From: a phage
Sequence record: NC_135728.1
Length of the DNA stretch: 64,000 nt
Strand: one strand, 5' to 3'
Shown: in pieces, positions 1 to 64,000 of the stretch
Position numbering within the stretch: the first letter of the stretch is position 1
How the letters are laid out: every line of letters begins with the position of its first letter
Notes under the pieces: generated by a model
The model's database searches: none
Told to the model about the DNA's origin: nothing
The model's input: only the letters and a program-made list of their open reading frames with translations
Made by a program: the position numbers and the translations under genes

Positions 1-94
1 TAAAAAGGCAGGCGGTGTTGTCCTTGATTGATCATTGACATAACCACAAGGACGTGGTATTGTTACCTCATAAAATGTTTAGGAGGGCTTAACC

Positions 95-301
95 ATGAAA
101 GATTTTCTGTTGGCAATTTTGTTCATGGCAGCATGTCTGGCCTGTGGTGTCGTGTTTGCAGGTGAAACAGCGTATCTTGTCGATGTATATCGGGACAATG
201 GTAAACGTATTTGCCTTTATGAGACAAGTCAAGGTGAGCTCTACGAGCTTGTGAAACAAGGCGAGGCTGGATCTTGTCCTCGCACCCATTTCTTTGAATG
301 A
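95..301 (+). CDS. small protein with N-terminal signal/TM-like segment
   Basis: 68-aa ORF with RBS-like aggagg upstream; N-terminus LLAILFMAACLACGVVFA is hydrophobic. Confidence 0.4.
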   Translation: MKDFLLAILFMAACLACGVVFAGETAYLVDVYRDNGKRICLYETSQGELYELVKQGEAGSCPRTHFFE

Positions 302-310
302 GGAGAATAC

Positions 311-775
311 GTGGAAGACGGACGTTTAATGAAGTCTGAACGCAGGCTTATTGTGCAACTGATCCCAGAAACAGCTTGGTATAATAACCTCCGAAACGCT
401 GTGAAGAAGAGTGAGTGGGATAAGATCCGTAAGAAGTGCTACAGAGAAGCCAACTACACTTGCGAGGTGTGCGGAGGTAAAGGCAGCAAACATCCAGTGG
501 AGTGTCATGAACTTTACACTTTCGAAGAAGGAGTGATCCGTCTTGTCGGACTGATAGCGTTGTGCCCAGACTGTCACACATCGGTGCATCCTGGGTTAGC
601 AAATATCCGTGGAAAGTATGCTCAGGCAGTTAATCAGTTGGCTAAGGTGAATAAGATCACCAAGGGTATGGCAGAGGCGTATTACCGAGACTGCTTTGCA
701 GAGTGGCGTGAGCTTAGTAAAGTTCCAGAATGGAAGACTGACTTTTCGTGGATAGAGGGTTACCTTGATGGCTAA
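311..775 (+). CDS. HNH/zinc-finger nuclease-like protein
   Basis: GTG start 6 nt after gaggag RBS; CEVCGG...ECHE...LCPDCHTSVH arrangement resembles HNH zinc-binding motif. Confidence 0.45.
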   Translation: MEDGRLMKSERRLIVQLIPETAWYNNLRNAVKKSEWDKIRKKCYREANYTCEVCGGKGSKHPVECHELYTFEEGVIRLVGLIALCPDCHTSVHPGLANIRGKYAQAVNQLAKVNKITKGMAEAYYRDCFAEWRELSKVPEWKTDFSWIEGYLDG

Positions 776-1058
776 GAAACCTGTAAAAGAGAAATTTGAT
801 AAGACAGCTTTTGTATTCGATACACCTTTGGACGATATCATCAGAGGTATGCAAGCCTTGTATCGGAAGTCTGAATCTGAGCAGCTGTCGGAATCAGAGC
901 TTTACTGGTTGGGTTGGTGGGAGCTTAATCTACCTAAAGCTGAAAGCTCTGATCTAAAAACCGTTAAAACGTGTGCCCAAGAAAATGCTGCACTTGGAAT
1001 TTACCACAAAAGAAAAAGATCAACAAAAAGCTCTCCAAGAAAGACTAAAAAGTCTTGA
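765..1058 (+). CDS. hypothetical protein, lysine-rich C-terminus
   Basis: 97-aa ORF overlapping upstream stop (translational coupling). Confidence 0.35.
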   Translation: MMAKKPVKEKFDKTAFVFDTPLDDIIRGMQALYRKSESEQLSESELYWLGWWELNLPKAESSDLKTVKTCAQENAALGIYHKRKRSTKSSPRKTKKS

Positions 1059-1084
1059 CAAATGAGTCTCTGATCTGATATTAT
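1055..1084 (+). promoter_or_regulatory. sigma70-like promoter TTGACA-N18-TATTAT
   Basis: Consensus -35 hexamer and near-consensus -10 read directly, followed by aggag RBS and ATG at 1118. Confidence 0.5.
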
Positions 1085-1117
1085 CAGTTAACTATTTATT
1101 AACTAGGAGAACTAGGT

Positions 1118-1426
1118 ATGCTTAAAATTTTTATTGTTGAAGATAAAGATATCGTCCAGTTGTATGCAAACGAGAATCACAAAGGTATGATTCTGAAGAA
1201 GGCAAAAAACCTTCATGAAAACACAATTCAACCGGGTGATGTAATTAAGATCTGTGGTTATATGATACCAGACTCCTTGATGAAAATAACCCACCACTGG
1301 GGGTCTAATCCGTTCCTTTTTGAAAAGTATTGGGATGTTGAGTCACTTATTGCAGAGAGTGATGATGCATTTCATTACAGCATCCAACCATCTTGCAGAA
1401 TAACTAACAGGAGGGGCTTTGAGTAG
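1118..1426 (+). CDS. hypothetical protein
   Basis: 102-aa ORF with aggag RBS, downstream of promoter. Confidence 0.5.
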   Translation: MLKIFIVEDKDIVQLYANENHKGMILKKAKNLHENTIQPGDVIKICGYMIPDSLMKITHHWGSNPFLFEKYWDVESLIAESDDAFHYSIQPSCRITNRRGFE

Positions 1427-2558
1427 AGAATATCCACTTATTGAATCTGTAGATTGTCTTGCTGATCTTCTCGAACCTGACGCTATAGTTTATTATGACT
1501 TCGACCAGGTTGCATATCAAGCTGCGGCAAGTTGTGAAAAAAGGACAATTGAGGTAACACACAAAGCCTCCGGACGTAAGAAGATGTTTAAAACACGAAC
1601 AGAGTTCTGGGGGCGGCAGAAAAACACCGTTGGTGGTTGGTTAAAAGCTGAGAATACCAACCGTGAAGCCGCATGTAAAAAGGCTGGAAAGGAGTTTATT
1701 CCGTGGACACGCGAAGATTTCGATGTCTTGGATATCCAAACCCCTGATCCTGTAGAGAACTGCTTACACACAATTAAGTGTAAAGCTAATGCAGTTCTTA
1801 ACTATCTTGGTATTCCGGAAGAGCGATGTGTCGGGGTGTTGGGAGGCACAGGTAACTTCAGACTAGATCTTCCAATGCCGGAAAGATACAAAGCCAACCG
1901 TAACAATACTCTTCGACCACTGCTGCTTGGAGATGCAAGACAGTATCTCCAAAAGCAGTATAATGCTCAAGTGATCAACGGTATCGAGGCTGACGACTGG
2001 TTAGCTATCCAGCAATTTGAAGGTTGGAACCACTACCAAAAAACAGGTAAGTTCAACAAGTTTATTATCTCTATTGATAAGGACCAAAGAACACTACCTG
2101 GACTTGTGTTCGATCCCATGCGAAACGATAAGGGAGATTTTGTAAGGGAAACCCCTATGCTGATCGATAACGGCATGGGAAACATCTTCATGAAGCCTAA
2201 TGGAGAGGTTGGTGGTTACGGAATGCTGTTCTTCGGATACCAAATGCTGTGTGGTGACTCTGCTGACAACATCAAGCCGTATCAAGGACTTATCGGTAAG
2301 GGTAAGTTCGGGGATGCCTCAGCATTCTACCTGCTGTCTCAGTGCAGCACTCCAAAGGAGATGTGGGTGGCTATTATTGATCAGTACAAGAAGTGGTTCC
2401 CGAAAGGTGTTGTTAAGTATACTGACTTCAATGGCATTGATCGTAGAATTTCCGTAGGTCAATGGATGAGTATAATTTTTGACTGTTTGTATATGAAGCG
2501 AACATTCAATGATCAAACAAAACTTGTTAACGTTCTTAGAAATGTTGGAGCAATTTGA
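1419..2558 (+). CDS. 5'-3' exonuclease / flap endonuclease (FEN family)
   Basis: Motifs YKANR, GIEADDWLA and H3TH-like GDSADNIKPYQGLIGKGKFG match the 5' nuclease family of Pol I N-domain/phage FEN. Confidence 0.65.
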   Translation: MSREYPLIESVDCLADLLEPDAIVYYDFDQVAYQAAASCEKRTIEVTHKASGRKKMFKTRTEFWGRQKNTVGGWLKAENTNREAACKKAGKEFIPWTREDFDVLDIQTPDPVENCLHTIKCKANAVLNYLGIPEERCVGVLGGTGNFRLDLPMPERYKANRNNTLRPLLLGDARQYLQKQYNAQVINGIEADDWLAIQQFEGWNHYQKTGKFNKFIISIDKDQRTLPGLVFDPMRNDKGDFVRETPMLIDNGMGNIFMKPNGEVGGYGMLFFGYQMLCGDSADNIKPYQGLIGKGKFGDASAFYLLSQCSTPKEMWVAIIDQYKKWFPKGVVKYTDFNGIDRRISVGQWMSIIFDCLYMKRTFNDQTKLVNVLRNVGAI

Positions 2559-2890
2559 TGACTAAAAATGCTGTAGATAATGCAATTATGGAAGCTGTTT
2601 TTGAGGATGATCATACAACAGGGACACTTAAAACAAAAAACACATTTATTGTTGCCACAGGTATGTGGCGGTTGTACGAAGATGACACTATTGCATACAT
2701 CTTGTATACTGATGATTACGCAGATGACCGTGTATGGTCTGCTGTTTTAAAAGAGGATTGTGAGCTGATTGAGGGCGAGCGGTTATGCATGTTCACCAGT
2801 GTGGAAACAGATGTTAAGCTTTGCTCTCTCGTCTTGTTCAAAGATAAGGCTTATGCTCCTGATGAAGGAGAGGAGGATGAGAGAGCATGA
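2555..2890 (+). CDS. hypothetical acidic protein
   Basis: 111-aa ORF, start overlaps upstream stop. Confidence 0.45.
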   Translation: MMTKNAVDNAIMEAVFEDDHTTGTLKTKNTFIVATGMWRLYEDDTIAYILYTDDYADDRVWSAVLKEDCELIEGERLCMFTSVETDVKLCSLVLFKDKAYAPDEGEEDERA

Positions 2891-3516
2891 GAGAGCGTCT
2901 ATTATCCATAGACCAGTCGTTGACACACACAGCTTGCGTTGTATGGGACGATGGAAAGCCTGTTCATAAGGTTGTGTTACGAACTCAAAGCTCATCTGCA
3001 AAAGAGAAGAAACCAGGGACGGTTTCTTTTGCAACAGCTGCTGAGCGCATTGACTGGATCTGCAAACAGGTCAGATATTATATCCACACGCACGGAGTTG
3101 ACACCGTGGTTATGGAAGGGCTTTCCTTTGGATCACGCGGTGATGCCACACGTGAGCTGGCTGGGCTGTTTTACGGTCTTGAAATTATGCTTTGGGATGC
3201 CTTAGCTGATTGTGAAAATGACGGCCTGTTTAAGGTCCACACAGTGACACCAACAACTGCCAAAAAGTTTGCTCGTAGTCATCTTCCTGAAGAACTTGCT
3301 TTTGAGGAGAAGAAAAAGCTTGACAAAAAGACAGGTAAAGAGCATACTGTGAAGAAACCTGTTACAATGGATAAAAAGTTGATGGTTAAGGCCTGCGAAG
3401 TATCTGAACCTGGGTTCCTAGATGGGATCAATTTGGTACAAGGTAAGGCCGATCTCGCAGATGCTTATTGGATAGGCAGGGCTCATCTGGAGGGATTATC
3501 GCAAAGCGTAAAATAA
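2887..3516 (+). CDS. hypothetical protein (possible RNase H-fold nuclease)
   Basis: 209-aa ORF; SIDQS...VVMEGLSFGSRGD loosely resembles RuvC-like acidic motif spacing; weak. Confidence 0.4.
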   Translation: MRERLLSIDQSLTHTACVVWDDGKPVHKVVLRTQSSSAKEKKPGTVSFATAAERIDWICKQVRYYIHTHGVDTVVMEGLSFGSRGDATRELAGLFYGLEIMLWDALADCENDGLFKVHTVTPTTAKKFARSHLPEELAFEEKKKLDKKTGKEHTVKKPVTMDKKLMVKACEVSEPGFLDGINLVQGKADLADAYWIGRAHLEGLSQSVK

Positions 3517-4073
3517 GAAAGAAAGCTGTCAAAGCCCCAGTTCATAACGGGTGGTTAAAAGATTCTAAGGACATAGCCAACTTTCGAAAAGAATTGTCAG
3601 AGGAGCAGGATGGTCTTGATCCGATCTTGTGCGAGCCACTTCGTAAGCCTTGTTTAGATCATGATCATCTGACTGGTCGTTGCAGGGGTGTTTTGTCTCA
3701 ATGCACTAATACCTTTGAGGGATATGTGCTTAAATACTGGATGAAATACTGTAACGAGTATACAGATTGCAGTTTATCAGAGGCGTTGCGCCGGATGGCT
3801 GACTATTTGGAGAAAGACTACAGCGACTTCCCGCTCCACAAAAACTACAGAGATGATATGACAAAGTTCTTGAGGAGATGCTCTAAAGCTACGATTATTG
3901 CACGAGCAGAATCAGATCTAAATCTTGTCATTAATCCGGAGTGCACCAAGCATGAGGCTATTGAGTTCTACATGCAGGAGTTTATAAAGAAAACTGAGGA
4001 GAGAGATTTCTATGGGGATGAAAAAGGTATTCAATCCTTGCGACTCAGTCCTGATCAGGATGAAATACCGTAA
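3468..4073 (+). CDS. endonuclease VII-like (HNH family) junction-resolving nuclease
   Basis: CLDHDHLTGRCRGVLSQCTNTFEG matches the T4 endonuclease VII signature (LDHDH..G..RG.LC..CN..EG); start uncertain, ORF overlaps upstream gene. Confidence 0.6.
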   Translation: MDRQGSSGGIIAKRKIRKKAVKAPVHNGWLKDSKDIANFRKELSEEQDGLDPILCEPLRKPCLDHDHLTGRCRGVLSQCTNTFEGYVLKYWMKYCNEYTDCSLSEALRRMADYLEKDYSDFPLHKNYRDDMTKFLRRCSKATIIARAESDLNLVINPECTKHEAIEFYMQEFIKKTEERDFYGDEKGIQSLRLSPDQDEIP

Positions 4074-4233
4074 CTGGAAAGGTGTTGTTGCAGATCGCTG
4101 CGTTACTGAGCCTAATTTATGGTTTGGATCTACAGAGTATCATAAAGAAGAGCAGTGGTTGATGCGTGCCTTCGATGTAGACAAGGGCGAATATCGTGAC
4201 TTCGCTTTAAAAGACATTCTTCAGTTTTACTAA
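4060..4233 (+). CDS. hypothetical small protein
   Basis: ORF track 4012..4233; an internal ATG overlapping the upstream stop is the likelier start. Confidence 0.3.
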   Translation: MKYRNWKGVVADRCVTEPNLWFGSTEYHKEEQWLMRAFDVDKGEYRDFALKDILQFY

Positions 4234-4245
4234 GGAATCTTAACG

Positions 4246-5229
4246 ATGATGACAAAGTTAACTCTTGAGCAAATTTTAACACTAAAGCAACAGGGATACA
4301 CTAATAGACAAATTGCTCGTGAATTTTTAGGCCGTGAGTCACGTGAGAGCTGGATCCGACTACAGCTTAAACGTGCACAAGAGAATATGTCAGAGATTGT
4401 AGGAGAAGCAACGGAGCGCTTCCTTGAAGAACACAAAGGTGCTAAAGTTTGGGTGTATGATACAGAGACATCCCCAACAAACGGCTGGTTCTTTGGGCAC
4501 TATAAGACCAACATTCAAACCTGTGGTATTGAAGTTATGCCCTATATGCTAACTTTCGCAGGTAAGTGGTTAGACAGCCCTAGTGTGGTTGACTGCGCTC
4601 TTCCAGATTACAAAATGTGGGATGAAGATATTCACAATGATCTCGAATTGATTCAGGATTTGTGGTATTATCTGGATAAATGCGATGTCGCAGTAGCCCA
4701 CAATTCAGGTTTTGACTGCGGGTGGGCCAACCAACGATTTGCATTTCACGGGTTGCCTCCAACAAGCCCCTACAAAGAGGTTGACACCCTTAAAATGATC
4801 AAGAAGGCATTCCGTTTGAATGCAAACACTTTGGAGTATGCATGCAAATACTTCCAACTGGCCAGACAGAAACTGATTGATCACACATTTGAAATGTGGA
4901 TCAAGTGTGTCCATGGCGATCTTGAGGCATTTAAACAGATGCGGGAGTATAATGTTGGTGATATCCTGTCTCTGGAAGGACTGTATTTGCTGGCTCGCCC
5001 GTTTGCTAAGCAGCACCCAAACATGTCATTGTACTACCAGGACGAGGAGCCAAAGGTTCGTTGCCCACGCTGTGGTGGAGAACACTTTCACGAGGAAGAA
5101 GCTTTGGCATATACTCAGCTGAGTGCATTTAAAACATACCGCTGCGAAGGTTGTGGATCTGTTGTTCGTGACCGTAACAACATCCGTACCAGAGAAGAAA
5201 TGAAAAACACCCTGATTCAGATAATCTAA
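4246..5229 (+). CDS. DEDD-family 3'-5' exonuclease with C-terminal zinc ribbon
   Basis: VYDTETS (Exo I), VAHNSGFD (Exo II), VGDILSLEGLY (Exo III-like), then CPRCGG...CEGCG. Confidence 0.5.
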   Translation: MMTKLTLEQILTLKQQGYTNRQIAREFLGRESRESWIRLQLKRAQENMSEIVGEATERFLEEHKGAKVWVYDTETSPTNGWFFGHYKTNIQTCGIEVMPYMLTFAGKWLDSPSVVDCALPDYKMWDEDIHNDLELIQDLWYYLDKCDVAVAHNSGFDCGWANQRFAFHGLPPTSPYKEVDTLKMIKKAFRLNANTLEYACKYFQLARQKLIDHTFEMWIKCVHGDLEAFKQMREYNVGDILSLEGLYLLARPFAKQHPNMSLYYQDEEPKVRCPRCGGEHFHEEEALAYTQLSAFKTYRCEGCGSVVRDRNNIRTREEMKNTLIQII

Positions 5230-5237
5230 CAATTATA

Positions 5238-5265
5238 GGGAGGCTTGCGCCTCCCTTTTCCTTTT
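5238..5265 (+). terminator. rho-independent terminator-like hairpin
   Basis: GGGAGGC-TTGC-GCCTCCC stem-loop followed by TTTTCCTTTT just after stop of 4246..5229. Confidence 0.5.
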
Positions 5266-5274
5266 GGAGGCACT

Positions 5275-6093
5275 TTGAGCAAGAAAGAGTCCAACGACAA
5301 ATATTACACAAACCCTGAGTATGCAGAATATCTTGTTGGTAAAGTAAAAGACAAGTATGGGAATTGTGCATACGTTGAGCCTTCTGCTGGAAGGGGTTCT
5401 TTTTCAAAACTATTTTCAAAGATACTGTCGTACGATCTAGTACCAGATCCTGAATTTGAAGGACCAACACAGTGCATTCAGGCAAACTTCTTGGAGGTGC
5501 ATCCTAAGGCAGATGTCTTCATAGGTAACCCACCATTTGGCAAGAATTCATCTTTAGCTTGCAAATTCTTTAACCATTGTGCATCATTGCTAGAGCTTGG
5601 CGGGGCTATAGCCTTCATCTTGCCACGGACATTTGAAAAAATATTTTTTGCAAACAAACTGGACATGTCTATGCACCTTGTCTACAGCGAAAGGTGCCCT
5701 AAGAACTCGTTTTTACTTAATGGCAAACCTTACGACGTGCCATGTGTTTTCCAAATTTGGGAGAAAAAGGCGTGCAATAGGGATCCTGTAGAGATTGGAG
5801 AGAATAAGTTATTTTCTTTTAGCACTCCGGATGACTACGACTTCTGTGTAAGACGTGTTGGGTATAATGCTGGAAAAGTATTGGGGGATGATGACCCAAA
5901 ATCTGAAGAATCGACATATTTCATAAAATCTTTAGTTGACGGTGTTGACAGAGTGTTTGCCGAATGCTATTCTTCTTTTCAAGAAGAAGCAGGTAAGACT
6001 GCTGGAATGAAGAGTATAGGCAAGAAAGAACTACAATACATTTTGGAGACCCGGTATGATCAAAAGCATAGACTTGACCAAAGAACTTACTGA
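5275..6093 (+). CDS. N6-adenine DNA methyltransferase (NPPF motif)
   Basis: SAM-binding-like EPSAGRGSF and catalytic GNPPFG; likely TTG start at 5275 after ggagg RBS (ORF track starts 5245 inside the terminator hairpin). Confidence 0.55.
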   Translation: MSKKESNDKYYTNPEYAEYLVGKVKDKYGNCAYVEPSAGRGSFSKLFSKILSYDLVPDPEFEGPTQCIQANFLEVHPKADVFIGNPPFGKNSSLACKFFNHCASLLELGGAIAFILPRTFEKIFFANKLDMSMHLVYSERCPKNSFLLNGKPYDVPCVFQIWEKKACNRDPVEIGENKLFSFSTPDDYDFCVRRVGYNAGKVLGDDDPKSEESTYFIKSLVDGVDRVFAECYSSFQEEAGKTAGMKSIGKKELQYILETRYDQKHRLDQRTY

Positions 6094-6514
6094 TGCAAAA
6101 GCTTTTGGTGAGACAGCGGTACAAAGAGGCCAGGCGATGGGACTGGCACTACCTTTCGTCTTAAAAGAGCACTTTACAGATTTTCAACTTATCAAAGGTG
6201 ATAAGGGAATGCTTATCCTGGAGCATAAGTTGAGTAAGAAACGCTACAAAGTTGTTTTTAATTCTAAAGCCCCAACAAAACTTGGATTCAGAACTTACAA
6301 TCTCAACCCATCCTATACTAAGGGTGTTGGAAGGGTAGAACAACAGCATTTCAGTGCTAGAGCTTCTTTAGCCCCTTTGATGCTAAATTTCTCAGGAGTG
6401 GCTTTAGGATACCTTGATAAGAAAAGAGTTCTTCATGTCCGTTTCACAGACTTTGTAACGCTTTTAGCTAACAACGAAGTTGATGAAAAGGGACGTGTAA
6501 AAACAAACTTCTAA
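6056..6514 (+). CDS. hypothetical protein
   Basis: 152-aa ORF; start uncertain, overlaps upstream gene. Confidence 0.4.
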   Translation: MIKSIDLTKELTDAKAFGETAVQRGQAMGLALPFVLKEHFTDFQLIKGDKGMLILEHKLSKKRYKVVFNSKAPTKLGFRTYNLNPSYTKGVGRVEQQHFSARASLAPLMLNFSGVALGYLDKKRVLHVRFTDFVTLLANNEVDEKGRVKTNF

Positions 6515-6529
6515 TAACGCATAGTATGA

Positions 6530-6733
6530 TTGGAGACCGCAATGACACTAAAGTTAACAATTCCAGACAGCTTTTCAGAAAACTTTATCCCAGAAATGAT
6601 GGGTAAGATGCGATCATTGCTTGATCAGATTGAGGAAGCTGTTTGGGAAGACGATGCTGTAGTGGCTAACGAGCTAGTAGATAAGTGTAAAAGTATTATT
6701 GATGCAGTTGAAGAATACTACGGAGGTTTTTGA
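6530..6733 (+). CDS. hypothetical small acidic protein
   Basis: 67-aa ORF with RBS ggagacc; stop overlaps next start. Confidence 0.4.
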   Translation: METAMTLKLTIPDSFSENFIPEMMGKMRSLLDQIEEAVWEDDAVVANELVDKCKSIIDAVEEYYGGF

Positions 6734-7347
6734 TGGATATTATTGTTCTTAACGCCCCACCCAGCAGCGGTAAGGATCACATTGCAGATCTCTTGTTGGA
6801 AGCTATTCCTAACTCACACCATCGTGAGGTTAAGGAGATGCTCTTCAGCGTGGCAATTAAGGCAGCTGGTGTAACTCCTCAACTCTGGAATGCACTTTAT
6901 GACCGCCACTACAAAGAAGAGCCTTGCCCTTTCTTAATGATAGACGGCAAGCATGTTTCTCCGCGAGAGTGGATGATCCATTGTAGTGAAAATCTGATTA
7001 AACCTATCTTTGGTGAAGATGCTTTCGGTAAGGCCGCAGTCACATCCTTGAAGAAAGATTTCCCTAAAGGTAAAGGGGTTGTTGTTTACTCCGATGGTGG
7101 ATTTAAAGAGGAGCTGGCGTGCCTTAGTGAGTACGCATACAGCACAGGTGGAGATCTGTTGTTGTTCCGTATTCACCGTGTCGGATATGACTGGGGAAAT
7201 GATTCCAGAACCTATCTAAGTCTGGAAAAGAACGGAATAAAAGGGATTGAGTTCGATGTTGTAAATCCTGAAGGTGCACCTTGGGAATGTGCATCGGAGA
7301 TTGTGTGCAAGTATATTGATGCTAAAGAGGCCCAAGAAGAATGTTAA
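6730..7347 (+). CDS. deoxynucleoside monophosphate kinase-like
   Basis: N-terminal IIVLNAPPSSGKDHIADLL resembles the P-loop of T4 gp1 dNMP kinase (LSGVKRSGKDTTADFI). Confidence 0.5.
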   Translation: MMDIIVLNAPPSSGKDHIADLLLEAIPNSHHREVKEMLFSVAIKAAGVTPQLWNALYDRHYKEEPCPFLMIDGKHVSPREWMIHCSENLIKPIFGEDAFGKAAVTSLKKDFPKGKGVVVYSDGGFKEELACLSEYAYSTGGDLLLFRIHRVGYDWGNDSRTYLSLEKNGIKGIEFDVVNPEGAPWECASEIVCKYIDAKEAQEEC

Positions 7348-7934
7348 TCGGAATTGATGTAGATTTGACACTGGTAGATTCAGGAACAGCATGGTGGGAG
7401 TGGTTGGAGCGTTTGTATGGTCCAGCCAGTAAGACAGTCGTTAAACCTTCTAATGGGCTGATGTATTACGATCTGTCAAAGTATTGGCCTGATCGCCCCA
7501 AAGAAAACATCATAGGACCTTTTGATTTCTGGAGTGATCCGTTCCTCTACGACTTCCTTAAGCCTGAAGAGGGGGCTATTGAGGTTATGAAAGATTTGGT
7601 GGCTCGCGGTCACAAGCTCGCATTTATCTCGGTATGCAAGAAAGGTCACCTTGCATCTAAATCAAGGTTCTTAAAGCGTTGGACCAGTGATTTTATGGAT
7701 CTGGATGATCACACCCAGGGTCACGGCTTCTACGCCACACATTTCAAAGGTAATGTGGCTGTAGATGTTATAATTGACGACAGGCATGAATACCTGAACC
7801 AATTCGCTTCACGACCTGAAGTTATTAAAATCCTAAAAGACACACCTTATGAGCAATTCGAGGAGTTAAAGGTCAGTGTTGACTATACCACTAATAGCTG
7901 GTATAAAATAGGAAAGTTTTTAGAAGGTATTTGA
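7341..7934 (+). CDS. HAD-superfamily phosphatase (5'-deoxynucleotidase-like)
   Basis: N-terminal GIDVDLTLVD matches HAD motif I (DxDxT/V). Confidence 0.5.
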   Translation: MLIGIDVDLTLVDSGTAWWEWLERLYGPASKTVVKPSNGLMYYDLSKYWPDRPKENIIGPFDFWSDPFLYDFLKPEEGAIEVMKDLVARGHKLAFISVCKKGHLASKSRFLKRWTSDFMDLDDHTQGHGFYATHFKGNVAVDVIIDDRHEYLNQFASRPEVIKILKDTPYEQFEELKVSVDYTTNSWYKIGKFLEGI

Positions 7935-7935
7935 A

Positions 7936-8136
7936 ATGGGCAGATGTTCTAAAGGTGGCGATCCTGTAGTCAGATACGGTGACTGGCTGGAGGTATATGA
8001 TCTGGGGGGCAAGCTAGTGTATGCCTCCAGGATCACCCAAGACATGTGCTCTGATATGTTTAACAGATACCTTGCATTTAAGGCTAACATAAGCCCAGAC
8101 GAAATTTCCAAAATTAAAACAAGGAGAGCTAAATAA
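7936..8136 (+). CDS. hypothetical protein
   Basis: 66-aa ORF abutting neighbours. Confidence 0.35.
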   Translation: MGRCSKGGDPVVRYGDWLEVYDLGGKLVYASRITQDMCSDMFNRYLAFKANISPDEISKIKTRRAK

Positions 8137-9119
8137 TGCTAAAACTGTGCACTGCAAAGATTATTGCTGACAGCATTTCCGAGAAAGGTAAGCGTATCAC
8201 CACTTTTGAGCTAGAGTATCCTCGAATTATTCACTCAGAGCTTATGACGCACCGAGTGTTCAGCCGAAACGCCATGTCTTCCCGTGCAGTACCTGTCGGC
8301 AAGATGCTGCAACAGATTGTGGAGAACCCTGCAATGCCAGTACGCTTCGGTGTAAATAAGCGGGGGATGGAAGATGGTGGAGAACACGATCAAAAGATCC
8401 GTGTAGAGTACACTGACATGGAGTTAACTCCTGAAGAGTTTTGGAAAGAAGCTGCAAAAAACGCAGCTTGGCATGCAGAGAAGTTCGCCCTTGCTGGTTA
8501 CCATAAGCAAGTATGTAACCGCTTAGTGGAGCCGTTTCAGCGCATGAAAACAGTTGTAACAAGCACAGAGTGGAATAATTTCTTCCATCTCCGTTGCTGG
8601 CACGATGCGGACCCTACTATTCAGATGTTGGCTAATTGCATGTGGGAGGCTCTTATGAATAGCACTCCTGAAATCCTTAAACCTGGTCAATGGCACACAC
8701 CATATGTAGAGCACGTTTATTTGGACGGCGAGTTTAACTATGCTGTACGTGACACAGAAGGAAAGCTTTGCATTCTCGATACTGGAGAAGCTCTGTCTAT
8801 TAGTGCTAGTTGCTGTGCACAAGTATCTTATCGAAATATTGACAGCACGTTTGAAAAGGCAGACAGTGTGGCTAAAAAATTGATTGGTGGGGATCGTATT
8901 CATGCAAGCCCTTACGAGCACCAAGCAACACCTATGGATCACGATAACGCAATGGAACGTTTAAACTACTATCTATCTTCATGTGAAATCACACAAGACA
9001 GCTGTGTTTGGCAGGAAGGTGTAACCCATCAAGACCGTGATGGTAAATTCTGGTCTGCCAACTTTTGTGGGTGGGTTCAGCACAGACAACTGCTTAATAA
9101 CCACTTCGTGAAAGGTTAA
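8136..9119 (+). CDS. thyX: flavin-dependent thymidylate synthase ThyX-like
   Basis: THRVFSRNAMSSRAV aligns with the ThyX RHR-x7-S signature; sits in nucleotide-metabolism module; 327 aa is longer than typical ThyX. Confidence 0.5.
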   Translation: MLKLCTAKIIADSISEKGKRITTFELEYPRIIHSELMTHRVFSRNAMSSRAVPVGKMLQQIVENPAMPVRFGVNKRGMEDGGEHDQKIRVEYTDMELTPEEFWKEAAKNAAWHAEKFALAGYHKQVCNRLVEPFQRMKTVVTSTEWNNFFHLRCWHDADPTIQMLANCMWEALMNSTPEILKPGQWHTPYVEHVYLDGEFNYAVRDTEGKLCILDTGEALSISASCCAQVSYRNIDSTFEKADSVAKKLIGGDRIHASPYEHQATPMDHDNAMERLNYYLSSCEITQDSCVWQEGVTHQDRDGKFWSANFCGWVQHRQLLNNHFVKG

Positions 9120-9148
9120 TCCTATCACAGCGATAGGTAACTTTTGTG

Positions 9149-9177
9149 TTGACTAATATTATCAGATAATCTATAAT
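9149..9177 (+). promoter_or_regulatory. sigma70-like promoter TTGACT-N17-TATAAT
   Basis: Hexamers read directly upstream of ORF 9179..9679. Confidence 0.5.
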
Positions 9178-9217
9178 AATGGCTCACTTTGTTGGTGAGC
9201 CAGAAATGGAGACAGAT

Positions 9218-9679
9218 ATGAGTAATGTTATGATTCCTAAAAAGACATTTATTTCAGTTACTTTAGATTTCCTATCTACCGTACCTGGGTTTAACGTTCG
9301 CACACGAAACGGTCTCCGAGCTGCACTCTTCGCCGTAGGCTTTGATTTAAAAAATATTGATGTTCTCCGTGGAAAAAACGTTCGATGCAAAAATAAGCCA
9401 ACCCATTATCGAAAGGCAGATGTGTTTGCTGGTGTCATGCGTGCAGACTTTAGATACCCACAAATGTATAACGGTGTAGATATTTTAGATGTAGATAAAG
9501 CACCTGGTGAGGCAATGCTTGTTCAAGATCTTCCGTATGATATCCCAGTAGAAGATCGTGTTAATGTAAGAAAGTATACAAAACAATCTGAAAAGGCTGA
9601 AGATATTCATATTGTTGATGAACCTTTCAATTTTGAAGATCTGCATCGCCTAGAAAAATTATTCGGTATTGAAAGCTAA
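9218..9679 (+). CDS. hypothetical protein
   Basis: ORF track 9179..9679; ATG at 9218 preceded by ggaga RBS is the likelier start. Confidence 0.45.
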   Translation: MSNVMIPKKTFISVTLDFLSTVPGFNVRTRNGLRAALFAVGFDLKNIDVLRGKNVRCKNKPTHYRKADVFAGVMRADFRYPQMYNGVDILDVDKAPGEAMLVQDLPYDIPVEDRVNVRKYTKQSEKAEDIHIVDEPFNFEDLHRLEKLFGIES

Positions 9680-9920
9680 GGTGGTGAAGATGAGTCATAG
9701 CTCCAAGTGGAAGGATCTTGGTTTTGCAAGTCGGGCAGAGTATGTTGGTTGGCTTTGGTTCAACGGTCTGACAAACGATATTAAAATGTATGATGATGTT
9801 TATTATGACGAGTATACAGGTAAAATTATAAATATCTCTGTAGAAGAGGATACCTTTATCCAGCAAGATACTGATACCTGCCTTGATAAATACGTTAATG
9901 AAGTGGAGGAAGCAAATTGA
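9669..9920 (+). CDS. hypothetical protein
   Basis: 83-aa ORF coupled to neighbours. Confidence 0.4.
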   Translation: MKAKVVKMSHSSKWKDLGFASRAEYVGWLWFNGLTNDIKMYDDVYYDEYTGKIINISVEEDTFIQQDTDTCLDKYVNEVEEAN

Positions 9921-12232
9921 TCACCAAGGTAATTAAAAGCAACGGATGTGAAGTGGCATTCGATCCAGAACGTTTAAATAAGGCAGCTATTTTCGGTGAC
10001 GACGGTAACGGCAATTGGTCACACATTGCACTGGATGCATACAAACGACTGTATGATGGATGTACGACCAAAGAAGTTAACCAAGCTATCATAGACTCCT
10101 GTGTTAGCCGTAAAGACGAAGCACATTCCCGTATGGCTGGTCGTGTTCTTATTGGTCAGATTTATAAAGAGGCTTTTGGAGGGTTTACAAAGATCCCTTC
10201 ATTACCATCATTTTACAATACCATGGTTGAGAAAGGGTATTGGGAGGATATGGGTTATAGCTTTACCGAGCTAAATACTTTAGGCGCTGTTATTGACCAC
10301 AGTAAAGATCTCGGTTACGGCTATGCAGTCCTTAAACAGTTTCGCGACAAATACGGGATCAAGGATACTCTTAAAGACACCCTGTTTGAATCTCCCCAGA
10401 TGATGTTTATGGGGATAGCAATGGCTGTCATGAAGAATATGCCGAAAGAACGTCGTATCAACGATGTTGTAAAATTATACACTTATCTGTCCGACTTAAA
10501 GATCAATGCCCCGACACCGTACTTAAACGGGCTGCGCACAGGTAAGACAGGGTATGCATCTTGTTGTGTAATAAAAGCTGACGATACAGCAAAATCTATT
10601 GGTGTGGCACGTGAAGTTGCGTACACTATGACGGTTAACCAAGCAGGTATCGGCTACTATTTATCATCAAGATCTGCAGGCGATGGTGTTCGTGGTAACA
10701 CTATTAAACACATGGGTAAGATTCCATATTATCGAGGTATTGATGCTGGGGTTAAGGAGAACAGACAACAATCACGTGGCGGTTCTGCAACAGTATCATT
10801 CCTTGCACTGGATCCGCAGATTGATGAGCTAATCCGTTTGAGAAACCCTATGACTGTTGCTTCAAAAAGAATCAACACCATGGACTACTCTATAGGTATT
10901 AACAGGTCGTTTATCAACCGTGTGGCTAAGAATTTAGATTGGATGCTTGTTTCTTATAAGCACGCGCCTCAACTGCATGAGGGTATCTTCACCATGTCTA
11001 TGGAGGAGTTTGATGCAGAGGTTGATCGTATCGCTAAAGATGACAGTATTCCTAAAACATGGATCCGAGCTAGAGATCTTGCTGTTGAGCTGATCACGCA
11101 GCGTACTGAGGTGGGAAGACTGTACGTATACTGGACAGATGAGATGAATAGACATACACCTTTTAAAGATGTGATCTATTCAAGTAACCTGTGTGCAGAA
11201 ATAGCCCTCCCGACAAAAGGCTATTCAGATATGCGTAATATCTTCAAGTACGATGCTGATGATGGCGAGGTTGCATTGTGCTTCCTGTCATCTCTTGTAG
11301 CTGGAAGGGTTACCCCAGAGGAGTATGAGGATGTTGCATATTACACGGTGCTTATGATTGACAATGTTATGGAAATCATGACATATCCGTATGAAAATAT
11401 GGAGAGCACTGTTAAAAAACGCAGATCCATCGGGGTTGGCCTTACCAACGTTGCACATTTTATTGCCAGCCATAAGGTTACTTACGGATCTCCTGAAAGT
11501 AAACAGCTTGTTCACGATCTTGCAGAACTTCACAGCTACAGCTTGCATAAGGCAAGTTTACGGTTGGCAAAAGAGCGTGGTGTCTGCGAGTGGATGCATA
11601 AAACAAAATATCCAGAAGGTTGGTTACCAATCGACACCTATAACAAAGAGGTCGATAGCGTGGTGAAAGATCCTTCTCTTAAACAGGATTGGGAAGGGTT
11701 ACGTAAAGAAATCATTGAAAATGGTGGGCTACGTAATAGCGTTCTTGAAGCATATATGCCTAATGAAAGCTCTTCGCTGGCAACAAACACCACTAACGGG
11801 GTTTATCCTGTCCGTGAGCACATTATCTTTAAAAAATCGCCACAAGGGCAGGTGCTGTTTATCGTTCCTGAATACGATGAGCTGAAAGAGTATTACACTT
11901 CGGCTTGGGACGTTGATACTAACGACATGATCGATATGTATGCTGTGATTCAAAAATTCACAGGCCAGGCAATCAGCGCGGATTTATACATAGACTACAC
12001 CAAGTTGAAAGATGGTAAAATTTCAATGAAGGAGCAGCTAGGGTACCTTATCCGTGCCACTAAATTCGGGATGAAGACATGGTATTATTTAAACTCCAGG
12101 GTTGGTGCTGGTGACTCCTTGGCAGAGGAACTTCATGCCAAGAAACAAGCTGAAGATGAAACCAGAAAGAACTATCCTTTGATTGCAGATAGTTCAGTTG
12201 AAGATCCGTATTGCGAAAGCTGTGCATTGTAA
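9917..12232 (+). CDS. nrdA: ribonucleotide reductase class Ia large subunit
   Basis: 771 aa; N-terminal ATP-cone (VIKSNGCEVAFDPERLNKA); catalytic NLCAEIALPT; TTG start after ggagg RBS; followed by nrdB. Confidence 0.9.
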   Translation: MITKVIKSNGCEVAFDPERLNKAAIFGDDGNGNWSHIALDAYKRLYDGCTTKEVNQAIIDSCVSRKDEAHSRMAGRVLIGQIYKEAFGGFTKIPSLPSFYNTMVEKGYWEDMGYSFTELNTLGAVIDHSKDLGYGYAVLKQFRDKYGIKDTLKDTLFESPQMMFMGIAMAVMKNMPKERRINDVVKLYTYLSDLKINAPTPYLNGLRTGKTGYASCCVIKADDTAKSIGVAREVAYTMTVNQAGIGYYLSSRSAGDGVRGNTIKHMGKIPYYRGIDAGVKENRQQSRGGSATVSFLALDPQIDELIRLRNPMTVASKRINTMDYSIGINRSFINRVAKNLDWMLVSYKHAPQLHEGIFTMSMEEFDAEVDRIAKDDSIPKTWIRARDLAVELITQRTEVGRLYVYWTDEMNRHTPFKDVIYSSNLCAEIALPTKGYSDMRNIFKYDADDGEVALCFLSSLVAGRVTPEEYEDVAYYTVLMIDNVMEIMTYPYENMESTVKKRRSIGVGLTNVAHFIASHKVTYGSPESKQLVHDLAELHSYSLHKASLRLAKERGVCEWMHKTKYPEGWLPIDTYNKEVDSVVKDPSLKQDWEGLRKEIIENGGLRNSVLEAYMPNESSSLATNTTNGVYPVREHIIFKKSPQGQVLFIVPEYDELKEYYTSAWDVDTNDMIDMYAVIQKFTGQAISADLYIDYTKLKDGKISMKEQLGYLIRATKFGMKTWYYLNSRVGAGDSLAEELHAKKQAEDETRKNYPLIADSSVEDPYCESCAL

Positions 12233-12238
12233 TTTTAA

Positions 12239-12254
12239 AGGGGCTTCGGCCCCT
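12239..12254 (+). other. intercistronic stem-loop between nrdA and nrdB
   Basis: GGGGC-TTCG-GCCCC tetraloop hairpin between nrdA stop and nrdB RBS; no strong U-tract. Confidence 0.4.
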
Positions 12255-12271
12255 GTCTTAGAGGTAGAATA

Positions 12272-13360
12272 ATGGCTGTATTTAATGCTGAGAACACTGC
12301 TCATAAAACTGGTGACTATCCGCTGTTTTTAGGACAGCAAATGGGTATGTACGACTCTATTAACAAAAAATATCCACAACTGTTCGAACTGTACAAAAAA
12401 CAAAAAGAACAAGACTGGGCAGAGGATGAAGTGGATTTGTCGCAATCTATTTCAGATTTTGTAACATGCTCCAAGTCAACTTATGACGTGATGGTGCAGA
12501 CCTTGATGTGGCAATGGGAGGCTGATAGCGTTGCGGCAAGATCGATCATCTGCCTCTTTTCACCATTCATCACTAATAGTGAGCTTTTCACTCTATTGAT
12601 GAAACAGTCAGAGATTGAAGTTCTTCACGCACTAACCTACTCAGAGATTGTTAGACAATGCCTTCCTAATGCTCGGGAGATTATAGAAGAGATTCAGGAA
12701 AACCAGAACGTACTGAGCAGATCTGGAGTTATTGTCAAATACATGCAAGAGCTTGAGGTTATTGGTGCAAAATATCGACTGGATCCTTTTAGTGTTGAAG
12801 AAGATACTGTGCGGAAATGCATTCTTAGAGCGCTTTTTGCACTTTTAGCTCTAGAAAGTATTGAGTTTATTGCAAGTTTTGCATGCACTTTCGCAGTAGC
12901 TGAACAGGGTATTTTTGTTCAGGTGGCACAGCTTGTTCAAAAAATCATGCTTGACGAAATGCTACATTCGAAAGGTGATTTTGCCATCATTGATATCCTG
13001 CTTAATGATCCAGCATGGGAGAAAAGCTTCCTTGAGATAAAGGGAGAGTTAAAAGAGATTCTTGATGAAGTACGGACCAAGGAGTACGGTTGGAGTGACT
13101 ATATTTTCAGCGAAGGAAGAGCGATTATAGGTCTTAACTCACCGTTGCTTAAAGAATGGGTTGACTATAACTGCTCACCGATTTATGATTACTACGACAT
13201 CGACAAAGACTTTGTGCCGCCAACAAAGGACCCGCTACCGTTTATGCAGGTGTGGATGAAACCTTCATTGCAACAGACGGCTAACCAGGAAATGTCGAAC
13301 ACCGACTACCGAGTCAACACAACTGTTAACGACGCTGAAGAAGAAATTTGGGAGTTTTAA
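12272..13360 (+). CDS. nrdB: ribonucleotide reductase class Ia small subunit
   Basis: 362 aa directly downstream of nrdA; ferritin-like length and motif spacing (ESIEFIASFACTF..., DEMLH). Confidence 0.8.
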   Translation: MAVFNAENTAHKTGDYPLFLGQQMGMYDSINKKYPQLFELYKKQKEQDWAEDEVDLSQSISDFVTCSKSTYDVMVQTLMWQWEADSVAARSIICLFSPFITNSELFTLLMKQSEIEVLHALTYSEIVRQCLPNAREIIEEIQENQNVLSRSGVIVKYMQELEVIGAKYRLDPFSVEEDTVRKCILRALFALLALESIEFIASFACTFAVAEQGIFVQVAQLVQKIMLDEMLHSKGDFAIIDILLNDPAWEKSFLEIKGELKEILDEVRTKEYGWSDYIFSEGRAIIGLNSPLLKEWVDYNCSPIYDYYDIDKDFVPPTKDPLPFMQVWMKPSLQQTANQEMSNTDYRVNTTVNDAEEEIWEF

Positions 13361-13363
13361 TAT

Positions 13364-13642
13364 ATGAGCTGTGAAAAATCTTTTTTCTTTATTATTTACG
13401 GTAAAGATAACTGCCCACATTGTGTAAGAGCAAAAGAATTTGCAGTCAGTAAAGGTCTGCCTTTTGTATATAAGACACTTGGAGAGGGATACACAAAAGA
13501 AGAGCTTATTGAGAAGTGTAGTCCAATCGTCCCAAGAACGTTACCGCAGATCTTCTTAGAAAGCGATCTTGATAGTGTCCATGTAGGTGGTGCCGACGAT
13601 TTCATCTCTTTTGTTAAGAATGATTTTGGAGAGAAAAAGTGA
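13364..13642 (+). CDS. glutaredoxin/NrdH-like redoxin
   Basis: 92 aa with CPHC active site in thioredoxin-fold context (IIYGKDNCPHCVRAKEF) between RNR genes. Confidence 0.65.
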   Translation: MSCEKSFFFIIYGKDNCPHCVRAKEFAVSKGLPFVYKTLGEGYTKEELIEKCSPIVPRTLPQIFLESDLDSVHVGGADDFISFVKNDFGEKK

Positions 13643-15762
13643 AAGTTGTAAAACGGGACGGTAGAGAAGAGGTCTATAACGGAATTAAGGTGATCAAGGC
13701 GGCAGAGTCCGCCTTACTTGAGTCTGGACATACTGAAGAAGAAGCTTACCGGATCGCCTGCGCGGTTAATGAAGTTGTTGCTAACAATCTACCAACCGAC
13801 CAGTGCACGATCTCTGTAAAAAATATCCATATCCTTGTTGAAGACGCTCTTATGGATATGGGTTTAAAATGTGCAGCCAGAGAATACATCCAGTATAGGC
13901 AGACAAGAGATAATAACAGAGAGGCAGGTGGAAAACTGCTTGCAGATATTAGTGGCTTCTTGGATCGCACTTGTGATGAATTTACAAAAGAAAACGCAAA
14001 TAAGCCTACCAACCATGTACACACTCATCGTGACCTGCTTGCAGGCATCCTTAGCAAACACCTTGCATCAACACAGATCCTGCCAGACCGTGTCTCCGAA
14101 GAGCACAATAAAGGCTTCATCCATGTGCATGATCTTGATTATTTGATCAGTCCGTTAACAAACTGTTGTTTGGTAAATTATCCAGATATGCTGGAAAACG
14201 GATTCAACATTGGTAACGCCCATGTCAGTAAGCCGAAGTCAATAGGGGTTGCAACAACAATCCTTAGCCAAATCTCTAGTGCGGTAGCTAGTGCTCAATA
14301 TGGCGGTCAGACTATGAGCCATATTGATCATTATCTGGCACAGTATGCTGAAGCAACCTATGAGAAGAACCTTAAATTTTGCCAGGAACATTGGTTGCCA
14401 GATGCTGAGACTGTTGCAATGCAAATGACAGATAAAGACGTATTTGACAGCATGCAGACTTTGCTCTATCAAATCAATACGTTAACTTCTGTCAACGGGC
14501 AAACTCCATTCATTACATTAAGTTTGGGTCTGGACACCTCAGTATTTGGTAGAATGATTACCAAAAACTACTTGAAAGTCCACAAAATGGGTCTTGGTGA
14601 AGAACGTATCACACCTGTGTTCCCTAAAGTGCTGTTCTTCCTAGAAGAGGGTGTCAACATGAACCCTGGAGATCCTAACTATGATTTGAAACGATTAGCT
14701 CTGGAATGCTCTGCAGAGCGGATTTATCCTGACTTTGTTTCTGTTCCACTAAATCGTAAAGTGACAGGCTCGACAGATGGCAAAGTAACGAGCATGGGTT
14801 GCCGGAGTTTTCTTAGCAAATACAATGACTTGGAAACAGGTGAGGAGAAATACCTCGGCAGATTCAATTTGGGTGTTGTTAGTCTTAACCTACCAATGAT
14901 TGCGGCAAAAGCTAAGACGGAAGGTGTTGATTTCTTTGCCGTTCTTGACGAATACCTGGATCTTGCATACGAGGCTCACCTTGTAAGGGTTAACCGTCTA
15001 AAAGGAACAAAGGCAGGGCAGAACCCTATCATGTGGTGTGAAGGTGCTCTTGCTCGCCTGGATCCTGAAGAGAGTATTGATAAACTCTTCTATGACGGGT
15101 ACGCTTCCATCAGTATTGGGTATATTGGTGTGTATGAAACCTGTCAGATTTTGGGCAGGGAGGGTGACAAGGCTTTAGCTCTTGGAATACTTCAGCACAT
15201 GAGAGATGCTTGCGAGCGATACAAGAAGGAAAGTAGACTAGCGTTTAGCTTGTACGGCACCCCTTCTGAGAGTCTATGCTATAAAGCTGCAACCTGTCTG
15301 GATCGTGAATATCCTGAAGTGTTGAAGCACGAGCATGAATATCTCACCAACAGTTTCCATCAGCCAGTGTGGATCAATAGCTCTCCTTTTGATAAGTGGG
15401 AATATGAGGAAGGTTTTGCTATGATCTCCTCTGGTGGCAACATCGGGTACGTAGAGACACCAAATCTGAAAAACAACTTAGATGCTTTAGAGGCTCTTGT
15501 TGACTTCGGGTATAAACACATTATGTATTTTGGTATTAACCAACCTGTGGATAAATGTCTCAAGTGTGGTTTCTCTGGTGAGTTCAGTGCAACAGCTAAA
15601 GGCTTTGTATGCCCAGAGTGTGGAAACCATGAAGAGGGAACGATCAGTGTGATCAGACGTGTATCCGGGTACCTGTCTAGTCCAAACTCCCGTCCTTACA
15701 ATAAAGGTAAGCAAGCGGAAGTTATCGAGCGGGTTAAGCACTATGGAAGTTGTAGTTGCTGA
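13639..15762 (+). CDS. nrdD: anaerobic ribonucleotide reductase class III
   Basis: 707 aa; ATP-cone N-terminus; C-terminal zinc ribbon CLKCG...CPECG and glycyl-radical motif RRVSGYL; GTG start. Confidence 0.9.
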   Translation: MKVVKRDGREEVYNGIKVIKAAESALLESGHTEEEAYRIACAVNEVVANNLPTDQCTISVKNIHILVEDALMDMGLKCAAREYIQYRQTRDNNREAGGKLLADISGFLDRTCDEFTKENANKPTNHVHTHRDLLAGILSKHLASTQILPDRVSEEHNKGFIHVHDLDYLISPLTNCCLVNYPDMLENGFNIGNAHVSKPKSIGVATTILSQISSAVASAQYGGQTMSHIDHYLAQYAEATYEKNLKFCQEHWLPDAETVAMQMTDKDVFDSMQTLLYQINTLTSVNGQTPFITLSLGLDTSVFGRMITKNYLKVHKMGLGEERITPVFPKVLFFLEEGVNMNPGDPNYDLKRLALECSAERIYPDFVSVPLNRKVTGSTDGKVTSMGCRSFLSKYNDLETGEEKYLGRFNLGVVSLNLPMIAAKAKTEGVDFFAVLDEYLDLAYEAHLVRVNRLKGTKAGQNPIMWCEGALARLDPEESIDKLFYDGYASISIGYIGVYETCQILGREGDKALALGILQHMRDACERYKKESRLAFSLYGTPSESLCYKAATCLDREYPEVLKHEHEYLTNSFHQPVWINSSPFDKWEYEEGFAMISSGGNIGYVETPNLKNNLDALEALVDFGYKHIMYFGINQPVDKCLKCGFSGEFSATAKGFVCPECGNHEEGTISVIRRVSGYLSSPNSRPYNKGKQAEVIERVKHYGSCSC

Positions 15763-15765
15763 TAC

Positions 15766-15795
15766 TTGACAAAAGCCACAAGGATGTGGCATATT
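15766..15795 (+). promoter_or_regulatory. promoter with palindromic operator in spacer
   Basis: TTGACA then spacer containing palindrome GCCACAAGGATGTGGC then CATATT; precedes small ORF at 15826. Confidence 0.4.
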
Positions 15796-15825
15796 ATTGA
15801 CACACAGTGAGCTAGGAGGTACAGT

Positions 15826-15942
15826 ATGTCTAAAGGTATTTATAAAATTTGCAAGTGTGGTTGTCGTTGCAATCTTCGTTGGTGCAAGGCACTTGATGAT
15901 TTTATTTGGCATTGCCCTGAATGCGATGCGGAGTACTTATAA
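15826..15942 (+). CDS. small zinc-ribbon protein (38 aa)
   Basis: Below ORF-track cutoff; ATG after aggagg RBS; translation MSKGIYKICKCGCRCNLRWCKALDDFIWHCPECDAEYL carries paired Cys motifs. Confidence 0.35.
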   Translation: MSKGIYKICKCGCRCNLRWCKALDDFIWHCPECDAEYL

Positions 15943-16093
15943 GCATAAGGGGTCGAAATGCGGAAATCTATCAAGAAAATCAAGATAAGATTGTTGGTAC
16001 TGAAGCGTAAGTATAAAAAGTTATACGGCTTCATTAAATGGACTTTTATAGGTTTATCTTGAATAGAAGCACACCACAGAAGAGAGGTTCCTT

Positions 16094-16330
16094 ATGATAG
16101 GTGTCTGTGTAAAAGCTAACAGATGGTTTACATTCGGTAAGGATTACGAAATTATCTTTCATTCGGACAGAGCCACAACAGTAGAAAGCGATGATGGGTG
16201 CTACTGGTTCGTTAGTTACCATGGTGATGGGTATTATAGATCTACTGATTCCAGAGGGGAAGAAGCTGTTTTCTTAGATAGAGCTTATTGTGGGCCTGAA
16301 TATCCCTACCTCAAAGAGGATAAGGAATGA
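16094..16330 (+). CDS. hypothetical protein
   Basis: 78-aa ORF, stop overlaps nrdG start. Confidence 0.4.
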   Translation: MIGVCVKANRWFTFGKDYEIIFHSDRATTVESDDGCYWFVSYHGDGYYRSTDSRGEEAVFLDRAYCGPEYPYLKEDKE

Positions 16331-16800
16331 ATGTTGTTAATATTATAGAGTGTAGCATGGTTGACGGCCCAGGCATTAGGACAACGGTGTTCTGTTCTGG
16401 TTGCCCACATCACTGTGTCGGTTGCCAAAACAAAAGTGTTTGGTCACCAGCTAAAGGTGAACCGTTAACAAATGACACTATTGAGAGTATACTTCACTCT
16501 ATAGAGCCGAAACATATTACTGGCGTTACATTATGCGGTGGCGAACCTTTAGCGCCTTACAATATCGATGGTATGTACTCGATCATTCGCGCTATCCGTG
16601 AACGCTTCGGCAACACAAAAACTATCTGGGTGTACACAGGGTATTTGTTTGAAGAGGTTCCCGATCACATTAAAGATAGTGTCGATTACATTATGGATGG
16701 TAAGTACGAAAAAGATAACCCTACCAAAAAAACCTTCAGAGGTAGTGATAACCAAAGAATGTTTAAAAAGGTAGCAGGCGGTTGGGTTCAGGTTGACTAA
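16327..16800 (+). CDS. nrdG: anaerobic RNR activating enzyme (radical SAM)
   Basis: 157 aa; Cys cluster CSGCPHHCVGC near N-terminus; follows nrdD. Confidence 0.8.
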   Translation: MNVVNIIECSMVDGPGIRTTVFCSGCPHHCVGCQNKSVWSPAKGEPLTNDTIESILHSIEPKHITGVTLCGGEPLAPYNIDGMYSIIRAIRERFGNTKTIWVYTGYLFEEVPDHIKDSVDYIMDGKYEKDNPTKKTFRGSDNQRMFKKVAGGWVQVD

Positions 16801-16803
16801 TTG

Positions 16804-16833
16804 TTGACAAAGCTTTGTTAAGTTGGTTATAAT
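16804..16833 (+). promoter_or_regulatory. sigma70-like promoter TTGACA-N18-TATAAT
   Basis: Perfect -35 and -10 hexamers read directly; followed by aggagg RBS. Confidence 0.55.
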
Positions 16834-16856
16834 TAGGAAAGCAGAGGAGGTGCCAA

Positions 16857-16970
16857 ATGGCTAAAAAAGCCTTGAAGAAGGCGTACAAAAAAGAAATTGC
16901 GCTTGAGCTTAAGAAAAAACACAAGCGTGAAAAGAAACATCATGAGGATGAAGAGGGGGTGCAACAGTGA
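16857..16970 (+). CDS. small highly basic protein (37 aa)
   Basis: Below ORF-track cutoff; ATG after gaggagg RBS and consensus promoter; translation MAKKALKKAYKKEIALELKKKHKREKKHHEDEEGVQQ. Confidence 0.3.
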   Translation: MAKKALKKAYKKEIALELKKKHKREKKHHEDEEGVQQ

Positions 16971-17317
16971 CACAAGAACGTATCGATTTGGCTAATAAGT
17001 TTGTAGATCTCATTTTGCCACGGTTAGTTACTCAACATGCAGACGCTATTTCTACTAATCTTGATGGCTTACGCCTAATGCTGAATCGCACAGATGACCC
17101 TCGTATTCGGGCTGATTTAGAAGCCTCTGCCAACAAACTGGAAAAGTTCTTGCAAGTAGACACGCAAGAAGCCTTACACAAGATTATGGTGGAAGGTTTC
17201 TCTAAAGAATTTACCATTAAAGAGCTTAAGGAGCTGATCCACCAAGAAGAGATGAATATCCGAGTTCAGGCTGTTGCAAGCAGCATGGAAGCGGCTATTG
17301 AAAAACTGTTGCAGTAA
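16967..17317 (+). CDS. hypothetical protein
   Basis: 116-aa ORF, GTG start overlapping upstream stop. Confidence 0.4.
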   Translation: MTQERIDLANKFVDLILPRLVTQHADAISTNLDGLRLMLNRTDDPRIRADLEASANKLEKFLQVDTQEALHKIMVEGFSKEFTIKELKELIHQEEMNIRVQAVASSMEAAIEKLLQ

Positions 17318-17355
17318 AAGTACTTGACACATCTCAATCTGAAAGGAGTCCCAAC

Positions 17356-18144
17356 ATGGGTCGAGCTAAAGAAACAAAACGCATGCGTGATGAAGCTAGA
17401 GAGGCTCGCAAATCTGATCGCCTGCGTAAGGCTGCTGAGAAATTTGCTGACGAACGAGAGCACACAGCTCCAGCTCTCCGACCAATGAATAAAAAGCAGC
17501 AAAAGTATCTTGATTATCTAGGGTCACGTAAGATTATTATTGTAAACGGTGTGTTTGGATCCGGTAAGACATTCATGGCATCTGCATATGCAGGTGATCT
17601 TCTGCGTAAGAACGAGATTGATAAGATCATTGTTGCACGTCCTTACGTTCAGACAGGAAAGACTTCAGGATTTAAACCTGGAAATGCAATGCAGAAACTG
17701 TGGCCCTATCTTAGAAGCATGATGGACACGATTTGTCGTCGTGTTGGCAAAGGTGCTTTTGCCGCAATGCTGGGAGACGGTCAGAACAGCCGTATCGAGA
17801 TTTGTGAGGTTGAAAGCATTCGTGGTCGTAGTTTCGATGAGCGATGCTTTGTCCTGATTGACGAGGCACAGCAAACTAACCCTGAAGAAATGTTGTCAAT
17901 TATCACAAGGATCTCTGATCAGGCCACTCTTGTAATTATGGGAGATAATAGTCAACGTGACATCCCTGGTAAATCTGGCCTTGCATGGGTGACAGATTTC
18001 TTTACTCGTCATCCAGATCCTGAGGTTGGAATGATCAGCTTTGATAGTCCAGACGATGTCGTTCGTTCCGGGTTGGGTCGTCAGATTGCACTCAATCTTA
18101 TTGAGGATCGTGCAAATCATATTTGGACCCCTGTTTCCGAGTAA
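17356..18144 (+). CDS. phoH: PhoH-like ATPase
   Basis: Walker A GVFGSGKTF, Walker B-like VLIDEAQ, overall PhoH-like layout. Confidence 0.75.
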   Translation: MGRAKETKRMRDEAREARKSDRLRKAAEKFADEREHTAPALRPMNKKQQKYLDYLGSRKIIIVNGVFGSGKTFMASAYAGDLLRKNEIDKIIVARPYVQTGKTSGFKPGNAMQKLWPYLRSMMDTICRRVGKGAFAAMLGDGQNSRIEICEVESIRGRSFDERCFVLIDEAQQTNPEEMLSIITRISDQATLVIMGDNSQRDIPGKSGLAWVTDFFTRHPDPEVGMISFDSPDDVVRSGLGRQIALNLIEDRANHIWTPVSE

Positions 18145-18151
18145 CACAGAA

Positions 18152-18175
18152 GGGTGGTTATTCCACCCTTAGATA
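18152..18175 (+). terminator. rho-independent terminator-like hairpin
   Basis: GGGTGG-TTATT-CCACCC stem-loop then T-rich tail after phoH stop. Confidence 0.45.
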
Positions 18176-18187
18176 TCTAAAACAGTT

Positions 18188-18216
18188 GTTGACAAATAGG
18201 TAAGCTTTAGATATTA
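18188..18216 (+). promoter_or_regulatory. sigma70-like promoter TTGACA-N17-TATTAT
   Basis: Hexamers read directly; followed by RBS and ATG at 18243. Confidence 0.5.
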
Positions 18217-18242
18217 TTATCGGACAAGGAGAAGGAGATAGT

Positions 18243-18554
18243 ATGGCTACAGTACAAGAGAAACTGAATAAAATATACTGCCTGTTTGTCTATAACGGCG
18301 AGACAATTCTGGCATATAAAGGATCCAAGAATGTATGGATCAAGGACAGTGGTGGTAATATAATCAACTTAGCGTTGCTACGTGAGCGCCGACACAGATT
18401 CTTTATCGAGTCTCGGATTATTGAAAGCAGCACCTGCTACAGAACAGGCGATAAAGTAATTGTTGACAATGATACGTGGTATGTGGTAGACTGGCAATCA
18501 TTGAGCTGTGATGCTTCTGACAATCGTAAGTATTCTATAGTGATTGCTAAATAA
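18243..18554 (+). CDS. hypothetical protein
   Basis: 103-aa ORF downstream of promoter with aggaga RBS. Confidence 0.5.
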   Translation: MATVQEKLNKIYCLFVYNGETILAYKGSKNVWIKDSGGNIINLALLRERRHRFFIESRIIESSTCYRTGDKVIVDNDTWYVVDWQSLSCDASDNRKYSIVIAK

Positions 18555-18613
18555 AGGTAAATGTGAATCAGGTTTAATAAATAGCTTTCAACTTCCAATA
18601 TTAAGGATTTCTC

Positions 18614-19663
18614 ATGAATTTAACACCTCGCAGCACCATGGTACACGGCATGAAAGAAAAACAGAACGGTTTCGAACCTATGAGTAATAAAATGTTTGGT
18701 ATGCCAGGTGGTATTATGGAAACATACAGCTACCCAACACCAGTTGTTGACCACGTTCTTTATATCGACGATTTGGAAGACTTACAAGATCATATGTCTC
18801 GTCTACAGACGATCCGTATGGCTCAGCCGGAAGAAAGCATTCGGGTGATCATCAATAGCCCTGGGGGTTGCGTGCACATTGCAATGGCTTATCTGCAGGC
18901 ATTCCGTGAGTCTCAGGCAAGCGTTGTTGCACATGCTGAAGGGATGTGCTGCTCTGCGGGAACAATCTTATGGCTGGGTTGCAAAGAGCGCACTGTTGCT
19001 CCGGACACAGAGTTTATGTTCCACTACTACCAAGGTGGCACCTATGGTAACGGTGTGAACATGAATACCCAGATCAACTACTGGAAGAAACGTTTTGAAC
19101 GCCTGATCGAAAAATACTACGGTGGGGTGTTAACAGAAGATGAGATCGCATCCATCACAGCTGGCGGTGAAGTGTGGTTAGATGGAGAAGAGCTGGCATC
19201 TAGAACTGGTGCTATCATTCTGGACGATGAAAACATTCAGCGCATTCAGAATGGACAGAAACCGAAAAAGCTTTTGGCAAAAAGTGATGAAGAAGGTGTG
19301 CTAGGCGAAGCAGGCCTGCCAGAGATTCACCAATGCACATCTCTGGACGAGCTGGTTCATGCTGTTGAGTCTGCAAAAGCAAATGGTATGAAAGATGATG
19401 TTCACACTGTGTTCCTGAATCTGCAGATGGAAAGTGGCGAGACAGTCAGGATCGCCCTGGGTGAAATTACTTCAGAAGATCTGCAGCGATTCTCTGTCGT
19501 CGAACTTCAGGATATTCTGTCTCAATTGAAGACTACTCTGAACGGCGGTGAAGAGGTTAAGGTGAAAGACAAGACCCGCAAGCGTCTGATGGACAATATC
19601 ATTAAAACAGCAAAAGAGCTCAATGAAAAAATCCTGGGTTCAGGAATTGTCGAAGAAGCTTAA
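18614..19663 (+). CDS. ClpP-like serine protease-fold protein
   Basis: IINSPGGCVH, GMCCSAGT and MFHYYQGG resemble ClpP motifs (INSPGG, GxAAS, HQP) with substitutions; long acidic C-terminal extension. Confidence 0.45.
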   Translation: MNLTPRSTMVHGMKEKQNGFEPMSNKMFGMPGGIMETYSYPTPVVDHVLYIDDLEDLQDHMSRLQTIRMAQPEESIRVIINSPGGCVHIAMAYLQAFRESQASVVAHAEGMCCSAGTILWLGCKERTVAPDTEFMFHYYQGGTYGNGVNMNTQINYWKKRFERLIEKYYGGVLTEDEIASITAGGEVWLDGEELASRTGAIILDDENIQRIQNGQKPKKLLAKSDEEGVLGEAGLPEIHQCTSLDELVHAVESAKANGMKDDVHTVFLNLQMESGETVRIALGEITSEDLQRFSVVELQDILSQLKTTLNGGEEVKVKDKTRKRLMDNIIKTAKELNEKILGSGIVEEA

Positions 19664-19676
19664 ACATTAATTCTAA

Positions 19677-19700
19677 AGCCCTCTTCGGAGGGCTTTTATG
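19677..19700 (+). terminator. rho-independent terminator
   Basis: GCCCTC-TTCG-GAGGGC hairpin followed by TTTTAT. Confidence 0.55.
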
Positions 19701-19714
19701 ATCTGGAGATTTGC

Positions 19715-20248
19715 ATGACTTGTGCTAGAAAACCTGATGAACAACGTAACGCATACGATGAGTATGTGACACCGGAGTGGTGTGCAGAAGGGCTGTATGA
19801 CCTTATTCCGTTCCCAGAGGACTGGACCTACTTAGAGCCTTGCAGGAATAGTGCCTCAGGTGTGTTCTACTCCCGTATGCCGTTAGGATCTGCATGGGGA
19901 GAAATCCAAGAAGGTGTTGACTATCTGAATACAGAATACAACCATGTTGACTGTATTATCACCAACCCACCATACAGTCTGGCCCGTGAGTTTGTAGACA
20001 AGGCGTTGAAAGATGCTGACGTAGTTATTATGCTTTTGCGTCTTAATTTTCTGGAAAGCAAAGCCAGATTTGAATGGTGGCTTGATAATGCACCTACCAC
20101 TGTGATCACAATATCTAAGCGTCCATCATTTCAATCAAATGGTAGAACTGACGGGCAAGCATATGCATATTTTGTGTGGGATAAGAAAAACCGTTTAGAC
20201 TTGCCGCCATTTATGTGGTTGGCACCCCCAGAGGTAGACCTGAAATGA
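19715..20248 (+). CDS. DNA methyltransferase-like (NPPY motif)
   Basis: 177 aa with catalytic-type motif IITNPPYS; short for a complete methyltransferase. Confidence 0.45.
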   Translation: MTCARKPDEQRNAYDEYVTPEWCAEGLYDLIPFPEDWTYLEPCRNSASGVFYSRMPLGSAWGEIQEGVDYLNTEYNHVDCIITNPPYSLAREFVDKALKDADVVIMLLRLNFLESKARFEWWLDNAPTTVITISKRPSFQSNGRTDGQAYAYFVWDKKNRLDLPPFMWLAPPEVDLK

Positions 20249-20529
20249 AAATGAGTGCTAAGGACAAATTACACCAACTGGCGCTAAAACGTCCTGTAAC
20301 GCTTCCTGACGAGCTTAACTCTATTTATGATGCGATTGTAGGGGAGATACAAAATAAAGCGTTAGCAGGCTTTCTGGGATGCGGATTTTCGATAAATCTA
20401 CCCTCGCATCTCTCAGATTACTTCCCGCATATTGTTGGGGATTTGAGGGCAGGAGGTCTGCAGGTAGATGTTGTTGGCATCTCTCCAGAGAAAAATAACA
20501 CGGTTGCCTACTTGACAGTAACTTGGTAG
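20215..20529 (+). CDS. hypothetical protein
   Basis: 104-aa ORF overlapping upstream gene end. Confidence 0.35.
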   Translation: MVGTPRGRPEMKMSAKDKLHQLALKRPVTLPDELNSIYDAIVGEIQNKALAGFLGCGFSINLPSHLSDYFPHIVGDLRAGGLQVDVVGISPEKNNTVAYLTVTW

Positions 20530-20536
20530 TTGTGTA

Positions 20537-20803
20537 TTGTTGTTATCAACAAGGGGGTCATTTATGTACAAGTCATTTTCAATTTACTCAAGACAGGCGA
20601 AACATTACACAGAGATTCTAATCACTCAGAAAAAATCTGTAGAAGGTGAGTGGGAATATCATCATAAAATGTTGCGTCCAGACTGGGTTTTTGATAGGCT
20701 TATTGCTATGATCCCTCTTGGAGAAGTATACCCTCTGACAGGTCATAGGGATGCTTGGGATTTAATTGATTACATAGATTCATTTAAGGAGCCTAGTGTA
20801 TGA
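20537..20803 (+). CDS. hypothetical protein
   Basis: 88-aa ORF, stop overlaps next start. Confidence 0.4.
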   Translation: MLLSTRGSFMYKSFSIYSRQAKHYTEILITQKKSVEGEWEYHHKMLRPDWVFDRLIAMIPLGEVYPLTGHRDAWDLIDYIDSFKEPSV

Positions 20804-21198
20804 AGATTGAGATCACTAAAGAAGGTAAGAAAGTGTCTGGCGATTATGCAACAGTAATTCGGGATGTAATGTTCGAAGTAACCCAGACTGGTACGTCTAA
20901 GGTTGGTCAAACGGTAAGTGTGCAAGGTAATATTGCCGCAGGTGAAAAGATAATCATCGTGATCAAAGGACAAGACCCTGTGGAAGGAACAGTGGGCCGA
21001 GGAGGCTACCTGTGTATTTCTGAAGAACCTCGTATGCTGGTTGCTGATAACTCCACAGGTAAAAAGCGGGTATGTAACACGGACGAGGTGATGATTATCT
21101 ATCCAGTCAACCCAGATGATCCGGCAACATGGATTGTGGGAAATGAAATCTTCTCTTTAGAAGAGTTATCCTTCCCAGCTCCGCGCTCTGTTCAGTAA
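20800..21198 (+). CDS. hypothetical protein (start of small-gene array)
   Basis: 132-aa ORF with ggag RBS, MKIEIT N-terminus. Confidence 0.45.
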   Translation: MKIEITKEGKKVSGDYATVIRDVMFEVTQTGTSKVGQTVSVQGNIAAGEKIIIVIKGQDPVEGTVGRGGYLCISEEPRMLVADNSTGKKRVCNTDEVMIIYPVNPDDPATWIVGNEIFSLEELSFPAPRSVQ

Positions 21199-21237
21199 TA
21201 ATTTATCTTACCAGGGACGGTAGAAGTAGGAGGTAGC

Positions 21238-21471
21238 ATGAAAGTTAAATTTCTTACAGATTTAGGGTACCCTTCCTTGGTTGACTGTGTTGGTAAAATT
21301 GTGGAAGCAAAACGGCTATCTGCAAACGAGAATGTTGTCATGGTTAAGGGAAAAGATTTATTAGCTGCAGGTGCAGAGTCTGGCAGGGTCTCTCCTGACT
21401 ATACGTATTACCTGTCTTTAAGTAATCTACCAGAACGAGGCGGCAAAGGCCTTGAAGTTGTGGAGGAGTGA
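21238..21471 (+). CDS. small acidic protein, paralog family A
   Basis: MKVKFL N-terminus, GK...VKGKDLLAAGA core, LEVVEE C-terminus; paralogous to 24892 and 25109. Confidence 0.5.
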   Translation: MKVKFLTDLGYPSLVDCVGKIVEAKRLSANENVVMVKGKDLLAAGAESGRVSPDYTYYLSLSNLPERGGKGLEVVEE

Positions 21472-22001
21472 CAGGTATGCTTCTGATTAACTGGGAAGAC
21501 CTCTATGGGGACAAAGACCCTGTTGCGTTTGTTGATCGTAGATGGAGATATACTGAAGAACAACTGGCTGCAAAAAATTTAACTGCAAAACGCAGAAAGA
21601 TCATCCAGTGCAAGTATAAATACGCACAGTTTGCTGCAAAAGTGTCTCCCCAAATCGAGAGCTTTGTGCTTAAATTGTATGACGAGTACCTCAAATTCAA
21701 ACTGGATTTTGTACAGGTATACCGTGCACAGATACGCCCAGATACCAGCATTTGTAGATGGAAGGTTGTTTGTGACGGTAAAGATTTGCCACTCAGCTTG
21801 ACAATTGAGCAGCGTTGGGGGTATCATGAGTGCGGTCTGTATGAGACTTGGGATGTCATTGTAGATCCTGCTAAGTACCTGAACACAGAGGAGCTGGAAT
21901 ATATCAATAAGGTTATTCTCGATATGTTTTTCAGATACACCTGTGAAAACTCTGAGAAAGAACGGGATAATTTTCTTGACACCATCAGCAACCATCTGTA
22001 G
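21468..22001 (+). CDS. hypothetical protein
   Basis: 177-aa ORF coupled to upstream stop. Confidence 0.45.
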   Translation: MTGMLLINWEDLYGDKDPVAFVDRRWRYTEEQLAAKNLTAKRRKIIQCKYKYAQFAAKVSPQIESFVLKLYDEYLKFKLDFVQVYRAQIRPDTSICRWKVVCDGKDLPLSLTIEQRWGYHECGLYETWDVIVDPAKYLNTEELEYINKVILDMFFRYTCENSEKERDNFLDTISNHL

Positions 22002-22031
22002 TATACAATTTAACCTACAAAGGGAGGGCTA

Positions 22032-22268
22032 ATGAGTATAAATGTTGTGCTAATAGGTTACCTGGTAATAGCAGTTATAACAGCGGTATTCTTGACAGGT
22101 ATATGCATCGTGTCTAGACGAAGGGTGAAGTTTGATGATTTTATCACCATCATCACTGCTGCACCTTTTTGGCCTATTGTTATCTTCATCGTAATAATGT
22201 GCCTAGTTGATTACTACAAGAATATCCGTAAGGAGAAAAAGGAGAGTAGGGATGGAGACCGCGCCTAA
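22032..22268 (+). CDS. small membrane protein
   Basis: 78 aa with two hydrophobic segments. Confidence 0.4.
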   Translation: MSINVVLIGYLVIAVITAVFLTGICIVSRRRVKFDDFITIITAAPFWPIVIFIVIMCLVDYYKNIRKEKKESRDGDRA

Positions 22269-22469
22269 AACTGTTTATACTGTTCTTAAAGAGATTGCGT
22301 TCTACGCAGATCTTAGCCAGGCACCTTTATGGGAAAAGAGCATGTATTTAAAATGGTGCGTTAATTTATGGAGACCTTCCAGTGTTTCAAGCCATGTTTA
22401 TTGAGATGCTATCTGGGGTATTGTTACTGGTAGCCATCTTAGGTGGTGCAGTTCTGATGTATAACTATC

Positions 22470-22673
22470 TTGAAAAAGGAGACAGCAATGGCAAAAAATA
22501 AATCTTTAGAGCAGGCTGAAAACCTTCTCCACGAGCTAGTAAAGGAGTGGAAAGTTGAATACTCAGATTTTAATGCACGAGAGGGTGAAGATTATTGGCC
22601 TACGGAGCGCTCAGAGGGCGAATGGTATCAAGATTTTATAGAGTGGTTATATCAGACGTGTGATGAGGGGTGA
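22470..22673 (+). CDS. hypothetical small acidic protein
   Basis: 67-aa ORF with aggaga RBS. Confidence 0.4.
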   Translation: MKKETAMAKNKSLEQAENLLHELVKEWKVEYSDFNAREGEDYWPTERSEGEWYQDFIEWLYQTCDEG

Positions 22674-23131
22674 CGATGTTTGTTAAATATGTAAAAACGT
22701 GCCTCAACAGTCTTGGCAGAGAGCATTGGTACACCTTACTTGAAAAAGGAGAAATTTTAACAAAATCTGGAAAGATAACTTTGATACCCTTGGACGATAA
22801 AGACCCGTCACTCCTTGTCATAGATGATTACGTTACAGGTGTGTCGTACGAGGTCTCTGTGGAGAGGTTAATACGCAGATCTGGAGGTCCTTATGACCGA
22901 AGAGAGTATGTTTTCGATTCTGTTACAGAGAAGGAAGATCCGTCTCTAATGTTCAGGATGGTAATCAGAGATATGAGGTCATCTATAGACAGGATCGTAA
23001 AGGACATTAAGGAGCCTTTTAGGGTAAAAGTTAAGAAGTTTTTTGATTCTAAGATTAACATACTTGCCGTTGTGCTAGGCGTAATTCAACTTCTGTTAAT
23101 TTTGCACTATCTTGAACTGTTGTTTAAGTAG
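22670..23131 (+). CDS. hypothetical protein with C-terminal TM segment
   Basis: 153-aa ORF coupled to upstream gene; hydrophobic C-terminus. Confidence 0.45.
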   Translation: MTMFVKYVKTCLNSLGREHWYTLLEKGEILTKSGKITLIPLDDKDPSLLVIDDYVTGVSYEVSVERLIRRSGGPYDRREYVFDSVTEKEDPSLMFRMVIRDMRSSIDRIVKDIKEPFRVKVKKFFDSKINILAVVLGVIQLLLILHYLELLFK

Positions 23132-23191
23132 TGTGCAATAAGGCACAAAGGATGTGCCATAACTAAATAAACTAAGAAAGAGGTAGAGAGA

Positions 23192-23539
23192 ATGCCAAAG
23201 ATTAAATCGATATTAATGTGGGTAGCTGTTGTGGCTTTTGTAGGATACTGGACTTGGGAAACTGAATTAAAAGATATCGGATATACCAGTCTTGAGAACA
23301 AGGCGTGCATTGGCATAACCGATGCATTCAGGCAAAATGCTATGGATCACGAATGTGTCGATGCAGACATAGATGAGAAACTGTCTAAGGACAAAGACTT
23401 CTACCACGGGTATGCTTTGCTTGATAGTGGAGACACTGTAGAGTTCTGGTCGTGGTTCCGTAAAGATGGAACAATAAAAACAGCAGTAAAGATCTCTAAC
23501 AAAGAGTTAATGCTGTTGCAGCAGAAGGAGGCTCAATGA
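23192..23539 (+). CDS. hypothetical protein with N-terminal TM segment
   Basis: 115 aa; RBS agaggtagag; preceded by palindrome GGCACAAAGGATGTGCC. Confidence 0.45.
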   Translation: MPKIKSILMWVAVVAFVGYWTWETELKDIGYTSLENKACIGITDAFRQNAMDHECVDADIDEKLSKDKDFYHGYALLDSGDTVEFWSWFRKDGTIKTAVKISNKELMLLQQKEAQ

Positions 23540-23823
23540 TCTGGATATCCTATGCTGATGGCACCATGCTGTATACTGCAGGTACCAGATATGAGGTTCA
23601 GGAGAACGATAAAAAATTTATCGTAAGAACATTTGACAAGGACGACAACCTTTTGCTAGAATTAACTTACAAGGTTGGGGATGTATCTAGCATCCAGTTG
23701 GATTGCGGTCATAAAGATAACCCACTCAAGAAACCTGGGGTAGGTAAAGCTTCAGAAAAACGCCTGTCTCGTATTGCAGAAAGCGTTTCTGCACAAAAAT
23801 CTAAGAAGGGGACTAGAAAATGA
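23536..23823 (+). CDS. hypothetical protein
   Basis: 95-aa ORF, coupled. Confidence 0.4.
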   Translation: MIWISYADGTMLYTAGTRYEVQENDKKFIVRTFDKDDNLLLELTYKVGDVSSIQLDCGHKDNPLKKPGVGKASEKRLSRIAESVSAQKSKKGTRK

Positions 23824-24014
23824 AAAACTTACGTTTTAACACTTATTACTACAACACATTGAATGATTTGTATTATATTGTTCGAAGTAAAAGTCCTGAA
23901 ACAGTCCTATTCTGCCGCGAACCTTTCAAAGGGGAGGAAGTAGAGTCTGAGATGAATGTTAGCCATATTACCTCTTTGTTGCTCTCAGGTGCAATGGAAG
24001 AAGCAATATTCTAA
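23820..24014 (+). CDS. hypothetical protein
   Basis: 64-aa ORF, coupled. Confidence 0.35.
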   Translation: MKNLRFNTYYYNTLNDLYYIVRSKSPETVLFCREPFKGEEVESEMNVSHITSLLLSGAMEEAIF

Positions 24015-24033
24015 ACCAGGCGGGAGGGTTTTT

Positions 24034-24219
24034 ATGAAGCACTATTGTCTGTCTGGTAGAATGGGTGCAGATTGTGATTGGGTTTTCTTAAAACTTGTCA
24101 GTATTCGAGAGTTCATCCCAGAGGAAGAGCAAGAAAGTGAGCTGATGTCATGGATCAACCATTACGGTAACACTTTTCGGCATGTTAAGGTGGAAGAGTT
24201 GCCAAGCGAGGCTGATTGA
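24034..24219 (+). CDS. hypothetical protein
   Basis: ORF track 23956..24219; internal ATG at 24034 with RBS gggaggg is the likelier start. Confidence 0.35.
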   Translation: MKHYCLSGRMGADCDWVFLKLVSIREFIPEEEQESELMSWINHYGNTFRHVKVEELPSEAD

Positions 24220-24314
24220 CTATGATTGCATCAATATTAACGTTTATGGGCGGCGTGGCATTCGGATTCATTGTTTGCCTGTTTATAGTGATTATGTCTA
24301 TGCGAGGCTGAATT

Positions 24315-24611
24315 ATGAAACTTTTTGAGTGGTTTAAAAAGTTTAAATATAAAGCTGTAGCCATCGTGCCATGGTCCATTCAATGGGTGGACGATGAGGG
24401 ATTACCAATTCCAGGTGATAAAGACACGGGATACTGGATCATGCTTGAAAACGGGTTTGGAAAGCGAAAATATACGTGCACAAACTCTACTCGATCTGCA
24501 CTTAATAGAGTGCCTGGTTACAAACTTATGGTTGTGTGGAAAATGTCAGGGGTGCCTCCAGCTAATGCTCAATTTCTTACTGACAATCCAACCACGGTGG
24601 AGGGAGATTGA
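24315..24611 (+). CDS. hypothetical protein
   Basis: 98-aa ORF. Confidence 0.4.
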   Translation: MKLFEWFKKFKYKAVAIVPWSIQWVDDEGLPIPGDKDTGYWIMLENGFGKRKYTCTNSTRSALNRVPGYKLMVVWKMSGVPPANAQFLTDNPTTVEGD

Positions 24612-24895
24612 TAATGAAAAAGATTAACAGTGGTGAAGTTGAGTTTAAACTTGTCGGGAAAGGCACTTACTGGGAAGTTCGTCAAAAGGTATATTTGTTC
24701 GGTCTTATTCCCTATTGGTCTAAATTCTACTGGGGAGCTAACGAGTTGGGAAGATACGCCACCAAATCAATGGCACTTATTGGTATAGCAGAGTACATTG
24801 CAGCCAGAGATAGGGTTGGAGACACTTATTACTATACTGCGGACGATATTCGTAACAGTGTTTACGTCCCACAACCACCTGATGGGGACCGTTGA
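24608..24895 (+). CDS. hypothetical protein
   Basis: 95-aa ORF, coupled. Confidence 0.4.
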   Translation: MIMKKINSGEVEFKLVGKGTYWEVRQKVYLFGLIPYWSKFYWGANELGRYATKSMALIGIAEYIAARDRVGDTYYYTADDIRNSVYVPQPPDGDR

Positions 24896-25119
24896 TGAAA
24901 GTTAAAGTTTTAGATTCAAGCTTCTATATTGGTCAGGAGCCTTTAGTAGGGAAAGTGTTTACTGCTGTCCCTAACGAAGATTATCCTGACCTTTTAAAAA
25001 TAAAAGGTGCAGATCTTATTGCCGCTGGTGCATCTCAGGACTGCTTTGACAGTCAGTGGACCTACAACTTTGCCCTAGGTGAGGATGTAGAGGTAGTGGA
25101 GGACGATCATGAAGGTTAA
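24892..25119 (+). CDS. small acidic protein, paralog family A
   Basis: MKVKVL...GK...IKGADLIAAGA...VEVVED; paralog of 21238 and 25109. Confidence 0.5.
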   Translation: MMKVKVLDSSFYIGQEPLVGKVFTAVPNEDYPDLLKIKGADLIAAGASQDCFDSQWTYNFALGEDVEVVEDDHEG

Positions 25120-25363
25120 AATTCTTGATTCTAACGTCTACTTGGGACAATCCTTCCTGAAGGGAAAGGTCGTTCCTGCGGTATACTTTGAAGGGTTGCC
25201 GTGGGATGATCCTGTGCGGCAACATCACAGTTATGTAGGCCACAACGTGGTGTTTATCTTGGGATCAGACCTGATCACCGCTGGTGCACCTGAATATTAT
25301 TTCGGGGAAGAGTCCTATTATGCCTTTGGGGTAGGGTCAGATGCGGATATTGTAGAGCTGTGA
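25109..25363 (+). CDS. small acidic protein, paralog family A
   Basis: MKVKIL...GK...SDLITAGA...IVEL; paralog of 21238 and 24892. Confidence 0.5.
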   Translation: MKVKILDSNVYLGQSFLKGKVVPAVYFEGLPWDDPVRQHHSYVGHNVVFILGSDLITAGAPEYYFGEESYYAFGVGSDADIVEL

Positions 25364-25375
25364 TGGGTAACCGTT

Positions 25376-25774
25376 GTGAAAAATAAACTGTTTAAAGTTA
25401 CAATGAAAATTCGCGGAGCTTGGAGCGTAAAGCAAGGGCGTATTCCGGAATTTGAGAAAGACTTCTACGTAGTCTCCACCTCGGAGGAGGCTGCATGCTG
25501 GCAGGCTGGCTATGCCTATGCAAGAACCTGGTACGAAGGATACCAGACCGGGGGATATGACGGAGAAATTATCAGCAGAGGTGTGGAAGAAATTAATGTG
25601 TTGACAAGTGAAAAAGTTTTTGTTATAGTGCATCCAGATTCCAGAGTGAAGCATTACTGGAACGCCAGAACAAAAACTTGGACACCGTTTGCAGATTCTG
25701 CTACGCCACTTTTAAACCAGAAAGCTCTTGACTCTGCCCCAAGTTATGGGATTGTTGAAGAAAAGCTAAACTGA
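25376..25774 (+). CDS. hypothetical protein, paralog family B
   Basis: C-terminal HPDS...YW...WTP motif shared with 27581..27976. Confidence 0.45.
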   Translation: MKNKLFKVTMKIRGAWSVKQGRIPEFEKDFYVVSTSEEAACWQAGYAYARTWYEGYQTGGYDGEIISRGVEEINVLTSEKVFVIVHPDSRVKHYWNARTKTWTPFADSATPLLNQKALDSAPSYGIVEEKLN

Positions 25775-25791
25775 AACAGTGAGGTACTAAC

Positions 25792-26082
25792 ATGATGGAT
25801 TTAGTTCTGGACACGGATAACACCGGAGAGTTTAAAAAGGATGGTGTAACAAGCGTTGACCAATCCTTCCCTGCCAAGATTGACTCAAAATGGACCTACA
25901 AGTTCGATGGAGAGATCTTCGCAAATGATGAGAAGGTTGTAGATGCTGCAGCCATTTTGAACGCTCTAGGGTACGACCCTGTGAATTCTTTGATCAAGGA
26001 TCCTGTTGAGTTTGCAGAGTATGTTCGAAAAATGGCAGATCTTGCTGTGGATATTTTAAAAACTATCGACGACAAGCTGTAA
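25792..26082 (+). CDS. hypothetical acidic protein
   Basis: 96-aa ORF with gaggtac RBS. Confidence 0.45.
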   Translation: MMDLVLDTDNTGEFKKDGVTSVDQSFPAKIDSKWTYKFDGEIFANDEKVVDAAAILNALGYDPVNSLIKDPVEFAEYVRKMADLAVDILKTIDDKL

Positions 26083-26126
26083 AAACTGTTGACACAACGC
26101 TTCAGATTTAGTATCATTGTTTTCAA

Positions 26127-26152
26127 AGAGGGTTTGGTTCCCTCTTCTTTAA
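26127..26152 (+). terminator. rho-independent terminator-like hairpin
   Basis: GAGGG-TTTGGTT-CCCTC then TTCTTTAAAA. Confidence 0.45.
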
Positions 26153-26164
26153 AAGGAACACGTT

Positions 26165-26482
26165 ATGCAAATTGAAATCACTGGCAACGTAGAAATCACT
26201 GAAGGTATGGTGTCTTTCATTTCCCACAAAATGTCTAAGCTGGAGCGTTTGCACCCATCTGCCAACTATGCACGTGTGAGTGTAAAAGTTGAAAATGATC
26301 ACCAGGAAGTTATGGCGTTCATTTTTGACAATTCTGGAAAAGAAGTTATTGCCAAGGCTAAAGGCAGTGATGCTTACGAGGCAACTGACCGTATGGTAGA
26401 TGTTGCAGCACGTCAGCTGGCTAAATGCGGTGGAAAGAAAGGTAAGGGGAAAGGCAAAGTAAAGATTGACTTTGGAGAATGA
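26165..26482 (+). CDS. hypothetical protein
   Basis: 105-aa ORF; glycine/lysine-rich basic C-terminus. Confidence 0.45.
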   Translation: MQIEITGNVEITEGMVSFISHKMSKLERLHPSANYARVSVKVENDHQEVMAFIFDNSGKEVIAKAKGSDAYEATDRMVDVAARQLAKCGGKKGKGKGKVKIDFGE

Positions 26483-26619
26483 GGTGCTACAATGGGTGTG
26501 ATTAAGAAATTAGTCCCAAATGTAGAGATTGCATGCTTTGAAATTATGTTTGCAATCGCAGTTGTAGTTAATGTGTTAGGTTACGGCTATTAATATCAAA
26601 TAATTGAGGAGACCTCTAA

Positions 26620-26889
26620 ATGAAAATTAAATTATTCAAAACCGAGCTGGCAGACAAAAACTGTGGACTGGTTGAAGGCATGATTGTCGAAGCACAACCA
26701 GTTGACTATATGAAGGTGGTTCGTGATGCCCTGGGTGAAGGTTTTGATCTGATGGAGCCAGCTCTGCGAGAAGATGTTATCGAGATGGCTAAAAAGCACA
26801 CACCTGAAGGCATGGTGGTGTTTGTTGCACCGGGTAACGGAGAAGAGTTGATTGTAACTCCTGATGTGTATGAGATTGTAGAGGAATAA
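26620..26889 (+). CDS. small acidic protein, paralog family (VEE tail)
   Basis: MKIKLF N-terminus, YEIVEE C-terminus; RBS gaggag. Confidence 0.45.
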   Translation: MKIKLFKTELADKNCGLVEGMIVEAQPVDYMKVVRDALGEGFDLMEPALREDVIEMAKKHTPEGMVVFVAPGNGEELIVTPDVYEIVEE

Positions 26890-26980
26890 TCCTGCTTGGA
26901 TTAGCAGGCTTCCTCGATAAGGAAGGTTTGTAATTATTTGTGGGAAAGGAATCCCAATCTCTTACCAGAGGTGATACTAT

Positions 26981-27244
26981 ATGATTGTTTATTTTAAAAC
27001 TTCAGGTGGATACCCTGATTCTCAAAGCTTGATCGGAAAAACGTGCACAGCATACTCACCTCTTGATGAGGAGGTAGGCGATATTCTACGAAATATGTAT
27101 CGGATTGATCCTCAAGAAGCTTTTGATCAAAATCTTGTATTTGTCAAGGGCTCAGACATGAAGTCTTTGGGAGCATTCCCTGAAGCAGATGATGATGCCG
27201 TTTATTCGTTCATGACTCCTTTTGAAGCTATGGTTATTGGGTGA
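26981..27244 (+). CDS. small acidic protein, related to family A
   Basis: GK...VFVKGSDMKSLGA core resembles family A. Confidence 0.4.
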   Translation: MIVYFKTSGGYPDSQSLIGKTCTAYSPLDEEVGDILRNMYRIDPQEAFDQNLVFVKGSDMKSLGAFPEADDDAVYSFMTPFEAMVIG

Positions 27245-27248
27245 TAAT

Positions 27249-27581
27249 ATGAAAGTACGCTTTATTGGTGAAACAATTCCTGTGCATCTCCGGTCGCCTG
27301 AGGATTCTGCAGATCTTGCATCTCAAAAGGCGAGAGGCTATGATAAGAAAGTAATCTCAACCGATGTAGTGCTTGAGGCTACTAGTCTACCTGACCCCGC
27401 TGCATTCTTTAATCATTATGGATACTATTTCAGCAATCTGATGAATATCGGTGAGCTTGTGTTTATTAGTGGTGGAGAAATTGTTAGCAAGCTTGGCGGC
27501 GATCCGGATGTCTTTCATGAAACCTGTCCTTTTGCATTTGTGGTGGGTTCAGATGTGGAAGTTATTGAGGAGGTGCGGTAA
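27249..27581 (+). CDS. small acidic protein (VEVIEE tail)
   Basis: ORF track 27222..27581; MKVRFIG start at 27249 more consistent with family N-termini. Confidence 0.45.
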   Translation: MKVRFIGETIPVHLRSPEDSADLASQKARGYDKKVISTDVVLEATSLPDPAAFFNHYGYYFSNLMNIGELVFISGGEIVSKLGGDPDVFHETCPFAFVVGSDVEVIEEVR

Positions 27582-27976
27582 TGGTAAGCCTATACCGTGT
27601 TGAGTATAGCTCAGATACTGTATACAACGTAAGAAGCAAAGATCGCAGCGACAGAGTGCAAGAAATGTATGTTCTTGCCGACAGTCCGTTATCTGCAGCG
27701 TTCAAGGCAGGGGCTCTTGCATCTCGTTGGAAATTTGAAGGCGGATCTTTCTATGAAGAAACCCTTGAAGATTCTGTTGTTATTTCTTCTGTAGAGGTTT
27801 CAGATGACTACGAAGGGAAAAAGTTCGTAATGCGGCACCCACACAGTAACATTGCGTACTACTGGGATGTTCTGAACAACGAGTGGACCCCAGATCTTCA
27901 GAAGGCTACTGTGCTAACACCGTTTTTGGCAGATAAGTTCCCACCAGAAGGTAATTTATCCGCACTGTTTCAGTAA
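27581..27976 (+). CDS. hypothetical protein, paralog family B
   Basis: RHPHS...YYW...WTP motif shared with 25376..25774. Confidence 0.45.
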   Translation: MVSLYRVEYSSDTVYNVRSKDRSDRVQEMYVLADSPLSAAFKAGALASRWKFEGGSFYEETLEDSVVISSVEVSDDYEGKKFVMRHPHSNIAYYWDVLNNEWTPDLQKATVLTPFLADKFPPEGNLSALFQ

Positions 27977-28052
27977 TTTTCTTGCACACAGGTGTTGACA
28001 ACACCAACCCTGTGTGAAATAATACCTTCATCTTAACAAGACAGGAGACTGA

Positions 28053-28313
28053 TTGATGAAGATTAAATTGAAAAACCTTGAAACGGCAGAGATTCAGGAC
28101 GGTGTAGATTTCCGTTCTAAAGATGGTGACATCTTAGAGGTAAATCTTCCAACCTACGAGCTGATTAAAGGTTTTGGCAACGTTCAGGAAGAGGATATTC
28201 CAGAAATTCTTATGATGTTGATTCTTGACGGAACTGTGTTTGTAGGTGAAGGTGAGAACGCTATTGCAATCCCAGGCCATTTTTATGAAGTAGTTGACGA
28301 AGAGGTGCTGTAA
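28053..28313 (+). CDS. small acidic protein (family with MKIKL N-terminus)
   Basis: 86 aa, aggag RBS, C-terminal EVVDEEVL. Confidence 0.45.
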   Translation: MMKIKLKNLETAEIQDGVDFRSKDGDILEVNLPTYELIKGFGNVQEEDIPEILMMLILDGTVFVGEGENAIAIPGHFYEVVDEEVL

Positions 28314-28664
28314 ATGAAAGTAGAAATTACTGGTTTTGATGTTAGTGTGGTTCCGGAAGATATTTTAGCTAACTTACCGGAAGGTTTTGGTAACGGTGTT
28401 GTGGTGGATGCTGTTCCTCCTACCAAAGACATTCTGCTGCAGTATGGTGTAGCAGAGGAAGATGTCGATAAAGTTCTTACAATGATGGCAATCGATCGTG
28501 TTGTCGTTGTTAAAGGTCTCGATAATTTTGAGAGTGATCCTCTGATTATTCGCGGAGATGACTACAAAATCATCGATAATGAAGGCCAAGAGTTCTATGA
28601 GCCTTGTGCAGAAGATATTCTTAACTTATTACTGGAAGCAGGCACCGAAGAGGAGGACGAATAA
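28314..28664 (+). CDS. small acidic protein
   Basis: 116 aa, MKVEITG N-terminus, acidic tail. Confidence 0.45.
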   Translation: MKVEITGFDVSVVPEDILANLPEGFGNGVVVDAVPPTKDILLQYGVAEEDVDKVLTMMAIDRVVVVKGLDNFESDPLIIRGDDYKIIDNEGQEFYEPCAEDILNLLLEAGTEEEDE

Positions 28665-28993
28665 TGAAGATTGACCCGTTACTGAAGGCTCGTGCAGAAA
28701 AAGCGTACACCATTAAGTTGACCAACTTGGTTCCTACTTGTCATCCGGATGTAGGTTGGCCAGAAGGTTTGGTGGAGGGAACTGTAACAGCTGCATACCT
28801 TCCTAACATCAAATACCTCATGGAAATCTTGGAGCTGGATGAGGAAACGGCAGAAGAGTTCCAGTTGGACATGAAACAAAGTGGGACTCTGGTTATTCAC
28901 GGGTGGTACAATACTAAAGATGCAGAAGATCCTCTGGTAACTTCTAATCTGGCATATGAAATCTTAGGACCTTTGAACCTGGAGGAAGACTAA
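28664..28993 (+). CDS. small acidic protein
   Basis: 109 aa, coupled (ATG overlaps upstream stop). Confidence 0.45.
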   Translation: MKIDPLLKARAEKAYTIKLTNLVPTCHPDVGWPEGLVEGTVTAAYLPNIKYLMEILELDEETAEEFQLDMKQSGTLVIHGWYNTKDAEDPLVTSNLAYEILGPLNLEED

Positions 28994-29280
28994 TGAAAGA
29001 TCTGGTTAAGATTAAGATTAAAGATACCAATGGAGAACTCAGCCATTTTGGAATTAATGATGGTGACGAGCTGATCGCACACCTGCCTACCAAGGAGGTT
29101 GTAAGCAAAGCAGTTGCCGGAGAAGAAGCTGCAATGCAGGCTGCAGGTGTGGATGAAAACTATGTAGCTATGTGCATGTGCCGAGATCAGGTTGTTCTGT
29201 ATAAAGCGTATCGACCAAACGGAGCCACGGAGTGGCTTGTATTCCGACCCGAAGGATATGAAATCTTAGAGGCACTGTGA
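28993..29280 (+). CDS. small acidic protein
   Basis: 95 aa, coupled. Confidence 0.45.
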   Translation: MKDLVKIKIKDTNGELSHFGINDGDELIAHLPTKEVVSKAVAGEEAAMQAAGVDENYVAMCMCRDQVVLYKAYRPNGATEWLVFRPEGYEILEAL

Positions 29281-29369
29281 TAAATCTTGCCAAGGTTGCA
29301 ACGGCACTGTTAATTATTTGCTGGTCAGTAACCTTAACACTGTGTCTTGTATTTCAGTGAGGTGCTTGT

Positions 29370-29633
29370 ATGAACATCCTGATGTGGGTTATAGCAGTGG
29401 CGTTTGTTGCATGTTTTTGCTGCTGGGTTGCGGTGAGGATTTCTGTAGCTACCCTTCGGAAGTTGGGGTTCTCAGAATGGGATATTAATATCCTTTCTTT
29501 TCGCAATGAAACAATCTCAGCCGCCCTGCTTTGTAAGAAATTCAAGTGGGAACCTTGTGAGGTCATGAACTATCTAAGAACAGGTGATATTCCTGAAAGA
29601 TTTAAAAAAGTTCTTGACGGCAAGGATAAATGA
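29370..29633 (+). CDS. small membrane protein
   Basis: 87 aa, N-terminal TM (ILMWVIAVAFVACFCCWVAV). Confidence 0.4.
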   Translation: MNILMWVIAVAFVACFCCWVAVRISVATLRKLGFSEWDINILSFRNETISAALLCKKFKWEPCEVMNYLRTGDIPERFKKVLDGKDK

Positions 29634-29788
29634 CAGTATAGTGACTAACAAGAGGTGAGGAGTGACTGATTTTACTGAAGCTTTAATGATGGCCTTGTCT
29701 GTTTTAGCGCTATCGGTGTGTTTTGGGGCGTTATTCACATCTCTGGTTAAAGTTTTACATACAGTATTATTACCCAAGGAGCGCAGTA

Positions 29789-30040
29789 ATGACGAAGATT
29801 GACTTGAATGCTGGCGACCATGTTGTTGTCAAATGCATCGGAGATTATCTTGGATTCACAATCGGCAATACTTATGAGGCGGTAGTGGCGAAGGTTTATC
29901 ATGATAAAGTCCTCAGTCTTGTATTTGACTGCGATGATGATGGGGATGACCGATACGTCTGTGAGGTGCTGGCACGAGACGATAGTGAAGACCAGAAATT
30001 CCTGGTTATTGAACTGAACGGTATTTTTGTAGAACGTTAA
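29789..30040 (+). CDS. hypothetical acidic protein
   Basis: ORF track 29723..30040; ATG at 29789 after aggagcg RBS is the likelier start. Confidence 0.4.
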   Translation: MTKIDLNAGDHVVVKCIGDYLGFTIGNTYEAVVAKVYHDKVLSLVFDCDDDGDDRYVCEVLARDDSEDQKFLVIELNGIFVER

Positions 30041-30068
30041 TTTAAAACAACATAAGGAGACTCTTACT

Positions 30069-30374
30069 ATGGCTAAATCTAAAGTTGAACTGTTCACCTC
30101 TCTTCCTTCTGACACTGCAGAACGTGATCGCCTTCGCAAAACAATCGAAGAACTGGTGGAACTCCAGCTTCAGATTAAAGATCTGAAAGATGCCATCAAG
30201 GATATCATTCTTGTTGAGAAGCAGGATCATCTGTATTCTCCTAAATTCATCAAATCTTTGGTGGCTACAGAGTTTGATATCCGCTACGAAGCTGAAAAAC
30301 GTCGCGCTAAGATTGAAGAAGAGGTTGAGCACATGTCTGAGGCAGACATTCTGTTCAAACGCTCTGTAGAATAA
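30069..30374 (+). CDS. hypothetical coiled-coil protein
   Basis: 101 aa, aggaga RBS. Confidence 0.45.
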   Translation: MAKSKVELFTSLPSDTAERDRLRKTIEELVELQLQIKDLKDAIKDIILVEKQDHLYSPKFIKSLVATEFDIRYEAEKRRAKIEEEVEHMSEADILFKRSVE

Positions 30375-30381
30375 TATGGCA

Positions 30382-30410
30382 GAGGGGCTACGGCCCCTCT
30401 TTCACTATTT
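30382..30410 (+). terminator. rho-independent terminator
   Basis: GAGGGGC-TACG-GCCCCTC hairpin then TTTCACTATTT after stop of 30069..30374. Confidence 0.5.
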
Positions 30411-30426
30411 GCAAAAGGAACCAGCT

Positions 30427-30753
30427 ATGAGAATGCCAATCACTGTGAAAGAGCTAAATGAACGTGATGCAGGTGGTCTATGGCCTGCACGAAAAATCCG
30501 CTGCGTCTATATGAAAGAGAATCTTGAACATCTTGATCAACAGATCAAGGTCGGTGATATTTTCGAGGTCTTCTACTCCAATCGTCGCAACTGGGAAACC
30601 ATTCAGCCTTCTGGTTTTGTTCTTGCCAAACTTGACACTGGAGAAGTGATTATCCCTGGGTTGGATATTGTCTTCGAAATTATCCAGGAGTGGGATCCAG
30701 ATAAGATTAGATACGAAGAATTATTCGGTAAAGGTATTATCAAACCTGTGTGA
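30427..30753 (+). CDS. hypothetical protein
   Basis: ORF track 30376..30753 starts inside terminator hairpin; ATG at 30427 after aaggaa RBS is the likelier start. Confidence 0.45.
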   Translation: MRMPITVKELNERDAGGLWPARKIRCVYMKENLEHLDQQIKVGDIFEVFYSNRRNWETIQPSGFVLAKLDTGEVIIPGLDIVFEIIQEWDPDKIRYEELFGKGIIKPV

Positions 30754-31061
30754 GGTGGATTATGTCTACAAAGGCGGCTAAATACTCCTATATGCCATCA
30801 ACCTCTGCAGAGGTAGACTTTAGTTTCGATGTATTTCCACTGTTTGAGGTGGTTCTGGCATACCCTACAATACTATCTACTCCTGAATCACTTGTGCCTG
30901 TTAAGTTGCAGAACGCTATGCATTCCATGCACTACAACAATAAATGTAGGCACAGATGGTGTCAGGACGAGGAAAAAGATTTGGATAGTTTGAGGGATTT
31001 TGACAGTCACCTTTTGACACCTTTCAGCTACTCCAACCTTGATAAGCCCTCATGGGTATAG
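30750..31061 (+). CDS. hypothetical protein
   Basis: 103-aa ORF, coupled. Confidence 0.4.
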   Translation: MRWIMSTKAAKYSYMPSTSAEVDFSFDVFPLFEVVLAYPTILSTPESLVPVKLQNAMHSMHYNNKCRHRWCQDEEKDLDSLRDFDSHLLTPFSYSNLDKPSWV

Positions 31062-31085
31062 CAAAATATCAAATTTAAGACACCT

Positions 31086-31112
31086 AGGACGCTCTGTGGC
31101 GTCCTTTTCTTT
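31086..31112 (+). terminator. rho-independent terminator
   Basis: GGACGC-TCTGT-GGCGTCC hairpin followed by TTTTCTTT. Confidence 0.6.
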
Positions 31113-31275
31113 ATCTGGTGCACGATTGCATACCTTGGGTAGTTAATCTCATTACAGAGCGTTTAAGAGCTTCCTACAAACAACTCCATATTTCGAGCGT
31201 AGCGAGAACGCACGTCCGTTTTGACCCAAATCACCATACGCTCGGATTTTAACCAAACCCTCGCGGCGTTTCTGT

Positions 31276-31305
31276 TGACACATTGCCGCTCCAGTGATAG
31301 TATCC
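31276..31305 (+). promoter_or_regulatory. sigma70-like promoter TTGACA-N17-TAGTAT
   Basis: Hexamers read directly upstream of small ORFs at about 31324. Confidence 0.45.
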
Positions 31306-31323
31306 ACACATAGTCTGGAGAAT

Positions 31324-31425
31324 ATGGAGTGCACAATGAAAACATTGTCCGAAGTTTTGGTGGTGATCCTGATGATCATTACGTCCATAGCGGCTGTTGC
31401 CGGAATACTCACGGGTGGAACATGA
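31324..31425 (+). CDS. small hydrophobic peptide (about 33 aa)
   Basis: Below ORF-track cutoff; ATG after ggag RBS; translation MECTMKTLSEVLVVILMIITSIAAVAGILTGGT; stop overlaps next ATG. Confidence 0.3.
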   Translation: MECTMKTLSEVLVVILMIITSIAAVAGILTGGT

Positions 31426-31634
31426 TAAACACACATGCATCTGAAGAGACATCCAAAGGAGTGACTATATGTCCCTTGACTGAGCCAGTGCAAGAGGAAA
31501 ACTTCGATTCTGAAGATTCTCCATCTTTGCTCCAGGTAGATCCTGAGGCTGATGACCTAACGTGGGAAGACATCGTAGATATCTGGTTCTCTATTATGCC
31601 TGAGCACGAAGAGTTCAGGGGTGGTAGACTATGA
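31422..31634 (+). CDS. hypothetical acidic protein
   Basis: Internal ATG of ORF 31329..31634 overlapping upstream stop (ATGA); acidic C-terminus. Confidence 0.35.
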   Translation: MINTHASEETSKGVTICPLTEPVQEENFDSEDSPSLLQVDPEADDLTWEDIVDIWFSIMPEHEEFRGGRL

Positions 31635-31755
31635 AGCACCGAGCCCACACAGGTTCCTCATGCTAAAGCATGGCCTGAAGAGGCAAACGTGTATAATTCC
31701 AGCGTATTGGGACGTATAAAACCCAGTTCACACTCTCATTTCCAGAGGAGATTTC

Positions 31756-31971
31756 ATGAAGATAGAAATATTTGGTGGGGCTGACAACACTCGTGGCCTG
31801 ATTTACCTTGAATTCGATGAATCATACCTGCCAGAGGTGTTAAATATGGACTCTGTTGCTGAGGCTTTGGGAGTAAGTCCTAAAGATCTCCACTCTGGTG
31901 CTGAGATTGATGGTTGGGAGGAGACCATGAACATCGATTTCAGTGAAGTAGGGGATGAACCACTGGACTGA
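31756..31971 (+). CDS. small acidic protein (MKIEIF N-terminus)
   Basis: 71 aa, RBS gaggag; last plus-strand gene before the non-coding region. Confidence 0.45.
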   Translation: MKIEIFGGADNTRGLIYLEFDESYLPEVLNMDSVAEALGVSPKDLHSGAEIDGWEETMNIDFSEVGDEPLD

Positions 31972-32199
31972 CACACAATTAGTTGCCCGGCTAAAGTGCT
32001 GGGAGCACCCATAACACATCTTTCAACTAAATTTCCTACCACCACAATCACTTACCTCCCACACATGACTGTTTGCTTGTTTAGTGAGCAGTCATGCCTT
32101 GACATTCTTGCCTATCCTGATAAAATTAAGTTCTTCTCTTTTCTTTTACCGAGTAATTCGGGTTTTCTGTTCTCTTCGGTTTGAAGGGGTATGGAGATA

Positions 32200-32840
32200 C
32201 ACCTGAGTGAACAGGGTGAACAACCGAACCATTGGCTATGGCATTAGCATGGCGAAGCGGACGGGTGACGAAAGAGGGGCCGGAGGACACCAGTCACTGC
32301 CATATGATATATGGGTGATAACCTGAAGAGTCTGAATAAGTGTTTAAGTACCAGTCAGAGGAAAAGGTGAATGGTAGCCGAAGGGGGAGGGGGGTTACCT
32401 GCTTCTGTAAACATGCATCTGAAATACTACTTTAGATAACCTGAACCTGCCTTTCTGACAAATATTCCCTATTAAACTTGAATTATTTATAGAAAATACC
32501 ACAACACCACTTAAGTCTTTGATTTTACACACAAATCTTACAGATATTAAACCTCTCTATTTAACATACCTGTAACATATACTATACTCCACCTGTCTGA
32601 TCAATTTCCCCAACTACATCCCCATATTTTCCCTGTCTGTACTACCCCTGCCCCGCCGGGAGTCCCGTCATATCTGGCTTTCCAGCAAATATCACACCCA
32701 CAAATATCATCACCTGAAGAGGGTTTCATCCCATAATACATGCCTTACCTGAAGAGCGCTTCATATACCCCGTAAATTTTTTAATTGACCCCCTCCCCGC
32801 CGCCGGAGGGGTTGGCTTTTCCCACACAAACCTGAAGAGT
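32200..32840. repeat. dispersed ACCTGAAGAG repeats in non-coding region
   Basis: ACCTGAAGAG read at about 32322, 32712, 32750 and 32830, with ACCTGA half-sites at about 32205 and 32440. Confidence 0.5.
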
Positions 32841-33394
32841 CAGCCAGAAATATCTGAACAGCCAGTTATACCACGATTTTGTGCTTGTCCTACAGGAGTG
32901 CTTCCCTGTCAGGAGCCGGTAGCGACTGGAGTGCTGCCAGGCGGACGAAATGGGAATACTTCTCATTCTTATAACAATTCTCAAATATCGAGGCAGTGAG
33001 GCAAATTAATAGGTGAGGCCGTTCACACAGTGGCACAACATTTGCAACCTATCTTGTGGGATTGAATGAGAATACCTATCATTGTGAGAACTGTTATCAT
33101 TACGGGCAATTTAACATAATACCCATTATGCGCACCACTGGCGATACATACAGGGATTTATAACATGAGTTACTGTTTACGTATATAACAATTATATTTC
33201 TTACTATTTGTGTGGGATATAGTTAGCAGCCGATAGATTAGATATTGACCTGCAGACTTCCAACCGTCTAGACGTCTAAACGCCCACACAACAAGGTTTA
33301 TACATACATTACTGAATGTAAACAGGGCCGCAAAAATGCTACCATACAAGATTGTAAATTTTTCATGCAGCACTTGACAAAGAGGAGAAAAACT

Positions 33395-33476
33395 TGTCTG
33401 ACACTTTAGACACAATAGTGACATAATATGACACCTTTGACACACTGGACACATTAAACATAATTGACATGCCTGA
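33395..33476. repeat. array of (T/A/G)GACA(C/T) hexamers at about 10-bp spacing
   Basis: tgacac, agacac, tgacat, tgacac, tgacac, ggacac, tgacat read in series in AT-rich context. Confidence 0.5.
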
Positions 33477-33509
33477 CTGTTTACATAGCTAACTATTTAC
33501 TAAAAAATG

Positions 33510-33850
33510 ATAAGCCATGCCATTCGTTTGCATGATAAAGATTAGCAAGTTAATAATCTTTCGCTGGCTATGCCAGGTGACCTTTGGTCACCCCTTCGGG
33601 TGTTTCTATGACATAATATAAAAGCAGGGCAACTATTAGCAGATCATAGTTGCCTTGCTTGTTAACACCCTTGAGACGAAGGCTTTGCCTGAGTTTATGT
33701 CATGATTAACTAAATACAAGGCAACTATGATCTGATTAATAGTTTGCAGACAAACTATCACGGGGGTGATGGTTACTGCTTTTATATTATGTCGCGACTC
33801 CGTCGCGCCATGCCATTCGTTTGCATAGTTGCCTTATTGTTACGAATAAA
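33510..33850. repeat. inverted and direct repeat complex
   Basis: 18-bp perfect inverted repeat GACATAATATAAAAGCAG / CTGCTTTTATATTATGTC (about 33611 and 33777); direct repeat GCCATGCCATTCGTTTGCAT (about 33515 and 33808); palindromes GGTGACCTTTGGTCACC and GGCAACTAT...ATAGTTGCC. Confidence 0.55.
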
Positions 33851-34452
33851 ACAATTGCATTGTTAATGATTTCTTATCTTTCTCTTAGTCATCTAATGAT
33901 TCCAGTCAGTCTAGTAATGTACAGTAAACATTAGACGACTAAAGATTTCCCTGTTTATGATAACTCACCGTGATAATTTCAGGCTGTTTACTAAAAATGT
34001 TGACACCTAAGCTGATTTATGTTATGCAGTTTACACGAATAATTATTTTATGCAGGTATTGACTATTCCGTTATTCTATGGTTGGAATAAATACTTAGCA
34101 GACTATAGAATGGTGAGCGTACGTAAATTCTGAGATCTGGCGGCTATAGTTATACTCGATTTTTCACGTAGAACACGCTTTTGTGAGTGTGTAAGTGTAT
34201 GACTTATAAAGATTTTTAGTTGTTGACAAGATATTGAAGATGTGCATCAGGTTAAATTTTGTGCAATAGCGGCATTACGTGCAATTCTGAGAGAGAAAAC
34301 GGGTAAAAATGGCCCTGCTACCACAAGATGAAAGATTATGCAATAGTTATTTTTATATGTATATTTGTACAGTAGGGTTAATTGCTGGCTTGTTGATTAT
34401 TCCACTTGCCAGGTGGGGCCGTTTGTGGTAGGAGAAATACAGACAAAAAGAA

Positions 34453-34480
34453 AGGGGCCTTTTAAAGCCCCTGATAGTTT
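34453..34480 (-). terminator. rho-independent terminator (minus strand)
   Basis: Minus-strand hairpin AGGGGC-TTTAAAA-GGCCCCT followed by TTCTTTTTGTCT after stop of 34491..34910. Confidence 0.5.
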
Positions 34481-34490
34481 AGTTAAGAAA

Positions 34491-34910
34491 TTATAATGAT
34501 TCGTATATTTCAAAAATCCGATTTGCCAGGTCGTTACGGTAGCGGAATTTTTCCTCACGTTTGATCATCAGATCTTTAAAGCCATATTCTTTAAGCACTT
34601 CATTAACTTTATGGCGGCATACCTTCATATTATCTTGTGCGTCACCAATAAACTTGTTGCTATGGTGCATGGCTTTAATTTCTTCTTCCAGGACCAGGGC
34701 AACTATGCGGACCGGATCAAGCTGATAGGCGGTAACATCAATGCGGCATTGTAAACGGCTTTTTACGTCTGCCACCGGATATACTGCAACCTCTTCCCCG
34801 TCAACATTGACAATAATTAGTTTACCATCGATTTCGAATCCTTTCGCCGCCGGACCGTGACAAAAAGCGTTATCAAAGCTATATGCCGGATTATTAGATT
34901 TAATGTTCAT
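34491..34910 (-). CDS. hypothetical protein
   Basis: 139-aa ORF with agagg RBS and upstream promoter. Confidence 0.5.
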   Translation of the reverse strand: MNIKSNNPAYSFDNAFCHGPAAKGFEIDGKLIIVNVDGEEVAVYPVADVKSRLQCRIDVTAYQLDPVRIVALVLEEEIKAMHHSNKFIGDAQDNMKVCRHKVNEVLKEYGFKDLMIKREEKFRYRNDLANRIFEIYESL

Positions 34911-34959
34911 GGTGTTTTTACCTCTTAGTTAATTTTCTTACAACTTCCCTTCAAAAAAG

Positions 34960-34988
34960 AATATAGCAAAACTGCCGATCCTTGTCAA
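34960..34988 (-). promoter_or_regulatory. sigma70-like promoter TTGACA-N17-TATATT with palindrome over -35
   Basis: Minus-strand hexamers read directly; ATCCTTGGTTGACAAGGAT palindrome spans the -35. Confidence 0.5.
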
Positions 34989-35055
34989 CCAAGGATAGCA
35001 TAATTTTTATGTGATCAAGGGGCTTTATTGCCCCCTGATCGTGCAACTTGTTGTA

Positions 35056-35319
35056 TTATTTGTTACTCATCCAGTTTTCCCAGGCTGCCTGATAATCTGC
35101 CTCACTGCGGCGGATCTCTTCTTGCTCTTCAAGTCGGATCTCTTCTTCCAGGTACCCCAAGATATCGGCTTTCTTGGTCTGGCGTAACATCCAATCATCT
35201 TTTTTACGGGTAAAGATCTTATATGCTTTCTCGCAAACCTCTTTTTTGCTACCTTTTTGGACTTCAAGAACTTTGTAGGCCATGTACTGAACTAGTTTAA
35301 GCTGATCAAGACGTTTCAT
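35056..35319 (-). CDS. hypothetical protein
   Basis: 87-aa ORF with agagg RBS. Confidence 0.45.
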   Translation of the reverse strand: MKRLDQLKLVQYMAYKVLEVQKGSKKEVCEKAYKIFTRKKDDWMLRQTKKADILGYLEEEIRLEEQEEIRRSEADYQAAWENWMSNK

Positions 35320-35379
35320 GATGTTTACCTCTTTGTGTGGTTCTGATTAGTGGGCCTCCCGGCCCGTGTCATTATCTTA

Positions 35380-35652
35380 TTACTTACGGCGGCAGAATTC
35401 AAGCGTTTTTAATTGATAATCTTCCTCAGCCTGGAGTACAACCGCCTCGATCATTTCGTTGGCATTGTTGAAGCCATACCCTTTAGCGAACTCGTCCGCA
35501 CCACCTTCGTGATCATGTTCTGCGTTCATCGCTTCCACAAAATGGAATTCCAAATTGTTGAGGTAGGGGCTTGATGTGCCGTCTTCTTTTTCGATGAGAT
35601 CCCAAATAGCATTAAAACGTGATTCGACTTCTTGATTAATCCAGCTTGACAT
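35380..35652 (-). CDS. hypothetical acidic protein
   Basis: 90-aa ORF; upstream promoter and UTR hairpin. Confidence 0.45.
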   Translation of the reverse strand: MSSWINQEVESRFNAIWDLIEKEDGTSSPYLNNLEFHFVEAMNAEHDHEGGADEFAKGYGFNNANEMIEAVVLQAEEDYQLKTLEFCRRK

Positions 35653-35694
35653 AGTGTTTTCCTCTCTTCTGGTTGTTGTGTGGGCACCTTTGCC

Positions 35695-35730
35695 CCTTCA
35701 AGATAAATGTTACCCCACCCCCTGGCAGAT
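35695..35730 (-). promoter_or_regulatory. promoter TTGACA-N17-TAACAT plus 5' UTR hairpin
   Basis: Minus-strand TTGACATCTGCCAGGGGGTGGGGTAACAT followed by GGGCA-AAGG-TGCCC hairpin and RBS. Confidence 0.4.
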
Positions 35731-35870
35731 GTCAACGGTTTTTATAGTTCTTATATGACAGGCAGGCCTGGTGATTGTCTCCCCCTGTTCCCAAGTGCCG
35801 CCCGTTTAATAAGAATAGCAAAAGGGGCCGAACAAGTCAACCCCAAAATCAGTACCAAAACACTTTTTAT

Positions 35871-36182
35871 TTATACGGTCCGGTCATTGGCCTTTGTCCA
35901 GGACCTGGCGATCCGTTTCCCAGTCACCTGGAACGGAGACTGCATTGTGTGTAGTGAATCCAGCGTAAGGGAGGACCGTTTACGGCGTATCTTCAGGATC
36001 GCCAATGTATTGTCCATCTCACGGCCAGGTCCTGGGCGGTATGGTGTGCCTCCAGCGTTAAGGTTGATGATCTCATGTATTGAGATCCGGCGTTGTTTTG
36101 CTTCCGCATCTTTGAAGATAGCCAGTGGAGGCGCTATGCGTTGCCGATACCAATCTAAAACGGTTGGCGTAATAGCGATCAT
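35871..36182 (-). CDS. hypothetical protein
   Basis: 103-aa ORF whose start overlaps the stop of 36179..36370 (ATGA), consistent with the minus-strand cluster. Confidence 0.4.
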   Translation of the reverse strand: MIAITPTVLDWYRQRIAPPLAIFKDAEAKQRRISIHEIINLNAGGTPYRPGPGREMDNTLAILKIRRKRSSLTLDSLHTMQSPFQVTGKRIARSWTKANDRTV

Positions 36183-36370
36183 ATTTTACCCCCTATGTAG
36201 TCCGGTCGGTTTTTCTCTGTCATGCGTTTAAGCAATTCTTGCATATGGCCTATAGCTTGTAGCGTGTCTTCTTCCAGGCTTGAATCTACATAATCAGGAT
36301 CGTCTATCACCTTTTTATGATTATGATAACGCAGTACCGCCAATACCTTTCTAACTTGTTCAGTATTCAT
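36179..36370 (-). CDS. hypothetical protein
   Basis: 63-aa ORF. Confidence 0.4.
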   Translation of the reverse strand: MNTEQVRKVLAVLRYHNHKKVIDDPDYVDSSLEEDTLQAIGHMQELLKRMTEKNRPDYIGGKI

Positions 36371-36386
36371 TTTACATCGCCCTTAC

Positions 36387-36677
36387 TTATTGTTGGCGGT
36401 TTACGTAAGCTTTACCGTTTACCGTCATCGGCAAATCTTCCAGGCCTGGATCTTCCTTAAGGTCGCGAGCAAGTTCACCGCACCGGATACCCTCGAATCC
36501 GTAGTACTCTGTTGTACCGTCATTAAAAGTTTTAGTGGCAAGGCATAAGCGATAAGTAACCCCGATTCGATTGACGGCATGAATATCCGTTAGATTAACC
36601 TCTTTTGCCAGCTCATTAGCCATTGCAGGCGCACTAAGTCCAACAACCAGGGCAACCACTGCGATCATCTTTTTCAT
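36387..36677 (-). CDS. secreted protein with signal peptide
   Basis: N-terminus MKKMIAVVALVVGLSAPAMA is a classical signal peptide. Confidence 0.5.
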   Translation of the reverse strand: MKKMIAVVALVVGLSAPAMANELAKEVNLTDIHAVNRIGVTYRLCLATKTFNDGTTEYYGFEGIRCGELARDLKEDPGLEDLPMTVNGKAYVNRQQ

Positions 36678-36768
36678 TGTGTCTATCCTCTTTCTGCTAC
36701 GTTTAAGGCGGCGGTAACCGCCTGTTTATGATTTGTTGGTTAATTTTCGGGTATCGGTATAAATTAAA

Positions 36769-36984
36769 CTATGCTGTACGCTCAACTATAACAACGGTTT
36801 GGGGGATCTCCCCTTCCACCACTAGTAAGGCCTTTTTCTGCGTGATAGATATCTTTACCCGTTGCAGCGTGGCGGTGAAGTCTTTCATTTCGTCACGCGG
36901 TGTTTTAGTGCAGTACCAGATCTCAGGCTTGCCGATCTGTAAGTTGCGTAAAAATTCTGTTTTGCCCGTTTTGTTAGTGATCAT
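36769..36984 (-). CDS. hypothetical protein
   Basis: 71-aa ORF. Confidence 0.4.
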   Translation of the reverse strand: MITNKTGKTEFLRNLQIGKPEIWYCTKTPRDEMKDFTATLQRVKISITQKKALLVVEGEIPQTVVIVERTA

Positions 36985-36996
36985 TTGCCAACCTCA

Positions 36997-37098
36997 CCCG
37001 ATACCGTTGGAAGACAAGATCATATTAGACATGGTTGCAATCAGGCCAATACCCAGGGCAATAATCAAGATCACTGCATCGATTAATTTCTGTTTCAT
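36997..37098 (-). CDS. small hydrophobic peptide (about 33 aa)
   Basis: Below ORF-track cutoff; translation MKQKLIDAVILIIALGIGLIATMSNMILSSNGIG; coordinates approximate. Confidence 0.3.
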
Positions 37099-37175
37099 GG
37101 TGTTTATTCTCTTCTGTTAGTAACCTTATTCATGGGGCCGCTACCACAGCCCCAGGGTAAGGCGGCTATGTGCTT

Positions 37176-37421
37176 TTAGTGTTTCATTCCAACCATCGCG
37201 GCACGGATCGCCGTAGTGCTGTACTTGAAGCCGTCCGGGGTCTTATCTTGTCCGGTTAGCTCCAGAAAAAGCATCATATCCCGCGCCGCATCATTACGAT
37301 TAGCATTAGCGTTAATAAAGCCTTGGGCCAACCGGTACAATGACTCATCGTTATTAATCCAAAGGCTTACATTCCAATGAGTTTTGTTTTTGTAACCGTT
37401 ATAACCTTTATTGCTTTTCAT
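37176..37421 (-). CDS. hypothetical protein
   Basis: 81-aa ORF with agaggtaaaca RBS. Confidence 0.45.
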   Translation of the reverse strand: MKSNKGYNGYKNKTHWNVSLWINNDESLYRLAQGFINANANRNDAARDMMLFLELTGQDKTPDGFKYSTTAIRAAMVGMKH

Positions 37422-37513
37422 GGTGTTTACCTCTTCTTTGTTCCGGGGTGGCGGATCATTCTACCACCTTATGTATTATGCTTTGTTAGATGGTTGTTTG
37501 TTGTCAAACTATT

Positions 37514-37693
37514 TTAACGATAATCATCGTACGCTTTATTAACCTGGCGAATATAACATTCAAAAGCTAGATCAATAGATTCATATTCACGGATATACTC
37601 ACCATAGGAAACCACATACATTTCTATAGCTTCCTCATATGCGAGGAGAATAGAATCTAAGCCTACGATCTCGGTCTTTGCAATAATAGCCAT
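37514..37693 (-). CDS. hypothetical protein (59 aa)
   Basis: Just below ORF-track cutoff; ATG after agagga RBS; translation begins MAIIAKTEIVGLDSILLAYEE; coordinates approximate. Confidence 0.4.
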   Translation of the reverse strand: MAIIAKTEIVGLDSILLAYEEAIEMYVVSYGEYIREYESIDLAFECYIRQVNKAYDDYR

Positions 37694-37768
37694 GATTTTT
37701 ATCCTCTTTGTGGTTGGTGGGGCTTGTTGCTCCCTTTGATTTATATATTACAGTTTTATATGGTCATG

Positions 37769-38002
37769 TCAACTATTTTCAAAAAATTTTTCTGCTGTGA
37801 TATTCTTCCCGGTAGGGTTCGCTACTTTCAAAATTCTATCATGCACCGGACGCCCGAAAGAATAAGATCCGTATACAGTAAACCAATAATCACCGTCAGG
37901 CTGTACTATTACCGCCGCATATGGTACGCCTTTTTCGTTTTTGCTGACAAAATAGATCACATTGCCATTAATAGCCTCAGCGCGTTTAATTTGTTCCATC
38001 AT
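37769..38002 (-). CDS. hypothetical protein
   Basis: 77-aa ORF with agagg RBS. Confidence 0.45.
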   Translation of the reverse strand: MMEQIKRAEAINGNVIYFVSKNEKGVPYAAVIVQPDGDYWFTVYGSYSFGRPVHDRILKVANPTGKNITAEKFFENS

Positions 38003-38056
38003 GATGATTTACCTCTCTTTATTTTCATAATTGGGGCCTTTTCGGCCCCGCCAGGT

Positions 38057-38341
38057 TTATTTATTGATAGCGTGCAGCGGGAAAGCTACGCCAGGTTGAT
38101 AAATAACCTTTACAACCTCATCAGGACAAAAGAAGTTGCAGAACTCACCGCAGTAGGCCTCATCCTCTTTCAACTCTTCATTAACATACTCAAAAAAGTA
38201 GTCGATGCTTGGATAATCCTGGCCGGGATTATAGTCAACCATCGTTAATAATAACTCTTGATCATTCCGTAGGATATGCATACCCGCTTTTAAGTATTTT
38301 GCTTCCATTTCTACTACATCGCCAGCGGTAACAATAGCCAT
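38057..38341 (-). CDS. hypothetical protein
   Basis: 94-aa ORF; MAIVTAGDV N-terminus resembles 37514..37693. Confidence 0.45.
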   Translation of the reverse strand: MAIVTAGDVVEMEAKYLKAGMHILRNDQELLLTMVDYNPGQDYPSIDYFFEYVNEELKEDEAYCGEFCNFFCPDEVVKVIYQPGVAFPLHAINK

Positions 38342-38543
38342 GATTTTAACTCCTATCTATCTGGTCAATGATTGGGGGCCTCCCCCCTCGACAACTCTTA
38401 TTATCCATATTGTCGGGAATGATGCAAGTACTTCTTTAAAAATTTTTTAAGCGCCTTAGGGCCGTTGTAACGTCAAAACAATAAAGGCTATGCGATTGCA
38501 TAGCCTGCTAGTGTTTAGGTCGCTGTAGGCCCTGCCTGGGGCC

Positions 38544-38894
38544 TTATTTTGCATTCTTGCCTGTATTGCCGCCACGGTACCAGCGTTTGCGGTGAAAATG
38601 GTAATAATCCCCCTCGGCATTAAACATCAGATGATTTTCAATAACCAGCTTACGAAGGTGGGCCGGATCTTGTTCCATTCTTGCCAGATTCCGGCGGCTG
38701 TTACGTAAACGGATAAATTCCATATTCAGGCCGTTGATTGCAGCATGGATGTTAAAGTAACCACCTTTGAGACGTTCACGCATGGCGTTAAGCTCAACAC
38801 AATATACAGATTTCTCACAAATCAAGGTATTAGCTAGGGCGCGGACCTGGGCAAGGGGGTTAAGCTCATTAAGGTAATATAATTTAACTTTCAT
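38544..38894 (-). CDS. hypothetical protein
   Basis: 116-aa ORF. Confidence 0.45.
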   Translation of the reverse strand: MKVKLYYLNELNPLAQVRALANTLICEKSVYCVELNAMRERLKGGYFNIHAAINGLNMEFIRLRNSRRNLARMEQDPAHLRKLVIENHLMFNAEGDYYHFHRKRWYRGGNTGKNAK

Positions 38895-38911
38895 AAAATC
38901 ACCTGTTGAAA

Positions 38912-39220
38912 TTAGTTTGAGAAAACATCGTTCACAATAGCGATCACAATGCCGCTCACCTTGTCACGGTCAACAATGCACAAATCACCATAGATCATGT
39001 GGTAGTCTGGATGATCTTTCACAGAATAGTCAATAAGTGTTTTCTTGTCATCCAGCTTCGTAACTTCCATTCTCATAACGATATGAGAATCATCAAAGGC
39101 ATTATTCCGAAAAGTCATAGCCTGACCGCCAGGGCACCCAGTGATCTCCACTTCCACACCATCTACGATCTGACCATCAAAGAAATAAAGATTATTAGCC
39201 TGGATAAACATGTCTATCAC
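38912..39220 (-). CDS. hypothetical protein
   Basis: 102-aa ORF downstream of copy 1 of the repeated promoter element. Confidence 0.45.
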   Translation of the reverse strand: MIDMFIQANNLYFFDGQIVDGVEVEITGCPGGQAMTFRNNAFDDSHIVMRMEVTKLDDKKTLIDYSVKDHPDYHMIYGDLCIVDRDKVSGIVIAIVNDVFSN

Positions 39221-39257
39221 TCCTTGTTAACTGCGTGGTATTTTAACAGGGTTTAAA

Positions 39258-39303
39258 TTTACTTTATTGATGGCCCTGGAGTCAAGGCCATCTAAAAATA
39301 AAT
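39258..39303 (-). promoter_or_regulatory. repeated palindromic promoter element, copy 1
   Basis: Minus strand AGATGGCCTTGACTCCAGGGCCATCAATAAAGTAAAT: TTGACT-N18-TAAATT with GATGGCC...GGCCATC palindrome. Confidence 0.45.
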
Positions 39304-39304
39304 T

Positions 39305-39505
39305 TTACAGGCCTACAATCTCTTTGATTCGTTTAACCGCTGCCTCAGCGCCTTGGGGGTAAAAATTATGGTAACCAATCACGCGAGTGATACTAATCGC
39401 CGTTTGATGATCTTCATAGTCGCCCTTGAAGATTTCTTGACCGTCAATCAGCACGGCAATTTTTTCTTCTTTTTTGAAGTTAATAACGCGGATATTGTTG
39501 CTCAT
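39305..39505 (-). CDS. hypothetical protein
   Basis: 66-aa ORF with aggaga RBS. Confidence 0.45.
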   Translation of the reverse strand: MSNNIRVINFKKEEKIAVLIDGQEIFKGDYEDHQTAISITRVIGYHNFYPQGAEAAVKRIKEIVGL

Positions 39506-39654
39506 TTTGTTTCTCCTTTCTGGTTTTTGTGGTGGTGGGGATTAGCTCCCCCCGTTGATTGTTATTATCCACATTCCGGACCGGATTGCAACACCCCGGA
39601 AGAAAATTTTTTTTTTTTTTTAAAGATAGGCCCCCATGATCGGGGGCCGTTATC

Positions 39655-39771
39655 AGTTACTTACAGCGATAAAATACATCCCTACGCCTAACAATATTTC
39701 AAGGGCGATGATCTCAAGCCATACCATAGCACGGCGCGCCTTATCGGTGCGGGGCTTATCCTTGGTTGTCA
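39655..39771 (-). CDS. small hydrophobic peptide (about 38 aa)
   Basis: Below ORF-track cutoff; strong RBS ggagggaagggggag; translation MTTKDKPRTDKARRAMVWLEIIALEILLGVGMYFIAVSN; coordinates approximate. Confidence 0.3.
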
Positions 39772-39792
39772 TCGTCTCCCCCTTCCCTCCTG

Positions 39793-40014
39793 TTAGCAGT
39801 TACGTGGTTTGCAATGGCCCCCAGGAGTATTATCACCACGCACATTGCAAGAAAAATTATCTCTGTCGTTGTTCGATCCATTGTTATAAAATTCCTCAAG
39901 ATCAGGCCTGAAAATAAAGCGTTCGTTATTGAATCCGTCACGCCAGGCGGCTGGCTTCAAATCTTCACTAAAGGGATTAATTAACGTGGCATTATTTAAA
40001 CGGTTGGCCCACAT
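39793..40014 (-). CDS. hypothetical protein
   Basis: ORF track 39793..40032; ATG at 40014 after gagaggaa RBS is the likelier start. Confidence 0.4.
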   Translation of the reverse strand: MWANRLNNATLINPFSEDLKPAAWRDGFNNERFIFRPDLEEFYNNGSNNDRDNFSCNVRGDNTPGGHCKPRNC

Positions 40015-40396
40015 ATTTTCTATTCCTCTCAAATAGGCGATCCGCCTCAGTTAAACATATCTCATGGGCTTGATCTCTGGTTTTAGCCTCATCAAAAACC
40101 TGTTGTGCCAGGCTGCAGCGTAGGGAGACTGGAAGATCGCTATAATAGGCGTTGACAAACGTTTGAGCGTCGTACAGGTCTGAAAATACTTTACCCTTTC
40201 TATTATTCCCCTTGTCAACAATTGCAAGGATAACCAATACAATAGTTGCGACTACCCCCAGGAAAATAGATATAATAAACCATAAAAAGGCGGATCTTCC
40301 CATCTTGCCAGCGATCCAGGCGTTAAACAAGGCAACCAATACAGCCAAAATAATAAATTCCATTCTATGTACCTCTTTTACAGTTCTGATTAACAA
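39992..40396 (-). CDS. membrane protein
   Basis: 134 aa with two TM-like segments (FIILAVLVALFNAWIAG, FLWFIISIFLGVVATIVLVILAIV). Confidence 0.5.
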   Translation of the reverse strand: MLIRTVKEVHRMEFIILAVLVALFNAWIAGKMGRSAFLWFIISIFLGVVATIVLVILAIVDKGNNRKGKVFSDLYDAQTFVNAYYSDLPVSLRCSLAQQVFDEAKTRDQAHEICLTEADRLFERNRKYVGQPFK

Positions 40397-40427
40397 TAAG
40401 GCGGCAAATATGCCGCCTGTTACCTGA

Positions 40428-40808
40428 TTAAAAATTATCGCCGTAAATCTTTCCGCTTTCTACCCATACCACCACGCGAGGCATACTATCCCACACGTCT
40501 TGTTTTAGATTGAGCGCGTGCAATTCTTCGGTGGTGCTCATACCGGGCACGGGCTGATTGTATACTGCAAAACGACCGCCTGCATAATCATAGGCCAGGG
40601 TTAAATCACACTGGATCATCTTTTTGATCATGGCATTAAGCATGGCGTTAGCCGCATATTGATCACGTTTTAAAGGCAACTCTTTGATTAGTTTGCGATA
40701 GTTTTCGATATGGTCGCACACTGTTTCACGTGGAAGATCTTTCATATCCTCGCGAAAGGTAACCAGGTTAAACATAACGGTGTCAATGGCTTTAGTGGTG
40801 CTTTTCAT
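40428..40808 (-). CDS. hypothetical protein
   Basis: 126-aa ORF with agagga RBS. Confidence 0.5.
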   Translation of the reverse strand: MKSTTKAIDTVMFNLVTFREDMKDLPRETVCDHIENYRKLIKELPLKRDQYAANAMLNAMIKKMIQCDLTLAYDYAGGRFAVYNQPVPGMSTTEELHALNLKQDVWDSMPRVVVWVESGKIYGDNF

Positions 40809-40896
40809 GATGTTTTCCTCTTTGTTTTGTGTGGGGCAAACGTCTTGCCCCTTGAGTTTTAATATAGCAGGTTTTTAGGTTATTGCAACACTTTAT

Positions 40897-41520
40897 TTAT
40901 GAAAAAGTCATCTCGCCATATTCATCCACATCAAACCGCCAATCATTGGCCTCGATAAGGCCGATCAGGTTTTCGGTAGTAAATTGTTCAAGATAAGCTT
41001 GCTCCAGGTCTACGTAAACCTTGCGGGATAGCTCCCGTACCGTCTCGGTGATCAGCTCTTCCAGCTCTTCAACTTTGTCCTCTTGCTTGGTGGTCAGGTC
41101 TAGCCAATTAGTATCGATGCACCCTCCTATTGTGTTTTCGTGGTGATAATGGCTAAACGGGATACGTTCAACACTGGCTGATAGTTCGCCATCGTGCATT
41201 GTGCCGAACAAGTGACGAATTGATCGGAACTTGGTCAGGGCCTTTACTTTACGCAAGAATTTTTCTAAATCCACGTTTTCCGCACTGATTGACGCGCCGT
41301 CACCCTGGCACCAAAAGCCTGACCAATGTACTTCGGTATCTTCAAGGCCATACTCTGGAAAAACATATTCTTTATAGTATTCAATTACACTTTCTGCAAA
41401 AAAGTTATCCCCGCTGTGTTCTTCTCTTTCGCGTACCATTTCAATGGCTTTTTCTTTTTGTTCGTCGGTCAGCACGTCGAAAGATAAATTGTAACCTGTG
41501 GTAATGTTAACGGTGGTCAT
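40897..41520 (-). CDS. hypothetical acidic protein
   Basis: 207-aa ORF with aggag RBS, downstream of promoter and UTR hairpin. Confidence 0.5.
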   Translation of the reverse strand: MTTVNITTGYNLSFDVLTDEQKEKAIEMVREREEHSGDNFFAESVIEYYKEYVFPEYGLEDTEVHWSGFWCQGDGASISAENVDLEKFLRKVKALTKFRSIRHLFGTMHDGELSASVERIPFSHYHHENTIGGCIDTNWLDLTTKQEDKVEELEELITETVRELSRKVYVDLEQAYLEQFTTENLIGLIEANDWRFDVDEYGEMTFS

Positions 41521-41578
41521 GATATTTTCTCCTGTTTTCTTTGTTAGTGGCGGGAAGTTTTCCCGCCTATGTTTTTTA

Positions 41579-41606
41579 ATTATACTTATTGAGATTTACT
41601 TGTCAA
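41579..41606 (-). promoter_or_regulatory. sigma70-like promoter TTGACA-N16-TATAAT
   Basis: Minus-strand consensus hexamers; transcript leader contains GGCGGGAAAACTTCCCGCC hairpin (plus coords about 41548-41566). Confidence 0.55.
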
Positions 41607-41856
41607 CACTATTTTTTAAATTATTGTGGCGCAAAATGTTTAAAATCTTCTCAACGTCATCAACACGGCGGCAATTTTTAAACGCTACCAATTGCCCCAT
41701 GATTTTAATCACTGGGCGGCCTTGCCAGTGCCCCTGAAGAAAGCGCGCCTTGACTTTATCGGTGGAACTATCACGCCACCAAATAGCCTTGTTGTTGCAG
41801 TAGTAAAAATTATTCAGGATAACATCAACTTTATCAAAATTTTTTAATTTACGCAT
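41596..41856 (-). CDS. hypothetical protein
   Basis: 86-aa ORF. Confidence 0.45.
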   Translation of the reverse strand: MRKLKNFDKVDVILNNFYYCNNKAIWWRDSSTDKVKARFLQGHWQGRPVIKIMGQLVAFKNCRRVDDVEKILNILRHNNLKNSVDK

Positions 41857-41894
41857 GGCGTTTACTCCTTTCTCTCTTTGATGTGGTTAGTATA

Positions 41895-41925
41895 GCTAAC
41901 CTGTTGACGATGTCAATGATATTTT
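41895..41925 (-). promoter_or_regulatory. sigma70-like promoter TTGACA-N16-TATACT
   Basis: Minus-strand hexamers read directly upstream of 41596..41856. Confidence 0.45.
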
Positions 41926-42035
41926 TAACGCCACAAAACGGCCCTGGGCGATGTTTTCAGGTTAAAGGGGGCGATTGCATAGGTGGGGGGCCTTTTTGGC
42001 ACTTATAGGGCCAACCAGGGGCGCTATTCGTAGGG

Positions 42036-42068
42036 TAGAAATAAAAAGCCCCGCACGATGGCGGGGCG
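42036..42068 (-). terminator. rho-independent terminator (minus strand)
   Basis: Minus-strand GCCCCGCC-ATCGT-GCGGGGC hairpin then TTTTTATTTCT after stop of 42076..42297. Confidence 0.6.
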
Positions 42069-42075
42069 TTGGTTG

Positions 42076-42297
42076 TTAGTTGCCTTTGTGGCGGTATCGT
42101 TCCGCCTGCCGTTCACGTTCCAAAAGGAGGCCCGGCAATTTACGATCATAATGATTTCGCCAGATCTTCCCAAATCTTTTTGGCTTATTCAGTTTATTGT
42201 TACGCTGGCGGCGTTCCGGCAGCTCTTCGGAATCATGAGATCGCTTTACAATTTTCTCAAAATTAATCTTCATATATTCCCCCCTTGCTAACTTCAA
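42076..42297 (-). CDS. hypothetical basic protein
   Basis: 73-aa ORF. Confidence 0.4.
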   Translation of the reverse strand: MKLARGEYMKINFEKIVKRSHDSEELPERRQRNNKLNKPKRFGKIWRNHYDRKLPGLLLERERQAERYRHKGN

Positions 42298-42616
42298 TAT
42301 TGGCCTGAATAGCCCGGATACGGCGCTTTATAACTTCCTGATCTGTGTGATCGTATCCCCAAAAGTCCACAATTTTTGCGCCCCCTGCCTCCAAGCGGTA
42401 TAGTGTTTCCTGCATCTTGTAAGCCGGGATCGGTCGCGGTGTTACTTGGTCACCTTCTTTATTTTTATACTTTATAATATAATCTTCGTTATCGTTGAAT
42501 GTCCAAAATGGATATTCTGCAAGGGCGGTACTTCCTCTTTCCTTTTTATCCTGGATCTTGTTTACAATTAAAGCCGTAGCAATAGCGCCAATAATAAAAC
42601 TAGCCCCGCTGATCAT
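42263..42616 (-). CDS. membrane-anchored protein
   Basis: 117 aa with N-terminal TM (ISGASFIIGAIATALIV). Confidence 0.45.
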   Translation of the reverse strand: MISGASFIIGAIATALIVNKIQDKKERGSTALAEYPFWTFNDNEDYIIKYKNKEGDQVTPRPIPAYKMQETLYRLEAGGAKIVDFWGYDHTDQEVIKRRIRAIQANIEVSKGGIYED

Positions 42617-42690
42617 GTACTTTCTCCTTTCAAGGTGTTAATAAATTATCTTTATAGATGGCCCTGCAGCCAGGACCACCGAAAAAATAA

Positions 42691-42936
42691 CTATTTCACA
42701 ATGCCTACAAAACAGATCCCGCCTTCACCTATATAAGCAATATCGGTCACTTTGTAGTTGGTCAAGATCTGTTTATTTAGATCATTAATAAAATCGGTCA
42801 TTGCGTTGGTGTAGTTGTCTTCCGTATCTAAGGCATAATCCCAGGTGTAAACCTTTTTACGTCCGAAGCCTTTTACCATGATACGGGCGCTTTTGGTGTT
42901 GGTAGGGGCATAATATTTGGTGATTAGTGCTGCCAT
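42691..42936 (-). CDS. hypothetical protein
   Basis: 81-aa ORF downstream of copy 2 of the repeated promoter element. Confidence 0.45.
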   Translation of the reverse strand: MAALITKYYAPTNTKSARIMVKGFGRKKVYTWDYALDTEDNYTNAMTDFINDLNKQILTNYKVTDIAYIGEGGICFVGIVK

Positions 42937-42979
42937 GGTTTTAACTCCTATGCATTAGTTCAGTGTTAACAGTATAAAG

Positions 42980-43026
42980 TTTACTTTATTGATGGCCCTG
43001 GTGTCAAGGCCATCTAAAAATAAACT
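42980..43026 (-). promoter_or_regulatory. repeated palindromic promoter element, copy 2
   Basis: Minus strand AGATGGCCTTGACACCAGGGCCATCAATAAAGTAAACT: TTGACA-N18-TAAACT; identical to copy 3. Confidence 0.45.
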
Positions 43027-43367
43027 TACTCGTTTTCTTCCAGCTCCGCAAGCTCTTCTTTTGCTTCTTCCAACTCTGTCTGCAATTCCTGATATTCTTC
43101 ATCGTCCTCAATATCCAGGCTGTCGATGTAGTCGCTAAATCCGCAGCGGTAAGCGATAGGATCTAGCTCCTTGAGGATACGCGACGGAAGAAAAGAAATG
43201 TTTCCGATCATAATTTCGCCGTAGATCTCGTCCAACCATTCATCATAGTTTTCGTCGTACTTGTCCTCGTCGATTTCAAAGTTATCGATCTTATTCTCAA
43301 GGTCTGCGATCTGTTTTTTCAGGGCAGCGATCTGAATAGCTTTTTCTGCGGCGGTCATAGTAGTCAT
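43026..43367 (-). CDS. hypothetical acidic coiled-coil protein
   Basis: 113-aa ORF with aggaga RBS, downstream of promoter and UTR hairpin. Confidence 0.5.
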   Translation of the reverse strand: MTTMTAAEKAIQIAALKKQIADLENKIDNFEIDEDKYDENYDEWLDEIYGEIMIGNISFLPSRILKELDPIAYRCGFSDYIDSLDIEDDEEYQELQTELEEAKEELAELEENE

Positions 43368-43418
43368 GGTGTTTTTCTCCTTTTGTGTGTTCTGGGAAGT
43401 TTTCCCGTTTATGTGTTT

Positions 43419-43446
43419 AGTATACTGATCTAAGTTAGCTTGTCAA
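43419..43446 (-). promoter_or_regulatory. sigma70-like promoter TTGACA-N16-TATACT
   Basis: Minus-strand hexamers; leader contains CGGGAAAACTTCCCAG hairpin. Confidence 0.5.
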
Positions 43447-43566
43447 TTAAAAGTTTAAGAAAAATTTTGCGACACTGTTGGCGCTACCCATCAACATTTG
43501 CGCCAGGATGTAACCAATGATGCAAACGATAATAGTTACCTTTGTGTGCTGGCGTGTAGTACTCAT
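43447..43566 (-). CDS. small hydrophobic peptide (about 39 aa)
   Basis: Below ORF-track cutoff; RBS aaggggg; translation MSTTRQHTKVTIIVCIIGYILAQMLMGSANSVAKFFLNF; coordinates approximate. Confidence 0.3.
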   Translation of the reverse strand: MSTTRQHTKVTIIVCIIGYILAQMLMGSANSVAKFFLNF

Positions 43567-43600
43567 CTTCAAGCCCCCTTTTTAGCTTAACTGGGATTAG

Positions 43601-43647
43601 TTTACTTTATTGATGGCCCTGGTGTCAAGGCCATCTAAAAATAAACT
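43601..43647 (-). promoter_or_regulatory. repeated palindromic promoter element, copy 3
   Basis: Same 47-bp sequence as copy 2. Confidence 0.45.
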
Positions 43648-44042
43648 TAGTAAGTTTTCAGTACTTTCCCGTCCAGTCTGTCAAGCTGGATCTCGATAGC
43701 TGCAGAAAACCTATTATAAACCACATCGCCCATGGAGTCCAGCCAATCTATGACGTTATACACCTGCTCTTTATTCTTGCAAGTCCGGATCCGTTTCATT
43801 ACGTAAGACGGATCAATATTAGTGCTCTCGTTGTTGTGGTCATGCGCCTGGCCTGCTGCATTAGTTATAGATTTTACAACCACCTGAAAGGGCTTTAAGG
43901 TGCCTTTTGCGTTCATCTCACGCGCTTTTGCGGCGCGGTTGTTATATGTTACACAACGGCGGCAAATGTTGACCAAATGCATATCAATAATTTTTTCATC
44001 GTTTGCCAGTTCGTTCATGATGCGGCGTACGTTCTTATTCAT
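43647..44042 (-). CDS. hypothetical protein
   Basis: 131-aa ORF with aggaaa RBS. Confidence 0.5.
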   Translation of the reverse strand: MNKNVRRIMNELANDEKIIDMHLVNICRRCVTYNNRAAKAREMNAKGTLKPFQVVVKSITNAAGQAHDHNNESTNIDPSYVMKRIRTCKNKEQVYNVIDWLDSMGDVVYNRFSAAIEIQLDRLDGKVLKTY

Positions 44043-44090
44043 GATCTTTTTCCTTTGTGTTGGCGGGAAACATTCCCGCCTTTTGTGCCT

Positions 44091-44118
44091 AGTTTACTTG
44101 AATTTTGCAGCGTGTCAA
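44091..44118 (-). promoter_or_regulatory. sigma70-like promoter TTGACA-N16-TAAACT
   Basis: Minus-strand hexamers; leader contains GGCGGGAATGTTTCCCGCC hairpin (about 44062-44080). Confidence 0.5.
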
Positions 44119-44124
44119 TGATTT

Positions 44125-44523
44125 TTATTCGTGGGCGCATGTTACAATGTGCTTTTTATAGCCTAGATGATCAGCAAGTGCCGACAAAAACTCTTCTTCA
44201 TAGATCCAGCCGTTGGCAGTGATCCCCATAGCATTTAATGCGCTCTCAAGTGCTGCGTTAGCTTTATCATAACCGTATCCGCTGGCCTTGCCGCCAGTAT
44301 AACCGTACTTATTGTTCTTGCTGTCGTGCATCCAAAAGACGCAATAATGAGTATTACCGCTGGAGGCGGCATAATACCGGATCTCAGCTACTTCGTGCAA
44401 ATTATTGTCATCGTCCAGGCCCACCAGATTATAAGCCTTATAAAATCCACGATCACGGCGGCAGTTCTTGACATCAGAAAAAGAAAAGTCCGCATTATCA
44501 AAATTAAAGGTGGTGGTTTTCAT
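44125..44523 (-). CDS. hypothetical protein
   Basis: 132-aa ORF with agagga RBS. Confidence 0.5.
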   Translation of the reverse strand: MKTTTFNFDNADFSFSDVKNCRRDRGFYKAYNLVGLDDDNNLHEVAEIRYYAASSGNTHYCVFWMHDSKNNKYGYTGGKASGYGYDKANAALESALNAMGITANGWIYEEEFLSALADHLGYKKHIVTCAHE

Positions 44524-44587
44524 GATTTTATCCTCTTAGTGTCTTTTGTGCTTTTAGTGTATTTGGTGTCGTACTATATGTCAATAC

Positions 44588-44785
44588 TTATTTTTTATTA
44601 AACCAGTGGTTGATCTGGCCTTTTGTCAGGGCGCAACGATTAAGCTGTTGCCGGGTATAGCTCTGACCACGACGGAATTTATAAAGGCCTTGCCCGTTGT
44701 TGATGGTTACATCCACCCGGCAAATCACTTGATCCGTGACCACCTGGCGAGTGTTGCGACGTACTTTGATTCCGTAGGCGTTCAT
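44588..44785 (-). CDS. hypothetical basic protein
   Basis: 65-aa ORF with agagga RBS. Confidence 0.45.
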   Translation of the reverse strand: MNAYGIKVRRNTRQVVTDQVICRVDVTINNGQGLYKFRRGQSYTRQQLNRCALTKGQINHWFNKK

Positions 44786-44849
44786 GATTTTTTATCCTCT
44801 TTGTTAATTAGTGCGGTGTTGTTCACCTTGCGATAATAAGAATAACAAG

Positions 44850-44885
44850 AACTGCCCGAGCTGTCAACCATTATGTAAAATTATT
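44850..44885 (-). promoter_or_regulatory. sigma70-like promoter TTGACA-N17-TATTCT
   Basis: Minus-strand hexamers upstream of 44588..44785 with AT-rich upstream tract. Confidence 0.4.
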
Positions 44886-45014
44886 TTTTGGGTAGAATTC
44901 TCCAGCCGCCACCCCTGCCAGGTTTGCAAGCTTTCACTCTCCCACCTGGTCAGTTAGGTCCTGCTAGGGCTGGCCCCGCCAGGTTGCAGCAGTTGACGCA
45001 CTATGTTAGAAAAA

Positions 45015-45145
45015 TTTTTTGAAAAGTGTTGACAACGGCCCCACCAGGTGGCACAATATACATATCGAAAGGACGGCAGGCACCGGTGACGGGGGAGACA
45101 ACCACCGGGGATGGGCGCTGCATAAAATGAGAACGGTTATCATTA
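45015..45145 (+). ncRNA. candidate small RNA 1 (promoter plus structured region)
   Basis: AT-rich UP-like tract then TTGACA-N17-CACAAT; downstream GC-rich palindromic segment CACCGGTGACGGGGGAGACAACCACCGGGG and 3' motif GAGAACGGTTATCATT; no ORF. Confidence 0.3.
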
Positions 45146-45174
45146 TCATTTAAAAATTTATGCAAAAAGTCCTT

Positions 45175-45285
45175 GCTTTCTTTGTCCTGTGTGATACTAT
45201 AATAACAAGCCGGGGCAGCAGGGGCCGGGAGACAATCACCGGGCCTGCCCGTTATTCTGCAAACGAGAATGATTATCATTCAAAA
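45175..45285 (+). ncRNA. candidate small RNA 2 (promoter plus structured region)
   Basis: TTGCTT-N16-TACTAT with TG extension; downstream GC-rich segment GGGGCAGCAGGGGCCGGGAGACAATCACCGGGCCTGCCCG and 3' motif GAGAATGATTATCATT parallel to candidate 1. Confidence 0.3.
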
Positions 45286-45394
45286 TTCTAAATGAGAACT
45301 CCTCGCATTTAATAAATTTAATTAGCATGCTAATTACCATCCGTAACAATTTCCTATAAAACAGTATCCACTAAAATATTCCCATATAGAAATT

Positions 45395-45800
45395 TTAAAA
45401 ATCCATTTCTGAAAACGAAAAATCGATTTCGTCCCCAAAAATTTCAGGTCGAGAGCCGGAACGATTTCCAGAAAATCCGATTCAGAAAACGAAAAACAGA
45501 TCGAGTACTGAGAAATTTATCGAGAAAAATTTTCAGAAAATTCAATCTTTGAAATGAAAAACAGATCGAGTACCTGGAAAGCTGCACCGCAACTTCAAGA
45601 TAGTGGTTAGATTGTTACCATAGAAGGTCAAGGGTAAGTGGAGGGAGTTATAGTAGAAGGATGTGAGTATGTGCAGGAAATCTGTAATGGTGGTCTGGAA
45701 TATGGTGCAAACGATAGGATGGGTGATTCAGCTTGTCGCGCCCACTCTGAAAAAATCCATTTTAGTTTTCGATCCATTTTCTGATTTTCTAAGGATTTTA
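45395..45800. repeat. degenerate TTC(A/T)GAAAA repeat array
   Basis: At least 7 copies of TTCAGAAAA/TTCTGAAAA/TCCAGAAAA plus longer repeats GAAAACGAAAAA(T/C)(C/A)GAT and AAATCCATTTTAG x2. Confidence 0.5.
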
Positions 45801-45886
45801 AAATATCCAGCCCGGTGAAATATCAAAAGGAGGAAATCCATTTTAGAAATCCTCCTTACACTTGATATGCCAGGAATTTTCAAGTA

Positions 45887-46216
45887 TCAGCTGTCTTTGT
45901 TTTTAGGTTTGTACATGCGCAGAGGTATGGTCTTTGTAACATTCCATTTCCTCAACCCTTCCCAGCTCCAGTTGTGGGCGTGATACCCGGTTATGCATGC
46001 ACTGCTGGCGTGATCATAGGCATAAGAGAACGCTATGCGTAACAGGTGGGGCCAGTCTCTCCACGGCTGTGGTCCGTAAGCCTTTCTCCAACACCGACAT
46101 AAACTAAATGTCTCAAGAATAGGCAGGATAACAAATCCATACACCACCACCAAGATGATCAGCGCAATGATTGTCAGGAATACATACCCTGCAGTTGAAA
46201 TGATGATCTCTGTCAT
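45887..46216 (-). CDS. membrane protein
   Basis: 109 aa with N-terminal TM segments. Confidence 0.5.
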   Translation of the reverse strand: MTEIIISTAGYVFLTIIALIILVVVYGFVILPILETFSLCRCWRKAYGPQPWRDWPHLLRIAFSYAYDHASSACITGYHAHNWSWEGLRKWNVTKTIPLRMYKPKNKDS

Positions 46217-46413
46217 TTGTCATCCCCTTTACGAATATAGATGTGTGAGCCTGCCTGTATATAAATTTCTCGACCATCTTCTGCAAAGATGTGGAATACA
46301 CGGTCACCTTCGTATTCAACACGAGATATCTTCATAACGGTCTTCCCACCAGGAATGCGGATCTCATCCCCCACAGCAATGTTCCATGCAGATTTAAGCT
46401 TAAACATCGACAC
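46213..46413 (-). CDS. hypothetical protein
   Basis: 66-aa ORF, coupled. Confidence 0.4.
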   Translation of the reverse strand: MSMFKLKSAWNIAVGDEIRIPGGKTVMKISRVEYEGDRVFHIFAEDGREIYIQAGSHIYIRKGDDK

Positions 46414-46645
46414 CCTCCTTTGGGAACTTGAACTCTGGCATAGCCATATACGCTACAACAGGGTTGTGATCAAAGTAGAACTGACCATTAATTATCCCAG
46501 TTTTTTGCACATAGTCACCAGATCCTGCAAGAACAACCTCGCAAGCTCCGAAATCTACATTGCCATCCTCATCAGCCATGGCTACGATATACTTTCCAAG
46601 AGGCATGTTTTTAACGCCGTCTACAAATGTCCACTCTGTGTTCAT
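46400..46645 (-). CDS. hypothetical protein
   Basis: 81-aa ORF, coupled. Confidence 0.4.
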   Translation of the reverse strand: MNTEWTFVDGVKNMPLGKYIVAMADEDGNVDFGACEVVLAGSGDYVQKTGIINGQFYFDHNPVVAYMAMPEFKFPKEGVDV

Positions 46646-46654
46646 ACTTTACCC

Positions 46655-46987
46655 TTAAGGTAGCCAGTAAACAATCTCGCCTTTCAGCTTCATGTCGTTT
46701 CCAACATAAATTTGCCAGCCATCCATTTTAGCAACTGTAGGCCCAAAGTCATCCGCACCCCTTACCTCTTTCCAGGCTCCGTAGTCAGGTTGCCAGATAT
46801 AGAATCCACCTTCTTTGTCCCATGCTCCGTACACTACGTTCAACAGGTTTCCCATTGCAACAATGGTGGGCCGTGGGAATAATACATCTACAGATGCGCC
46901 ACAATTTCGAGTATCTTTTAAGTTGCAATCCCAAAAGATGTCTGCCAGTGTGGCGGCGATAGCTTTACGTCTTTCTAGTGTTACCAT
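46655..46987 (-). CDS. hypothetical protein
   Basis: 110-aa ORF. Confidence 0.45.
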   Translation of the reverse strand: MVTLERRKAIAATLADIFWDCNLKDTRNCGASVDVLFPRPTIVAMGNLLNVVYGAWDKEGGFYIWQPDYGAWKEVRGADDFGPTVAKMDGWQIYVGNDMKLKGEIVYWLP

Positions 46988-46996
46988 ATATCATAC

Positions 46997-47188
46997 TCAC
47001 TTGTTGTTAATAAGTTCTAAAACTTTCTGTCTTACTTTGTCAAGGTCTGTTGATTCAAAAACTGTGCGATATCCCCAACTTTGCCCATAGGAGTGACTGC
47101 AATCACCGTAGCACCATTGCTCAATTTGATAGTATTCAAGGAACGGGTGCTGTCTAACTATGATACCATCCCGGTTAAAAATTACCAT
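46997..47188 (-). CDS. hypothetical protein
   Basis: 63-aa ORF. Confidence 0.4.
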   Translation of the reverse strand: MVIFNRDGIIVRQHPFLEYYQIEQWCYGDCSHSYGQSWGYRTVFESTDLDKVRQKVLELINNK

Positions 47189-47251
47189 AATACATCGCTC
47201 TCTTTTAGTTTATGCGTATACTATACACTGCAGTTTTCAGATGTCAACCTC

Positions 47252-47446
47252 TTATAGATTGCTCCAGTACAATCGGCATTTACATTTTGGGCAATGAGGT
47301 TCTTTTATGTAATAACCATCAGTCTTTGGAACACTTTTTGGTGCAGTTTTAAGATTGTACCGAGTAAAACACCGGAAGCAGGTTACCTCTCCGACTTGTT
47401 GATCGTTGATCCACTCACCAGAGTAAAGCTCTTTCTTGTTTCTCAT
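47252..47446 (-). CDS. small zinc-ribbon protein
   Basis: ORF track 47252..47503; ATG at 47446 after gggagag RBS; CFRC...CPKCKC paired Cys motifs. Confidence 0.4.
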   Translation of the reverse strand: MRNKKELYSGEWINDQQVGEVTCFRCFTRYNLKTAPKSVPKTDGYYIKEPHCPKCKCRLYWSNL

Positions 47447-47643
47447 AATTCTCTCCCTAATCCTCTGCAATCTTCTACCAGAATCTCCAGCCAGAAAGCA
47501 CAAGGGAACACTTTAAGGATTGAATCTTTACTCGGTTCGGAAGTTCTTTTTCCGTAGGGCAGGTAGAAATACCCTCCTGCAGATTCGAACACGGCCCCTT
47601 CGGTCGTATCTATCACAGCCAGAATTAAGATTTTAGTCTCCAT
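47443..47643 (-). CDS. hypothetical protein
   Basis: 66-aa ORF, stop overlaps next start. Confidence 0.4.
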   Translation of the reverse strand: METKILILAVIDTTEGAVFESAGGYFYLPYGKRTSEPSKDSILKVFPCAFWLEILVEDCRGLGREL

Positions 47644-47696
47644 AGTGCTCCCTCTCTCAATCGTTGTGGTGACTATACCATCTCAAAAGTCAGCTG

Positions 47697-48254
47697 TCAA
47701 CACTCTTTGTATTCCACCACGATAATATCTATATCAAAAGTGGCAAGGTTAATAACGTCCTCTACATGCTCCCACTTCAAACCGCCTATGCCGCACCCGA
47801 TTTTGGGGATGTAGAATGGTAAAGTCGATCCACTGAATACCTCATTGACCAGCTCAAAGCCTTTCAGGATTGAGAAATATTCAGCATTAGGCCCTGGGTA
47901 GAACTGAGTATACAGATTGATTCCGTAGACAATACCTCTCGGAGATGAGTGCTCCCATCGGGAGAACGCACCCAGTTTACTTAGGCAACCGTGTCTGGTC
48001 TCTTTGTCGGCTGACAATGCTTGAGGAAACTCACGGGCAATCTGTTTTGCTATGCCCTTACCCATCGTGTGGAAGCAGTTACAACCGTGGATCAGGTGAC
48101 CAGCACCGCTCTTAAAAAGGGAGATTAAATCTCCCTCTACAGTATCAATAATCACGGTATGCCAGCTCCTCTTCCGCAATTTCAAAAAACTCATCCCAAC
48201 CTTGTGGCATATTTGAGTTGCCGAAGTGGCTTTCATAGTAAAGGTTCTCACCAC
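47697..48254 (-). CDS. macro domain (ADP-ribose binding/hydrolase-like) protein
   Basis: VIIDTVEGDLISLFKSGAGHLIHGCNCFHTMGKGIAKQI matches the macro-domain N-terminal signature; true start probably internal because ORF overlaps upstream gene. Confidence 0.55.
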   Translation of the reverse strand: MVRTFTMKATSATQICHKVGMSFLKLRKRSWHTVIIDTVEGDLISLFKSGAGHLIHGCNCFHTMGKGIAKQIAREFPQALSADKETRHGCLSKLGAFSRWEHSSPRGIVYGINLYTQFYPGPNAEYFSILKGFELVNEVFSGSTLPFYIPKIGCGIGGLKWEHVEDVINLATFDIDIIVVEYKEC

Positions 48255-48570
48255 TTGGAAGATAGAAATCTGTTACCTCGTAGAATCCACAATCGTCGCA
48301 CTCGCCTTCTTCAAACTTGGCCTCAACCTTAATACCGAGGAAGGTGAAAAGTTTATGTATATCTTCAGTTTCGAACTCCCAGTGAATGTTGTTTTCCGCA
48401 TCGGTGTAGAACTGGATCAGCAGACCATTGTCCAGTTTACCAAAATACTCTGTGAAGTAACTCCCTTCCCAGAAATCTTTATGACAAATAATATCCATGC
48501 GCTTACCCATAATAATGGTGTGAGCGTTTTGGGCATCGTCATGAATCAGTTTTGGCATTTCATAGATCAT
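48145..48570 (-). CDS. hypothetical acidic protein
   Basis: 141-aa ORF. Confidence 0.45.
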   Translation of the reverse strand: MIYEMPKLIHDDAQNAHTIIMGKRMDIICHKDFWEGSYFTEYFGKLDNGLLIQFYTDAENNIHWEFETEDIHKLFTFLGIKVEAKFEEGECDDCGFYEVTDFYLPSGENLYYESHFGNSNMPQGWDEFFEIAEEELAYRDY

Positions 48571-48638
48571 CTTAGTTCTCCGGGTTCAACAGGTGGTGGT
48601 GCTACAGGAAGATCATAAAACATAGCTATCACAGTCTC

Positions 48639-48836
48639 TTACACAGGAATTGCTTCAAACAGGCCGTTATCTATACCGTCCTTCAGATAGAGATTATATT
48701 CTATGTCGGTATCTGTATAAAAGGCAGCATCCAGCATTCTATCTGTGAGTCCATCCATTGGGTGGAGAAACCACCACCCACGCCAGTCAAAGTAACAGCC
48801 TGGTGCATCTTCTCTTACACGGATTCGATAAATCAT
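48639..48836 (-). CDS. hypothetical protein
   Basis: 65-aa ORF. Confidence 0.4.
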   Translation of the reverse strand: MIYRIRVREDAPGCYFDWRGWWFLHPMDGLTDRMLDAAFYTDTDIEYNLYLKDGIDNGLFEAIPV

Positions 48837-48931
48837 GGGCAGTGGCCTCCTGTTAGTTATACATCCCAGTTTTCTTCGTTCATCACGTCCTCCAGTCTAT
48901 GAAGTTATAATTGCACACCTTTCAACCTGTG

Positions 48932-49348
48932 TCAACAGAAAACTTCAACAAACTCTTCCACAGTTTTAATGTCGTGGGAAAAAGGTTTACGGCTATAACG
49001 GGCAATAGCACTATCAACCACCGCCCGGTACTCCAAATCTTCAGAATATTTCATGAAGCATTGCAGTGTTTCTGGACAGATAGCTAGATAGCTCCACCAC
49101 CCTTCATCAGATTGATAGTCAAAGCCCATGCTCTCCAACCATGAAGCATATACTCCAGCACCCTCAAGCCAGTGGGTATTTTCATCCAGAAACTTGTTAA
49201 CAGACATGTGAGCTTCTAAGCACTTGTCCAGCTCTTTTCCGTTAACCAGCCACGCACTGACTGTGGCACATCCAAGGTCTACAGATTGAGTTGACAGGTT
49301 GTATTGGTCATAGTTCTCAGGTTTAACAATGATATCTTCTAATGTCAT
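48932..49348 (-). CDS. hypothetical acidic protein
   Basis: 138-aa ORF. Confidence 0.45.
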   Translation of the reverse strand: MTLEDIIVKPENYDQYNLSTQSVDLGCATVSAWLVNGKELDKCLEAHMSVNKFLDENTHWLEGAGVYASWLESMGFDYQSDEGWWSYLAICPETLQCFMKYSEDLEYRAVVDSAIARYSRKPFSHDIKTVEEFVEVFC

Positions 49349-49410
49349 TTTTCAGATCTCCTTATACAAAAATGCCCCACCCTTTCGGGCAGGGCTATGT
49401 TAACTAGATG

Positions 49411-50637
49411 TTAGAAGGGGATGTCATCATCAAAGGCGTACTGTGCTGGATTCTGATCCATCGGGTCGTCTTCCCCATCATTTACAGGAGGAGCGTCTAC
49501 AGTGTTTTGCTGTGGAGCTGCTTCCTGTTTGGCAGCCTGAGGTTCTTGATGGTCAGTTGACCCAGCACCGTTCTTGATCCAATCGTACAACGGCTCAGCC
49601 AGATTAGTCAACACATCTTTTGCTTCTGCAGTAATTGCCGCTGCAAAATCATCAACTTTCGTTTTCTTGTCAATACGGCGACAAGCGTTCAACACCGCAT
49701 TACCGACACTGGCACCTACTTCATCTTCAGTTCGGTTGGTGGCTTGAGCATACTCTTTCTTAAGCTCAATGGTGACTACGTGCAGTGCTTTAGCCACACC
49801 TAGTGGGTCGTCTACCTTAAACCCGCGATCCAGGATGATTTGCAACGCATTGATGCTATGCCCAGTCTCCACACCAATAGGGTCGTAAGAGGATTTACGC
49901 TTGCCACCAGAGCCTTGAGTGCCGTTCTCTGCCTTAGGTGGGTAGGCTTTGAAACCACTGATAATGTTTCCGGTGTCTTTGTCAACAATGGCTGCAACAC
50001 GACCACCTACCACCAGGTCTTTAAGCTGCTCATCAGTGACAACCATAGCACCTTCGCCAATCTTGTGGTCATTAACAGTAACCACGTTGCCAACAATCTG
50101 AGCCACATCGCCATAGATGCGTAAAACGTCCTGATTGGCATTCTGCTGAGGTTTCTGCTTCTGACCTTGTGATTGTGCACCTTGTTGCTGTTTTTGCTGC
50201 TGAGTCGCTGCTGGAGCCTCTCCTGCACCCAGCTTAACCATCTTAGCCAGTGAGCCTTTGTAGTAGGTCTTACCGTTATGCTCGTTTGCCTTCAAAGGAA
50301 TATTTACGATCCATCCTGTCGTTACGGTTTCCCACTTGTCATCAATCTTAACAGAGACAGAGTCTTGATGACCCGGTTTAAGCAGCTTATCACCCATGCT
50401 GATCCAGACTTCTTCACCACCTTGAAGCAGGTTATCAGAGGAATCCAGTTCAGAAATCAGTAAAGAGATGGTGTGGCTGGACTCAATTTTCTTACCTTGC
50501 CACACGGTGGTTTTAATACCTGTTGCAGGATCAGCCCCTTTAATAGGTTTGATGCTAACACGTTTGATCATACCGTGAGCCAGTAAAACAGTTTCACGCG
50601 GATTCATCGGGTTAGCAAATTGTTGAATAACGCTCAT
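49411..50637 (-). CDS. ssb: single-stranded DNA-binding protein-like (DDDIPF tail)
   Basis: C-terminus ends AQYAFDDDIPF, the acidic SSB tail; preceded by Q/P-rich low-complexity linker; 408 aa. Confidence 0.6.
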   Translation of the reverse strand: MSVIQQFANPMNPRETVLLAHGMIKRVSIKPIKGADPATGIKTTVWQGKKIESSHTISLLISELDSSDNLLQGGEEVWISMGDKLLKPGHQDSVSVKIDDKWETVTTGWIVNIPLKANEHNGKTYYKGSLAKMVKLGAGEAPAATQQQKQQQGAQSQGQKQKPQQNANQDVLRIYGDVAQIVGNVVTVNDHKIGEGAMVVTDEQLKDLVVGGRVAAIVDKDTGNIISGFKAYPPKAENGTQGSGGKRKSSYDPIGVETGHSINALQIILDRGFKVDDPLGVAKALHVVTIELKKEYAQATNRTEDEVGASVGNAVLNACRRIDKKTKVDDFAAAITAEAKDVLTNLAEPLYDWIKNGAGSTDHQEPQAAKQEAAPQQNTVDAPPVNDGEDDPMDQNPAQYAFDDDIPF

Positions 50638-51002
50638 TATTTATCTCCTTGTTCTTCGTTAGTGTTTGCCGTGTGTGCAAACCCTGCTTGAATTAATTTG
50701 TCCTGAACTTGAGCCAATAGGCCCATTGCAAAACTTGTGGTCCCAGAGAGGGCCATTAGCATATCTCGTTGTTGAGCTACCCAACCTAAGGCATAGTCCA
50801 AACGACGATATTTTTCTTCTTCGCGCAGAGCCTGAAATAATTGTTCAGCCTCCGGTTGTTGTGTGAGCTCCTGAAGTCTTCCCATGAAAGAAGAAAGCAC
50901 TAGCAAAAGAGACACTTGATCTTTACTTAACCCTAAGAAAAATTCTTGAGGTTGTTCTTGCTCGTTCATCGCAACCGACTCTTGATCGTTCATTTGTTCC
51001 AT
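50637..51002 (-). CDS. hypothetical protein
   Basis: 121-aa ORF, coupled to ssb-like gene. Confidence 0.45.
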   Translation of the reverse strand: MEQMNDQESVAMNEQEQPQEFFLGLSKDQVSLLLVLSSFMGRLQELTQQPEAEQLFQALREEEKYRRLDYALGWVAQQRDMLMALSGTTSFAMGLLAQVQDKLIQAGFAHTANTNEEQGDK

Positions 51003-51085
51003 TATGGAATCTCCGATTTTATTTGAACAACATAGAAGGAGACACTATTTTAGCATCCCCTTCTGTAAATTACAATATGTATTTG

Positions 51086-51331
51086 TTAGCCAATCACTTC
51101 AAAAGTTCCCCAATTCCCGTCCAGCAGGCAGGTGATCGGATCCCCATCGTCGTCAAAGATTTCAAAGTTCTCAGCATCCAGGATGTGGCCCTCGAACACA
51201 ATACTTTCGTCGCCACCACCAGAAATAACAGCGTATTCCTTACCTTGAGTCAAGTTTTGACATCCTTTGCCACCAAAACCTACTTCAACACAACGTACTT
51301 TCTGTCCTGCGCGAGCAACTGCTTCAGTCAT
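51086..51331 (-). CDS. small acidic protein
   Basis: 81-aa ORF. Confidence 0.4.
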   Translation of the reverse strand: MTEAVARAGQKVRCVEVGFGGKGCQNLTQGKEYAVISGGGDESIVFEGHILDAENFEIFDDDGDPITCLLDGNWGTFEVIG

Positions 51332-51348
51332 CTTAAGGTCTCCTGATA

Positions 51349-51669
51349 TTAATCGTCAAGTTCAAAATAGATTTTAACAGCTTCATCAAAGATTGGAATC
51401 TCGATGTTGTTGATAAGCTGCCAAACTACCATATCTTTACCTGGGTCTGGGAGAATGTCAACCTTTCTCCATGCGCTGTATACCCAGTTCGGACCGCCTT
51501 CTGCACTAACTGGCAGATTTTCACCAGCTTCTTGTAGATACTTATACAGCAAAAGATATTCTGGATACTCTAGAACACTGTCCTCTGTGGTATATAGCAG
51601 TTCACGGTATACTTTTAAGAACCCTGCTGGGGTGATGTTTTCAGTCTTCATTTGCTGCTTCTCCTGCAT
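51349..51669 (-). CDS. hypothetical protein
   Basis: 106-aa ORF. Confidence 0.4.
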   Translation of the reverse strand: MQEKQQMKTENITPAGFLKVYRELLYTTEDSVLEYPEYLLLYKYLQEAGENLPVSAEGGPNWVYSAWRKVDILPDPGKDMVVWQLINNIEIPIFDEAVKIYFELDD

Positions 51670-52033
51670 TCATCAGATCTGCCATAGCGTCGCCCACGAA
51701 GAGAACAACCCCATCGTTCACCGCGTCAGCATCATCTTTGTTGACGTTGCTGAATTTAGGACACACAGCAATAATCATATAGACACCGTTACCCATCTGA
51801 ACTGTCCGTGTGGTGCACATCATGGCTGTATTTGTACCTTCTTTGAAGGCGAAGCCTTGAAGACGCTCCTCTAGAGTGTTACCGGTAGATTTCAGAAGCG
51901 CCAGCTCGTCCAAGGCATAGATGATATCTCCGGAAGTTAGTGTTGCCTTGCCATCAGATACCATAATCACTCCATCAGCACCATCAAGCTTAGAGGCTTC
52001 AAAGATATTGATATCCCAAATATTTTTCATCAC
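51641..52033 (-). CDS. hypothetical protein
   Basis: 130-aa ORF. Confidence 0.45.
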   Translation of the reverse strand: MMKNIWDINIFEASKLDGADGVIMVSDGKATLTSGDIIYALDELALLKSTGNTLEERLQGFAFKEGTNTAMMCTTRTVQMGNGVYMIIAVCPKFSNVNKDDADAVNDGVVLFVGDAMADLMNAGEAANED

Positions 52034-52362
52034 GCTTCCTCATCATCTAAGTAATCATCAAGAGAGGTGAAGATTTCACCGAAGTATTCTAAGATTTCTA
52101 GCTCACGTGTGGTGCAGCAAACATAATCGCCTTGGTCGTCCTTAATAGTGGCCTCTTTACCCAGAATATCTACTTCAAGTTCATCGTTCAACAGGACGGC
52201 CCCTGTGTAAACTTTGTCGGCTGTGCAGTCCCGAAAAGCAGAGTCTTTCTCCAGATAGTCTGGCTTAACCTTGGCTTTAATTCGTTGATATTGTTTGGTC
52301 ATTGCTGTGGTCCCCTTTCGTTTTGATAGGGCCATTATATTAGGCCCTATCACTGTTGTCAA
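52030..52362 (-). CDS. small acidic protein, paralog family C
   Basis: KPDYLEKDSAFRDCTADKVY parallels KPECVANDRAFKDCTIGAIY of 52366..52620. Confidence 0.45.
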   Translation of the reverse strand: MTTVIGPNIMALSKRKGTTAMTKQYQRIKAKVKPDYLEKDSAFRDCTADKVYTGAVLLNDELEVDILGKEATIKDDQGDYVCCTTRELEILEYFGEIFTSLDDYLDDEEA

Positions 52363-52365
52363 GTA

Positions 52366-52620
52366 TTAATGTTCAGGTTTTACAAAAACTACCTCATTAA
52401 CAGTGCACCAGACAGAGTCTCCTTCATCATCTTTAAAGGTAAGGCACTGTGCTGAGTTTTCCAGCTCATCAATCTCTTCTTGTGATAAAGGGGCCCCTTC
52501 TTCCAGAAGGGCTTTTACCAGAGGGTTCTCACAAAACTCTGCTTCATAGATTGCACCGATTGTGCAATCTTTAAAAGCTCGGTCATTTGCAACGCATTCT
52601 GGCTTCAAAGTAATTTTCAT
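52366..52620 (-). CDS. small acidic protein, paralog family C
   Basis: 84 aa; paralog of 52030..52362. Confidence 0.45.
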   Translation of the reverse strand: MKITLKPECVANDRAFKDCTIGAIYEAEFCENPLVKALLEEGAPLSQEEIDELENSAQCLTFKDDEGDSVWCTVNEVVFVKPEH

Positions 52621-52696
52621 CTTGGCAGTCTCCTTAGTTATTTAAAAATCAACGCTTTGTTTGTGTGAAGCATCTTATATCTAATCTTACTTCTTG

Positions 52697-53095
52697 TCAA
52701 TGGCTATTTTCAATCAGCCACACAGGGTCTAGGTAAATTTGTTGGCGTGTTGCCCAATGACAAACTTCATTGTACATCTGAATCTCTTTGTCCGTCAGTT
52801 CACGAATAGGCTCATCTATGCCCTCATTTTTGTGGTAATCCCAGTCGGCATCGATTTCCCACAACCATGACTTGTTGTCACCACGCTTACGCACACAAAA
52901 GTCACCTGGACGGCCTGCCAATGCATTTAAGAACTCGTTCTCCGCTCGCTCCTGAAGAATACTAAGGAGCAAAACGTTGGAGCATGACCGTAAAATATGC
53001 TTCAGCTCACAATCATCAATCTCAACTTCAATACGTTGTTTGACTGTGTGGGTACCTTTTACTAACATCCTACCTCCTCTAAACGAACTCTGCAA
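52697..53095 (-). CDS. hypothetical protein
   Basis: 132-aa ORF. Confidence 0.45.
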   Translation of the reverse strand: MQSSFRGGRMLVKGTHTVKQRIEVEIDDCELKHILRSCSNVLLLSILQERAENEFLNALAGRPGDFCVRKRGDNKSWLWEIDADWDYHKNEGIDEPIRELTDKEIQMYNEVCHWATRQQIYLDPVWLIENSH

Positions 53096-53273
53096 GAGTT
53101 GTGTTGTTCACTGCACCGCAGTAAATGGAGTATCCCAGCCCATTAGAGTGCAGAAACCACGGCGTGCCGAAATTATCTTTCACGTAGACATCGCCGTTGT
53201 TTGTAAAGGGCCAATATTCTTCACCAAGGGTAAAATACCTATTCATACCTTCAGCAAGATACTTTACTTTCAT
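53079..53273 (-). CDS. small protein (MKVKYL N-terminus)
   Basis: 64-aa ORF. Confidence 0.4.
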   Translation of the reverse strand: MKVKYLAEGMNRYFTLGEEYWPFTNNGDVYVKDNFGTPWFLHSNGLGYSIYCGAVNNTTLAEFV

Positions 53274-53497
53274 AGGTCCTCTTCAACAACTACAAACTTG
53301 GCAAGCAAAGTGGTTCCGTAGATATGATACTCACCGTTTGCGAGGTGAGAGATATACCAGGCAACCCCTTCCTCGTCTTTAATCATTTTGTTTGCACGAG
53401 CTTTATCGTAATAAACCTCGTAGGTCTTTCCTTCTTTAAAGAATGACAGGTCTGTCATCTTTTCTTCTACAAAGGTAGCTTTAACCAAAGTCGTCAT
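53270..53497 (-). CDS. small acidic protein (VVVEEDL tail)
   Basis: 75-aa ORF. Confidence 0.4.
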   Translation of the reverse strand: MTTLVKATFVEEKMTDLSFFKEGKTYEVYYDKARANKMIKDEEGVAWYISHLANGEYHIYGTTLLAKFVVVEEDL

Positions 53498-53868
53498 TGA
53501 TCGGTCTCCTTCTTGTTAAGTCTGAATACTGCAATAATAGTATTCCCAAGGTGCAGTGTCAAGTCATTTCCAAGGTACCACAGCATCCCACGGTCATCTT
53601 TAATGAAAGGGTAACAATCTGGTGCCTTCCAGACATTGTACACTTTCCCAACCTGAAAGAAATCAGGCCCTGTTGGTATTTTGGTGCCAGGCCACACTTG
53701 AGATACCTGAACACACTCCACCTGCATAATAACAGGAATGGTCATGGATGTAAATGTTTTTGTTGGCTCTACTACCATAAAAGTCTCCTCTTTGCTCAAC
53801 AGCACCTCCCTGTGCTGATAGTTTACATTAGTGACAATCCCCCCAGTTACGACCACACAAGTATTCAC
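53494..53868 (-). CDS. hypothetical protein
   Basis: 124-aa ORF; its 5' end overlaps polymerase exon 2 so the true start may be internal. Confidence 0.35.
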   Translation of the reverse strand: MNTCVVVTGGIVTNVNYQHREVLLSKEETFMVVEPTKTFTSMTIPVIMQVECVQVSQVWPGTKIPTGPDFFQVGKVYNVWKAPDCYPFIKDDRGMLWYLGNDLTLHLGNTIIAVFRLNKKETDQ

Positions 53869-54181
53869 CTGTGATCTGGAACGGGACTCCCATCATTTTA
53901 GAAGCTTGCCAGAAGCAATGCACCACCATTTCACCCACAGGGCTCCAGATAAGTTCAAGCTTTCCGTCATCGTTCAGGATAGGATCGTACACCGTGTTTC
54001 CGTCTCTGTCAACCACTTCGTTTCCGTCCTCATCCTTGCGTGCCTTTTTGTACTTATGACCGTCGAACACATGAAGTTTGGCTTCCTGCTCTGCCTTAAA
54101 TGCCTCCAGTTGCTCAATTGTGTCGAAGGTGTACACAGTCTTATACTTAGGCGTGTCAGGCACTTGAAGTTGGTACTCATC
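53828..54181 (-). CDS. DNA polymerase (family A), exon 2
   Basis: Begins DEYQLQV, completing motif C (YHDE) when joined to exon 1; C-terminus VPFQITGEYLCGRNWGDCH parallels Pol I C-terminus VPLLVEVGSGENWDQAH. Confidence 0.7.
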   Translation of the reverse strand, partial: DEYQLQVPDTPKYKTVYTFDTIEQLEAFKAEQEAKLHVFDGHKYKKARKDEDGNEVVDRDGNTVYDPILNDDGKLELIWSPVGEMVVHCFWQASKMMGVPFQITGEYLCGRNWGDCH

Positions 54182-54457
54182 CAATAGTTCAGGTAGGTCG
54201 TTAAGCTACCCCGCACCATTACGTGCATAGCCATACGTTTTCACGTAGGATCGGACCATCTCATATTCCTATGATAAGCAACCACAGGAATCCTCCCATT
54301 TCGACCGCACTTGCTGGTCTACTTCCTTTCGGAATGGCCTCTGAGCGTTCGCTCTTTTGAGCGCTTCGTTGCGGATTACCTTGCCATAAGGTTTAGGCTT
54401 CCCGCAGTTAAAGAGGTTATTCGACATAGATTACTCTATGAAGCCACAATGTTATTT
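54182..54457 (-). other. group I self-splicing intron in DNA polymerase gene
   Basis: 5' exon ends in U with U-G pair to guide sequence GUGG; intron ends in G; P10 pairing CAUU with exon-2 GAUG; core elements P AACUGCGGGAAG, Q AAUCCGCAAC, R CUCAGAGGCC, S GAGAUGGUCC in canonical order. Confidence 0.75.
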
Positions 54458-56881
54458 ATGGTAATAAATAATACGACGAACACCTTCATCGTACCACCCA
54501 CGCTTCACCATTTGGTGGTGCATGAGTATCCCAACTAAGTCACACAGCGATGCACCACCATTTTGTTGGTATGCATTAAGTAAAGAGTGTTTAGATCTGG
54601 TCCAGATAGCATGACCATCGAAAGAGTAGATAAACTTCTTACCTGTTGCTTCCCAGAATTTCTCCAGATCCTCTTTGCGCCCCTTAAGACCGGGGTTGGC
54701 ATCCCAAAGTGCATCTATTACCCTTTGCCCCAACTCTGGAGAGATGTCCAACATATCTGCAACTTTATCTTTTTGTGCCCCGTACATAACACCATACGTG
54801 ATAGGTTTACCGTCGTTACGGGACACCTCTCTGCCTGCTACTTTTGTATATGCCTCGGCATTGTTTTGGTGTGCGTCTCCGTTACTTACAACATCATAAT
54901 ACAGGCCGTTGTCGAACTCAAAGGCACCCCAAGCCCCGATAAGCTGCTCTAAGTTGGACCCGTCAATACCGATCTGAAAGTATCCGGGAGGAACACCCCA
55001 TAGACTACGCATCTCTTTACCCATAACCACTTTAGGAGATGGTTTAGGCATGTTTGCACAAATACTGTGTTTCTGTCTGGAAGTGTTTGTTAGCCCAGAA
55101 CTTTTAGCAGGAAGCTTATGGTCAATCTTCAAACGTGGGTGATTAAGAAGACCAGTATCAACCTTATCCTCCTTGATTGGGTCAAGGACCGATCTGCGGT
55201 TTCGCAATGATAACCACAAGACGATATCTTTAGCCATCTCTCCGTTCAATTTTTCAAGATTCGGACACAGGTGTCCAAACGTATCTTTCAGTTGCGGAGA
55301 AGTAATAAGTGCCCTGGCTTTTCTACGTATTTTCCCGAACACTTCCTTTTTAATCCTTTCGGAGTTAGGAAAGCTTCGGAACTTGTGCACGGTTGTCTGG
55401 AACTTAGCATCAGTTTTGTTCCAGAAGTTGATAATTAGGTCACAATACTCTGACTCTAAAAGCTCGTCCATATAAGCATATACTCGTGCATCAACATCTG
55501 CATCAGGTAGAGCTTTCTTCTTGCTGTCTTTAGTTACATCCTTAGTTCTCCACATTGTCGGGAGCCAGCCAGCGCTGATCAGATACCGCTTAATGTCGTC
55601 CTGATTGCTGATTTTCATAGGTATCTTGCAGTCCGGCATTCGCTTCTGCTGTAGATCACTTATTGCCTGATCCATCAGCTCTTTAGGCAAAGGGTGTGGT
55701 GTGGAAGTTCCCTTAATATAGCCTCTCAAGAAATCAGCCATCTTATCGGGGTCTTTGCAGCCCATCTCTTCACACCATTTTATCCCCATCTTGCTGACAT
55801 CCCCTGTAGAGGTAAATGCTCTCTTAGGCGGGGCTTTGAACTCTAAAGCGCTCATGTCTACAGGATAGCCAAGCTTATCTTTTAACCATTTCCAACCATT
55901 ATTAGAGATTGTCCCGTCTTGGTTAAACGGCTTTTCAGGGAACTTGGGCCGCTGAGACATTGACAGCTCTTTTAAAGGCAGTTGTGGTTCAACACGATCA
56001 GCTATTTCTTTCATCCACGCATCGCAACGGTCACGTAAAGCAATAGCTCCATCTATGTCGAAGTATACACCCTGACGGGCCTGCAGCTCCATCAGGAAGT
56101 GCTGCAGCATGCCTCGACGTAATGCGTTCTTCCAGGTGATCTTCTTGAACCCTTTCGGCTTCTCTTTGGCAGGATCGTACATAAAGTTCTGCATGTCAGA
56201 TTTGCCGTAGAATACACCTTTTGATTCCGCTACCAGCTCTTTCCAGAGCAGCTCCTGGATGATAACGTCCTCGAATACACGATCCACATACTTCCACAAC
56301 GGGAGATCGCGCCAGTCATCAATTTGAACTTTCTGGTTACCAAGGGCGTAGCCCCATGCCATAAGACCGTGAGGTCCAACAGGCTGCATTTTCTTAGTAA
56401 CCGGGTTAAATACTGAGTCTGGACAACCTTTTGGCAAAGGTCGGTCAGGCCACAAAATTCGGCTCATAGCCAATGTATCAAACAGATTAACCTGGTGGTC
56501 GTTGATAGTCCCCATACACTTAGGATCACGGAACATATCAAAATGAATACCGGACAATCTCTCCATCAGCATAAAGTCGTAGCTGTAGCAGTTGTGGCAG
56601 TTCAAAGCTGTGGGTGACCAGTCAGAATTGCCTGTAAGCCAACCTTCCAACTCTGAAAAATCTGCTATGCGAACTTCAAAATCTTTATAAAGAGTTTTCT
56701 TTGCCAGAATAAAGTTCTTAGCCTTCTCTATATCCTCTTCAGAGTAGTGTGTGCGGTCATTTAGAGGAAGGAACAGCATAAAACGGTTCTTATTCAGCTC
56801 TTTAAACAAGCCGCAGTGATAATAAAGATCTAGGTCTTCTAGTAAACCAGAGGCCTCCAGGTCGAAAGACCACATACTCAT
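54458..56881 (-). CDS. DNA polymerase (family A), exon 1
   Basis: 3'-5' exo motif FDLEASGL; polymerase motif A-like QIGIDGSNLEQ; motif B KPITYGVMYGA; ORF stops one codon after YYH, just before the expected HDE. Confidence 0.8.
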
Positions 56882-56939
56882 ATACAGTTCTCCTTAAAGG
56901 GGAGGCGGTTGTACTACCCCTCCCACTCTTGGTTAAACA

Positions 56940-59018
56940 TTAAAAAGGTGTTTCATCGTCTTCAAAACCGGGAACAGGGTCAGAGGACGGATCATCATAC
57001 GGAAGGTCTTCTTGTGTGTCAACAGGGTTAACAGTAGGAGTTACAACCTTATCAGCCACAACCCTACCTACAGGTGTTTCTACAACTGCGTGCTCTTGAT
57101 CCTCAAACATAGCTTGAGGTCTCCAAACAACCTCCCCACCTTCTCCGTCTGTGAACATCTGCATTTCTTTGTCCCAGTACCAGTTGCTGGCATCATGGAA
57201 CTTACCTGTGTGGGGATCCATAACTAAGGTATCCGCAATGCCTAACGTTTTTGCTGGGCGGTTTTTAAGACCTACCAGTCGGACACGTCCACGGGAACGA
57301 TCCACCATCTCTTCTGCCTCCACCCCAACAACTACCCAGCTAAGTTGCTCCAATCCGGCACTACCCCGAAGGTTCTCTTTTCGTACAGGATACCAGAAAG
57401 GTAACGGATTCCCATCCTTGTCCTTTGGAGGCACAATCTCTGTGCGTTTCAGGTGAGCGATCACCAAGATAAATACATTAAACTGCTTACAGAACGCGGC
57501 TAGTTGGGTCATAGCCATGTCCAGCTCTTTTCGCTCATCCTTAACATTAAGCCCTGAAATTACCATGGACAGGTGATCCAGCACAATATAACGGCAGTGA
57601 TACAGACACACCATTTGTTTAAGCTTAGTGATCAACTCATCTACAGGAATAGACCCAAAATGCTTGAACACTTTGATTTTTCCCGCCTTGGCCCAAGATT
57701 GGTGAATCTCAGCATGCTCCTGATCAGTCAGGAACTGACTAGGGTCTTCAACAAACTCTTTAACATCAAACCCCAACTGGTTGGCGTATAGAGAGTTAAT
57801 TGCTTCCTCAGGGTCCTCTTCAAGGTGAATCAGACACAGGCGATCATCCTCTTCATAATCATCGGCTTTAGGGCATGTAGGATCCATCAAGTATTTTGCA
57901 ATGCAGTGTTCTAGTTTCTTGGCTACAGTTGTTTTACCACCGCCAGATGGGCCTGTCAGCATCATCAAGGTGCCTTTGTGAAGTCCTTTCAGCATCTTCT
58001 GCAATTTAGGGAACTCCGCGCTGATATCTACGCCATTAGAAGTCTTCTTACGAAGAGATTCAATGGAGAAGTCTTCTAAATCAGATACAGCATCAGGCAC
58101 ATATTTGACTGGGTGACGGAACATGTTGACAATATCTTCCAGCTTTTTAGCCTTCAGCATGTCACGGATATCTTTTACACCGTCAGGGTCGTTTACCTCA
58201 CTGGGGTATTCCACGTGGTAAACGTTATCAGCCATCAAAAATGCCGCGATATTATGTGTGGCTTCAACACCTTTGATAACGTGTTTTTGCTTCTCTACCT
58301 CGTTAGCTGCATCGTTGTCCATTGCAAGGACCACTGTTCCGTAGCTACGGATAAATTTCTCATTGTTTGCAAAAGTATCTACTGCGTTTGCACATCCACA
58401 GTTAATTCCAACAAAAGGCAGGCAGGGTTTTCCTGCCAGATCACCCCCGTTGATAACTGCATCGATCCCGTCCTGGACCTCTTTAGCCCACTGTTTCACC
58501 TTTGCCGGGGCTTTAGCGTTGGTGAGAATCCCTTTTACTTGTATCTGATATGCAGCCTGCCATGCTGCAATAACATCGCCTTCCCCCTCACAAACGTTAA
58601 TCTGCTTACGGTTGTTAGAAGATGCACACAGCTTTTGCCCAAACATTTGGGAGTTAGCCTTTACGATCCCAACCGTCGTAAAGTGCCCACGTTGCTCTTT
58701 GGGGATCGTCCAGTCACGCTTTTTGAAACCGGACAGATTCCCGTAGCGGTCGTAATATGGAAAATATGTTGCAGTAACTGTCACACCGTCTTCTTGGGAC
58801 AATGCTGATCGCACACCAAAATATTGTGCAGCCATCAGACCGATATTTTGTTGTGGGACAGGGACGATTTTAGTATTTTCTAAAACAGTCTCTACAGTTT
58901 CAACCTCTTTTTCATCACGATAGTCTCGTTTCACACTTCCCCCACTTTTATACTTAGTTGCTTTCGGGTTTGGCTCACCGAAACGGTTATATGCAGATGC
59001 CATAAATTTACTTCCCAT
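56940..59018 (-). CDS. primase-helicase (TOPRIM primase plus DnaB-like helicase)
   Basis: TOPRIM-like CEGEGDVIAAW in N-terminal half; Walker A MLTGPSGGGKTT and Walker B-like LIHLEED in C-terminal half. Confidence 0.75.
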   Translation of the reverse strand: MGSKFMASAYNRFGEPNPKATKYKSGGSVKRDYRDEKEVETVETVLENTKIVPVPQQNIGLMAAQYFGVRSALSQEDGVTVTATYFPYYDRYGNLSGFKKRDWTIPKEQRGHFTTVGIVKANSQMFGQKLCASSNNRKQINVCEGEGDVIAAWQAAYQIQVKGILTNAKAPAKVKQWAKEVQDGIDAVINGGDLAGKPCLPFVGINCGCANAVDTFANNEKFIRSYGTVVLAMDNDAANEVEKQKHVIKGVEATHNIAAFLMADNVYHVEYPSEVNDPDGVKDIRDMLKAKKLEDIVNMFRHPVKYVPDAVSDLEDFSIESLRKKTSNGVDISAEFPKLQKMLKGLHKGTLMMLTGPSGGGKTTVAKKLEHCIAKYLMDPTCPKADDYEEDDRLCLIHLEEDPEEAINSLYANQLGFDVKEFVEDPSQFLTDQEHAEIHQSWAKAGKIKVFKHFGSIPVDELITKLKQMVCLYHCRYIVLDHLSMVISGLNVKDERKELDMAMTQLAAFCKQFNVFILVIAHLKRTEIVPPKDKDGNPLPFWYPVRKENLRGSAGLEQLSWVVVGVEAEEMVDRSRGRVRLVGLKNRPAKTLGIADTLVMDPHTGKFHDASNWYWDKEMQMFTDGEGGEVVWRPQAMFEDQEHAVVETPVGRVVADKVVTPTVNPVDTQEDLPYDDPSSDPVPGFEDDETPF

Positions 59019-59802
59019 TAATTCTGCTCCTTACCACAGGCTCGTTTGCTAAGAATACGGCTTTTGCCCAGCCACGGGGCGTGAGGCTTCGAATCATCTT
59101 CGTCCTTGCACTTTTTCCACCTAGCTTAGCGTGTTGCATGGAATACCCGCTAACCGCGTCAACTATTTGCGGGACAGGTTTTGTGGCCGGGATTATAAAT
59201 CCATTACCTATCCAGCCGCAAGTTATTTTTGGATAGGCATCGCGTGGAGCTATAAATTCAGGAAACCAAGGGTTTACATCATCCTCCGGTAAATACCCGC
59301 CATAGTCAGAAGGATGAAAACGGTAATCAGGTTTGCGCCACAGTGTGGACATAACACCTACAGGATTCTCTACATGCCACGGGCAATCGTAAATCTCTCC
59401 CAGCTCTTCCGCAACCCGAGCATCCTTTACAGCATTAATTTGGATCATAGGGTCCTTAGCCAGCTTTTTCTTAAAATGTGCAGCACCTGATACCGCTAAA
59501 TGCGTGCACGGAGGAAATGCAAGAATAAAGTCTGGAGCTGGGTACATGCAAAAAGTTTCCTGAGGGAACCATGGGTCAATCCAATAATCCACATAGTGAA
59601 TGTTGGGATGATCGGTTATCACCTCTGCATAACTGCCGTGATCAGCACCTTCTGCATTAAAGCACAGGCACAGGTACCCAGCTTTTGCCCAGTCAATGAC
59701 TGCACCACCAGACCCGTCAAATAGACTCCACACAACACCTTTGTGGTAGTGTTCTTTGTAGATAAATTTCAATTTGCTGTCTCCTAATGCAAAAAGCCCC
59801 AC
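59008..59802 (-). CDS. C5-cytosine methyltransferase-like protein (PCT variant)
   Basis: Motif I SLFDGSGGAV, motif IV AFPPCTHLAVSGA with Thr replacing the usual Gln, motif VI HVENPVG; 264 aa with no obvious target-recognition domain. Confidence 0.5.
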   Translation of the reverse strand: MGLFALGDSKLKFIYKEHYHKGVVWSLFDGSGGAVIDWAKAGYLCLCFNAEGADHGSYAEVITDHPNIHYVDYWIDPWFPQETFCMYPAPDFILAFPPCTHLAVSGAAHFKKKLAKDPMIQINAVKDARVAEELGEIYDCPWHVENPVGVMSTLWRKPDYRFHPSDYGGYLPEDDVNPWFPEFIAPRDAYPKITCGWIGNGFIIPATKPVPQIVDAVSGYSMQHAKLGGKSARTKMIRSLTPRGWAKAVFLANEPVVRSRINGK

Positions 59803-59823
59803 CCTTTCGGGCAGGGCCTAGTG

Positions 59824-60306
59824 TTAAACCCGGATACCTATTGTATACTCGGTGGATACCAATGTCAAATCTAAATTTAAAATTTCTTGCATCTCATAGT
59901 ATGCGTCCAGGGTGAGATACATTTCCCCATCCTTTTCTACATACTTGTCCAAGTGCTTGAGGCATTTCGGATAACTATCGAGTGCAGCTTTCAGACACTC
60001 AAACTCTGTGCTGTTGATGAGTCCTTCCATCTTGGCTACCCGTTCTGGGGTAACGATAGCACTGTAGTGAGATTTAGCTTCCTGAATGCAATGGGTCCAA
60101 GCATCAACTTTCTCTTCGAAAAGTCCGAAGAATTTCTTTTTGGTGAGCTTCAGATTCTTTAAGTGCTTAAGCACTCGGTTGCCGATCACAGCCACATCAC
60201 GAAACTTAAGGATCACTTTGTCGATATCTTCGCGACCTATTTTCACAAAACAGGCCTTACACATTTCAGGGGAGGAATAACCAACTTTCCACATAAAATC
60301 TGACAT
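59824..60306 (-). CDS. hypothetical protein
   Basis: 160-aa ORF with aggaga RBS. Confidence 0.5.
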   Translation of the reverse strand: MSDFMWKVGYSSPEMCKACFVKIGREDIDKVILKFRDVAVIGNRVLKHLKNLKLTKKKFFGLFEEKVDAWTHCIQEAKSHYSAIVTPERVAKMEGLINSTEFECLKAALDSYPKCLKHLDKYVEKDGEMYLTLDAYYEMQEILNLDLTLVSTEYTIGIRV

Positions 60307-60318
60307 ACCACCTTCTCC

Positions 60319-60714
60319 TTATTCCTGAAAAGCAACGATATCATATGAACTTGCAGACGATCCTAGTGAAGAATGACTCCAGTCTAGGTTATCAGAGTAG
60401 TCAGCGTACTGTGCACCACTACGTAGTTTATATTTTACCCACTTACCTGGTGCAGGGTTTTCACCACCTTCCCATACTTCCCAGTCTTCTGACAGGCCGT
60501 CCTGAGGGTAGTCATCCACCTCACTAATAATCTTAGGGTTTGGCACCAAGACCCATGCAGGCTCTTCCTTCCGGGTAAGTGTCCACACAGCGTAGGTATC
60601 TGAGCAGGCGCATGATAGCAAAGTATATCCACTATTCAGAACTTCTGCAAGCTCTTTTTCAGCATCTTCCAATTTGGTTAAGTGGTATTGGATAATCTTT
60701 ACACCTGTAATCAT
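60319..60714 (-). CDS. hypothetical protein
   Basis: 131-aa ORF. Confidence 0.45.
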   Translation of the reverse strand: MITGVKIIQYHLTKLEDAEKELAEVLNSGYTLLSCACSDTYAVWTLTRKEEPAWVLVPNPKIISEVDDYPQDGLSEDWEVWEGGENPAPGKWVKYKLRSGAQYADYSDNLDWSHSSLGSSASSYDIVAFQE

Positions 60715-61016
60715 CAGAAACCTCCAACTTCTTCAGCAAATGCAGCTGCTGTCGTCGCTGCATCCAGATAGGACTCTAGTTCACGGGCTGCACGTTTGTA
60801 AATTGAGTGGCGCATATCGTTTGGTAGTTGGTGGAAGTCCACCTCTTCACCGTTGTGGTAAACACGCACATCGGTAATTTGTCTAAATCCGTAATAGTCA
60901 ACATCAGAGTCACGGCACTCCGAGTCTGGCAACTGGACAACTGCTTGAGCTTCCACAGTAAACATATCGTCAAGTTCGAAATCGATTTCAAAAGTGTATG
61001 GTTTATAACGTTTCAT
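60714..61016 (-). CDS. hypothetical protein
   Basis: 100-aa ORF, coupled. Confidence 0.45.
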   Translation of the reverse strand: MKRYKPYTFEIDFELDDMFTVEAQAVVQLPDSECRDSDVDYYGFRQITDVRVYHNGEEVDFHQLPNDMRHSIYKRAARELESYLDAATTAAAFAEEVGGF

Positions 61017-61076
61017 CGTTTAGTGCTTCCTTAGTTTTTGTGGGGAGGAGTGCCTCCCCTTTAGACTAACATCTTA

Positions 61077-61418
61077 CTACTGAAGGTCTTCAGAGTCAAG
61101 CTCAAAAAGAATCAAACTGTGCATTCCTGCAGAGAGATCAACGCACCCTGCAATAATAAGGGTCTGATAGTAAGGTTCAGCACCCTCAATGTCTTCGTTA
61201 AAATCTACAACAAGATAGTCACCTTTGTTAAAGGTGTATTTGTCCGATGTAAACGCAAAACCTGCCCAGTCCCCGACTGCAGGATCTTTATCAACCACCT
61301 TTGTTAGCAGCAGGTCTTTTTCACGAGATCTTTTAGTAAAATCGTGAATCACAACATCCTTCTCTTCAGGAGTTGGATTGCCACACACGTAGTTAACTAT
61401 ATTTCTCCACAAACTCAT
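61077..61418 (-). CDS. hypothetical protein
   Basis: 113-aa ORF, start overlaps helicase stop. Confidence 0.45.
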   Translation of the reverse strand: MSLWRNIVNYVCGNPTPEEKDVVIHDFTKRSREKDLLLTKVVDKDPAVGDWAGFAFTSDKYTFNKGDYLVVDFNEDIEGAEPYYQTLIIAGCVDLSAGMHSLILFELDSEDLQ

Positions 61419-62785
61419 ACGTCCCCCTCTTCTGCTCTGGTTTCAAAATCTTTCCTGACAATTTTGTCTAAGTCAGGGAATGTTGTATTGTAAAACTCTA
61501 CGACTCGCGGGTCAACAATAATGTCAACTTCTCTTAGTGGACGCAACAAGTTTATTCCTTGTATTGTCTTAACTCTACTCAAAGCAACATACGTCATCCC
61601 AGGAGAGAAAGCTCCGTTCTTTCCAAGGTCCAGGTTGTAACAATCTAGCGTAAGTCCTTGACTTTTATGAGATGTTACGGCGTACCCAGATTTCAGAGGA
61701 AGTTGCCTGTATGATCCAATCACTACCCTCTCTATAAACTTCTCCATCTTCCTTTCTGCAATGTTGTATCTTTGAGATGGCTTATACTCGTTATTCTCCC
61801 ACAACCTTTGCTCTATGTCAACCTGTGTTCCATCTTCAAGCTCCACCACCACCGCCTTGTTCTTAAATTTAACAATCGTGGCACGTGTTCCGTTAACATA
61901 ATAAGGTACTTTGTGCGTCGGGTCAACATCGTTGGCGGTTATCATAACCTTCATGCCAATTTTCAACTTCATCTCCTGCTCAACTGGCAGGGTGGAGGGA
62001 AACTTACCCTTCATTTCACCAGTGTATACCTTTTCTGGGGCGTTGATGGCATCATAGAACCTTCTGTTCACTTCCTCCGCTTGTTTGTTGGTGGCGCAAA
62101 TTGTGAGAGCGTCTGTTGGTACACCGCCTTTGTAACAACGAGCATTAAGTTCTGCTACAACCTCTTTTATGCGACGACCCTCACGAACACAGTTGAGCAT
62201 TGTGGCAAATCGAATAGACTCCTGTCGGAACTGATCTACTAGGGCTATGTTGTGGAGGTCAAGCTCTTTCCAAGATTCGGTATAGCAACACAGGTCCGTA
62301 TGGTAGAAGTTGAAGTAGGCTTCCTTCTCCATAGAAGAGACAACAGGAGGTGCTTGGTAAAAATCACCAAACAATATGACCTGTATGCCTCCGAAAGGTT
62401 TGTCATTTTTTCGAAGGAAGCGGAGTTTCCTATCCATCTCTATAAACTTATCAGCACGGATCATAGAGATTTCATCGATAATTAGGATGGTAAATGCCTT
62501 GCTTTTCAAAGGCTTTGCTGTTTTTGCCCTTATTGCAGTCCAGTCCGACTCCATGCTCACACCTGCTGCAAGATCGAATGTTCGGTGTGCTGTTGCTCCA
62601 TTAACGTTTAATGCGGCTACCCCTGTCGGGGCAACCGTTATGCAAGAGTCTCCATACATGGACTGGATCATGTTGATGAGATACGTCTTCCCACAACCTG
62701 CGGGTCCTGAAACGAAGACATTCTCACCGCTCATGATTGCAATGAGGGCAGCATCTGTGCCTACGTCATACTGCCCTTTTTCCAT
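61415..62785 (-). CDS. Pif1/RecD-like (Dda-type) SF1 helicase
   Basis: Walker A VSGPAGCGKTYL, Walker B ILIIDEISM, C-terminal GMTYVALSRVKT motif typical of RecD/Pif1 family. Confidence 0.75.
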   Translation of the reverse strand: MEKGQYDVGTDAALIAIMSGENVFVSGPAGCGKTYLINMIQSMYGDSCITVAPTGVAALNVNGATAHRTFDLAAGVSMESDWTAIRAKTAKPLKSKAFTILIIDEISMIRADKFIEMDRKLRFLRKNDKPFGGIQVILFGDFYQAPPVVSSMEKEAYFNFYHTDLCCYTESWKELDLHNIALVDQFRQESIRFATMLNCVREGRRIKEVVAELNARCYKGGVPTDALTICATNKQAEEVNRRFYDAINAPEKVYTGEMKGKFPSTLPVEQEMKLKIGMKVMITANDVDPTHKVPYYVNGTRATIVKFKNKAVVVELEDGTQVDIEQRLWENNEYKPSQRYNIAERKMEKFIERVVIGSYRQLPLKSGYAVTSHKSQGLTLDCYNLDLGKNGAFSPGMTYVALSRVKTIQGINLLRPLREVDIIVDPRVVEFYNTTFPDLDKIVRKDFETRAEEGDV

Positions 62786-63990
62786 TACGCCTCCTCGTAG
62801 ATAATGTCGATGATGTTACCATCACGGTCAACTACGTATTCAATCGGATCGCCATCTTTGCGCGATTCCGGTGCTGCTACGATTTCGTAGCGGCATGCAC
62901 GGCACTTAGCACTGTTGTGTTGGTATGGCACACTAACCACATCCGCAGGGTCAACCATAACCATCATTACGGTGCCATAGCCAGCTGCATACTCTTTGCT
63001 GGCGCAGTGCAGGCCATAAGAACACGCAGCTTCCGGATCATCTTCTACAAAGTTACGAGGCATGGATACAAAAGCACCCTGGTATTGTGGAACTTTACCG
63101 CTGTGCCAATCCACCCACTTGCCTCCGTTAAACTGAACCCCTTTATAGCAAATGATTCGACCATCTTCTGCAACCTGGATGTCATTAGCCTGCATGAAAT
63201 CGTAGAGCATGTTCACAGATTTTGCAGACGGGTTGCGTAGCAGACGGACAAGGAATTTAACATATCGGTCGTCCAGTGTTCCATCTACATAATCTTCCTC
63301 AATTTTCTTTGCAATGGTAGATTGCATCTCTACACCGTAGTAATAGAGCTTACCATCTTTCATAATCAGGTTGTCTGCAAGTGTAGTGAACTCATTCTTG
63401 CGTTCCAACCAGACAAGGATTTCACCAATTGCCTCGTCATATTTCTGAACAGAGATATGGTCGAAGACTTTCTGGTAAACTTCTTCACTTTCACTGCGGC
63501 GAATTTCAAAAATACCTTCGTTGCAGGTGATTTGGAGAAGTTCTCCACAAATAACTACTAAAGGCTCTATGCTTCGAGTCTGTTGTTGAGAAACACTGCT
63601 TACCACCTCCAGCACCGGATCTTTGACTTCTACTGAAGGTTCTTCTGACTTGATTGCTACTCCAGTGAACCCCACACCGTGAACAACGCACAGTGGGTAT
63701 ACCACACTCCAACGTTTAACGGAACCTTCTCCTGAATCTAAGATCATGGCGTACTTACCGTTGTCTTCCAGTCCGTAGCGGAATAAACGGGCCTCTTCGC
63801 GGGTTTCAAAATCCTCACGGGTATAGCAGACACTGTCTCGGTCAGGATCAAACAGCTCTGGGGCACCTACTGCCAGTGTCCATGTTGTAGTACCTTTCTC
63901 AATAGCACATGTGAAACCCTTCTTCTCAAGTTCTGCACGGCGGTCGCGTGCTTCTTTACGAGTTTTGAAATGTTCGTAGATGAAAATCAT
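62785..63990 (-). CDS. hypothetical protein with tandem N-terminal repeat
   Basis: 401 aa; N-terminus carries two copies of an approximately 25-aa motif (FKTRKEARDRRAELEKKGF / FETREEARLFRYGLEDNGK). Confidence 0.5.
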   Translation of the reverse strand: MIFIYEHFKTRKEARDRRAELEKKGFTCAIEKGTTTWTLAVGAPELFDPDRDSVCYTREDFETREEARLFRYGLEDNGKYAMILDSGEGSVKRWSVVYPLCVVHGVGFTGVAIKSEEPSVEVKDPVLEVVSSVSQQQTRSIEPLVVICGELLQITCNEGIFEIRRSESEEVYQKVFDHISVQKYDEAIGEILVWLERKNEFTTLADNLIMKDGKLYYYGVEMQSTIAKKIEEDYVDGTLDDRYVKFLVRLLRNPSAKSVNMLYDFMQANDIQVAEDGRIICYKGVQFNGGKWVDWHSGKVPQYQGAFVSMPRNFVEDDPEAACSYGLHCASKEYAAGYGTVMMVMVDPADVVSVPYQHNSAKCRACRYEIVAAPESRKDGDPIEYVVDRDGNIIDIIYEEA

Positions 63991-64000
63991 AGCTGTCTCC

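Follow-up and report, generated by a model that had tools for sequence, protein, structure and literature searches.

Seven open reading frames of fewer than 60 codons in an rV5-like Vequintavirus coliphage are very probably small protein-coding genes

Whether very short reading frames lying between longer ones encode proteins is the question raised by seven ORFs of 33-59 aa (c1-c7; Table 1) in a 64,000-nucleotide stretch of NC_135728.1 (the window), which derives from an rV5-like Vequintavirus coliphage with nucleotide identities of ~96% to MaxTheCat (Bas57), 95% to rV5 and 97.5% to Murica. An earlier note had proposed that seven genes of under 60 aa, each preceded by a strong ribosome-binding site and placed in an otherwise empty gap, were missed by the ORF track. 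All seven ORFs are present where it placed them, and its labels hold, as c3-c6 are hydrophobic and single-pass, c2 has a basic character, and c1 is rich in Cys, with a canonical CxxC...CPxC pattern in divergent relatives. The description of the Shine-Dalgarno regions is apt for c1, c2 and c5, whereas those of c6 and c7 are moderate and those of c3 and c4 weak. The gaps cannot be called empty, since a mechanical ORF list places off-frame or antisense ORFs of at least 60 aa over c1, c3, c4 and c5.

Table 1. Short ORFs and neighbouring features in the window (SD, Shine-Dalgarno; S/N, synonymous/nonsynonymous in-frame variable sites, with p)
Feature	Position	Strand	Description	S/N; p	Equivalents
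Promoter-like site	15766-15795	+	TTGACA-18-CATATT, extended -10 TG, with small hairpin; consensus match only; between nrdD stop and c1
c1	15826-15942	+	38 aa, 7 Cys; SD AGGAGGT	11/5; 7e-6	Bas57_0183, phrog_20137
Cassette	15943-16326		384 bp, between c1 and nrdG
Sigma-70 promoter	16804-16833	+	Perfect consensus TTGACA-18-TATAAT, upstream of c2		rV5 promoter P118 annotated at equivalent place
c2	16857-16970	+	37 aa, net charge +6; SD GAGGAGGTG	11/5; 6e-6	rV5 ORF118/gp113, Bas57_0179, phrog_7670
c2 stop/start overlap	16967-16970	+	GTGA
Terminator-like hairpin	near 31085-31112		Ahead of the c3 promoter-like site
Promoter-like site	31274-31302	+	TTGACA-17-TAGTAT, upstream of c3
c3	31324-31425	+	33 aa, hydrophobic; SD GGAG, 3 nt before ATG; second ATG at 31336	11/4; 1.5e-4	Bas57_0135, Murica147, phrog_34195
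c3 stop/start overlap	31422-31425	+	ATGA
c4	36994-37098	-	34 aa, hydrophobic; SD AGAAGAGAA	4/5 within type; 0.14 (changes too few for a test)	rV5 ORF173/gp168, Bas57_0122, Murica158, phrog_14631
c7	37514-37693	-	59 aa, net charge -7; SD AGAGGA	48/26; 4e-16	rV5 ORF174/gp169, Bas57_0120, phrog_9374
Promoter-like site	37745-37772	-	TTGACA-16-TAATAT, upstream of c7
Intrinsic-terminator-like hairpin	39629-39648	-	8 bp, 7 GC; directly 3' of c5 stop		Murica terminator annotated at equivalent place
c5	39653-39772	-	39 aa, hydrophobic; SD AGGAGGG/GGGGGAG	14/13; 6e-4	rV5 ORF181/gp176, Bas57_0114, Murica166, phrog_13629
Promoter-like sites	43419-43446 and 43599-43628		Flanking c6
c6	43447-43566	-	39 aa from ATG (TTG at 43572), hydrophobic; SD AAGGGGG (AAGGAGG in relatives)	21/23; 5e-5	rV5 ORF193/gp188, Bas57_0104, phrog_16391

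The evidence that these ORFs are genes comes from conservation rather than from the pattern of ribosome-binding site, ATG and reading frame, which is no commoner within 15000-45000 than in dinucleotide shuffles (9 vs 10.8±3.2, counting ATG-initiated ORFs of 25-59 aa that match the Shine-Dalgarno sequence over 5 nt or more). Conservation of the frames had been named beforehand as a test, and the frames, start codons, Shine-Dalgarno regions and exact lengths are kept in every Vequintavirus relative examined. Because most of these relatives are 90-97% identical, amino-acid identity is uninformative by itself. Variable-site counts in 5-11 genomes, made without a full phylogenetic model, reveal a significant synonymous excess for six of the seven (all but c4), in the proposed frame only (dN/dS ~0.09-0.28, p from 6e-4 to 4e-16), whereas the off-frames give values of 0.5-3.4, none of them significant. 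When all 249 ORFs of 25-59 aa in the region were scanned in six frames, only nine passed this test, and c1, c2, c3, c5, c6 and c7 account for six of these. The peptides encoded by c1-c7 are thus subject to purifying selection. We therefore consider it very probable that c1-c7 are all genuine small protein-coding genes, situated in the accessory small-gene arrays of an rV5-like Vequintavirus, and that the ORF track passed over them solely through its 60-aa threshold. A literature search for Ribo-seq or proteomic (mass-spectrometry) data on their products found none; in the passages on rV5 examined, the mass-spectrometry evidence all concerns structural proteins.

The alternative that survives best, although we regard it as unlikely, is that c1, c2 and c3 are mere leader or coupling cistrons that bring ribosomes to nrdG, a 116-aa gene and a 70-aa gene, respectively, while their peptides have no function. 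The architecture of these loci favours such a reading, as c2 and c3 lie directly behind sigma-70-like promoters, the stop codon of c2 overlaps the GTG of the 116-aa gene and that of c3 the ATG of the 70-aa gene, and in genomes that lack the cassette (Murica, RudolfGeigy, S127, L006 and typing phage 14) c1 ends within the ATG of nrdG. However, a pure coupling ORF has no need of the amino-acid constraint observed (dN/dS ~0.09-0.13), all seven c1 Cys survive in indel-bearing relatives, and c1 remains intact in the window, rV5 and MaxTheCat, where the cassette parts it from nrdG.

Far less probable, and largely refuted, is the proposal that c1-c7 are chance ORFs in regulatory spacers (promoters, terminators or 5' leaders) whose conservation reflects nucleotide constraint or low divergence within the genus. 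In addition to the shuffle result and the closeness of most relatives, this proposal could draw on a weak hairpin within c1, and on the Murica record, where a terminator is annotated within c1 and c6 has no annotation. It does not account for a synonymous excess confined to the proposed frame, for indels that are in frame, or for exact lengths held at ~50-65% identity (c4, c6) and 42-75% (c7), and none of the small ORFs of a truly non-coding stretch at 32-34.5 kb passes the same selection test. The two allelic types of c4, which are ~50% identical and equal in length and occur in Vequintavirus-like and Phapecoctavirus-like contigs, differ with pS 0.57-0.66 vs pN 0.28-0.31, in the proposed frame only. 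For c1, comparison with the 41-aa homolog of typing phage 14 gives pS 0.59, pN 0.11 and two indels, both in frame. The least probable alternative is that the true genes are the longer overlapping ORFs (gp109-type of 63-75 aa over c1, gp157-type of 101 aa over c3, antisense of 130 aa over c4 and 91 aa over c5). In its favour, rV5 (NC_011041) annotates gp109 and gp157, and the longer ORFs are open in the window. Against it, changes there are mostly nonsynonymous (dN/dS 0.9-1.2 in c1 frames +1/+2; 5 synonymous and 10 nonsynonymous in c3 frame +2, the gp157 frame), and antisense ORFs of 130, 91, 141, 113 and 67 aa gain stops or frameshifts in relatives. Murica and RudolfGeigy carry an in-frame stop in the upstream extension of the gp157-type frame, and the gp109-type frame can be aligned in one relative only and is absent from genomes in which c1 directly adjoins nrdG.

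The reading of c1-c7 as genes agrees with their prior listing: although they fall below the cut-off of the ORF track, they are already known, being present as hypothetical proteins in the GenBank records of relatives and in the PHROG catalogue, while Table S3 of the 2013 rV5 paper lists five of them (ORF118, ORF173, ORF174, ORF181 and ORF193), three of which (ORF173, ORF181 and ORF193, or c4, c5 and c6) it terms 'membrane protein, 1 TMD'. Orthologs in rV5-like phages have 85-100% amino-acid identity with unchanged positions and order, and those of rV5 and MaxTheCat show allelic differences only. These small ORFs are annotated in Bas57, Bas52, rV5, Murica, S127 and MiataMamis, but inconsistently between records; at c1 and c3 the rV5 record has a different frame, and it gives c4 a longer start, whereas Murica and several other records leave c1 and c6 unannotated. 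Matches by tblastn occur in 121, 113, 118 and 112 phage records for c1, c3, c5 and c6, respectively (for c6, many lack any annotation under the match), and in 235 for c7. Each of the seven has a full-length PHROG match (E 2e-20 to 8e-39, with 2e-20 for c2), and six of the seven families are labelled 'unknown function'. The c1 family is labelled 'ribonucleotide reductase', which appears to have been carried over from the annotation of the neighbouring gene; the NrdD encoded in the window is complete in itself and has no need of c1.

Searches of Pfam and NCBIfam returned no relative for any of the seven, and PDB and fold searches with c1 and c7 gave no relative and no characterised match, so the functions discussed below are inferred. 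Host sigma-70 RNA polymerase may transcribe c2, c3, c6 and c7 directly, and possibly c1, from the consensus-like promoters, which would make them early or middle genes, and translation of c1, c2 and c3 would be coupled to that of the gene following each of them, by overlap of the stop codon with the start. By analogy with other small early phage proteins, each peptide would most likely modulate a host or phage partner by binding, without catalysis; the membrane peptides would have targets in the inner membrane, with superinfection exclusion, counter-defence, transport or lysis timing as possible roles, and c7 and c2 would act on cytoplasmic partners. The first cistron behind its promoter, c2, is Lys-rich with an acidic tail, has 37 aa and an ATG at all loci, and may form an amphipathic peptide.

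Placed between nrdD and nrdG, c1 encodes a putative zinc-ribbon peptide whose Shine-Dalgarno sequence and ATG are kept at all loci and whose dN/dS is ~0.09, with values of ~1 in the other frames. Like zinc-ribbon and rubredoxin mini-domains, it has two Cys knuckles ~15-18 residues apart, CxxC...CPxC in its relatives, and short beta-hairpins in an AlphaFold2 model, but in the window the first knuckle is CxC instead of CxxC and there are three extra conserved Cys. Comparison with the Pfam zinc-ribbon and rubredoxin families gave no match, and the top Foldseek matches, although all Zn modules (FwdE C-terminus, PHD, RING), were non-significant (E>2). These features suggest a small metal-binding, zinc-ribbon-like peptide that would be expressed together with NrdG, the activase of the anaerobic ribonucleotide reductase. 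It is evidently dispensable, because contigs with an NrdG of 82-84% identity lack it and in one variant c1 has undergone a deletion-fusion. The family is limited to Vequintavirus.

Because the 19-residue Kyte-Doolittle maxima of c3, c4, c5 and c6 are 2.1-2.95 (2.95 for c3), each has a predicted transmembrane segment, and we propose that they are single-pass inner-membrane micro-proteins. The T4 proteins Imm and Sp (superinfection exclusion) and rI (antiholin) are likewise very small single-pass inner-membrane proteins encoded by early or accessory genes with host-type promoters, although c3-c6 (29-39 aa) are shorter, and no sequence or profile similarity of c3-c6 to any characterised family was detected. 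The start of c3 is more likely the second ATG, giving 29 aa, since that is where the PHROG profile begins and where Murica annotates the start, and the first ATG is missing in L023; the -10 element of its promoter-like site is kept in relatives. In c4, which always has 34 aa and an ATG start, the C-terminal motif ATM(S/A)NMILSS(N/H)GIG is conserved. The c6 ortholog in L023 is 65% identical and equal in length, and the dN/dS of c6 is ~0.28. The last gene of its unit, c5, combines an invariant transmembrane helix with a variable N-terminus that holds all of its nonsynonymous changes and an in-frame indel of 3 nt, and that should be cytoplasmic because it is basic.

Present in more phage records than c1, c3, c5 or c6, c7 encodes an acidic soluble protein with a predicted four-strand fold plus C-terminal helix (AlphaFold2 pLDDT 95.6). 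Its likeness to a PC4/Sub1-like topology in the PDB is non-significant (E>2, TM 0.31-0.46), and c7 is acidic. Its matches include Phapecoctavirus, Justusliebigvirus and 121Q-like jumbo phages, with ~43% identity in Klebsiella K64-1/RaK2, and its homologs form 33 protein clusters, 31 of which have 57-62 aa. The same fold is predicted for BFVD proteins of 55-65 aa from diverse phages, all uncharacterised (for example RaK2 H6X4E3, phiIBB-PF7A E9KII2 and ACG-C91 K4FJ78; TM-score 0.75-0.98). We propose that c7 is a compact acidic domain common to many enterobacterial myoviruses.

Megablast of positions 15000-38000 and 30000-45000 against 50,697 phage records places the window in an rV5-like myovirus (genus Vequintavirus); about 310 records match. 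Identity to the window is 96.1% for MaxTheCat (Bas57), about 95% for rV5 and, over the second half of the window, 97.5% for Murica; scans of IMG/VR yielded few close relatives. Approximately 18-25 records of the MG0656xx series, named 'Campylobacter phage' (host C. jejuni), share 92-96% identity with the window genome and carry all of the ORFs considered here, and their C. jejuni host label looks doubtful. The + strand carries the end of a nucleotide-metabolism block (nrdA, nrdB, grx, nrdD, nrdG, phoH, clpP), together with a long series of small genes, as far as about 32 kb; an ORF-free stretch of 2.5 kb lies between this and the - strand block, in which a second run of small genes follows. 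No tRNA genes were found in the window. The start of nrdD is annotated differently among relatives, as a 707-aa ORF from a GTG overlapping grx in rV5, Murica and S127, and as a 636-aa protein in MaxTheCat.

Seven ORFs of less than 60 aa (c1 to c7), spread across these two gene blocks, had been proposed in an earlier note as genes missed by the ORF track, and comparative sequence data support the view that they are real small genes hidden by a length cut-off. All seven are present as described, including a basic c2 (net charge +6) and hydrophobic c3 to c6, each with one segment whose 19-residue Kyte-Doolittle mean falls within 2.1-2.95 (maxima of 2.95, 2.56, 2.15 and 2.08 for c3, c4, c5 and c6). 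The strong ribosome-binding sites ascribed to them were recovered for c1, c2 and c5, whereas the Shine-Dalgarno sequences of c6 and c7 are moderate and those of c3 and c4 weak. The description of the surrounding gaps as otherwise empty did not hold, as the mechanical ORF list contains longer off-frame or antisense ORFs over c1, c3, c4 and c5. In addition, in a naive count over both strands of 15000-45000, 9 ORFs of 25-59 aa start with ATG and have a Shine-Dalgarno match of 5 nt or more, versus 10.8±3.2 in 100 dinucleotide-preserving shuffles, which is no enrichment. Because the pattern of a ribosome-binding site plus an ORF is not above chance and the gaps are not empty, the case for these genes rests on comparative evidence.

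Coordinates, peptide sequences, selection tests and PHROG matches of the features discussed (window positions unless a contig is named)
Feature	Coordinates	Strand	Length (aa)	Sequence or motif	Syn/nonsyn	dN/dS	p	PHROG hmmscan E
c1	15826-15942	+	38	MSKGIYKICKCGCRCNLRWCKALDDFIWHCPECDAEYL	11/5	about 0.09	7e-6	5e-31
c2	16857-16970	+	37	MAKKALKKAYKKEIALELKKKHKREKKHHEDEEGVQQ	11/5	about 0.09	6e-6	2e-20
c3	31324-31425	+	33	MECTMKTLSEVLVVILMIITSIAAVAGILTGGT	11/4	0.13	1.5e-4	5e-21 (from residue 5)
c4	36994-37098	-	34	MKQKLIDAVILIIALGIGLIATMSNMILSSNGIG				2e-22
c5	39653-39772	-	39	MTTKDKPRTDKARRAMVWLEIIALEILLGVGMYFIAVSN	14/13	0.26	6e-4	2e-31
c6	43447-43566	-	39	MSTTRQHTKVTIIVCIIGYILAQMLMGSANSVAKFFLNF	21/23	0.28	5e-5	2e-31
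c7	37514-37693	-	59	MAIIAKTEIVGLDSILLAYEEAIEMYVVSYGEYIREYESIDLAFECYIRQVNKAYDDYR	48/26	0.14	4e-16	8e-39
Hydrophobic peptide 1	22382-22501	+	39		14/4		9e-7	
Hydrophobic peptide 2	29662-29802	+	46		17/15		3e-4	
Four Bas57 CDSs	26492-26593, 31118-31252, 31621-31719, 35732-35821							
nrdD	13639-15762	+						
Indel cassette	15943-16326							
Cassette ORF 1	15958-16062		34					
Cassette ORF 2, 'Rtp-like'	16094-16330		78					
Predicted c2 promoter	16804-16833			TTGACA-18-TATAAT				
c3 promoter-like site	31274-31302			TTGACA-17-TAGTAT				
ORF-free stretch	32000-34500							
Repeat cluster, main part	33400-33850							
Inverted repeats, 18 nt	33610-27/33776-93, 33640-57/33717-34							
Direct repeat, 20 nt	33514, 33807							
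Gene between c7 and c4	37176-37421	-	81					
c4 locus, L022	5523-5627							
c4 locus, L024	16006-16110							
c4 locus, L028	22831-22935							
Zinc-ribbon ORF, L014	2721-2978		85					

Conservation of the reading frames in related genomes, the check named in that note, was found for all seven. Searches of the phage collection by tblastn detected c1 in 121 records, c3 in 113, c5 in 118 and c6 in 112, all of them rV5-like, and c7 in 235 records that extend to Phapecoctavirus and Justusliebigvirus; the identity of c7 is about 75% in 121Q-type jumbo phages and about 43% in Klebsiella phages of the K64-1/RaK2 type. The same search reported no match for c2 and c4; low-complexity filtering is the probable cause, as both were recovered from each Vequintavirus locus retrieved when tblastn was run locally with SEG switched off. 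Every relative retrieved (MaxTheCat, rV5, Murica, S127 BCL3, RudolfGeigy, MiataMamis, two IMG/VR contigs and typing phage 14) keeps the ATG, a Shine-Dalgarno region rich in purines and exactly the same length, with the exception of c3 in the relative L023, in which the first ATG is absent and the second conserved. This conservation persists despite replaced upstream sequence for c4 and, in typing phage 14, for c1, and indels occur in multiples of three (3 nt in c5; 6 nt and 3 nt in c1).

When variable sites in ortholog alignments were counted and classified per frame, six of the ORFs displayed a significant synonymous excess confined to the proposed frame, the other two same-strand frames having dN/dS values of 0.5-3.4 that are not significant. 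In c5, the nonsynonymous changes and the 3-nt indel are all N-terminal and the transmembrane helix is invariant. For c4, comparison within an allele type provided too few substitutions (4 synonymous and 5 nonsynonymous, p=0.14), and comparison between its two allele types gave pS of 0.57-0.66 versus pN of 0.28-0.31 in frame 0 only. Similarly, c1 and its 41-aa version in typing phage 14 differ with a pS of 0.59, a pN of 0.11 and two in-frame indels. Among the competing long ORFs, the antisense ORFs of 130, 91, 141, 113 and 67 aa are broken by stops or frameshifts in relatives, as is the extension over c3 of the type annotated as rV5 gp157, and the gp109-type frame over c1 has a dN/dS of about 1.

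All 249 ORFs of 25-59 aa in 15000-45000 were scanned in six frames, and nine had p<0.01 with their own frame as the best; six of these (c1, c2, c3, c5, c6 and c7) are ORFs proposed in the note, and none of the nine lies within the ORF-free stretch. The passing ORFs also include two hydrophobic peptides (lengths in the table counted from the first possible start) that were absent from the note's list and are annotated in relatives; four Bas57 CDSs gave a signal that was weak or without clear result. The 60-aa cut-off conceals a real fraction of the phage accessory proteome; this one scan gave at least two further supported transmembrane mini-genes.

The proposal that these genes had been missed is correct as regards the 60-aa cut-off, but not as regards relatives' records and PHROGs, in which they are already listed. 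Each of the seven matches an existing PHROG family over its full length (phrog_20137, 7670, 34195, 14631, 13629, 16391 and 9374). The MaxTheCat record annotates all seven with identical lengths, the rV5 record annotates c2, c4 (with a longer start), c5, c6 and c7, and the Murica record annotates c2, c3 (29 aa), c4, c5 and c7 and omits c1 and c6. The 2013 rV5 paper lists in its Table S3 ORF118 (37 aa) and ORF174 (59 aa), as well as ORF173, ORF181 and ORF193 as 'membrane protein, 1 TMD'. All seven were thus far on record as predicted hypothetical proteins, and there is nothing new in their existence. Pfam and NCBIfam contained no match to any of them, a PDB sequence search returned none for c1 and c7, and the searchable literature yielded no ribosome footprints, detected peptides, expression or functional studies of c1 to c7. 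A phage genomicist would find these ORFs unsurprising, and they make no long-standing question testable. They are conserved, selected micro-proteins of therapeutically used rV5-like phages and could reasonably be proposed as host-takeover or exclusion factors. Several records contain annotation errors (c1 or c6 omitted, wrong frames in rV5 gp109 and gp157, wrong starts for c3 and c4), and consistent annotation is warranted across roughly 120 Vequintavirus genomes. The residual value lies in this harmonised annotation, in the lesson of the 60-aa filter, and in c1 as a candidate metal-binding peptide coupled to nrdG.

The c1 ORF is placed between nrdD, which is complete, and nrdG. Its stop codon overlaps the nrdG ATG in Murica, RudolfGeigy, S127, the relative L006 and typing phage 14, all of which lack a 384-bp cassette that splits c1 from nrdG in the window, rV5 and MaxTheCat. 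This cassette contains two ORFs, and the database protein P0039 is a deletion fusion of c1 with the larger of these. In the contig L005 the spacer holds a 212-aa ORF, which we take, by the look of its sequence, to resemble an AP2/HNH-type endonuclease. This region between nrdD and nrdG seems to be a hotspot for insertions.

The c1 peptide contains 7 Cys; its first knuckle reads CKCGCRC (CxC) in the window and CKHCGC or CKDCGC in relatives, and the second, CPEC, is present in the window. Divergent relatives (CKHCGCECNLRWC...CPECDAEYL or CKDCGCEC...) display the canonical CxxC...CPxC zinc-ribbon pattern plus three further conserved Cys. A single-sequence AlphaFold2 model (pLDDT 71) has four short strands, and its Foldseek matches are Zn modules at a non-significant E above 2; curated zinc ribbon and rubredoxin profiles of Pfam and NCBIfam gave no match at E up to 1. 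When 1.84 billion representatives were scanned exhaustively with HMMER, the family was confined to the Vequintavirus clade, and the other matches beyond close relatives are Cys-rich repeat proteins.

The link of c1 to nrdG that is seen consists of adjacency and the stop/start coupling overlap, so a role of c1 with NrdG is only a hypothesis, because c1 is missing upstream of nrdG in the contigs L004 and L005, whose NrdG is 82-84% identical, as it is in other phages, and because a deletion-fusion variant exists. We regard as improbable the specific proposal of a metal-binding, seven-Cys mini zinc-ribbon or rubredoxin-like accessory factor that would help to reduce, assemble or protect either the radical-SAM activase NrdG or NrdD; if true, c1, translationally coupled to NrdG, would be a hitherto unrecognised factor in the anaerobic ribonucleotide-reductase system of the phage. 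A component of the anaerobic ribonucleotide reductase itself is not indicated, as c1 is without relatives outside Vequintavirus and without obligatory co-occurrence, and the 'ribonucleotide reductase' label of its PHROG appears to be annotation carry-over. Nor is c1 a split-off C-terminus of NrdD, which already bears its own zinc site (CLKCG...CPECG) and glycyl-radical motif (RVSGY). A distant contig, L014 (NrdG 35% identical), contains a CxxC...CPKCNAEY zinc-ribbon ORF directly upstream of nrdG that belongs to no PHROG or Pfam family. Its homology to c1 is unproven, the alignment being limited to the 8-residue knuckle, and it may represent an analogous arrangement; if the accessory-factor proposal for c1 were true, this ORF would be an analogous solution of unrelated sequence.

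The small-gene block contains 27 promoter-like sites versus 16.4±4.4 in shuffles, consistent with its early or middle transcription by host polymerase. The Lys-rich c2 peptide, which has an acidic tail, is encoded downstream of a perfect predicted promoter that the rV5 record annotates as P118, and the end of the c2 frame shares bases with the GTG start of the gene that follows. A promoter-like site also precedes c3, which overlaps by its stop codon the ATG of a 70-aa gene. It is probable that c3 in fact starts at the second ATG (31336) and encodes 29 aa, because both the PHROG profile and the Murica annotation have their first residue there, residues 2 and 3 are variable, and in rV5 and MiataMamis the Shine-Dalgarno sequence before the first ATG carries mutations, that ATG itself being lost from L023.

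On the basis of their hydrophobic segments, c3 to c6 are predicted single-pass membrane micro-proteins; the rV5 paper assigns '1 TMD', by TMHMM and Phobius, to the orthologs of c4, c5 and c6. A second c4 allele type, about 50% identical and also exactly 34 aa, occurs in MiataMamis and the relatives L022 and L024, and both types share the C-terminal motif ATMANMILSS(H/N)GIG. The locus is mosaic among otherwise closely related phages, with upstream sequence that differs by allele type, and this looks like cassette-like replacement of a membrane micro-protein. A strong predicted hairpin terminator directly follows c5, and two promoter-like sites flank c6. A holin or antiholin function for c5 is not supported, as it has no family match and only lies downstream of an unverified BASEL 'putative holin' annotation; in rV5, according to the paper, endolysin gp89 lies apart from that phage's own candidate holin, which is a different ORF, gp129.

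The c7 gene is preceded by a promoter-like TTGACA-16-TAATAT, and its product (net charge -7) has a predicted fold of four strands and a C-terminal helix (pLDDT 95.6). Its structural matches are uncharacterised phage proteins of 55-65 aa in BFVD only, with nothing significant by Foldseek against the PDB. A PC4/Sub1-like ssDNA-binding fold is not supported, MoSub1 and BPSL1147 scoring E above 2 and TM of 0.31-0.46, and the net charge of c7 (-7) not fitting the basic DNA-binding surface expected of such a fold. The neighbouring 81-aa gene, between c7 and c4, is about 85% identical in nucleotide sequence to very different phages, its distant matches including G17/121Q-type jumbo phages, the 42.7-kb record PGT2 and a Salmonella jumbo phage, which suggests recent horizontal exchange; the spread of c7 across phages is similar, but narrower.

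Our best guess, by comparison with other small early proteins of phages, is that each of these proteins would act during takeover by binding to a partner from either host or phage, and that the membrane peptides c3 to c6 might target inner-membrane proteins.

The ORF-free stretch, termed 'non-coding' in the rV5 paper, contains a repeat cluster without an Rfam match. Several direct and inverted copies of the motif AAGGCAACTAT(G) occur in it, together with two perfect 18-nt inverted repeats and a perfect 20-nt direct repeat. This arrangement looks iteron- or operator-like, and the stretch may serve as an origin or as a regulatory hub.

Follow-up and report, generated by a model that had tools for sequence, protein, structure and literature searches.

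Duplicated small-protein families in the accessory-gene array of an rV5-like phage and their possible host-specific roles

The DNA analysed here (NC_135728.1, a stretch of 64,000 nucleotides, hereafter the window) was identified as that of a Vequintavirus, an rV5-like myovirus of E. coli. A run of small genes begins at position 20245, directly after the genes for a ClpP-like protease and an N6-methyltransferase, and positions 20800–31971 hold an array of 38 tightly packed, consecutive plus-strand genes (41 if counted from 19715), as taken from the list of open reading frames (ORFs) with starts curated by their Shine-Dalgarno (SD) sites. An earlier, sequence-only reading had described about 40 packed plus-strand genes of 60–130 amino acids (aa); the number and the packing hold, with 13 of the 37 junctions overlapping or abutting and 20 of the 37 spaced by 10 nt or less, but the sizes range more widely, from 29 to 174 aa with a median of 88 aa. 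The products are acidic, as had been said, with a pI below 5 in 20 of the 38 and a median of 4.95, against a median of 6.15 for 26 long ORFs from other parts of the window. Syntenic annotation of the array is present in MaxTheCat, FFH2 and MaxBurger, and the region, made up of ~40 small accessory genes, is the distal portion of a transcription unit that reads rightward. Several of these genes differ clearly in kind, including small membrane peptides, proteins of 130–174 aa and a homologue of the ribosome hibernation factor HPF/RaiA (26165–26482, plus strand; PF02482 at 1.8e-12), which is the sole array gene with a Pfam domain.

Sigma-70-like promoter sequences with 11 of 12 consensus matches number eight, all on the plus strand; two, recognised by their match to the consensus, lie in intergenic gaps of the array, one upstream of the HPF gene (26089–26117) and one with a TG extension (27995–28023) upstream of the run of family B genes described below. 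A plus-strand hairpin resembling an intrinsic terminator (31086–31105) stands just past the gene at 30762–31061. Judged solely by these promoter-like matches and by genome position, the array would be transcribed early by the host sigma-70 RNA polymerase, with its genes probably coupled in translation. The SD site of the next gene is embedded in the upstream coding sequence at 17 of 22 tight junctions, where GAGGAG reads as Glu-Glu, and the last five residues contain on average 1.73 Asp or Glu at tight junctions and 0.94 at loose ones. The acidic C-terminal tail that had been taken as a common feature of the array is therefore in part a by-product of downstream SD sites lying within upstream genes, and acidic C-termini of tightly packed phage genes should in general not be taken as a signal of homology.

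Relationships among the 38 products were assessed by BLASTP, iterative HMM search (jackhmmer) and all-vs-all hhalign comparison of 703 pairs, using profiles enriched with orthologues. Twelve genes fall into three families, A and B with five members each and C with two, while the other 26 are singletons without significant similarity to one another or to any family member; no unrelated pair exceeds an hhalign probability of 12.7%. The paralogue sets already named from the sequence are real: 21238/24892/25109 (the second gene starting at 24895) at BLASTP values of 8e-7 and 2e-13, and 25376/27581 (the first starting at 25403) at 3.5e-7. The same is true of two minus-strand genes in the opposing small-gene block (52030–52362 and 52366–52620; BLASTP 1.4e-7), which also show cross-hits between phrog_11936 and phrog_12544; this pair is unrelated to A, B and C, with no match to the A or B profiles. 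The idea of small domains duplicating repeatedly and diverging is thus borne out by BLAST, jackhmmer and hhalign, but for about a third of the genes, the all-vs-all comparison having left 26 of 38 without a partner. These twelve genes go back to three small proteins that were duplicated in tandem long ago, and the idea of a single family of ~40 paralogues does not hold.

One might still suppose that the ~40 genes all go back to just one or two small ancestral domains and have diverged beyond sequence recognition. The N-terminal motif, in the form MK[VI][KERD][ILFV], is indeed enriched: 9 of the 38 array genes carry it, as does 1 of the 422 other ORFs in the window. Two singletons with this motif (20800 and 31756) are also the highest-scoring genes outside the families when compared with the B profile, at about 17. 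Against this stand the 26 genes lacking a partner above 12.7% hhalign probability, the failure of deep A and B profiles to match anything else in the window at E <1, and the clearly different nature of the HPF homologue, the membrane peptides and the 130–174 aa proteins, so that we regard a single origin as highly improbable. The central GK...KG.DL.AAGA motif, which had been ascribed to many of the array genes, is restricted to the five genes of family A.

Family A comprises, all on the plus strand, genes at 21238–21471 (77 aa), 24895–25119 (74 aa), 25109–25363 (84 aa), 26981–27244 (87 aa) and 27249–27581 (110 aa), with the consensus MKVKLLNDGGY..G..vGKVv.A..[variable loop]..v.I.G.(D/E)LI.AGA...F...Y.F..G.E.EvvEE. 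The first, assigned by BLAST, jackhmmer and hhalign, belongs to a subfamily shared with gp40 of the temperate phage mEp021 and clusters with mEp021, P0097 and P0101 (bootstrap 0.90). The gene at 25109, placed by BLAST and hhalign, shares 11 nt with the gene at 24895 and carries a short β2-β3 loop insertion; a helical-looking insertion in the same loop marks 26981 (profile match 3e-6, hhalign 96.1%), and 27249, placed by profile and hhalign, has an insertion of roughly 45 aa. A profile built only from members outside the rV5-like phages recovers all five (24895 at 3e-23, 21238 at 6e-18, 25109 at 5e-15, 26981 at 1e-7 and 27249 at 3e-6), the next ORF of the window appearing only at E = 1.3. An AlphaFold2 (AF2) model of the 24895 product (pLDDT 89.5) predicts with confidence a roughly 70-aa, SH3-like mini-barrel of five antiparallel strands. 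By hmmscan at E <=1 no A or B member matches any Pfam family, SH3 and KOW included, apart from a sub-threshold LRAT match for 28993; ten distant family A members likewise lack a Pfam SH3 or KOW match, family A is absent from Pfam and NCBIfam, and comparison with PADLOC defence-system components and NCBIfam named families gave no meaningful matches.

The family A domain extends well beyond the rV5-like phages. An exhaustive HMM search gave 44 matches at E <=1e-3, including about 30 distant proteins of the same size outside that group as well as fusions of two or three domains, and placed the family in temperate mEp021-like phages (gp40 of mEp021 lies between Q and the holin gene), in the T4-like phage Merlin (between genes 32 and frd) and in uncultivated phages. 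L006, L009, L013, L015 and L016 have neighbouring copies or fused domains, and this domain has been repeatedly amplified in tandem, or fused in two to three copies, in unrelated temperate and virulent phages.

Family B, also on the plus strand, consists of genes at 26620–26889 (89 aa; hhalign 49% to 28993 over 85 columns and 22% to 28056), 28056–28313 (85 aa; linked to 28314 by jackhmmer and hhalign), 28314–28664 (116 aa, with an acidic C-terminal extension; jackhmmer and hhalign), 28664–28993 (109 aa; hhalign 81% to 28314) and 28993–29280 (95 aa; hhalign to 26620, 28664, 28314 and 28056). The label 'sigma 54 modulation factor' that the 26620 orthologue bears in APECc02, JLBYU08 and other GenBank records was rejected, as 26620 has no match to PF02482 or any other Pfam family and the true HPF homologue is 26165–26482. 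The AF2 model of 28056 (pLDDT 88.9) predicts for family B the strand order of A plus a two-helix insertion in the β2-β3 loop, the very site at which 25109, 26981 and 27249 have theirs.

Because the strand order is common to both, homology of A and B is suggested, and if the two are truly related, a single SH3-like domain may lie behind ten genes. By standard thresholds the relationship is not significant (hhalign P = 1e-3, probability 20%, with a local alignment confined to the first 32 columns), and it is suggestive rather than proven. The alternative, to which we give real weight while thinking it somewhat less probable than its opposite, is that A and B are unrelated and that their likeness (an MKxKL start, hydrophobic β-strands and a Glu-rich end) is convergent, driven by translation-initiation preferences, small β-rich folds and SD sequences in C-terminal codons. 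The low hhalign probability and short alignment fit convergence, as do the neighbour lists of the two models in BFVD, which barely overlap, and the part of the acidic termini that embedded SD sites account for. Yet the A-B profile score of 23.1 exceeds that of all 150 column-shuffled controls (8.5 +/- 1.9, maximum 15.0), of the reversed control and of any other gene profile (at most 15.8–17.1), the predicted strand order and loop insertion site agree, and 26620 retains a YEIVEE end with no downstream gene within 91 nt.

Family C is formed by two plus-strand genes assigned to phrog_7379, at 25403–25774 (123 aa, with an alternative GTG start at 25376; BLAST 3.5e-7 and hhalign 96.8% to the other copy) and 27581–27976 (131 aa; BLAST and hhalign). 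The gene order A-A-C occurs twice, as 24895-25109-25403 and as 26981-27249-27581. The divergent relative L004 is syntenic and has positional orthologues of the paralogues, except that the family C gene 25403 is missing; synonymous sites are saturated between the two, and dN/dS within the genus is about 0.05–0.11, so that the duplications are old and under purifying selection. P0011 and P0017 are chimeric 24895/25109 genes, and 22670–24315 has been naturally lost in Bas54.

This near-identical phage allows the array to be set beside published transposon sequencing (Tn-seq), its genes being matched to those of the window as orthologues 97–99% identical. On K-12 the array genes of Bas54 are non-essential or intermediate, and all are dispensable (bioRxiv 10.1101/2025.11.20.689424). 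On a clinical isolate, for which the sheet title in the supplement of this preprint (CFE303) and the command line (311) disagree, the orthologues of the second A-A-C set are depleted, with zero reads for bas54_0152 (26981; log2FC -7.16), bas54_0151 (27249; -6.17) and bas54_0150 (27581; -6.77), and depletion is also reported for bas54_0157 (25403; -2.14) and bas54_0140 (-5.48), the latter 99% identical to the 99-aa singleton at 30762–31061 (plus strand) (bioRxiv 10.1101/2025.11.20.689424). The bas54_0140 knock-out is reported to be sensitive to DS-28, a predicted defence system that this gene is needed to overcome, whereas the depleted bas54_0150–0152 were neither discussed nor matched to a defence system (bioRxiv 10.1101/2025.11.20.689424). 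For bas54_0153 (26620) the value of -2.78 was non-significant, and depletion on the clinical isolate relative to K-12 is absent for the orthologues of 21238, 24895, 25109, 28056, 28314, 28664 and 28993 (bioRxiv 10.1101/2025.11.20.689424). The tie to host-specific or anti-defence functions that had been suggested thus has independent experimental support for a subset of genes (26981, 27249, 27581, 25403 and 30762), with no phenotype reported for seven other family members. Depletion of 26981 and 27249 could reflect a polar or translational-coupling effect on 27581 (the gap between the first two is 4 nt and 27249 overlaps 27581 by 1 nt), and depletion on a clinical isolate need not mean a defence system.

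What the products do can be proposed in outline. Lacking catalytic motifs, they are probably small stoichiometric binders of host or host-defence components, in which the conserved barrel would be a scaffold and the variable β2-β3 loop would give each paralogue its own specificity; the array genes would be accessories for host range or counter-defence and not core functions, and the second A-A-C cassette, the C paralogue 25403 and the singleton 30762 would be those important on a uropathogenic isolate. The strength of the purifying selection and the conservation of the motif in unrelated phages would, however, suit a conserved target of the housekeeping type no less than an arms race. The small size of the products, the pI of 4.0–4.8 and the probably early position would also suit anti-restriction proteins that mimic DNA in the manner of Ocr, ArdA or Arn. 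We consider this very unlikely, for the barrel predicted is SH3-like and compact, not an elongated DNA-like surface, and no Pfam match to the Ocr or ArdA families appears at E <=1. Nor is the array a general shield against restriction, since RM systems act so well on Vequintavirinae that the group has been called 'exceptionally susceptible' to them (PMC8594841). A further possibility is that the barrels, as modules resembling KOW domains or ribosomal proteins, act on the machinery of host transcription or translation and, together with the embedded ribosome hibernation factor, take part in general host takeover. We think this reading rather improbable.

The explanation that we favour overall, with a probability of about 0.6, is that A, B and C are old duplicated families of putative early binders acting as host-range or counter-defence accessories. 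A bolder version, which we offer tentatively and hold to be unlikely as a whole, makes A and B one phage-specific SH3-like binder scaffold, diversified in its loop and amplified in many unrelated phages, with the A-A-C cassette (26981-27249-27581, and its older copy 24895-25109-25403) as a multi-protein counter-defence module against a putative immunity system of uropathogenic E. coli, in which the barrels would be specificity adaptors for the family C protein. The rV5-like phages are among the commonest coliphage isolates and are therapy candidates, yet some two thirds of their genes lack an explanation. Here 38 anonymous genes are reduced to three families plus singletons, one family gains a fold and a distribution across phages, and the families are tied to existing Tn-seq data in which a three-gene A-A-C cassette that the preprint's authors left undiscussed is indispensable on a clinical isolate, narrowing a region of "dark matter" to a few concrete and cheaply testable questions.

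The sequences themselves are already catalogued, as PHROGs v4 profiles match the window proteins over their whole length (1e-32 to 1e-76). Over the full 74 positions of phrog_5009, 24895 scores 2e-38, 21238 1.2e-35 and 25109 3e-32, with 26981 at just 1.2e-4 and 27249 matching its own phrog_13661 instead. PHROGs, which assigns no function to any of them, divides A into three clusters (phrog_5009, 13920 and 13661) and B into five (phrog_11868, 12359, 12155, 12457 and 12794) and gives no fold or relationship; the links among these clusters and to the mEp021, Merlin and metagenomic members were drawn in this analysis. Likeness to PsaE, the Spt5/NusG KOW domain, eukaryotic SH3 and the retroviral integrase C-terminal domain is one of predicted fold only, the model being superposable at 4–25% identity; neither the ALYDY/WW peptide-binding signature of SH3 nor a KOW motif is evident from the sequences, and there is no Pfam match. 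Closer to home, the HIDEN-SEQ anti-defence genes of Bas54 against DS-28 are bas54_0140 and the MoxR ATPase bas54_0063, and the former, although it lies in the same array as the three families, is a singleton unrelated to them. [quoted passage not shown] Like the array, they densely pack small and mostly acidic genes behind sigma-70-type promoters; these genes are non-essential on laboratory hosts, a few have host-specific or anti-defence roles, and one family A member lies in the variable gene 32-frd region of T4-like Merlin. The array has no known sequence homology to the characterised genes of those modules and is built in part from one barrel domain amplified five times, possibly ten.

Repeated duplication of small domains, as the sequence-only reading had proposed for the array at 20800-31971 (plus strand), holds for three families of paralogous genes but not for the other members of the array. 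We curated 38 plus-strand genes in this interval, all with plausible starts and most with GGAG-type ribosome-binding sites, encoding proteins of 29-174 aa (median 88). Adjacent genes overlap or abut at 13 of the 37 junctions and are spaced by no more than 10 nt at 20, and the products tend to be acidic, with a pI below 5 in 20 of 38 and a median of 4.95 (the median of 26 long ORFs from the rest of the window is 6.15), so the earlier physical picture of packed small genes is correct. Full-length matches to the 11.2-kb interval, at 96-97% identity, occur in over 100 genomes of Vequintavirus, the rV5-like E. coli myoviruses of ~136 kb, and in annotated relatives nearly all of its genes are labelled 'hypothetical protein'. 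Along the plus strand, nucleotide-metabolism genes are followed by a PhoH-like ATPase, a ClpP-like protease and an N6-methyltransferase and then by the small-gene run, which is convergent with a larger minus-strand block of small genes, with ~2.5 kb free of genes between them; the window contains no tRNA genes. The coliphage-type array also matches, at 90-100% identity, eighteen 'Campylobacter phage' records (MG0656xx) that give C. jejuni as the host, a label that looks doubtful.

Relatedness was assessed in three ways: the 469 ORFs in all six frames of the window were searched iteratively with HMMs, spurious ORFs serving as internal decoys; 38 orthologue-enriched profiles were compared all-vs-all by hhalign (703 pairs); and searches were run with much deeper profiles. 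All three gave the same grouping. Family A comprises the genes (named by start coordinate) 21238, 24895, 25109, 26981, and 27249, with hhalign pair probabilities of 70-99.6% except for the pair 26981-27249, which reaches only 6.2% and is joined via the remaining members; with a profile built from non-rV5 sequences alone, the five genes score between 3e-23 and 3e-6 and no other ORF does better than E = 1.3. Family C consists of 25403 (alternative start 25376) and 27581 (96.8%). Family B (26620, 28056, 28314, 28664, and 28993) is held together more weakly (85%, 81%, 49%, 37%, 36%, 24%, and 22%), with 7 of its 10 possible pairs ranking directly below the A and C pairs, while the best unrelated pair reaches 12.7%. 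The paralog sets 21238/24895/25109 (BLASTP 8e-7 for 21238/24895 and 2e-13 for 24895/25109) and 25376/27581 (3.5e-7) of the sequence-only reading are thus recovered, whereas 26 genes belong to no family; among these singletons a Pfam domain is present once, that of a ribosome hibernation factor (26165-26482, PF02482). This HPF homologue excepted, searches of Pfam, NCBIfam, PADLOC, and PDB sequences returned no match for A, B, C or the singletons; weak PDB matches to designed ankyrin proteins were rejected, the helix-turn 'LI.AGA' alone being behind them. In several GenBank records the orthologue of the family B gene at 26620-26889 is labelled 'sigma 54 modulation factor', although it lacks a PF02482 match and the actual HPF homologue is its neighbor at 26165-26482; the label is probably an annotation carry-over error.

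The shared features first noticed in the array can be assigned accordingly to the families. The central motif GK...KG.DL.AAGA is a signature of family A and not an array-wide property, while the N-terminal motif is indeed enriched (9/38 array genes versus 1/422), with seven of its nine carriers belonging to A or B, and corresponds to strand 1 of a small barrel. The acidic C-termini are a family feature insofar as in A and B they represent strand 5 and the residues after it, but they are also in part embedded Shine-Dalgarno sequence. Of the 22 junctions no wider than 12 nt, 17 have the Shine-Dalgarno sequence of the next gene within the last codons of the upstream gene (for example GTGGAGGAGTGA, encoding VEE*, and GAGGAGGAC, encoding EED), and the last five residues contain 1.73 D/E at these tight junctions versus 0.94 at loosely spaced genes, so the acidic tails are partly a by-product of translational coupling.

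The model of family B (28056, pLDDT 88.9) has the same five-strand order as that of family A, but places two helices (34-38 and 45-57) in the loop joining strands 2 and 3, and it is in this same loop that the insertions of the family A members 25109, 26981, and 27249 sit. Comparison of shallow A and B profiles was not significant; that of deep profiles is collinear (hhalign P = 1.1e-3, probability 20%), with a score of 23.1 against 8.5 ± 1.9 (maximum 15.0) for 150 column-shuffled controls, 12.8 for the reversed profile, and at most 15.8-17.1 for other gene profiles. This deep-profile similarity is suggestive, and homology of A and B is likely though unproven. The Foldseek neighbor lists of the two models hardly overlap, and a structural neighbor of family B in Vibrio phage Vc1 found no confirmation in sequence.

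Beyond the rV5-like phages, only family A was found. When 5.8 billion proteins were searched by word indexing with the A, B, and C alignments, the matches were almost solely rV5-like orthologues of each paralog; tblastn with 24895, 28056, and the protein P0083 gave Vequintavirus records only, and a related-locus search with a narrow alignment gave only two viral loci and one bacterial locus. Distant members were reached only by exhaustive profile search, which yielded ~30 further proteins of 63-87 aa, matched end to end, that share the consensus MKVKLLNDGGY..G...GKVv.A...G.ELI.AGA...F...Y.F..G.E.EvvEE and have no Pfam, NCBIfam or PDB match, as well as two or three fused copies in P0102, P0105, and P0126. 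The same profile also matched, by short parts in several repeated stretches, the giant proteins P0093 (5191 aa) and P0113 (4388 aa), where the matches are probably repetitive beta-strand motifs and not true homologues.

Cultured carriers are the T4-like Citrobacter phage Merlin, whose family A gene is located in a variable region flanked by genes 32 and frd, and the temperate mEp021-group phages, in which Q and the holin flank a set of small genes that includes gp40. Of 5426 complete E. coli genomes, 23 carry the gp40 type, each in one prophage copy; we found nothing on mEp021 gp40 in the literature, and no counterparts in the window of the other small genes beside it. A Dcm-like cytosine methyltransferase (59008-59802, minus strand), 54% identical to mEp021 gp33 (3511-4269 of locus L003), is a second gene common to rV5-like phages and the mEp021 group, in addition to the family A member. 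Several contigs with distant members were too short for gene context, and ten non-rV5 loci were examined (L003, L005-L009, L012, L013, L015, and L016), of which L012 is the same Moellerella prophage gene as L008, judged by identical ORF sequences. Adjacent copies or fused domains are present in 5/10, with three fused domains in L006, three adjacent copies in L009, two adjacent copies in each of L013 and L015, and two fused domains in L016, and the family A domain has therefore been amplified in tandem recurrently.

The age of the duplications can be judged from L004, a divergent rV5-like metagenomic contig with the same gene order as the window. Each A, B, and C paralog has a positional orthologue there, at 29-74% identity, above that to any other paralog and with synonymous sites saturated, which places the duplications before the L004 split. 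Pooled dN/dS values within the genus (A, 0.10-0.11; B, 0.06-0.07; C, 0.05-0.09) show that these genes are functional and subject to purifying selection. Even so, the array remains plastic: L004 has an unrelated gene in place of 25403 and one extra gene inserted; in some rV5-like contigs a single chimeric gene (P0011, P0017) joins a 24895-type N-terminus to a 25109-type C-terminus, which indicates recombination between adjacent paralogs with loss of one copy; and the near-identical phage Bas54 (MaxBurger) naturally lacks seven genes, 22670 to 24315 (window 22670-24611; L017), a block that is therefore dispensable in nature. The gene order A-A-C is present twice, and in a neighbor-joining tree the bootstrap support for its duplication as a block is 0.47 for 25109+27249 and 0.04 for 24895+26981. 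Gene 21238 clusters with mEp021 gp40 (bootstrap 0.90), which points to a separate subfamily, probably reflecting horizontal exchange.

The ~2.5-kb gene-free gap at 32000-34500 is rich in repeats and has no Rfam family match. Direct and inverted copies of the motif GCAGGGCAACTAT / ATAGTTGCC are present at 33619-33660, 33711-33736, and 33824-33842, perfect 18-nt inverted repeats lie at 33610-33627/33776-33793 and 33640-33657/33717-33734, an exact direct repeat of 20 nt is found at 33514 and 33807, and a strong terminator lies at 32790-32811. Since the equivalent ~2-kb intergenic region of Bas54 tolerates no transposon insertions (HIDEN-SEQ, bioRxiv 10.1101/2025.11.20.689424), the gap is probably an origin or other essential cis element. 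The opposing block (34500-54000, minus strand) contains ~57 small hypothetical genes with paralog pairs of its own, 52030/52366 (BLASTP 1.4e-7, a set also named in the sequence-only reading), 53270/53494 (1e-4), and 39793/46113 (7e-4), none related to A, B or C; near its inner end, several genes (bas54_0123-0134) are also depleted on a clinical isolate in the same preprint (bioRxiv 10.1101/2025.11.20.689424). The DNA polymerase gene, a two-piece join in the MaxTheCat annotation, contains a group I intron at 54232-54467 (minus strand; RF00028, 64.7 bits, E 4e-14).

Computation found no catalytic or known domain in the products of the array other than the HPF homologue. The eight best sigma-70-like promoter matches are all on the plus strand, two such matches lie in rare intergenic gaps (26089 and 27995), and from these matches we infer early expression. 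An Ocr-like anti-restriction role is counted against by the finding that Vequintavirinae are 'exceptionally susceptible' to restriction-modification (PMC8594841). The HIDEN-SEQ preprint reports transposon sequencing in Bas54, where most array proteins share 92-100% identity with their window counterparts (82-88% for three, 97-99% for those with phenotypes), and on K-12 all array genes were 'non-essential' or 'intermediate' (bioRxiv 10.1101/2025.11.20.689424). In the supplementary comparison of K-12 with one uropathogenic isolate, three neighbors fell to zero reads, bas54_0152 (26981, family A; log2FC -7.16), bas54_0151 (27249, family A; -6.17), and bas54_0150 (27581, family C; -6.77), and bas54_0157 (25403, family C; -2.14) and the singleton bas54_0140 (30762; -5.48) were also depleted, all five with an adjusted p of about 0. 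None of the remaining A and B genes was significantly affected, bas54_0153 (26620) having a log2FC of -2.78 with an adjusted p of 1.0. Along with a MoxR ATPase, bas54_0140 was validated as needed against the predicted defence system DS-28, while bas54_0150-0152 are not discussed (bioRxiv 10.1101/2025.11.20.689424). Through polarity or translational coupling, 27581 could be the sole required gene of its cassette; however, the phenotype of 25403 is not reproduced by insertions in the upstream 24895 and 25109, and the preprint's authors dispute widespread polarity. The isolate names in Extended Data Table 8 disagree (sheet title 'resampling_K-12_vs_CFE303', command line sample '311') and the following sheet has identical numbers, so that only one isolate comparison is readable and the deposited table may lack the one with CFE303.

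The array is best read as an accessory, host-range or counter-defence toolbox, and we give its host-specific accessory role a probability of roughly 0.5. The statements on families, fold, and evolution are made with high confidence. Within it, duplication and specialisation have acted on a single small barrel domain, that of A and probably also of B, and on a partner protein, C. Far more tentatively, and on balance doubtfully, the products would act as stoichiometric binders, the variable beta2-beta3 loop setting their specificity. Small accessory gene blocks are familiar in large phages, and the present genes had been deposited before and grouped, piecemeal, in PHROGs; what is new is the recognition of two families that unite eight PHROG clusters, and of family C, the assignment of an SH3-like fold, the distribution across phages with recurrent tandem amplification, the A-A-C cassette pattern, and the link to Tn-seq phenotypes left without discussion in the preprint.

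Follow-up and report, generated by a model that had tools for sequence, protein, structure and literature searches.

What does a 2.5-kb stretch without a recognizable gene do in a phage genome that is otherwise densely packed with genes? We examined this question for 64,000 nucleotides of record NC_135728.1 (the window), in which the genes to the left of the stretch lie on the plus strand, those to its right on the minus strand, and the GC skew flips sign at ~32 kb. A sequence-only reading had placed the stretch at the convergence of two transcription blocks and had offered as candidate functions a replication origin, a signal related to packaging or injection, or clustered non-coding RNAs. 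From comparison with its relatives we consider, with a probability of roughly 85%, that the region represents the concatemer junction, and hence the two physical ends, of a linear rV5-like E. coli phage genome with short exact direct terminal repeats.

The non-coding status of the stretch was confirmed. It extends over 31972-34490 (~2.5 kb), and its longest internal open frame, 108 aa, compares with 94 ± 17 in shuffled sequence and is the minimum among all 2.5-kb segments of the 64 kb (median 211), in agreement with the claims that no convincing ORF is present and that this is unusual in a gene-dense genome. Third-position bias was seen in none of 13 internal ORFs tested, apart from one antisense overlap with a flanking gene, from which the bias is inherited; in a flanking control gene the variable sites were distributed 7/4/19 by codon position. 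The internal ORFs are disrupted in most of 11 relatives, with two exceptions that sit in a block of invariant sequence and hence cannot be judged in this way, and the 8 longest matched no family in Pfam or PHROGs. An ARAGORN-type test identified no tRNA or tmRNA in the 64 kb, as had been stated, and Rfam, searched with lax thresholds for the whole region and separately for 32040-32960, returned a best E value of 0.19, under the gathering score. The repeats that had been noticed in the sequence amount to 9 direct-repeat families and 13 inverted-repeat pairs. The features discussed below are collected in Table 1.

Table 1. Features of the gene-free stretch and its flanks (window coordinates; a slash marks a cut position)
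Feature	Position	Strand	Basis or remark
71-aa gene, left flank	31756-31971	+	phrog_12108; stretch begins after its stop codon
Near-invariant block, 347 bp	32050-32396	+	Purine-rich on the + strand; 3' end GGGGGAGGGGGG
Sigma-70-like promoter TTGACA-16-TAAAAT	32099-32126	+	Promoter scan, 11/12
C-rich, G-poor right-end spacer, unique sequence	32397-32939	+	GC skew -0.47 to -0.58
CCTGAAGAG copies in spacer	32713, 32748, 32831	+	Motif count
Further CCTGAAGAG copies	32322, 31674	+	Motif count
CAAATATC copies	32686, 32701	+	In right-end spacer
Terminator-like hairpin	32790-32811	+	Terminator scan
Indel-rich patch with duplicated GGAGTGCT motif	32856-32925	+	Alignment
Left-end cut context GGAGTGCTGCCA/GGCGGACGAAATGGG	32928-32954		Start of virion DNA = 32940 (predicted)
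Direct terminal repeat (DTR), 459 bp	32940-33398		Single copy in assembly, two in virion DNA by homology to relatives
Tandem 18-mer pair ATGAGAATACCTATCATT + GTGAGAACTGTTATCATT	33066-33101		Inside DTR; repeat_region annotation in navn
DTR core ATTTAACATAATACCCATTATGCGCACCACTGGCGA	33109-33144		99% conserved within genus
Right-end cut context CTTGACAAAGAGGAGAAAAACTTGTC/T	33351-33398		Record ends of relatives
Leftward promoter-like site TTGTCA-18-TACAAT	33380 to 33351	-	Promoter scan; overlaps right cut context
Short phased repeat arrays	33399-33513	+	GACAY at ~10-bp phase, then KTTYAC at 15-16-bp phase; begin at first base past DTR
20-bp direct repeat GCCATGCCATTCGTTTGCAT, copy 1	33514-33533	+	Family D3; brackets hairpin module
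Long branched DNA hairpin/cruciform	33610-33793		Outer stem GACATAATATAAAAGCAG and CTGCTTTTATATTATGTC; inner stem of GGCAACTAT repeats
Side hairpin within long hairpin	33753-33774		Fold
20-bp direct repeat GCCATGCCATTCGTTTGCAT, copy 2	33807-33826	+	100% identical to copy 1, 293 bp apart
AT-rich left-end spacer	33827-34452	+	87-95% conserved; G>C skew; several TTGACA-type sites
Intrinsic terminator of leftward gene block (rV5 genes ...-164)	34453-34472	-	8-bp GC-rich stem, then TTCTTTTTGT
139-aa gene, right flank	34491-34910	-	phrog_12277; stretch reaches to its stop codon

The comparison with related phages that had been proposed as a check was informative. By megablast, 121 Vequintavirus phage records contain the region, at 85-95% identity. 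The rV5 reference has no annotated feature between ORF163 and ORF164, and the rV5 map of Kropinski et al. (2013) draws the region as a 'non-coding' box; the offset to this reference puts the window at about 72-136 kb of rV5. The terminase gene probably lies outside the window.

The evidence for chromosome ends comes from where some of these records start and stop. Among 60 records listed, 7, submitted under several unrelated naming series, have a terminus at precisely the position corresponding to 32940 or 33398; among them, HdK5, Gotham, bov10K2, bov22_2 and YN3 start at the former, while Gotham, HdK5 and ECP2303 end at the latter, the ends of HdK5 and Gotham mapping there at 95% identity. 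The records of HdK5, Gotham and YN3 carry a 458-459-bp sequence at both ends that is 95-96% identical to 32940-33398; for Gotham (GenBank MT682716) it is annotated as a repeat_region at 1-459 and 136567-137025, and a terminal redundancy of 458 bp has been described for HdK5 and EdH4 (Korf et al. 2019, PMC6563267). Homology to relatives whose DTR is ~95% identical thus indicates that the virion DNA of the phage studied would start at 32940 and end at 33398, with the same 459 bp at both ends. The identification of chromosome ends and terminal repeat is in itself already known, whereas the fine anatomy is new detail; the portions of the literature available to us contain no explicit equation of the rV5 non-coding box with chromosome ends, nor an account of its sub-elements.

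Fixed, sequence-specific termini are also found beyond the genus, with boundary motifs present in three further lineages with determined repeats. For KPP-1, a 514-bp DTR with twofold coverage and a T7-type PhageTerm call has been reported (PMC9862379), and this DTR sits in a gene-poor gap where plus- and minus-strand genes converge. In IMG/VR genome 2974564184, the two ends of the contig carry an exact repeat of 519 bp, and the Phapecoctavirus phages Mt1B1_P17 and Schickermooser have a repeat of 328 bp. At the left boundary the homologous sequences read GTGCTA/GACGGACA in KPP-1, /GACGGACA in the IMG/VR genome and GTGCTT/AACGCGA in Mt1B1_P17; at the right boundary, KPP-1 has TTGACAAGGAGAGAGAATTGTGT/ and the IMG/VR contig CTTGACAGGAAGATAGAAAAGTGTT/. 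Comparing the region with other lineages by sensitive blastn and nhmmer yielded nothing beyond short matches at the level of motifs, and it was these that led to the shared motifs. Within the DTR, the core is recognizable in LTH01 and KPP-1, and a degenerate pattern made from it found 10 IMG/VR loci on 9 contigs, 7 of which are 94-149 kb long. The tandem 18-mers, whose motif also occurs within the DTRs of Mt1B1_P17 and KPP-1, resemble a Fur box and probably constitute a protein-binding site; the Fur-type 7-1-7 pattern, allowing up to 3 mismatches, gave 19 matches versus 5.4 expected, 4 of them at 32969-33547.

The sequences on either side of the DTR differ in character. On its left, the right-end spacer is marked by copies of CCTGAAGAG, of which 5 fall within ~1.2 kb left of the DTR versus ~0.02 expected for that length. 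The pattern CCTRAAGAG occurs 10 times in the window (1.07 expected), 5 of these in 31674-32839 and all 5 on the plus strand, and the remaining copies, outside the terminal region, are in-frame Pro-Glu-Glu codons. We rejected CCTGAAGAG as a general phage promoter motif, given that a good -10 hexamer lies 9-10 nt downstream in only 2 of the 5 non-coding copies and that all the others, as noted, encode Pro-Glu-Glu. Specific to the genome studied are a replaced 60-bp patch at 32397-32456 and the duplicated GGAGTGCT unit before the left cut.

On the right of the DTR, the phased arrays, which TRF also picks up, vary across 12 genomes from 112 to 211 bp, with 2-9 GACAY and 1-9 KTTYAC units at regular spacing, and their identity of 0.58-0.60 contrasts with conserved flanks on both sides. 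The GCCATGCCATTCGTTTGCAT direct repeat is conserved in 12/12 genomes. A MITE-like mobile element was considered from the 20-bp repeats around the hairpin but set aside, because the position of the module is identical in 12/12 genomes. Of all elements in the region, the hairpin is the one with strong folding (z = -11 as DNA, -9.9 as RNA). Both of its 18-nt arm pairs are 100% complementary, and it is 98-100% conserved outside the apical loop, which accommodates a 33-bp insertion carried by the genome studied. Positional homologues are found in 7 lineages, among which 15 of 18 outer-stem pairs are altered on both sides and none on one side only, pairing statistics that are inflated by the selection of the arms as inverted repeats. 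Because the hairpin varies solely by full Watson-Crick double changes, without steps of the G-U type, the pattern points to an element acting as DNA rather than RNA. Further inward, the terminator at 34453-34472 is annotated in relatives too.

A T7-type model would accommodate this anatomy. In head-to-tail concatemers, a single repeat would have unique spacer sequence on both sides, that of the right end at 31972-32939 and that of the left end at 33399-34490. Terminase would recognize this junction and cut at ...GTGCTGCCA/GGCGGAC... and ...TTGACAAAGAGGAGAAAAACTTGTC/T..., and DNA synthesis would duplicate the repeat to give two copies per packaged chromosome. The need for repeat duplication and the T7 hairpin intermediate have been summarized previously (PMC4281155). 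Judged by anatomy and conservation, the CCTGAAGAG copies and the GACAY and KTTYAC arrays are candidate protein-binding arrays for junction recognition, possibly the counterparts of the CCTAAAG arrays around the T7 repeat. The long hairpin is a candidate cis-acting DNA structure, which might serve junction processing, by fold-back priming or cruciform cutting, or replication initiation, and the promoter at 32099 may drive transcription across the junction, like phiOR in T7. The apparent convergence of the two gene blocks would simply reflect transcription of each in the direction of its respective chromosome end, short of which it halts. The terminator at 34453-34472 presumably closes the leftward block, and the terminator-like hairpin at 32790-32811, with a C-rich tract favorable to Rho, the rightward one. 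Of the convergence originally described, the meeting of opposing strands stands, whereas the 'convergence point' is better understood as the junction of two chromosome ends in a permuted assembly.

One element is left without an explanation by the chromosome-end model, namely the near-invariance of 32050-32396. Across 12 genomes, 32118-32386 has just 6 variable sites, and the promoter is near-invariant, with two spacer positions varying in 1-2 of the 12. Identity of at least 99% is reached by the block in 89/117 records, compared with 3/121 for the neighboring gene. The block is skewed (GC +0.33, AT +0.27). It had no match in E. coli genomes and is absent from the other lineages. RNA folding of the purine-rich block was no better than for shuffled sequences (z = -1.6), nor did either strand do better, and the variable sites in 12 genomes are too few for a covariation test.

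How far do other explanations account for the same data? Under headful packaging from a pac site, the genome would be circularly permuted with terminal redundancy, and the region would amount to no more than the pac site, without fixed ends. Such an interpretation draws on a 2026 description of the Vequintavirus BpE1AUH, where PhageTerm output was read as headful (pac) with partial permutation, and on the arbitrary permutation of most deposited records. For the same BpE1AUH genome, however, CheckV reported a DTR, and arbitrary record starts reflect assembly conventions rather than physical ends. Packaging of this kind is also at odds with end coordinates shared to the base by 7 records of several unrelated naming series, 3 of them with an identical repeat at both ends, with the defined 458-bp redundancy of Korf et al. 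(PMC6563267), with the sharply bounded coverage step of KPP-1 and its T7-type call, and with boundary sequences conserved across subfamilies, and we regard it as very improbable. We would give just as little credit to conventional small protein genes that escaped annotation. Some submitters have annotated up to 16 hypothetical proteins here, and a 17-18-aa ORF, MKxYAIVILxVYLYSVWD (in 33827-34452), recurs in 7/11 relatives, but this mini-ORF has no Shine-Dalgarno sequence and contains a frameshift in the genome studied, and the ORF content of the region as a whole equals random expectation, with the disrupted frames, missing codon-position bias (the one antisense overlap aside) and missing family matches described above.

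The two remaining proposals concern mainly the invariant block and deserve more weight, without being probable. That part of the region is a replication origin is compatible with the chromosome-end reading, and we see it as a real if minor possibility, in one of two forms: either a purine-rich transcript of ~265 nt from the block promoter, with G5AG6 at its end, would persist as an R-loop and prime the leading strand, or the hairpin, the GGCAACTAT repeats and the phased arrays would act as an iteron/cruciform origin. An origin would be in keeping with a promoter matching 11 of 12 consensus positions and hardly varying, a strongly purine-skewed non-template strand with little self-structure (z = -1.6), conservation so extreme compared with neighboring genes, 9-mers that recur, the phased arrays, and an AT-rich spacer whose GC content is 0.33-0.36. 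The skew changes seen here by the rV5 authors have been part of the argument, but the switch coincides with the change in transcription direction and is uninformative, a confounding that the same authors noted. Moreover, related genera of otherwise the same architecture lack the block, so that an essential origin would lie elsewhere there, the copy number of the arrays is freely variable, and no initiator gene is adjacent to the region. Somewhat more doubtful still are one or more functional non-coding RNAs, mainly a ~265-nt transcript from the promoter at 32099 (or one of ~690 nt, to the terminator at 32790-32811) that could target the host in trans or take part in packaging. The conserved sigma-70-like promoter, GNRA- and UUCG-type loop sequences visible in the sequence, the downstream terminator-like hairpin, and a block conserved beyond coding DNA and unexplained by any ORF would all fit such a transcript. 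Against it stand a best Rfam match of only E = 0.19 even with lax filters, a block that folds at shuffle level on either strand, lacks the variation that a covariation test requires and has no homologue beyond the genus, and the DNA-like behavior of the sole strongly folded element; no reports of Vequintavirus RNA-seq were found in the literature. Among the functions initially offered, the packaging signal is thus upheld, in the form of the DTR and both terminase cut sites, whereas a cluster of non-coding RNAs is not: its Rfam and folding values are poor and its structured element is DNA-like. Taking both undescribed cis-elements jointly, it is tempting, if speculative, to picture the block as a promoter-driven purine-rich R-loop or non-coding RNA element that initiates replication or flags the junction to terminase, and the hairpin as a fold-back or cruciform structure that duplicates the terminal repeat in these large myoviruses; we hold this combined scenario to be unlikely as it stands.

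The reading as chromosome ends has practical consequences. Vequintavirus phages find wide use, both for the biocontrol of E. coli O157 and within the BASEL collection, and most of their records, the rV5 reference included, are arbitrarily permuted, with the true ends in mid-sequence and labelled non-coding. Ends at 32940 and 33398 would fix the orientation of the genome, show how long it truly is (+459 bp) and settle how the 'four transcription units' are to be read, and in engineering the 2.5 kb should be left intact for packaging. More generally, the locus provides an unrelated second model for the recognition, cutting and duplication of short terminal repeats, with comparative signals that are unusually clear (cut sites aligned across subfamilies, phased arrays, a covarying DNA hairpin), and with one puzzling invariant element. 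Should the hairpin indeed duplicate the repeat, a step that has so far only been modelled, even for T7, would become accessible through a defined sequence.

Among known systems, the terminal region of other Vequintavirus phages (rV5, HdK5, EdH4, Gotham) corresponds to this very locus: identity is 85-95%, flanking genes and repeat boundaries agree, and nothing essential differs; the genome studied has its own array copy numbers and the 33-bp insertion in the hairpin loop. With KPP-1, IMG/VR 2974564184 and Phapecoctavirus it shares the cut-site motifs, the DTR core, the Fur-box-like pairs, an AAATATC motif, a right spacer rich in C and, inboard of the left repeat, a long hairpin, at a distance of 212 bp here and of 190-310 bp in lineages with a determined or predicted repeat end. 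In Phapecoctavirus the same 139-aa gene follows, at 90% aa identity; searching IMG/VR with this gene gave just 3 related loci. KPP-1, the IMG/VR genome and Phapecoctavirus are too diverged for blastn, have other repeat lengths and lack the 347-bp block, and in Mt1B1_P17 the right-end genes are not convergent. The invariant block, and it only, bears a resemblance, and nothing beyond that, to the R-loop origins T4 ori(uvsY)/ori(34), ColE1 RNA II and mitochondrial CSBII; the common traits are a promoter and, downstream of it, a non-template strand that is rich in purines, terminates in a G run and has little self-structure.

The closest parallel in design is T7, with its 160-bp terminal repeat. 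In both, a short exact repeat has site-specific ends and flanks that are rich in C and poor in G, a promoter, putative in the phage studied, is aimed at the repeat from 550-840 bp upstream, an inverted-repeat element lies near the junction, and same-strand arrays with a CCT(A/G)AAG core adjoin the repeat. The T7 sequence carries this core 11 times within its first 340 bp and twice immediately before the right repeat on its left side, with CACCTAAAGAGGG among these copies; in the phage studied, the GACAY and KTTYAC arrays abut the repeat on one strand, beginning 1 bp past it. To our knowledge, the function of the T7 flanking repeats is not established, and our literature search found nothing usable on it. 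Since the CCTRAAG resemblance was noticed post hoc, it could be coincidence. The differences are equally plain: the phage studied is an unrelated myovirus of ~137 kb, its promoter is of the host sigma-70 type rather than for a phage polymerase, its left-repeat arrays are built of other units (GACAY, KTTYAC), and its hairpin is far larger and lies on the left-end side, the T7 hairpin site being on the opposite side of the repeat.

By comparison with related phages, a check proposed in the sequence-only reading, we found the gene-free stretch at 31972-34490 to be kept in 121 phage records at 85-95% identity (megablast), essentially all of them Vequintavirus (rV5-like E. coli myoviruses). Query position 969 is the first base of several of these records and 1427 the last base of others, corresponding to 32940 and 33398 in the window. 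Because record ends and repeats of the relatives fall on these two positions, 32940-33398 can be assigned by homology as a direct terminal repeat (DTR) of 459 bp, with the ends fixed at both. The Gotham record (MT682716) is annotated with a repeat_region at 1-459 and 136567-137025, and when the ends of HdK5 and Gotham were mapped by blast, the first base fell on 32940 and the last on 33398. With the 459-bp repeat as query, 7 of the 60 matches listed were to records starting or ending exactly at the DTR boundary (Pr121LW, YN3, bov10K2, bov22_2, HdK5, Gotham and ECP2303), three of which hold two copies of the repeat; at both boundaries the window is identical to HdK5. A 458-bp terminal redundancy has already been published for HdK5 and EdH4 (Korf et al. 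2019, PMC6563267). Judged from these alignments, the window assembly is a permutation in which both chromosome ends are joined via a single DTR copy. The plus- and minus-strand blocks do meet here, as originally described, but instead of converging within the chromosome each is directed to its own chromosome end. A packaging-related signal had been among the candidate functions, and the terminal repeat, found by homology, supports that option.

Two oddities were seen among the relatives' records. About 19 GenBank entries without annotation (MG0656xx) bear the name 'Campylobacter phage', with C. jejuni as host; they are 90-94% identical to the region and are probably contaminant or mis-assigned genomes. 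The terminal region of Escherichia phage I29 (ON286975) has, at 1234-2373, an exact 546-bp duplication joined through a 120-nt palindrome, seemingly an artefact of assembly near the chromosome ends.

Features of the gene-free stretch and its flanks, in window coordinates
Feature	Position	Strand	Remark
Left flanking gene, 71 aa	31756-31971	+	PHROGs match, unknown function
Invariant block	32050-32396		
Near-consensus sigma-70 promoter, TTGACA-16-TAAAAT	32099-32126		Start of invariant block; promoter scan
Terminator-like hairpin	32790-32811		Terminator scan
DTR core	33109-33144		
Long branched hairpin	33610-33793		
Terminator of leftward block	34453-34472		Closes the AT-rich 600 bp
Right flanking gene, 139 aa	34491-34910	-	PHROGs match, unknown function

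From comparison of other lineages, a chromosome-end module seems common to different subfamilies. In the Klebsiella phage KPP-1 (Vequintavirinae, Mydovirus), both PhageTerm and a twofold coverage support a DTR of 514 bp, which is described as T7-type (PMC9862379); it lies in a gene-poor gap of ~1.8 kb where plus and minus genes converge. Phapecoctavirus Mt1B1_P17, of a different subfamily, has an exact 328-bp repeat at both record ends; its homologue of the 139-aa gene is 90% identical and lies about 1.2 kb in from the left end. A degenerate pattern of the DTR core found ten IMG/VR loci on nine contigs, seven of them 94-149 kb long and one with an exact 519-bp repeat at both ends. These repeats, determined independently, match up at their boundaries; recurring within them are the motif CAAATATC, a Fur-box-like pair AATGAGAAT..TATCATT and the DTR core ATTTAACATAA..TTATRCGCAC. 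Headful packaging, one published reading for a Vequintavirus, is unlikely, since cut sites conserved across subfamilies are predicted by site-specific terminase cleavage and not by a headful mechanism, and they outweigh that reading.

Repeat boundaries by lineage (slash, cut position)
Lineage	Left	Right
Window	GTGCTGCCA/GGCGGAC	CTTGACAAAGAGGAGAAAAACTTGTC/
KPP-1	GTGCTA/GACGGACA	CTTGACAAGGAGAGAGAATTGTGT/
IMG/VR 2974564184	TA/GACGGACA	CTTGACAGGAAGATAGAAAAGTGTT/
Mt1B1_P17	GTGCTT/AACGCGA	not clearly alignable

Within Phapecoctavirus (subfamily Stephanstirmvirinae) the 139-aa gene keeps ~90% protein identity and again lies ~1 kb from the DTR; the DNA between gene and DTR is not alignable. The Fur-box-like motif AATGAGAAYnnTTATCATT, at 33067-33099 in the DTR, clusters again at 45128-45278 beside GC-rich hairpins, and beyond about 45,280 the stretch near this second cluster is free of ORFs of at least 50 aa. 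It closely resembles the 7-1-7 consensus of E. coli Fur, TGATAAT-N-ATTATCA; a Fur-type pattern with at most 3 mismatches matches 19 times in the window (5.4 expected), and stronger versions (13 of 14) lie near the KPP-1 and Mt1B1_P17 DTRs. The motif could be a host Fur site or the operator of a phage regulator.

Hidden protein genes in the stretch are also unlikely. Its longest internal open frame, 108 aa (94 ± 17 in shuffles), is the lowest such value among all 2.5-kb windows of the 64 kb, in keeping with the earlier remark that a non-coding stretch is unusual in so gene-dense a genome. In a 12-genome alignment (the window and 11 relatives), used for the ORF, conservation and array comparisons, third-position excess was absent in 13 internal ORFs tested, most relatives carrying interruptions; the flanking gene, as control, had 7/4/19 variable sites by codon position. 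The one exception, an ORF antisense to the flanking gene, inherits its codon-position bias from that gene, and the two uninterrupted ORFs both lie inside a block with almost no variation. The eight longest internal ORFs have no match in Pfam or PHROGs, Rfam gave no credible match in the stretch, and tRNA genes are absent from the whole 64-kb window, so that the initial call of no convincing ORF and no tRNA held up. The rV5 counterpart (104014-106617, 2.6 kb), between ORF163 (+) and ORF164 (-), is likewise without an annotated feature. The rV5 paper maps a grey box "labeled 'non-coding'" that "contained no ORFs", reports skew changes there accompanying the switch in transcription direction, and anticipated that a bidirectional terminator would separate genes 163 and 164.

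To the right of the repeat, at the left chromosome end, a segment of 112-211 bp beginning with the first base past the DTR is present in all 12 aligned genomes. It holds 2-9 GACAY at ~10-bp phase, then 1-9 KTTYAC at 15-16-bp phase, in copy numbers varying from genome to genome, and is followed by a 20-bp direct repeat, an optional hairpin module and the long branched hairpin. This hairpin has a perfect 18-bp outer stem and a fold z of -11 as DNA, and is 98-100% conserved except for a 33-bp apical-loop insertion. In LTH01/A7_1, KPP-1, Mt1B1_P17 and several IMG/VR genomes a long hairpin stands at the corresponding place, 500-700 bp beyond the DTR core and, for repeats with a known or predicted end, 190-310 bp beyond that end. 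Across seven aligned versions of the outer stem, 99.2% of cells pair, a level reached by no shuffle, although the arms were chosen as inverted repeats, which inflates this percentage and leaves double changes at homologous positions as the informative part; both sides have changed in 15 of the 18 pairs, with no one-sided changes. G-U type intermediates are wholly absent, which suggests a need for the symmetry to be kept on both DNA strands. The alignment favours a DNA hairpin or cruciform, rather than an RNA, as the conserved element.

Small hairpin-containing modules at 33560-33607 and 33662-33694 are present in some genomes and cleanly missing in others. Phage YP-6 has, at another position, an insertion similar to the 33-bp one in the loop (AACACCCTTGAGACGAAGGC...), a hint of a very small cassette that moves or recombines. 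The 9-mer GGCAACTAT / ATAGTTGCC, which may be a protein-binding site, has 4-5 copies, of both orientations, within the hairpin and close to it (33628-33834), and an extra copy at 31980, just past the upstream gene's stop. The remaining 600 bp on this side are AT-rich and moderately conserved. A hydrophobic mini-ORF of 17-18 aa (MKxYAIVILxVYLYSVWD, 34328-34375, +), present in 7 of 11 relatives, is frame-shifted in the window by an extra T in a T-run (MKDYAIVIFICIFVQ*), lacks a Shine-Dalgarno sequence and is probably not a gene.

To the left of the repeat, at the right chromosome end, the invariant block is nearly without variation (6 variable sites in 32118-32386 among 12 genomes) and is at least 99% identical in 89 of 117 records, a level that the neighbouring gene, over an equal length, reaches in 3 of 121; DTR identity is mostly 95-99%. 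Its plus strand is purine-rich and terminates in G5AG6. The block folds no better than shuffles, has no match in Rfam or E. coli, and is absent from LTH01, KPP-1 and Mt1B1_P17. A functional non-coding RNA transcribed from the 32099 promoter is possible, conservation being its sole positive support. A possible replication origin, either in this block (R-loop type) or at the hairpin and repeats, would fit all the observations.

Directly after the block, the 11 aligned relatives agree with one another over ~60 bp (32397-32456), but the window differs from them all, as though this patch had been replaced locally in this genome only. The tract that follows is C-rich and G-poor, with skew as low as -0.58. 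CCTGAAGAG has five copies between 31674 and 32839, all on the plus strand, and 10 in the whole window (1.07 expected), the other five being in-frame Pro-Glu-Glu codons; the equivalent LTH01 tract has copies of GCCTAAAGAG. Indels are frequent in the 80 bp preceding the left cut, where some genomes carry a duplicated GGAGTGCT unit. G5AG6 (+) at 32385-32396 has a complement, C5TC4, 400 bp downstream at 32789-32798 within the terminator-like hairpin, and in LTH01 a G5AG5AG5 run lies just within the predicted DTR; these runs could form a G-quadruplex or pair at long range.

The main identity of the region is already known, because the non-coding box and the 458-bp redundancy are in the literature or GenBank. 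We found no description of the link between that box and the chromosome ends, of cut sites aligned across subfamilies, or of the phased arrays, the covarying DNA hairpin and the invariant block, all of which are observations from sequence. Under the established T7-type model, each concatemer junction would hold a single repeat, be cut twice, site-specifically, and have its repeat duplicated. As the anatomy suggests, the arrays might be binding platforms for junction recognition and the hairpin a cis DNA structure for processing or initiation, while the 32099 promoter would send transcription into the junction and the C-rich tract may aid Rho in stopping rightward transcripts.

In T7, concatemer processing requires repeat duplication, and a hairpin DNA intermediate has been seen (summarized in PMC4281155). 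A direct reading of the T7 end sequences gives 11 copies of CCTAAAG in the first 340 bp, 3 within the 160-bp repeat and 8 immediately after; two more, one of them in CACCTAAAGAGGG, immediately precede the right repeat, and every copy is on the same strand. The phiOR promoter lies ~550 bp upstream, directed into the junction. The phage of the window and T7 are related in no tested sense. By analogy, the region may nevertheless work like a T7-type junction, since it shows the same logic with different parts.
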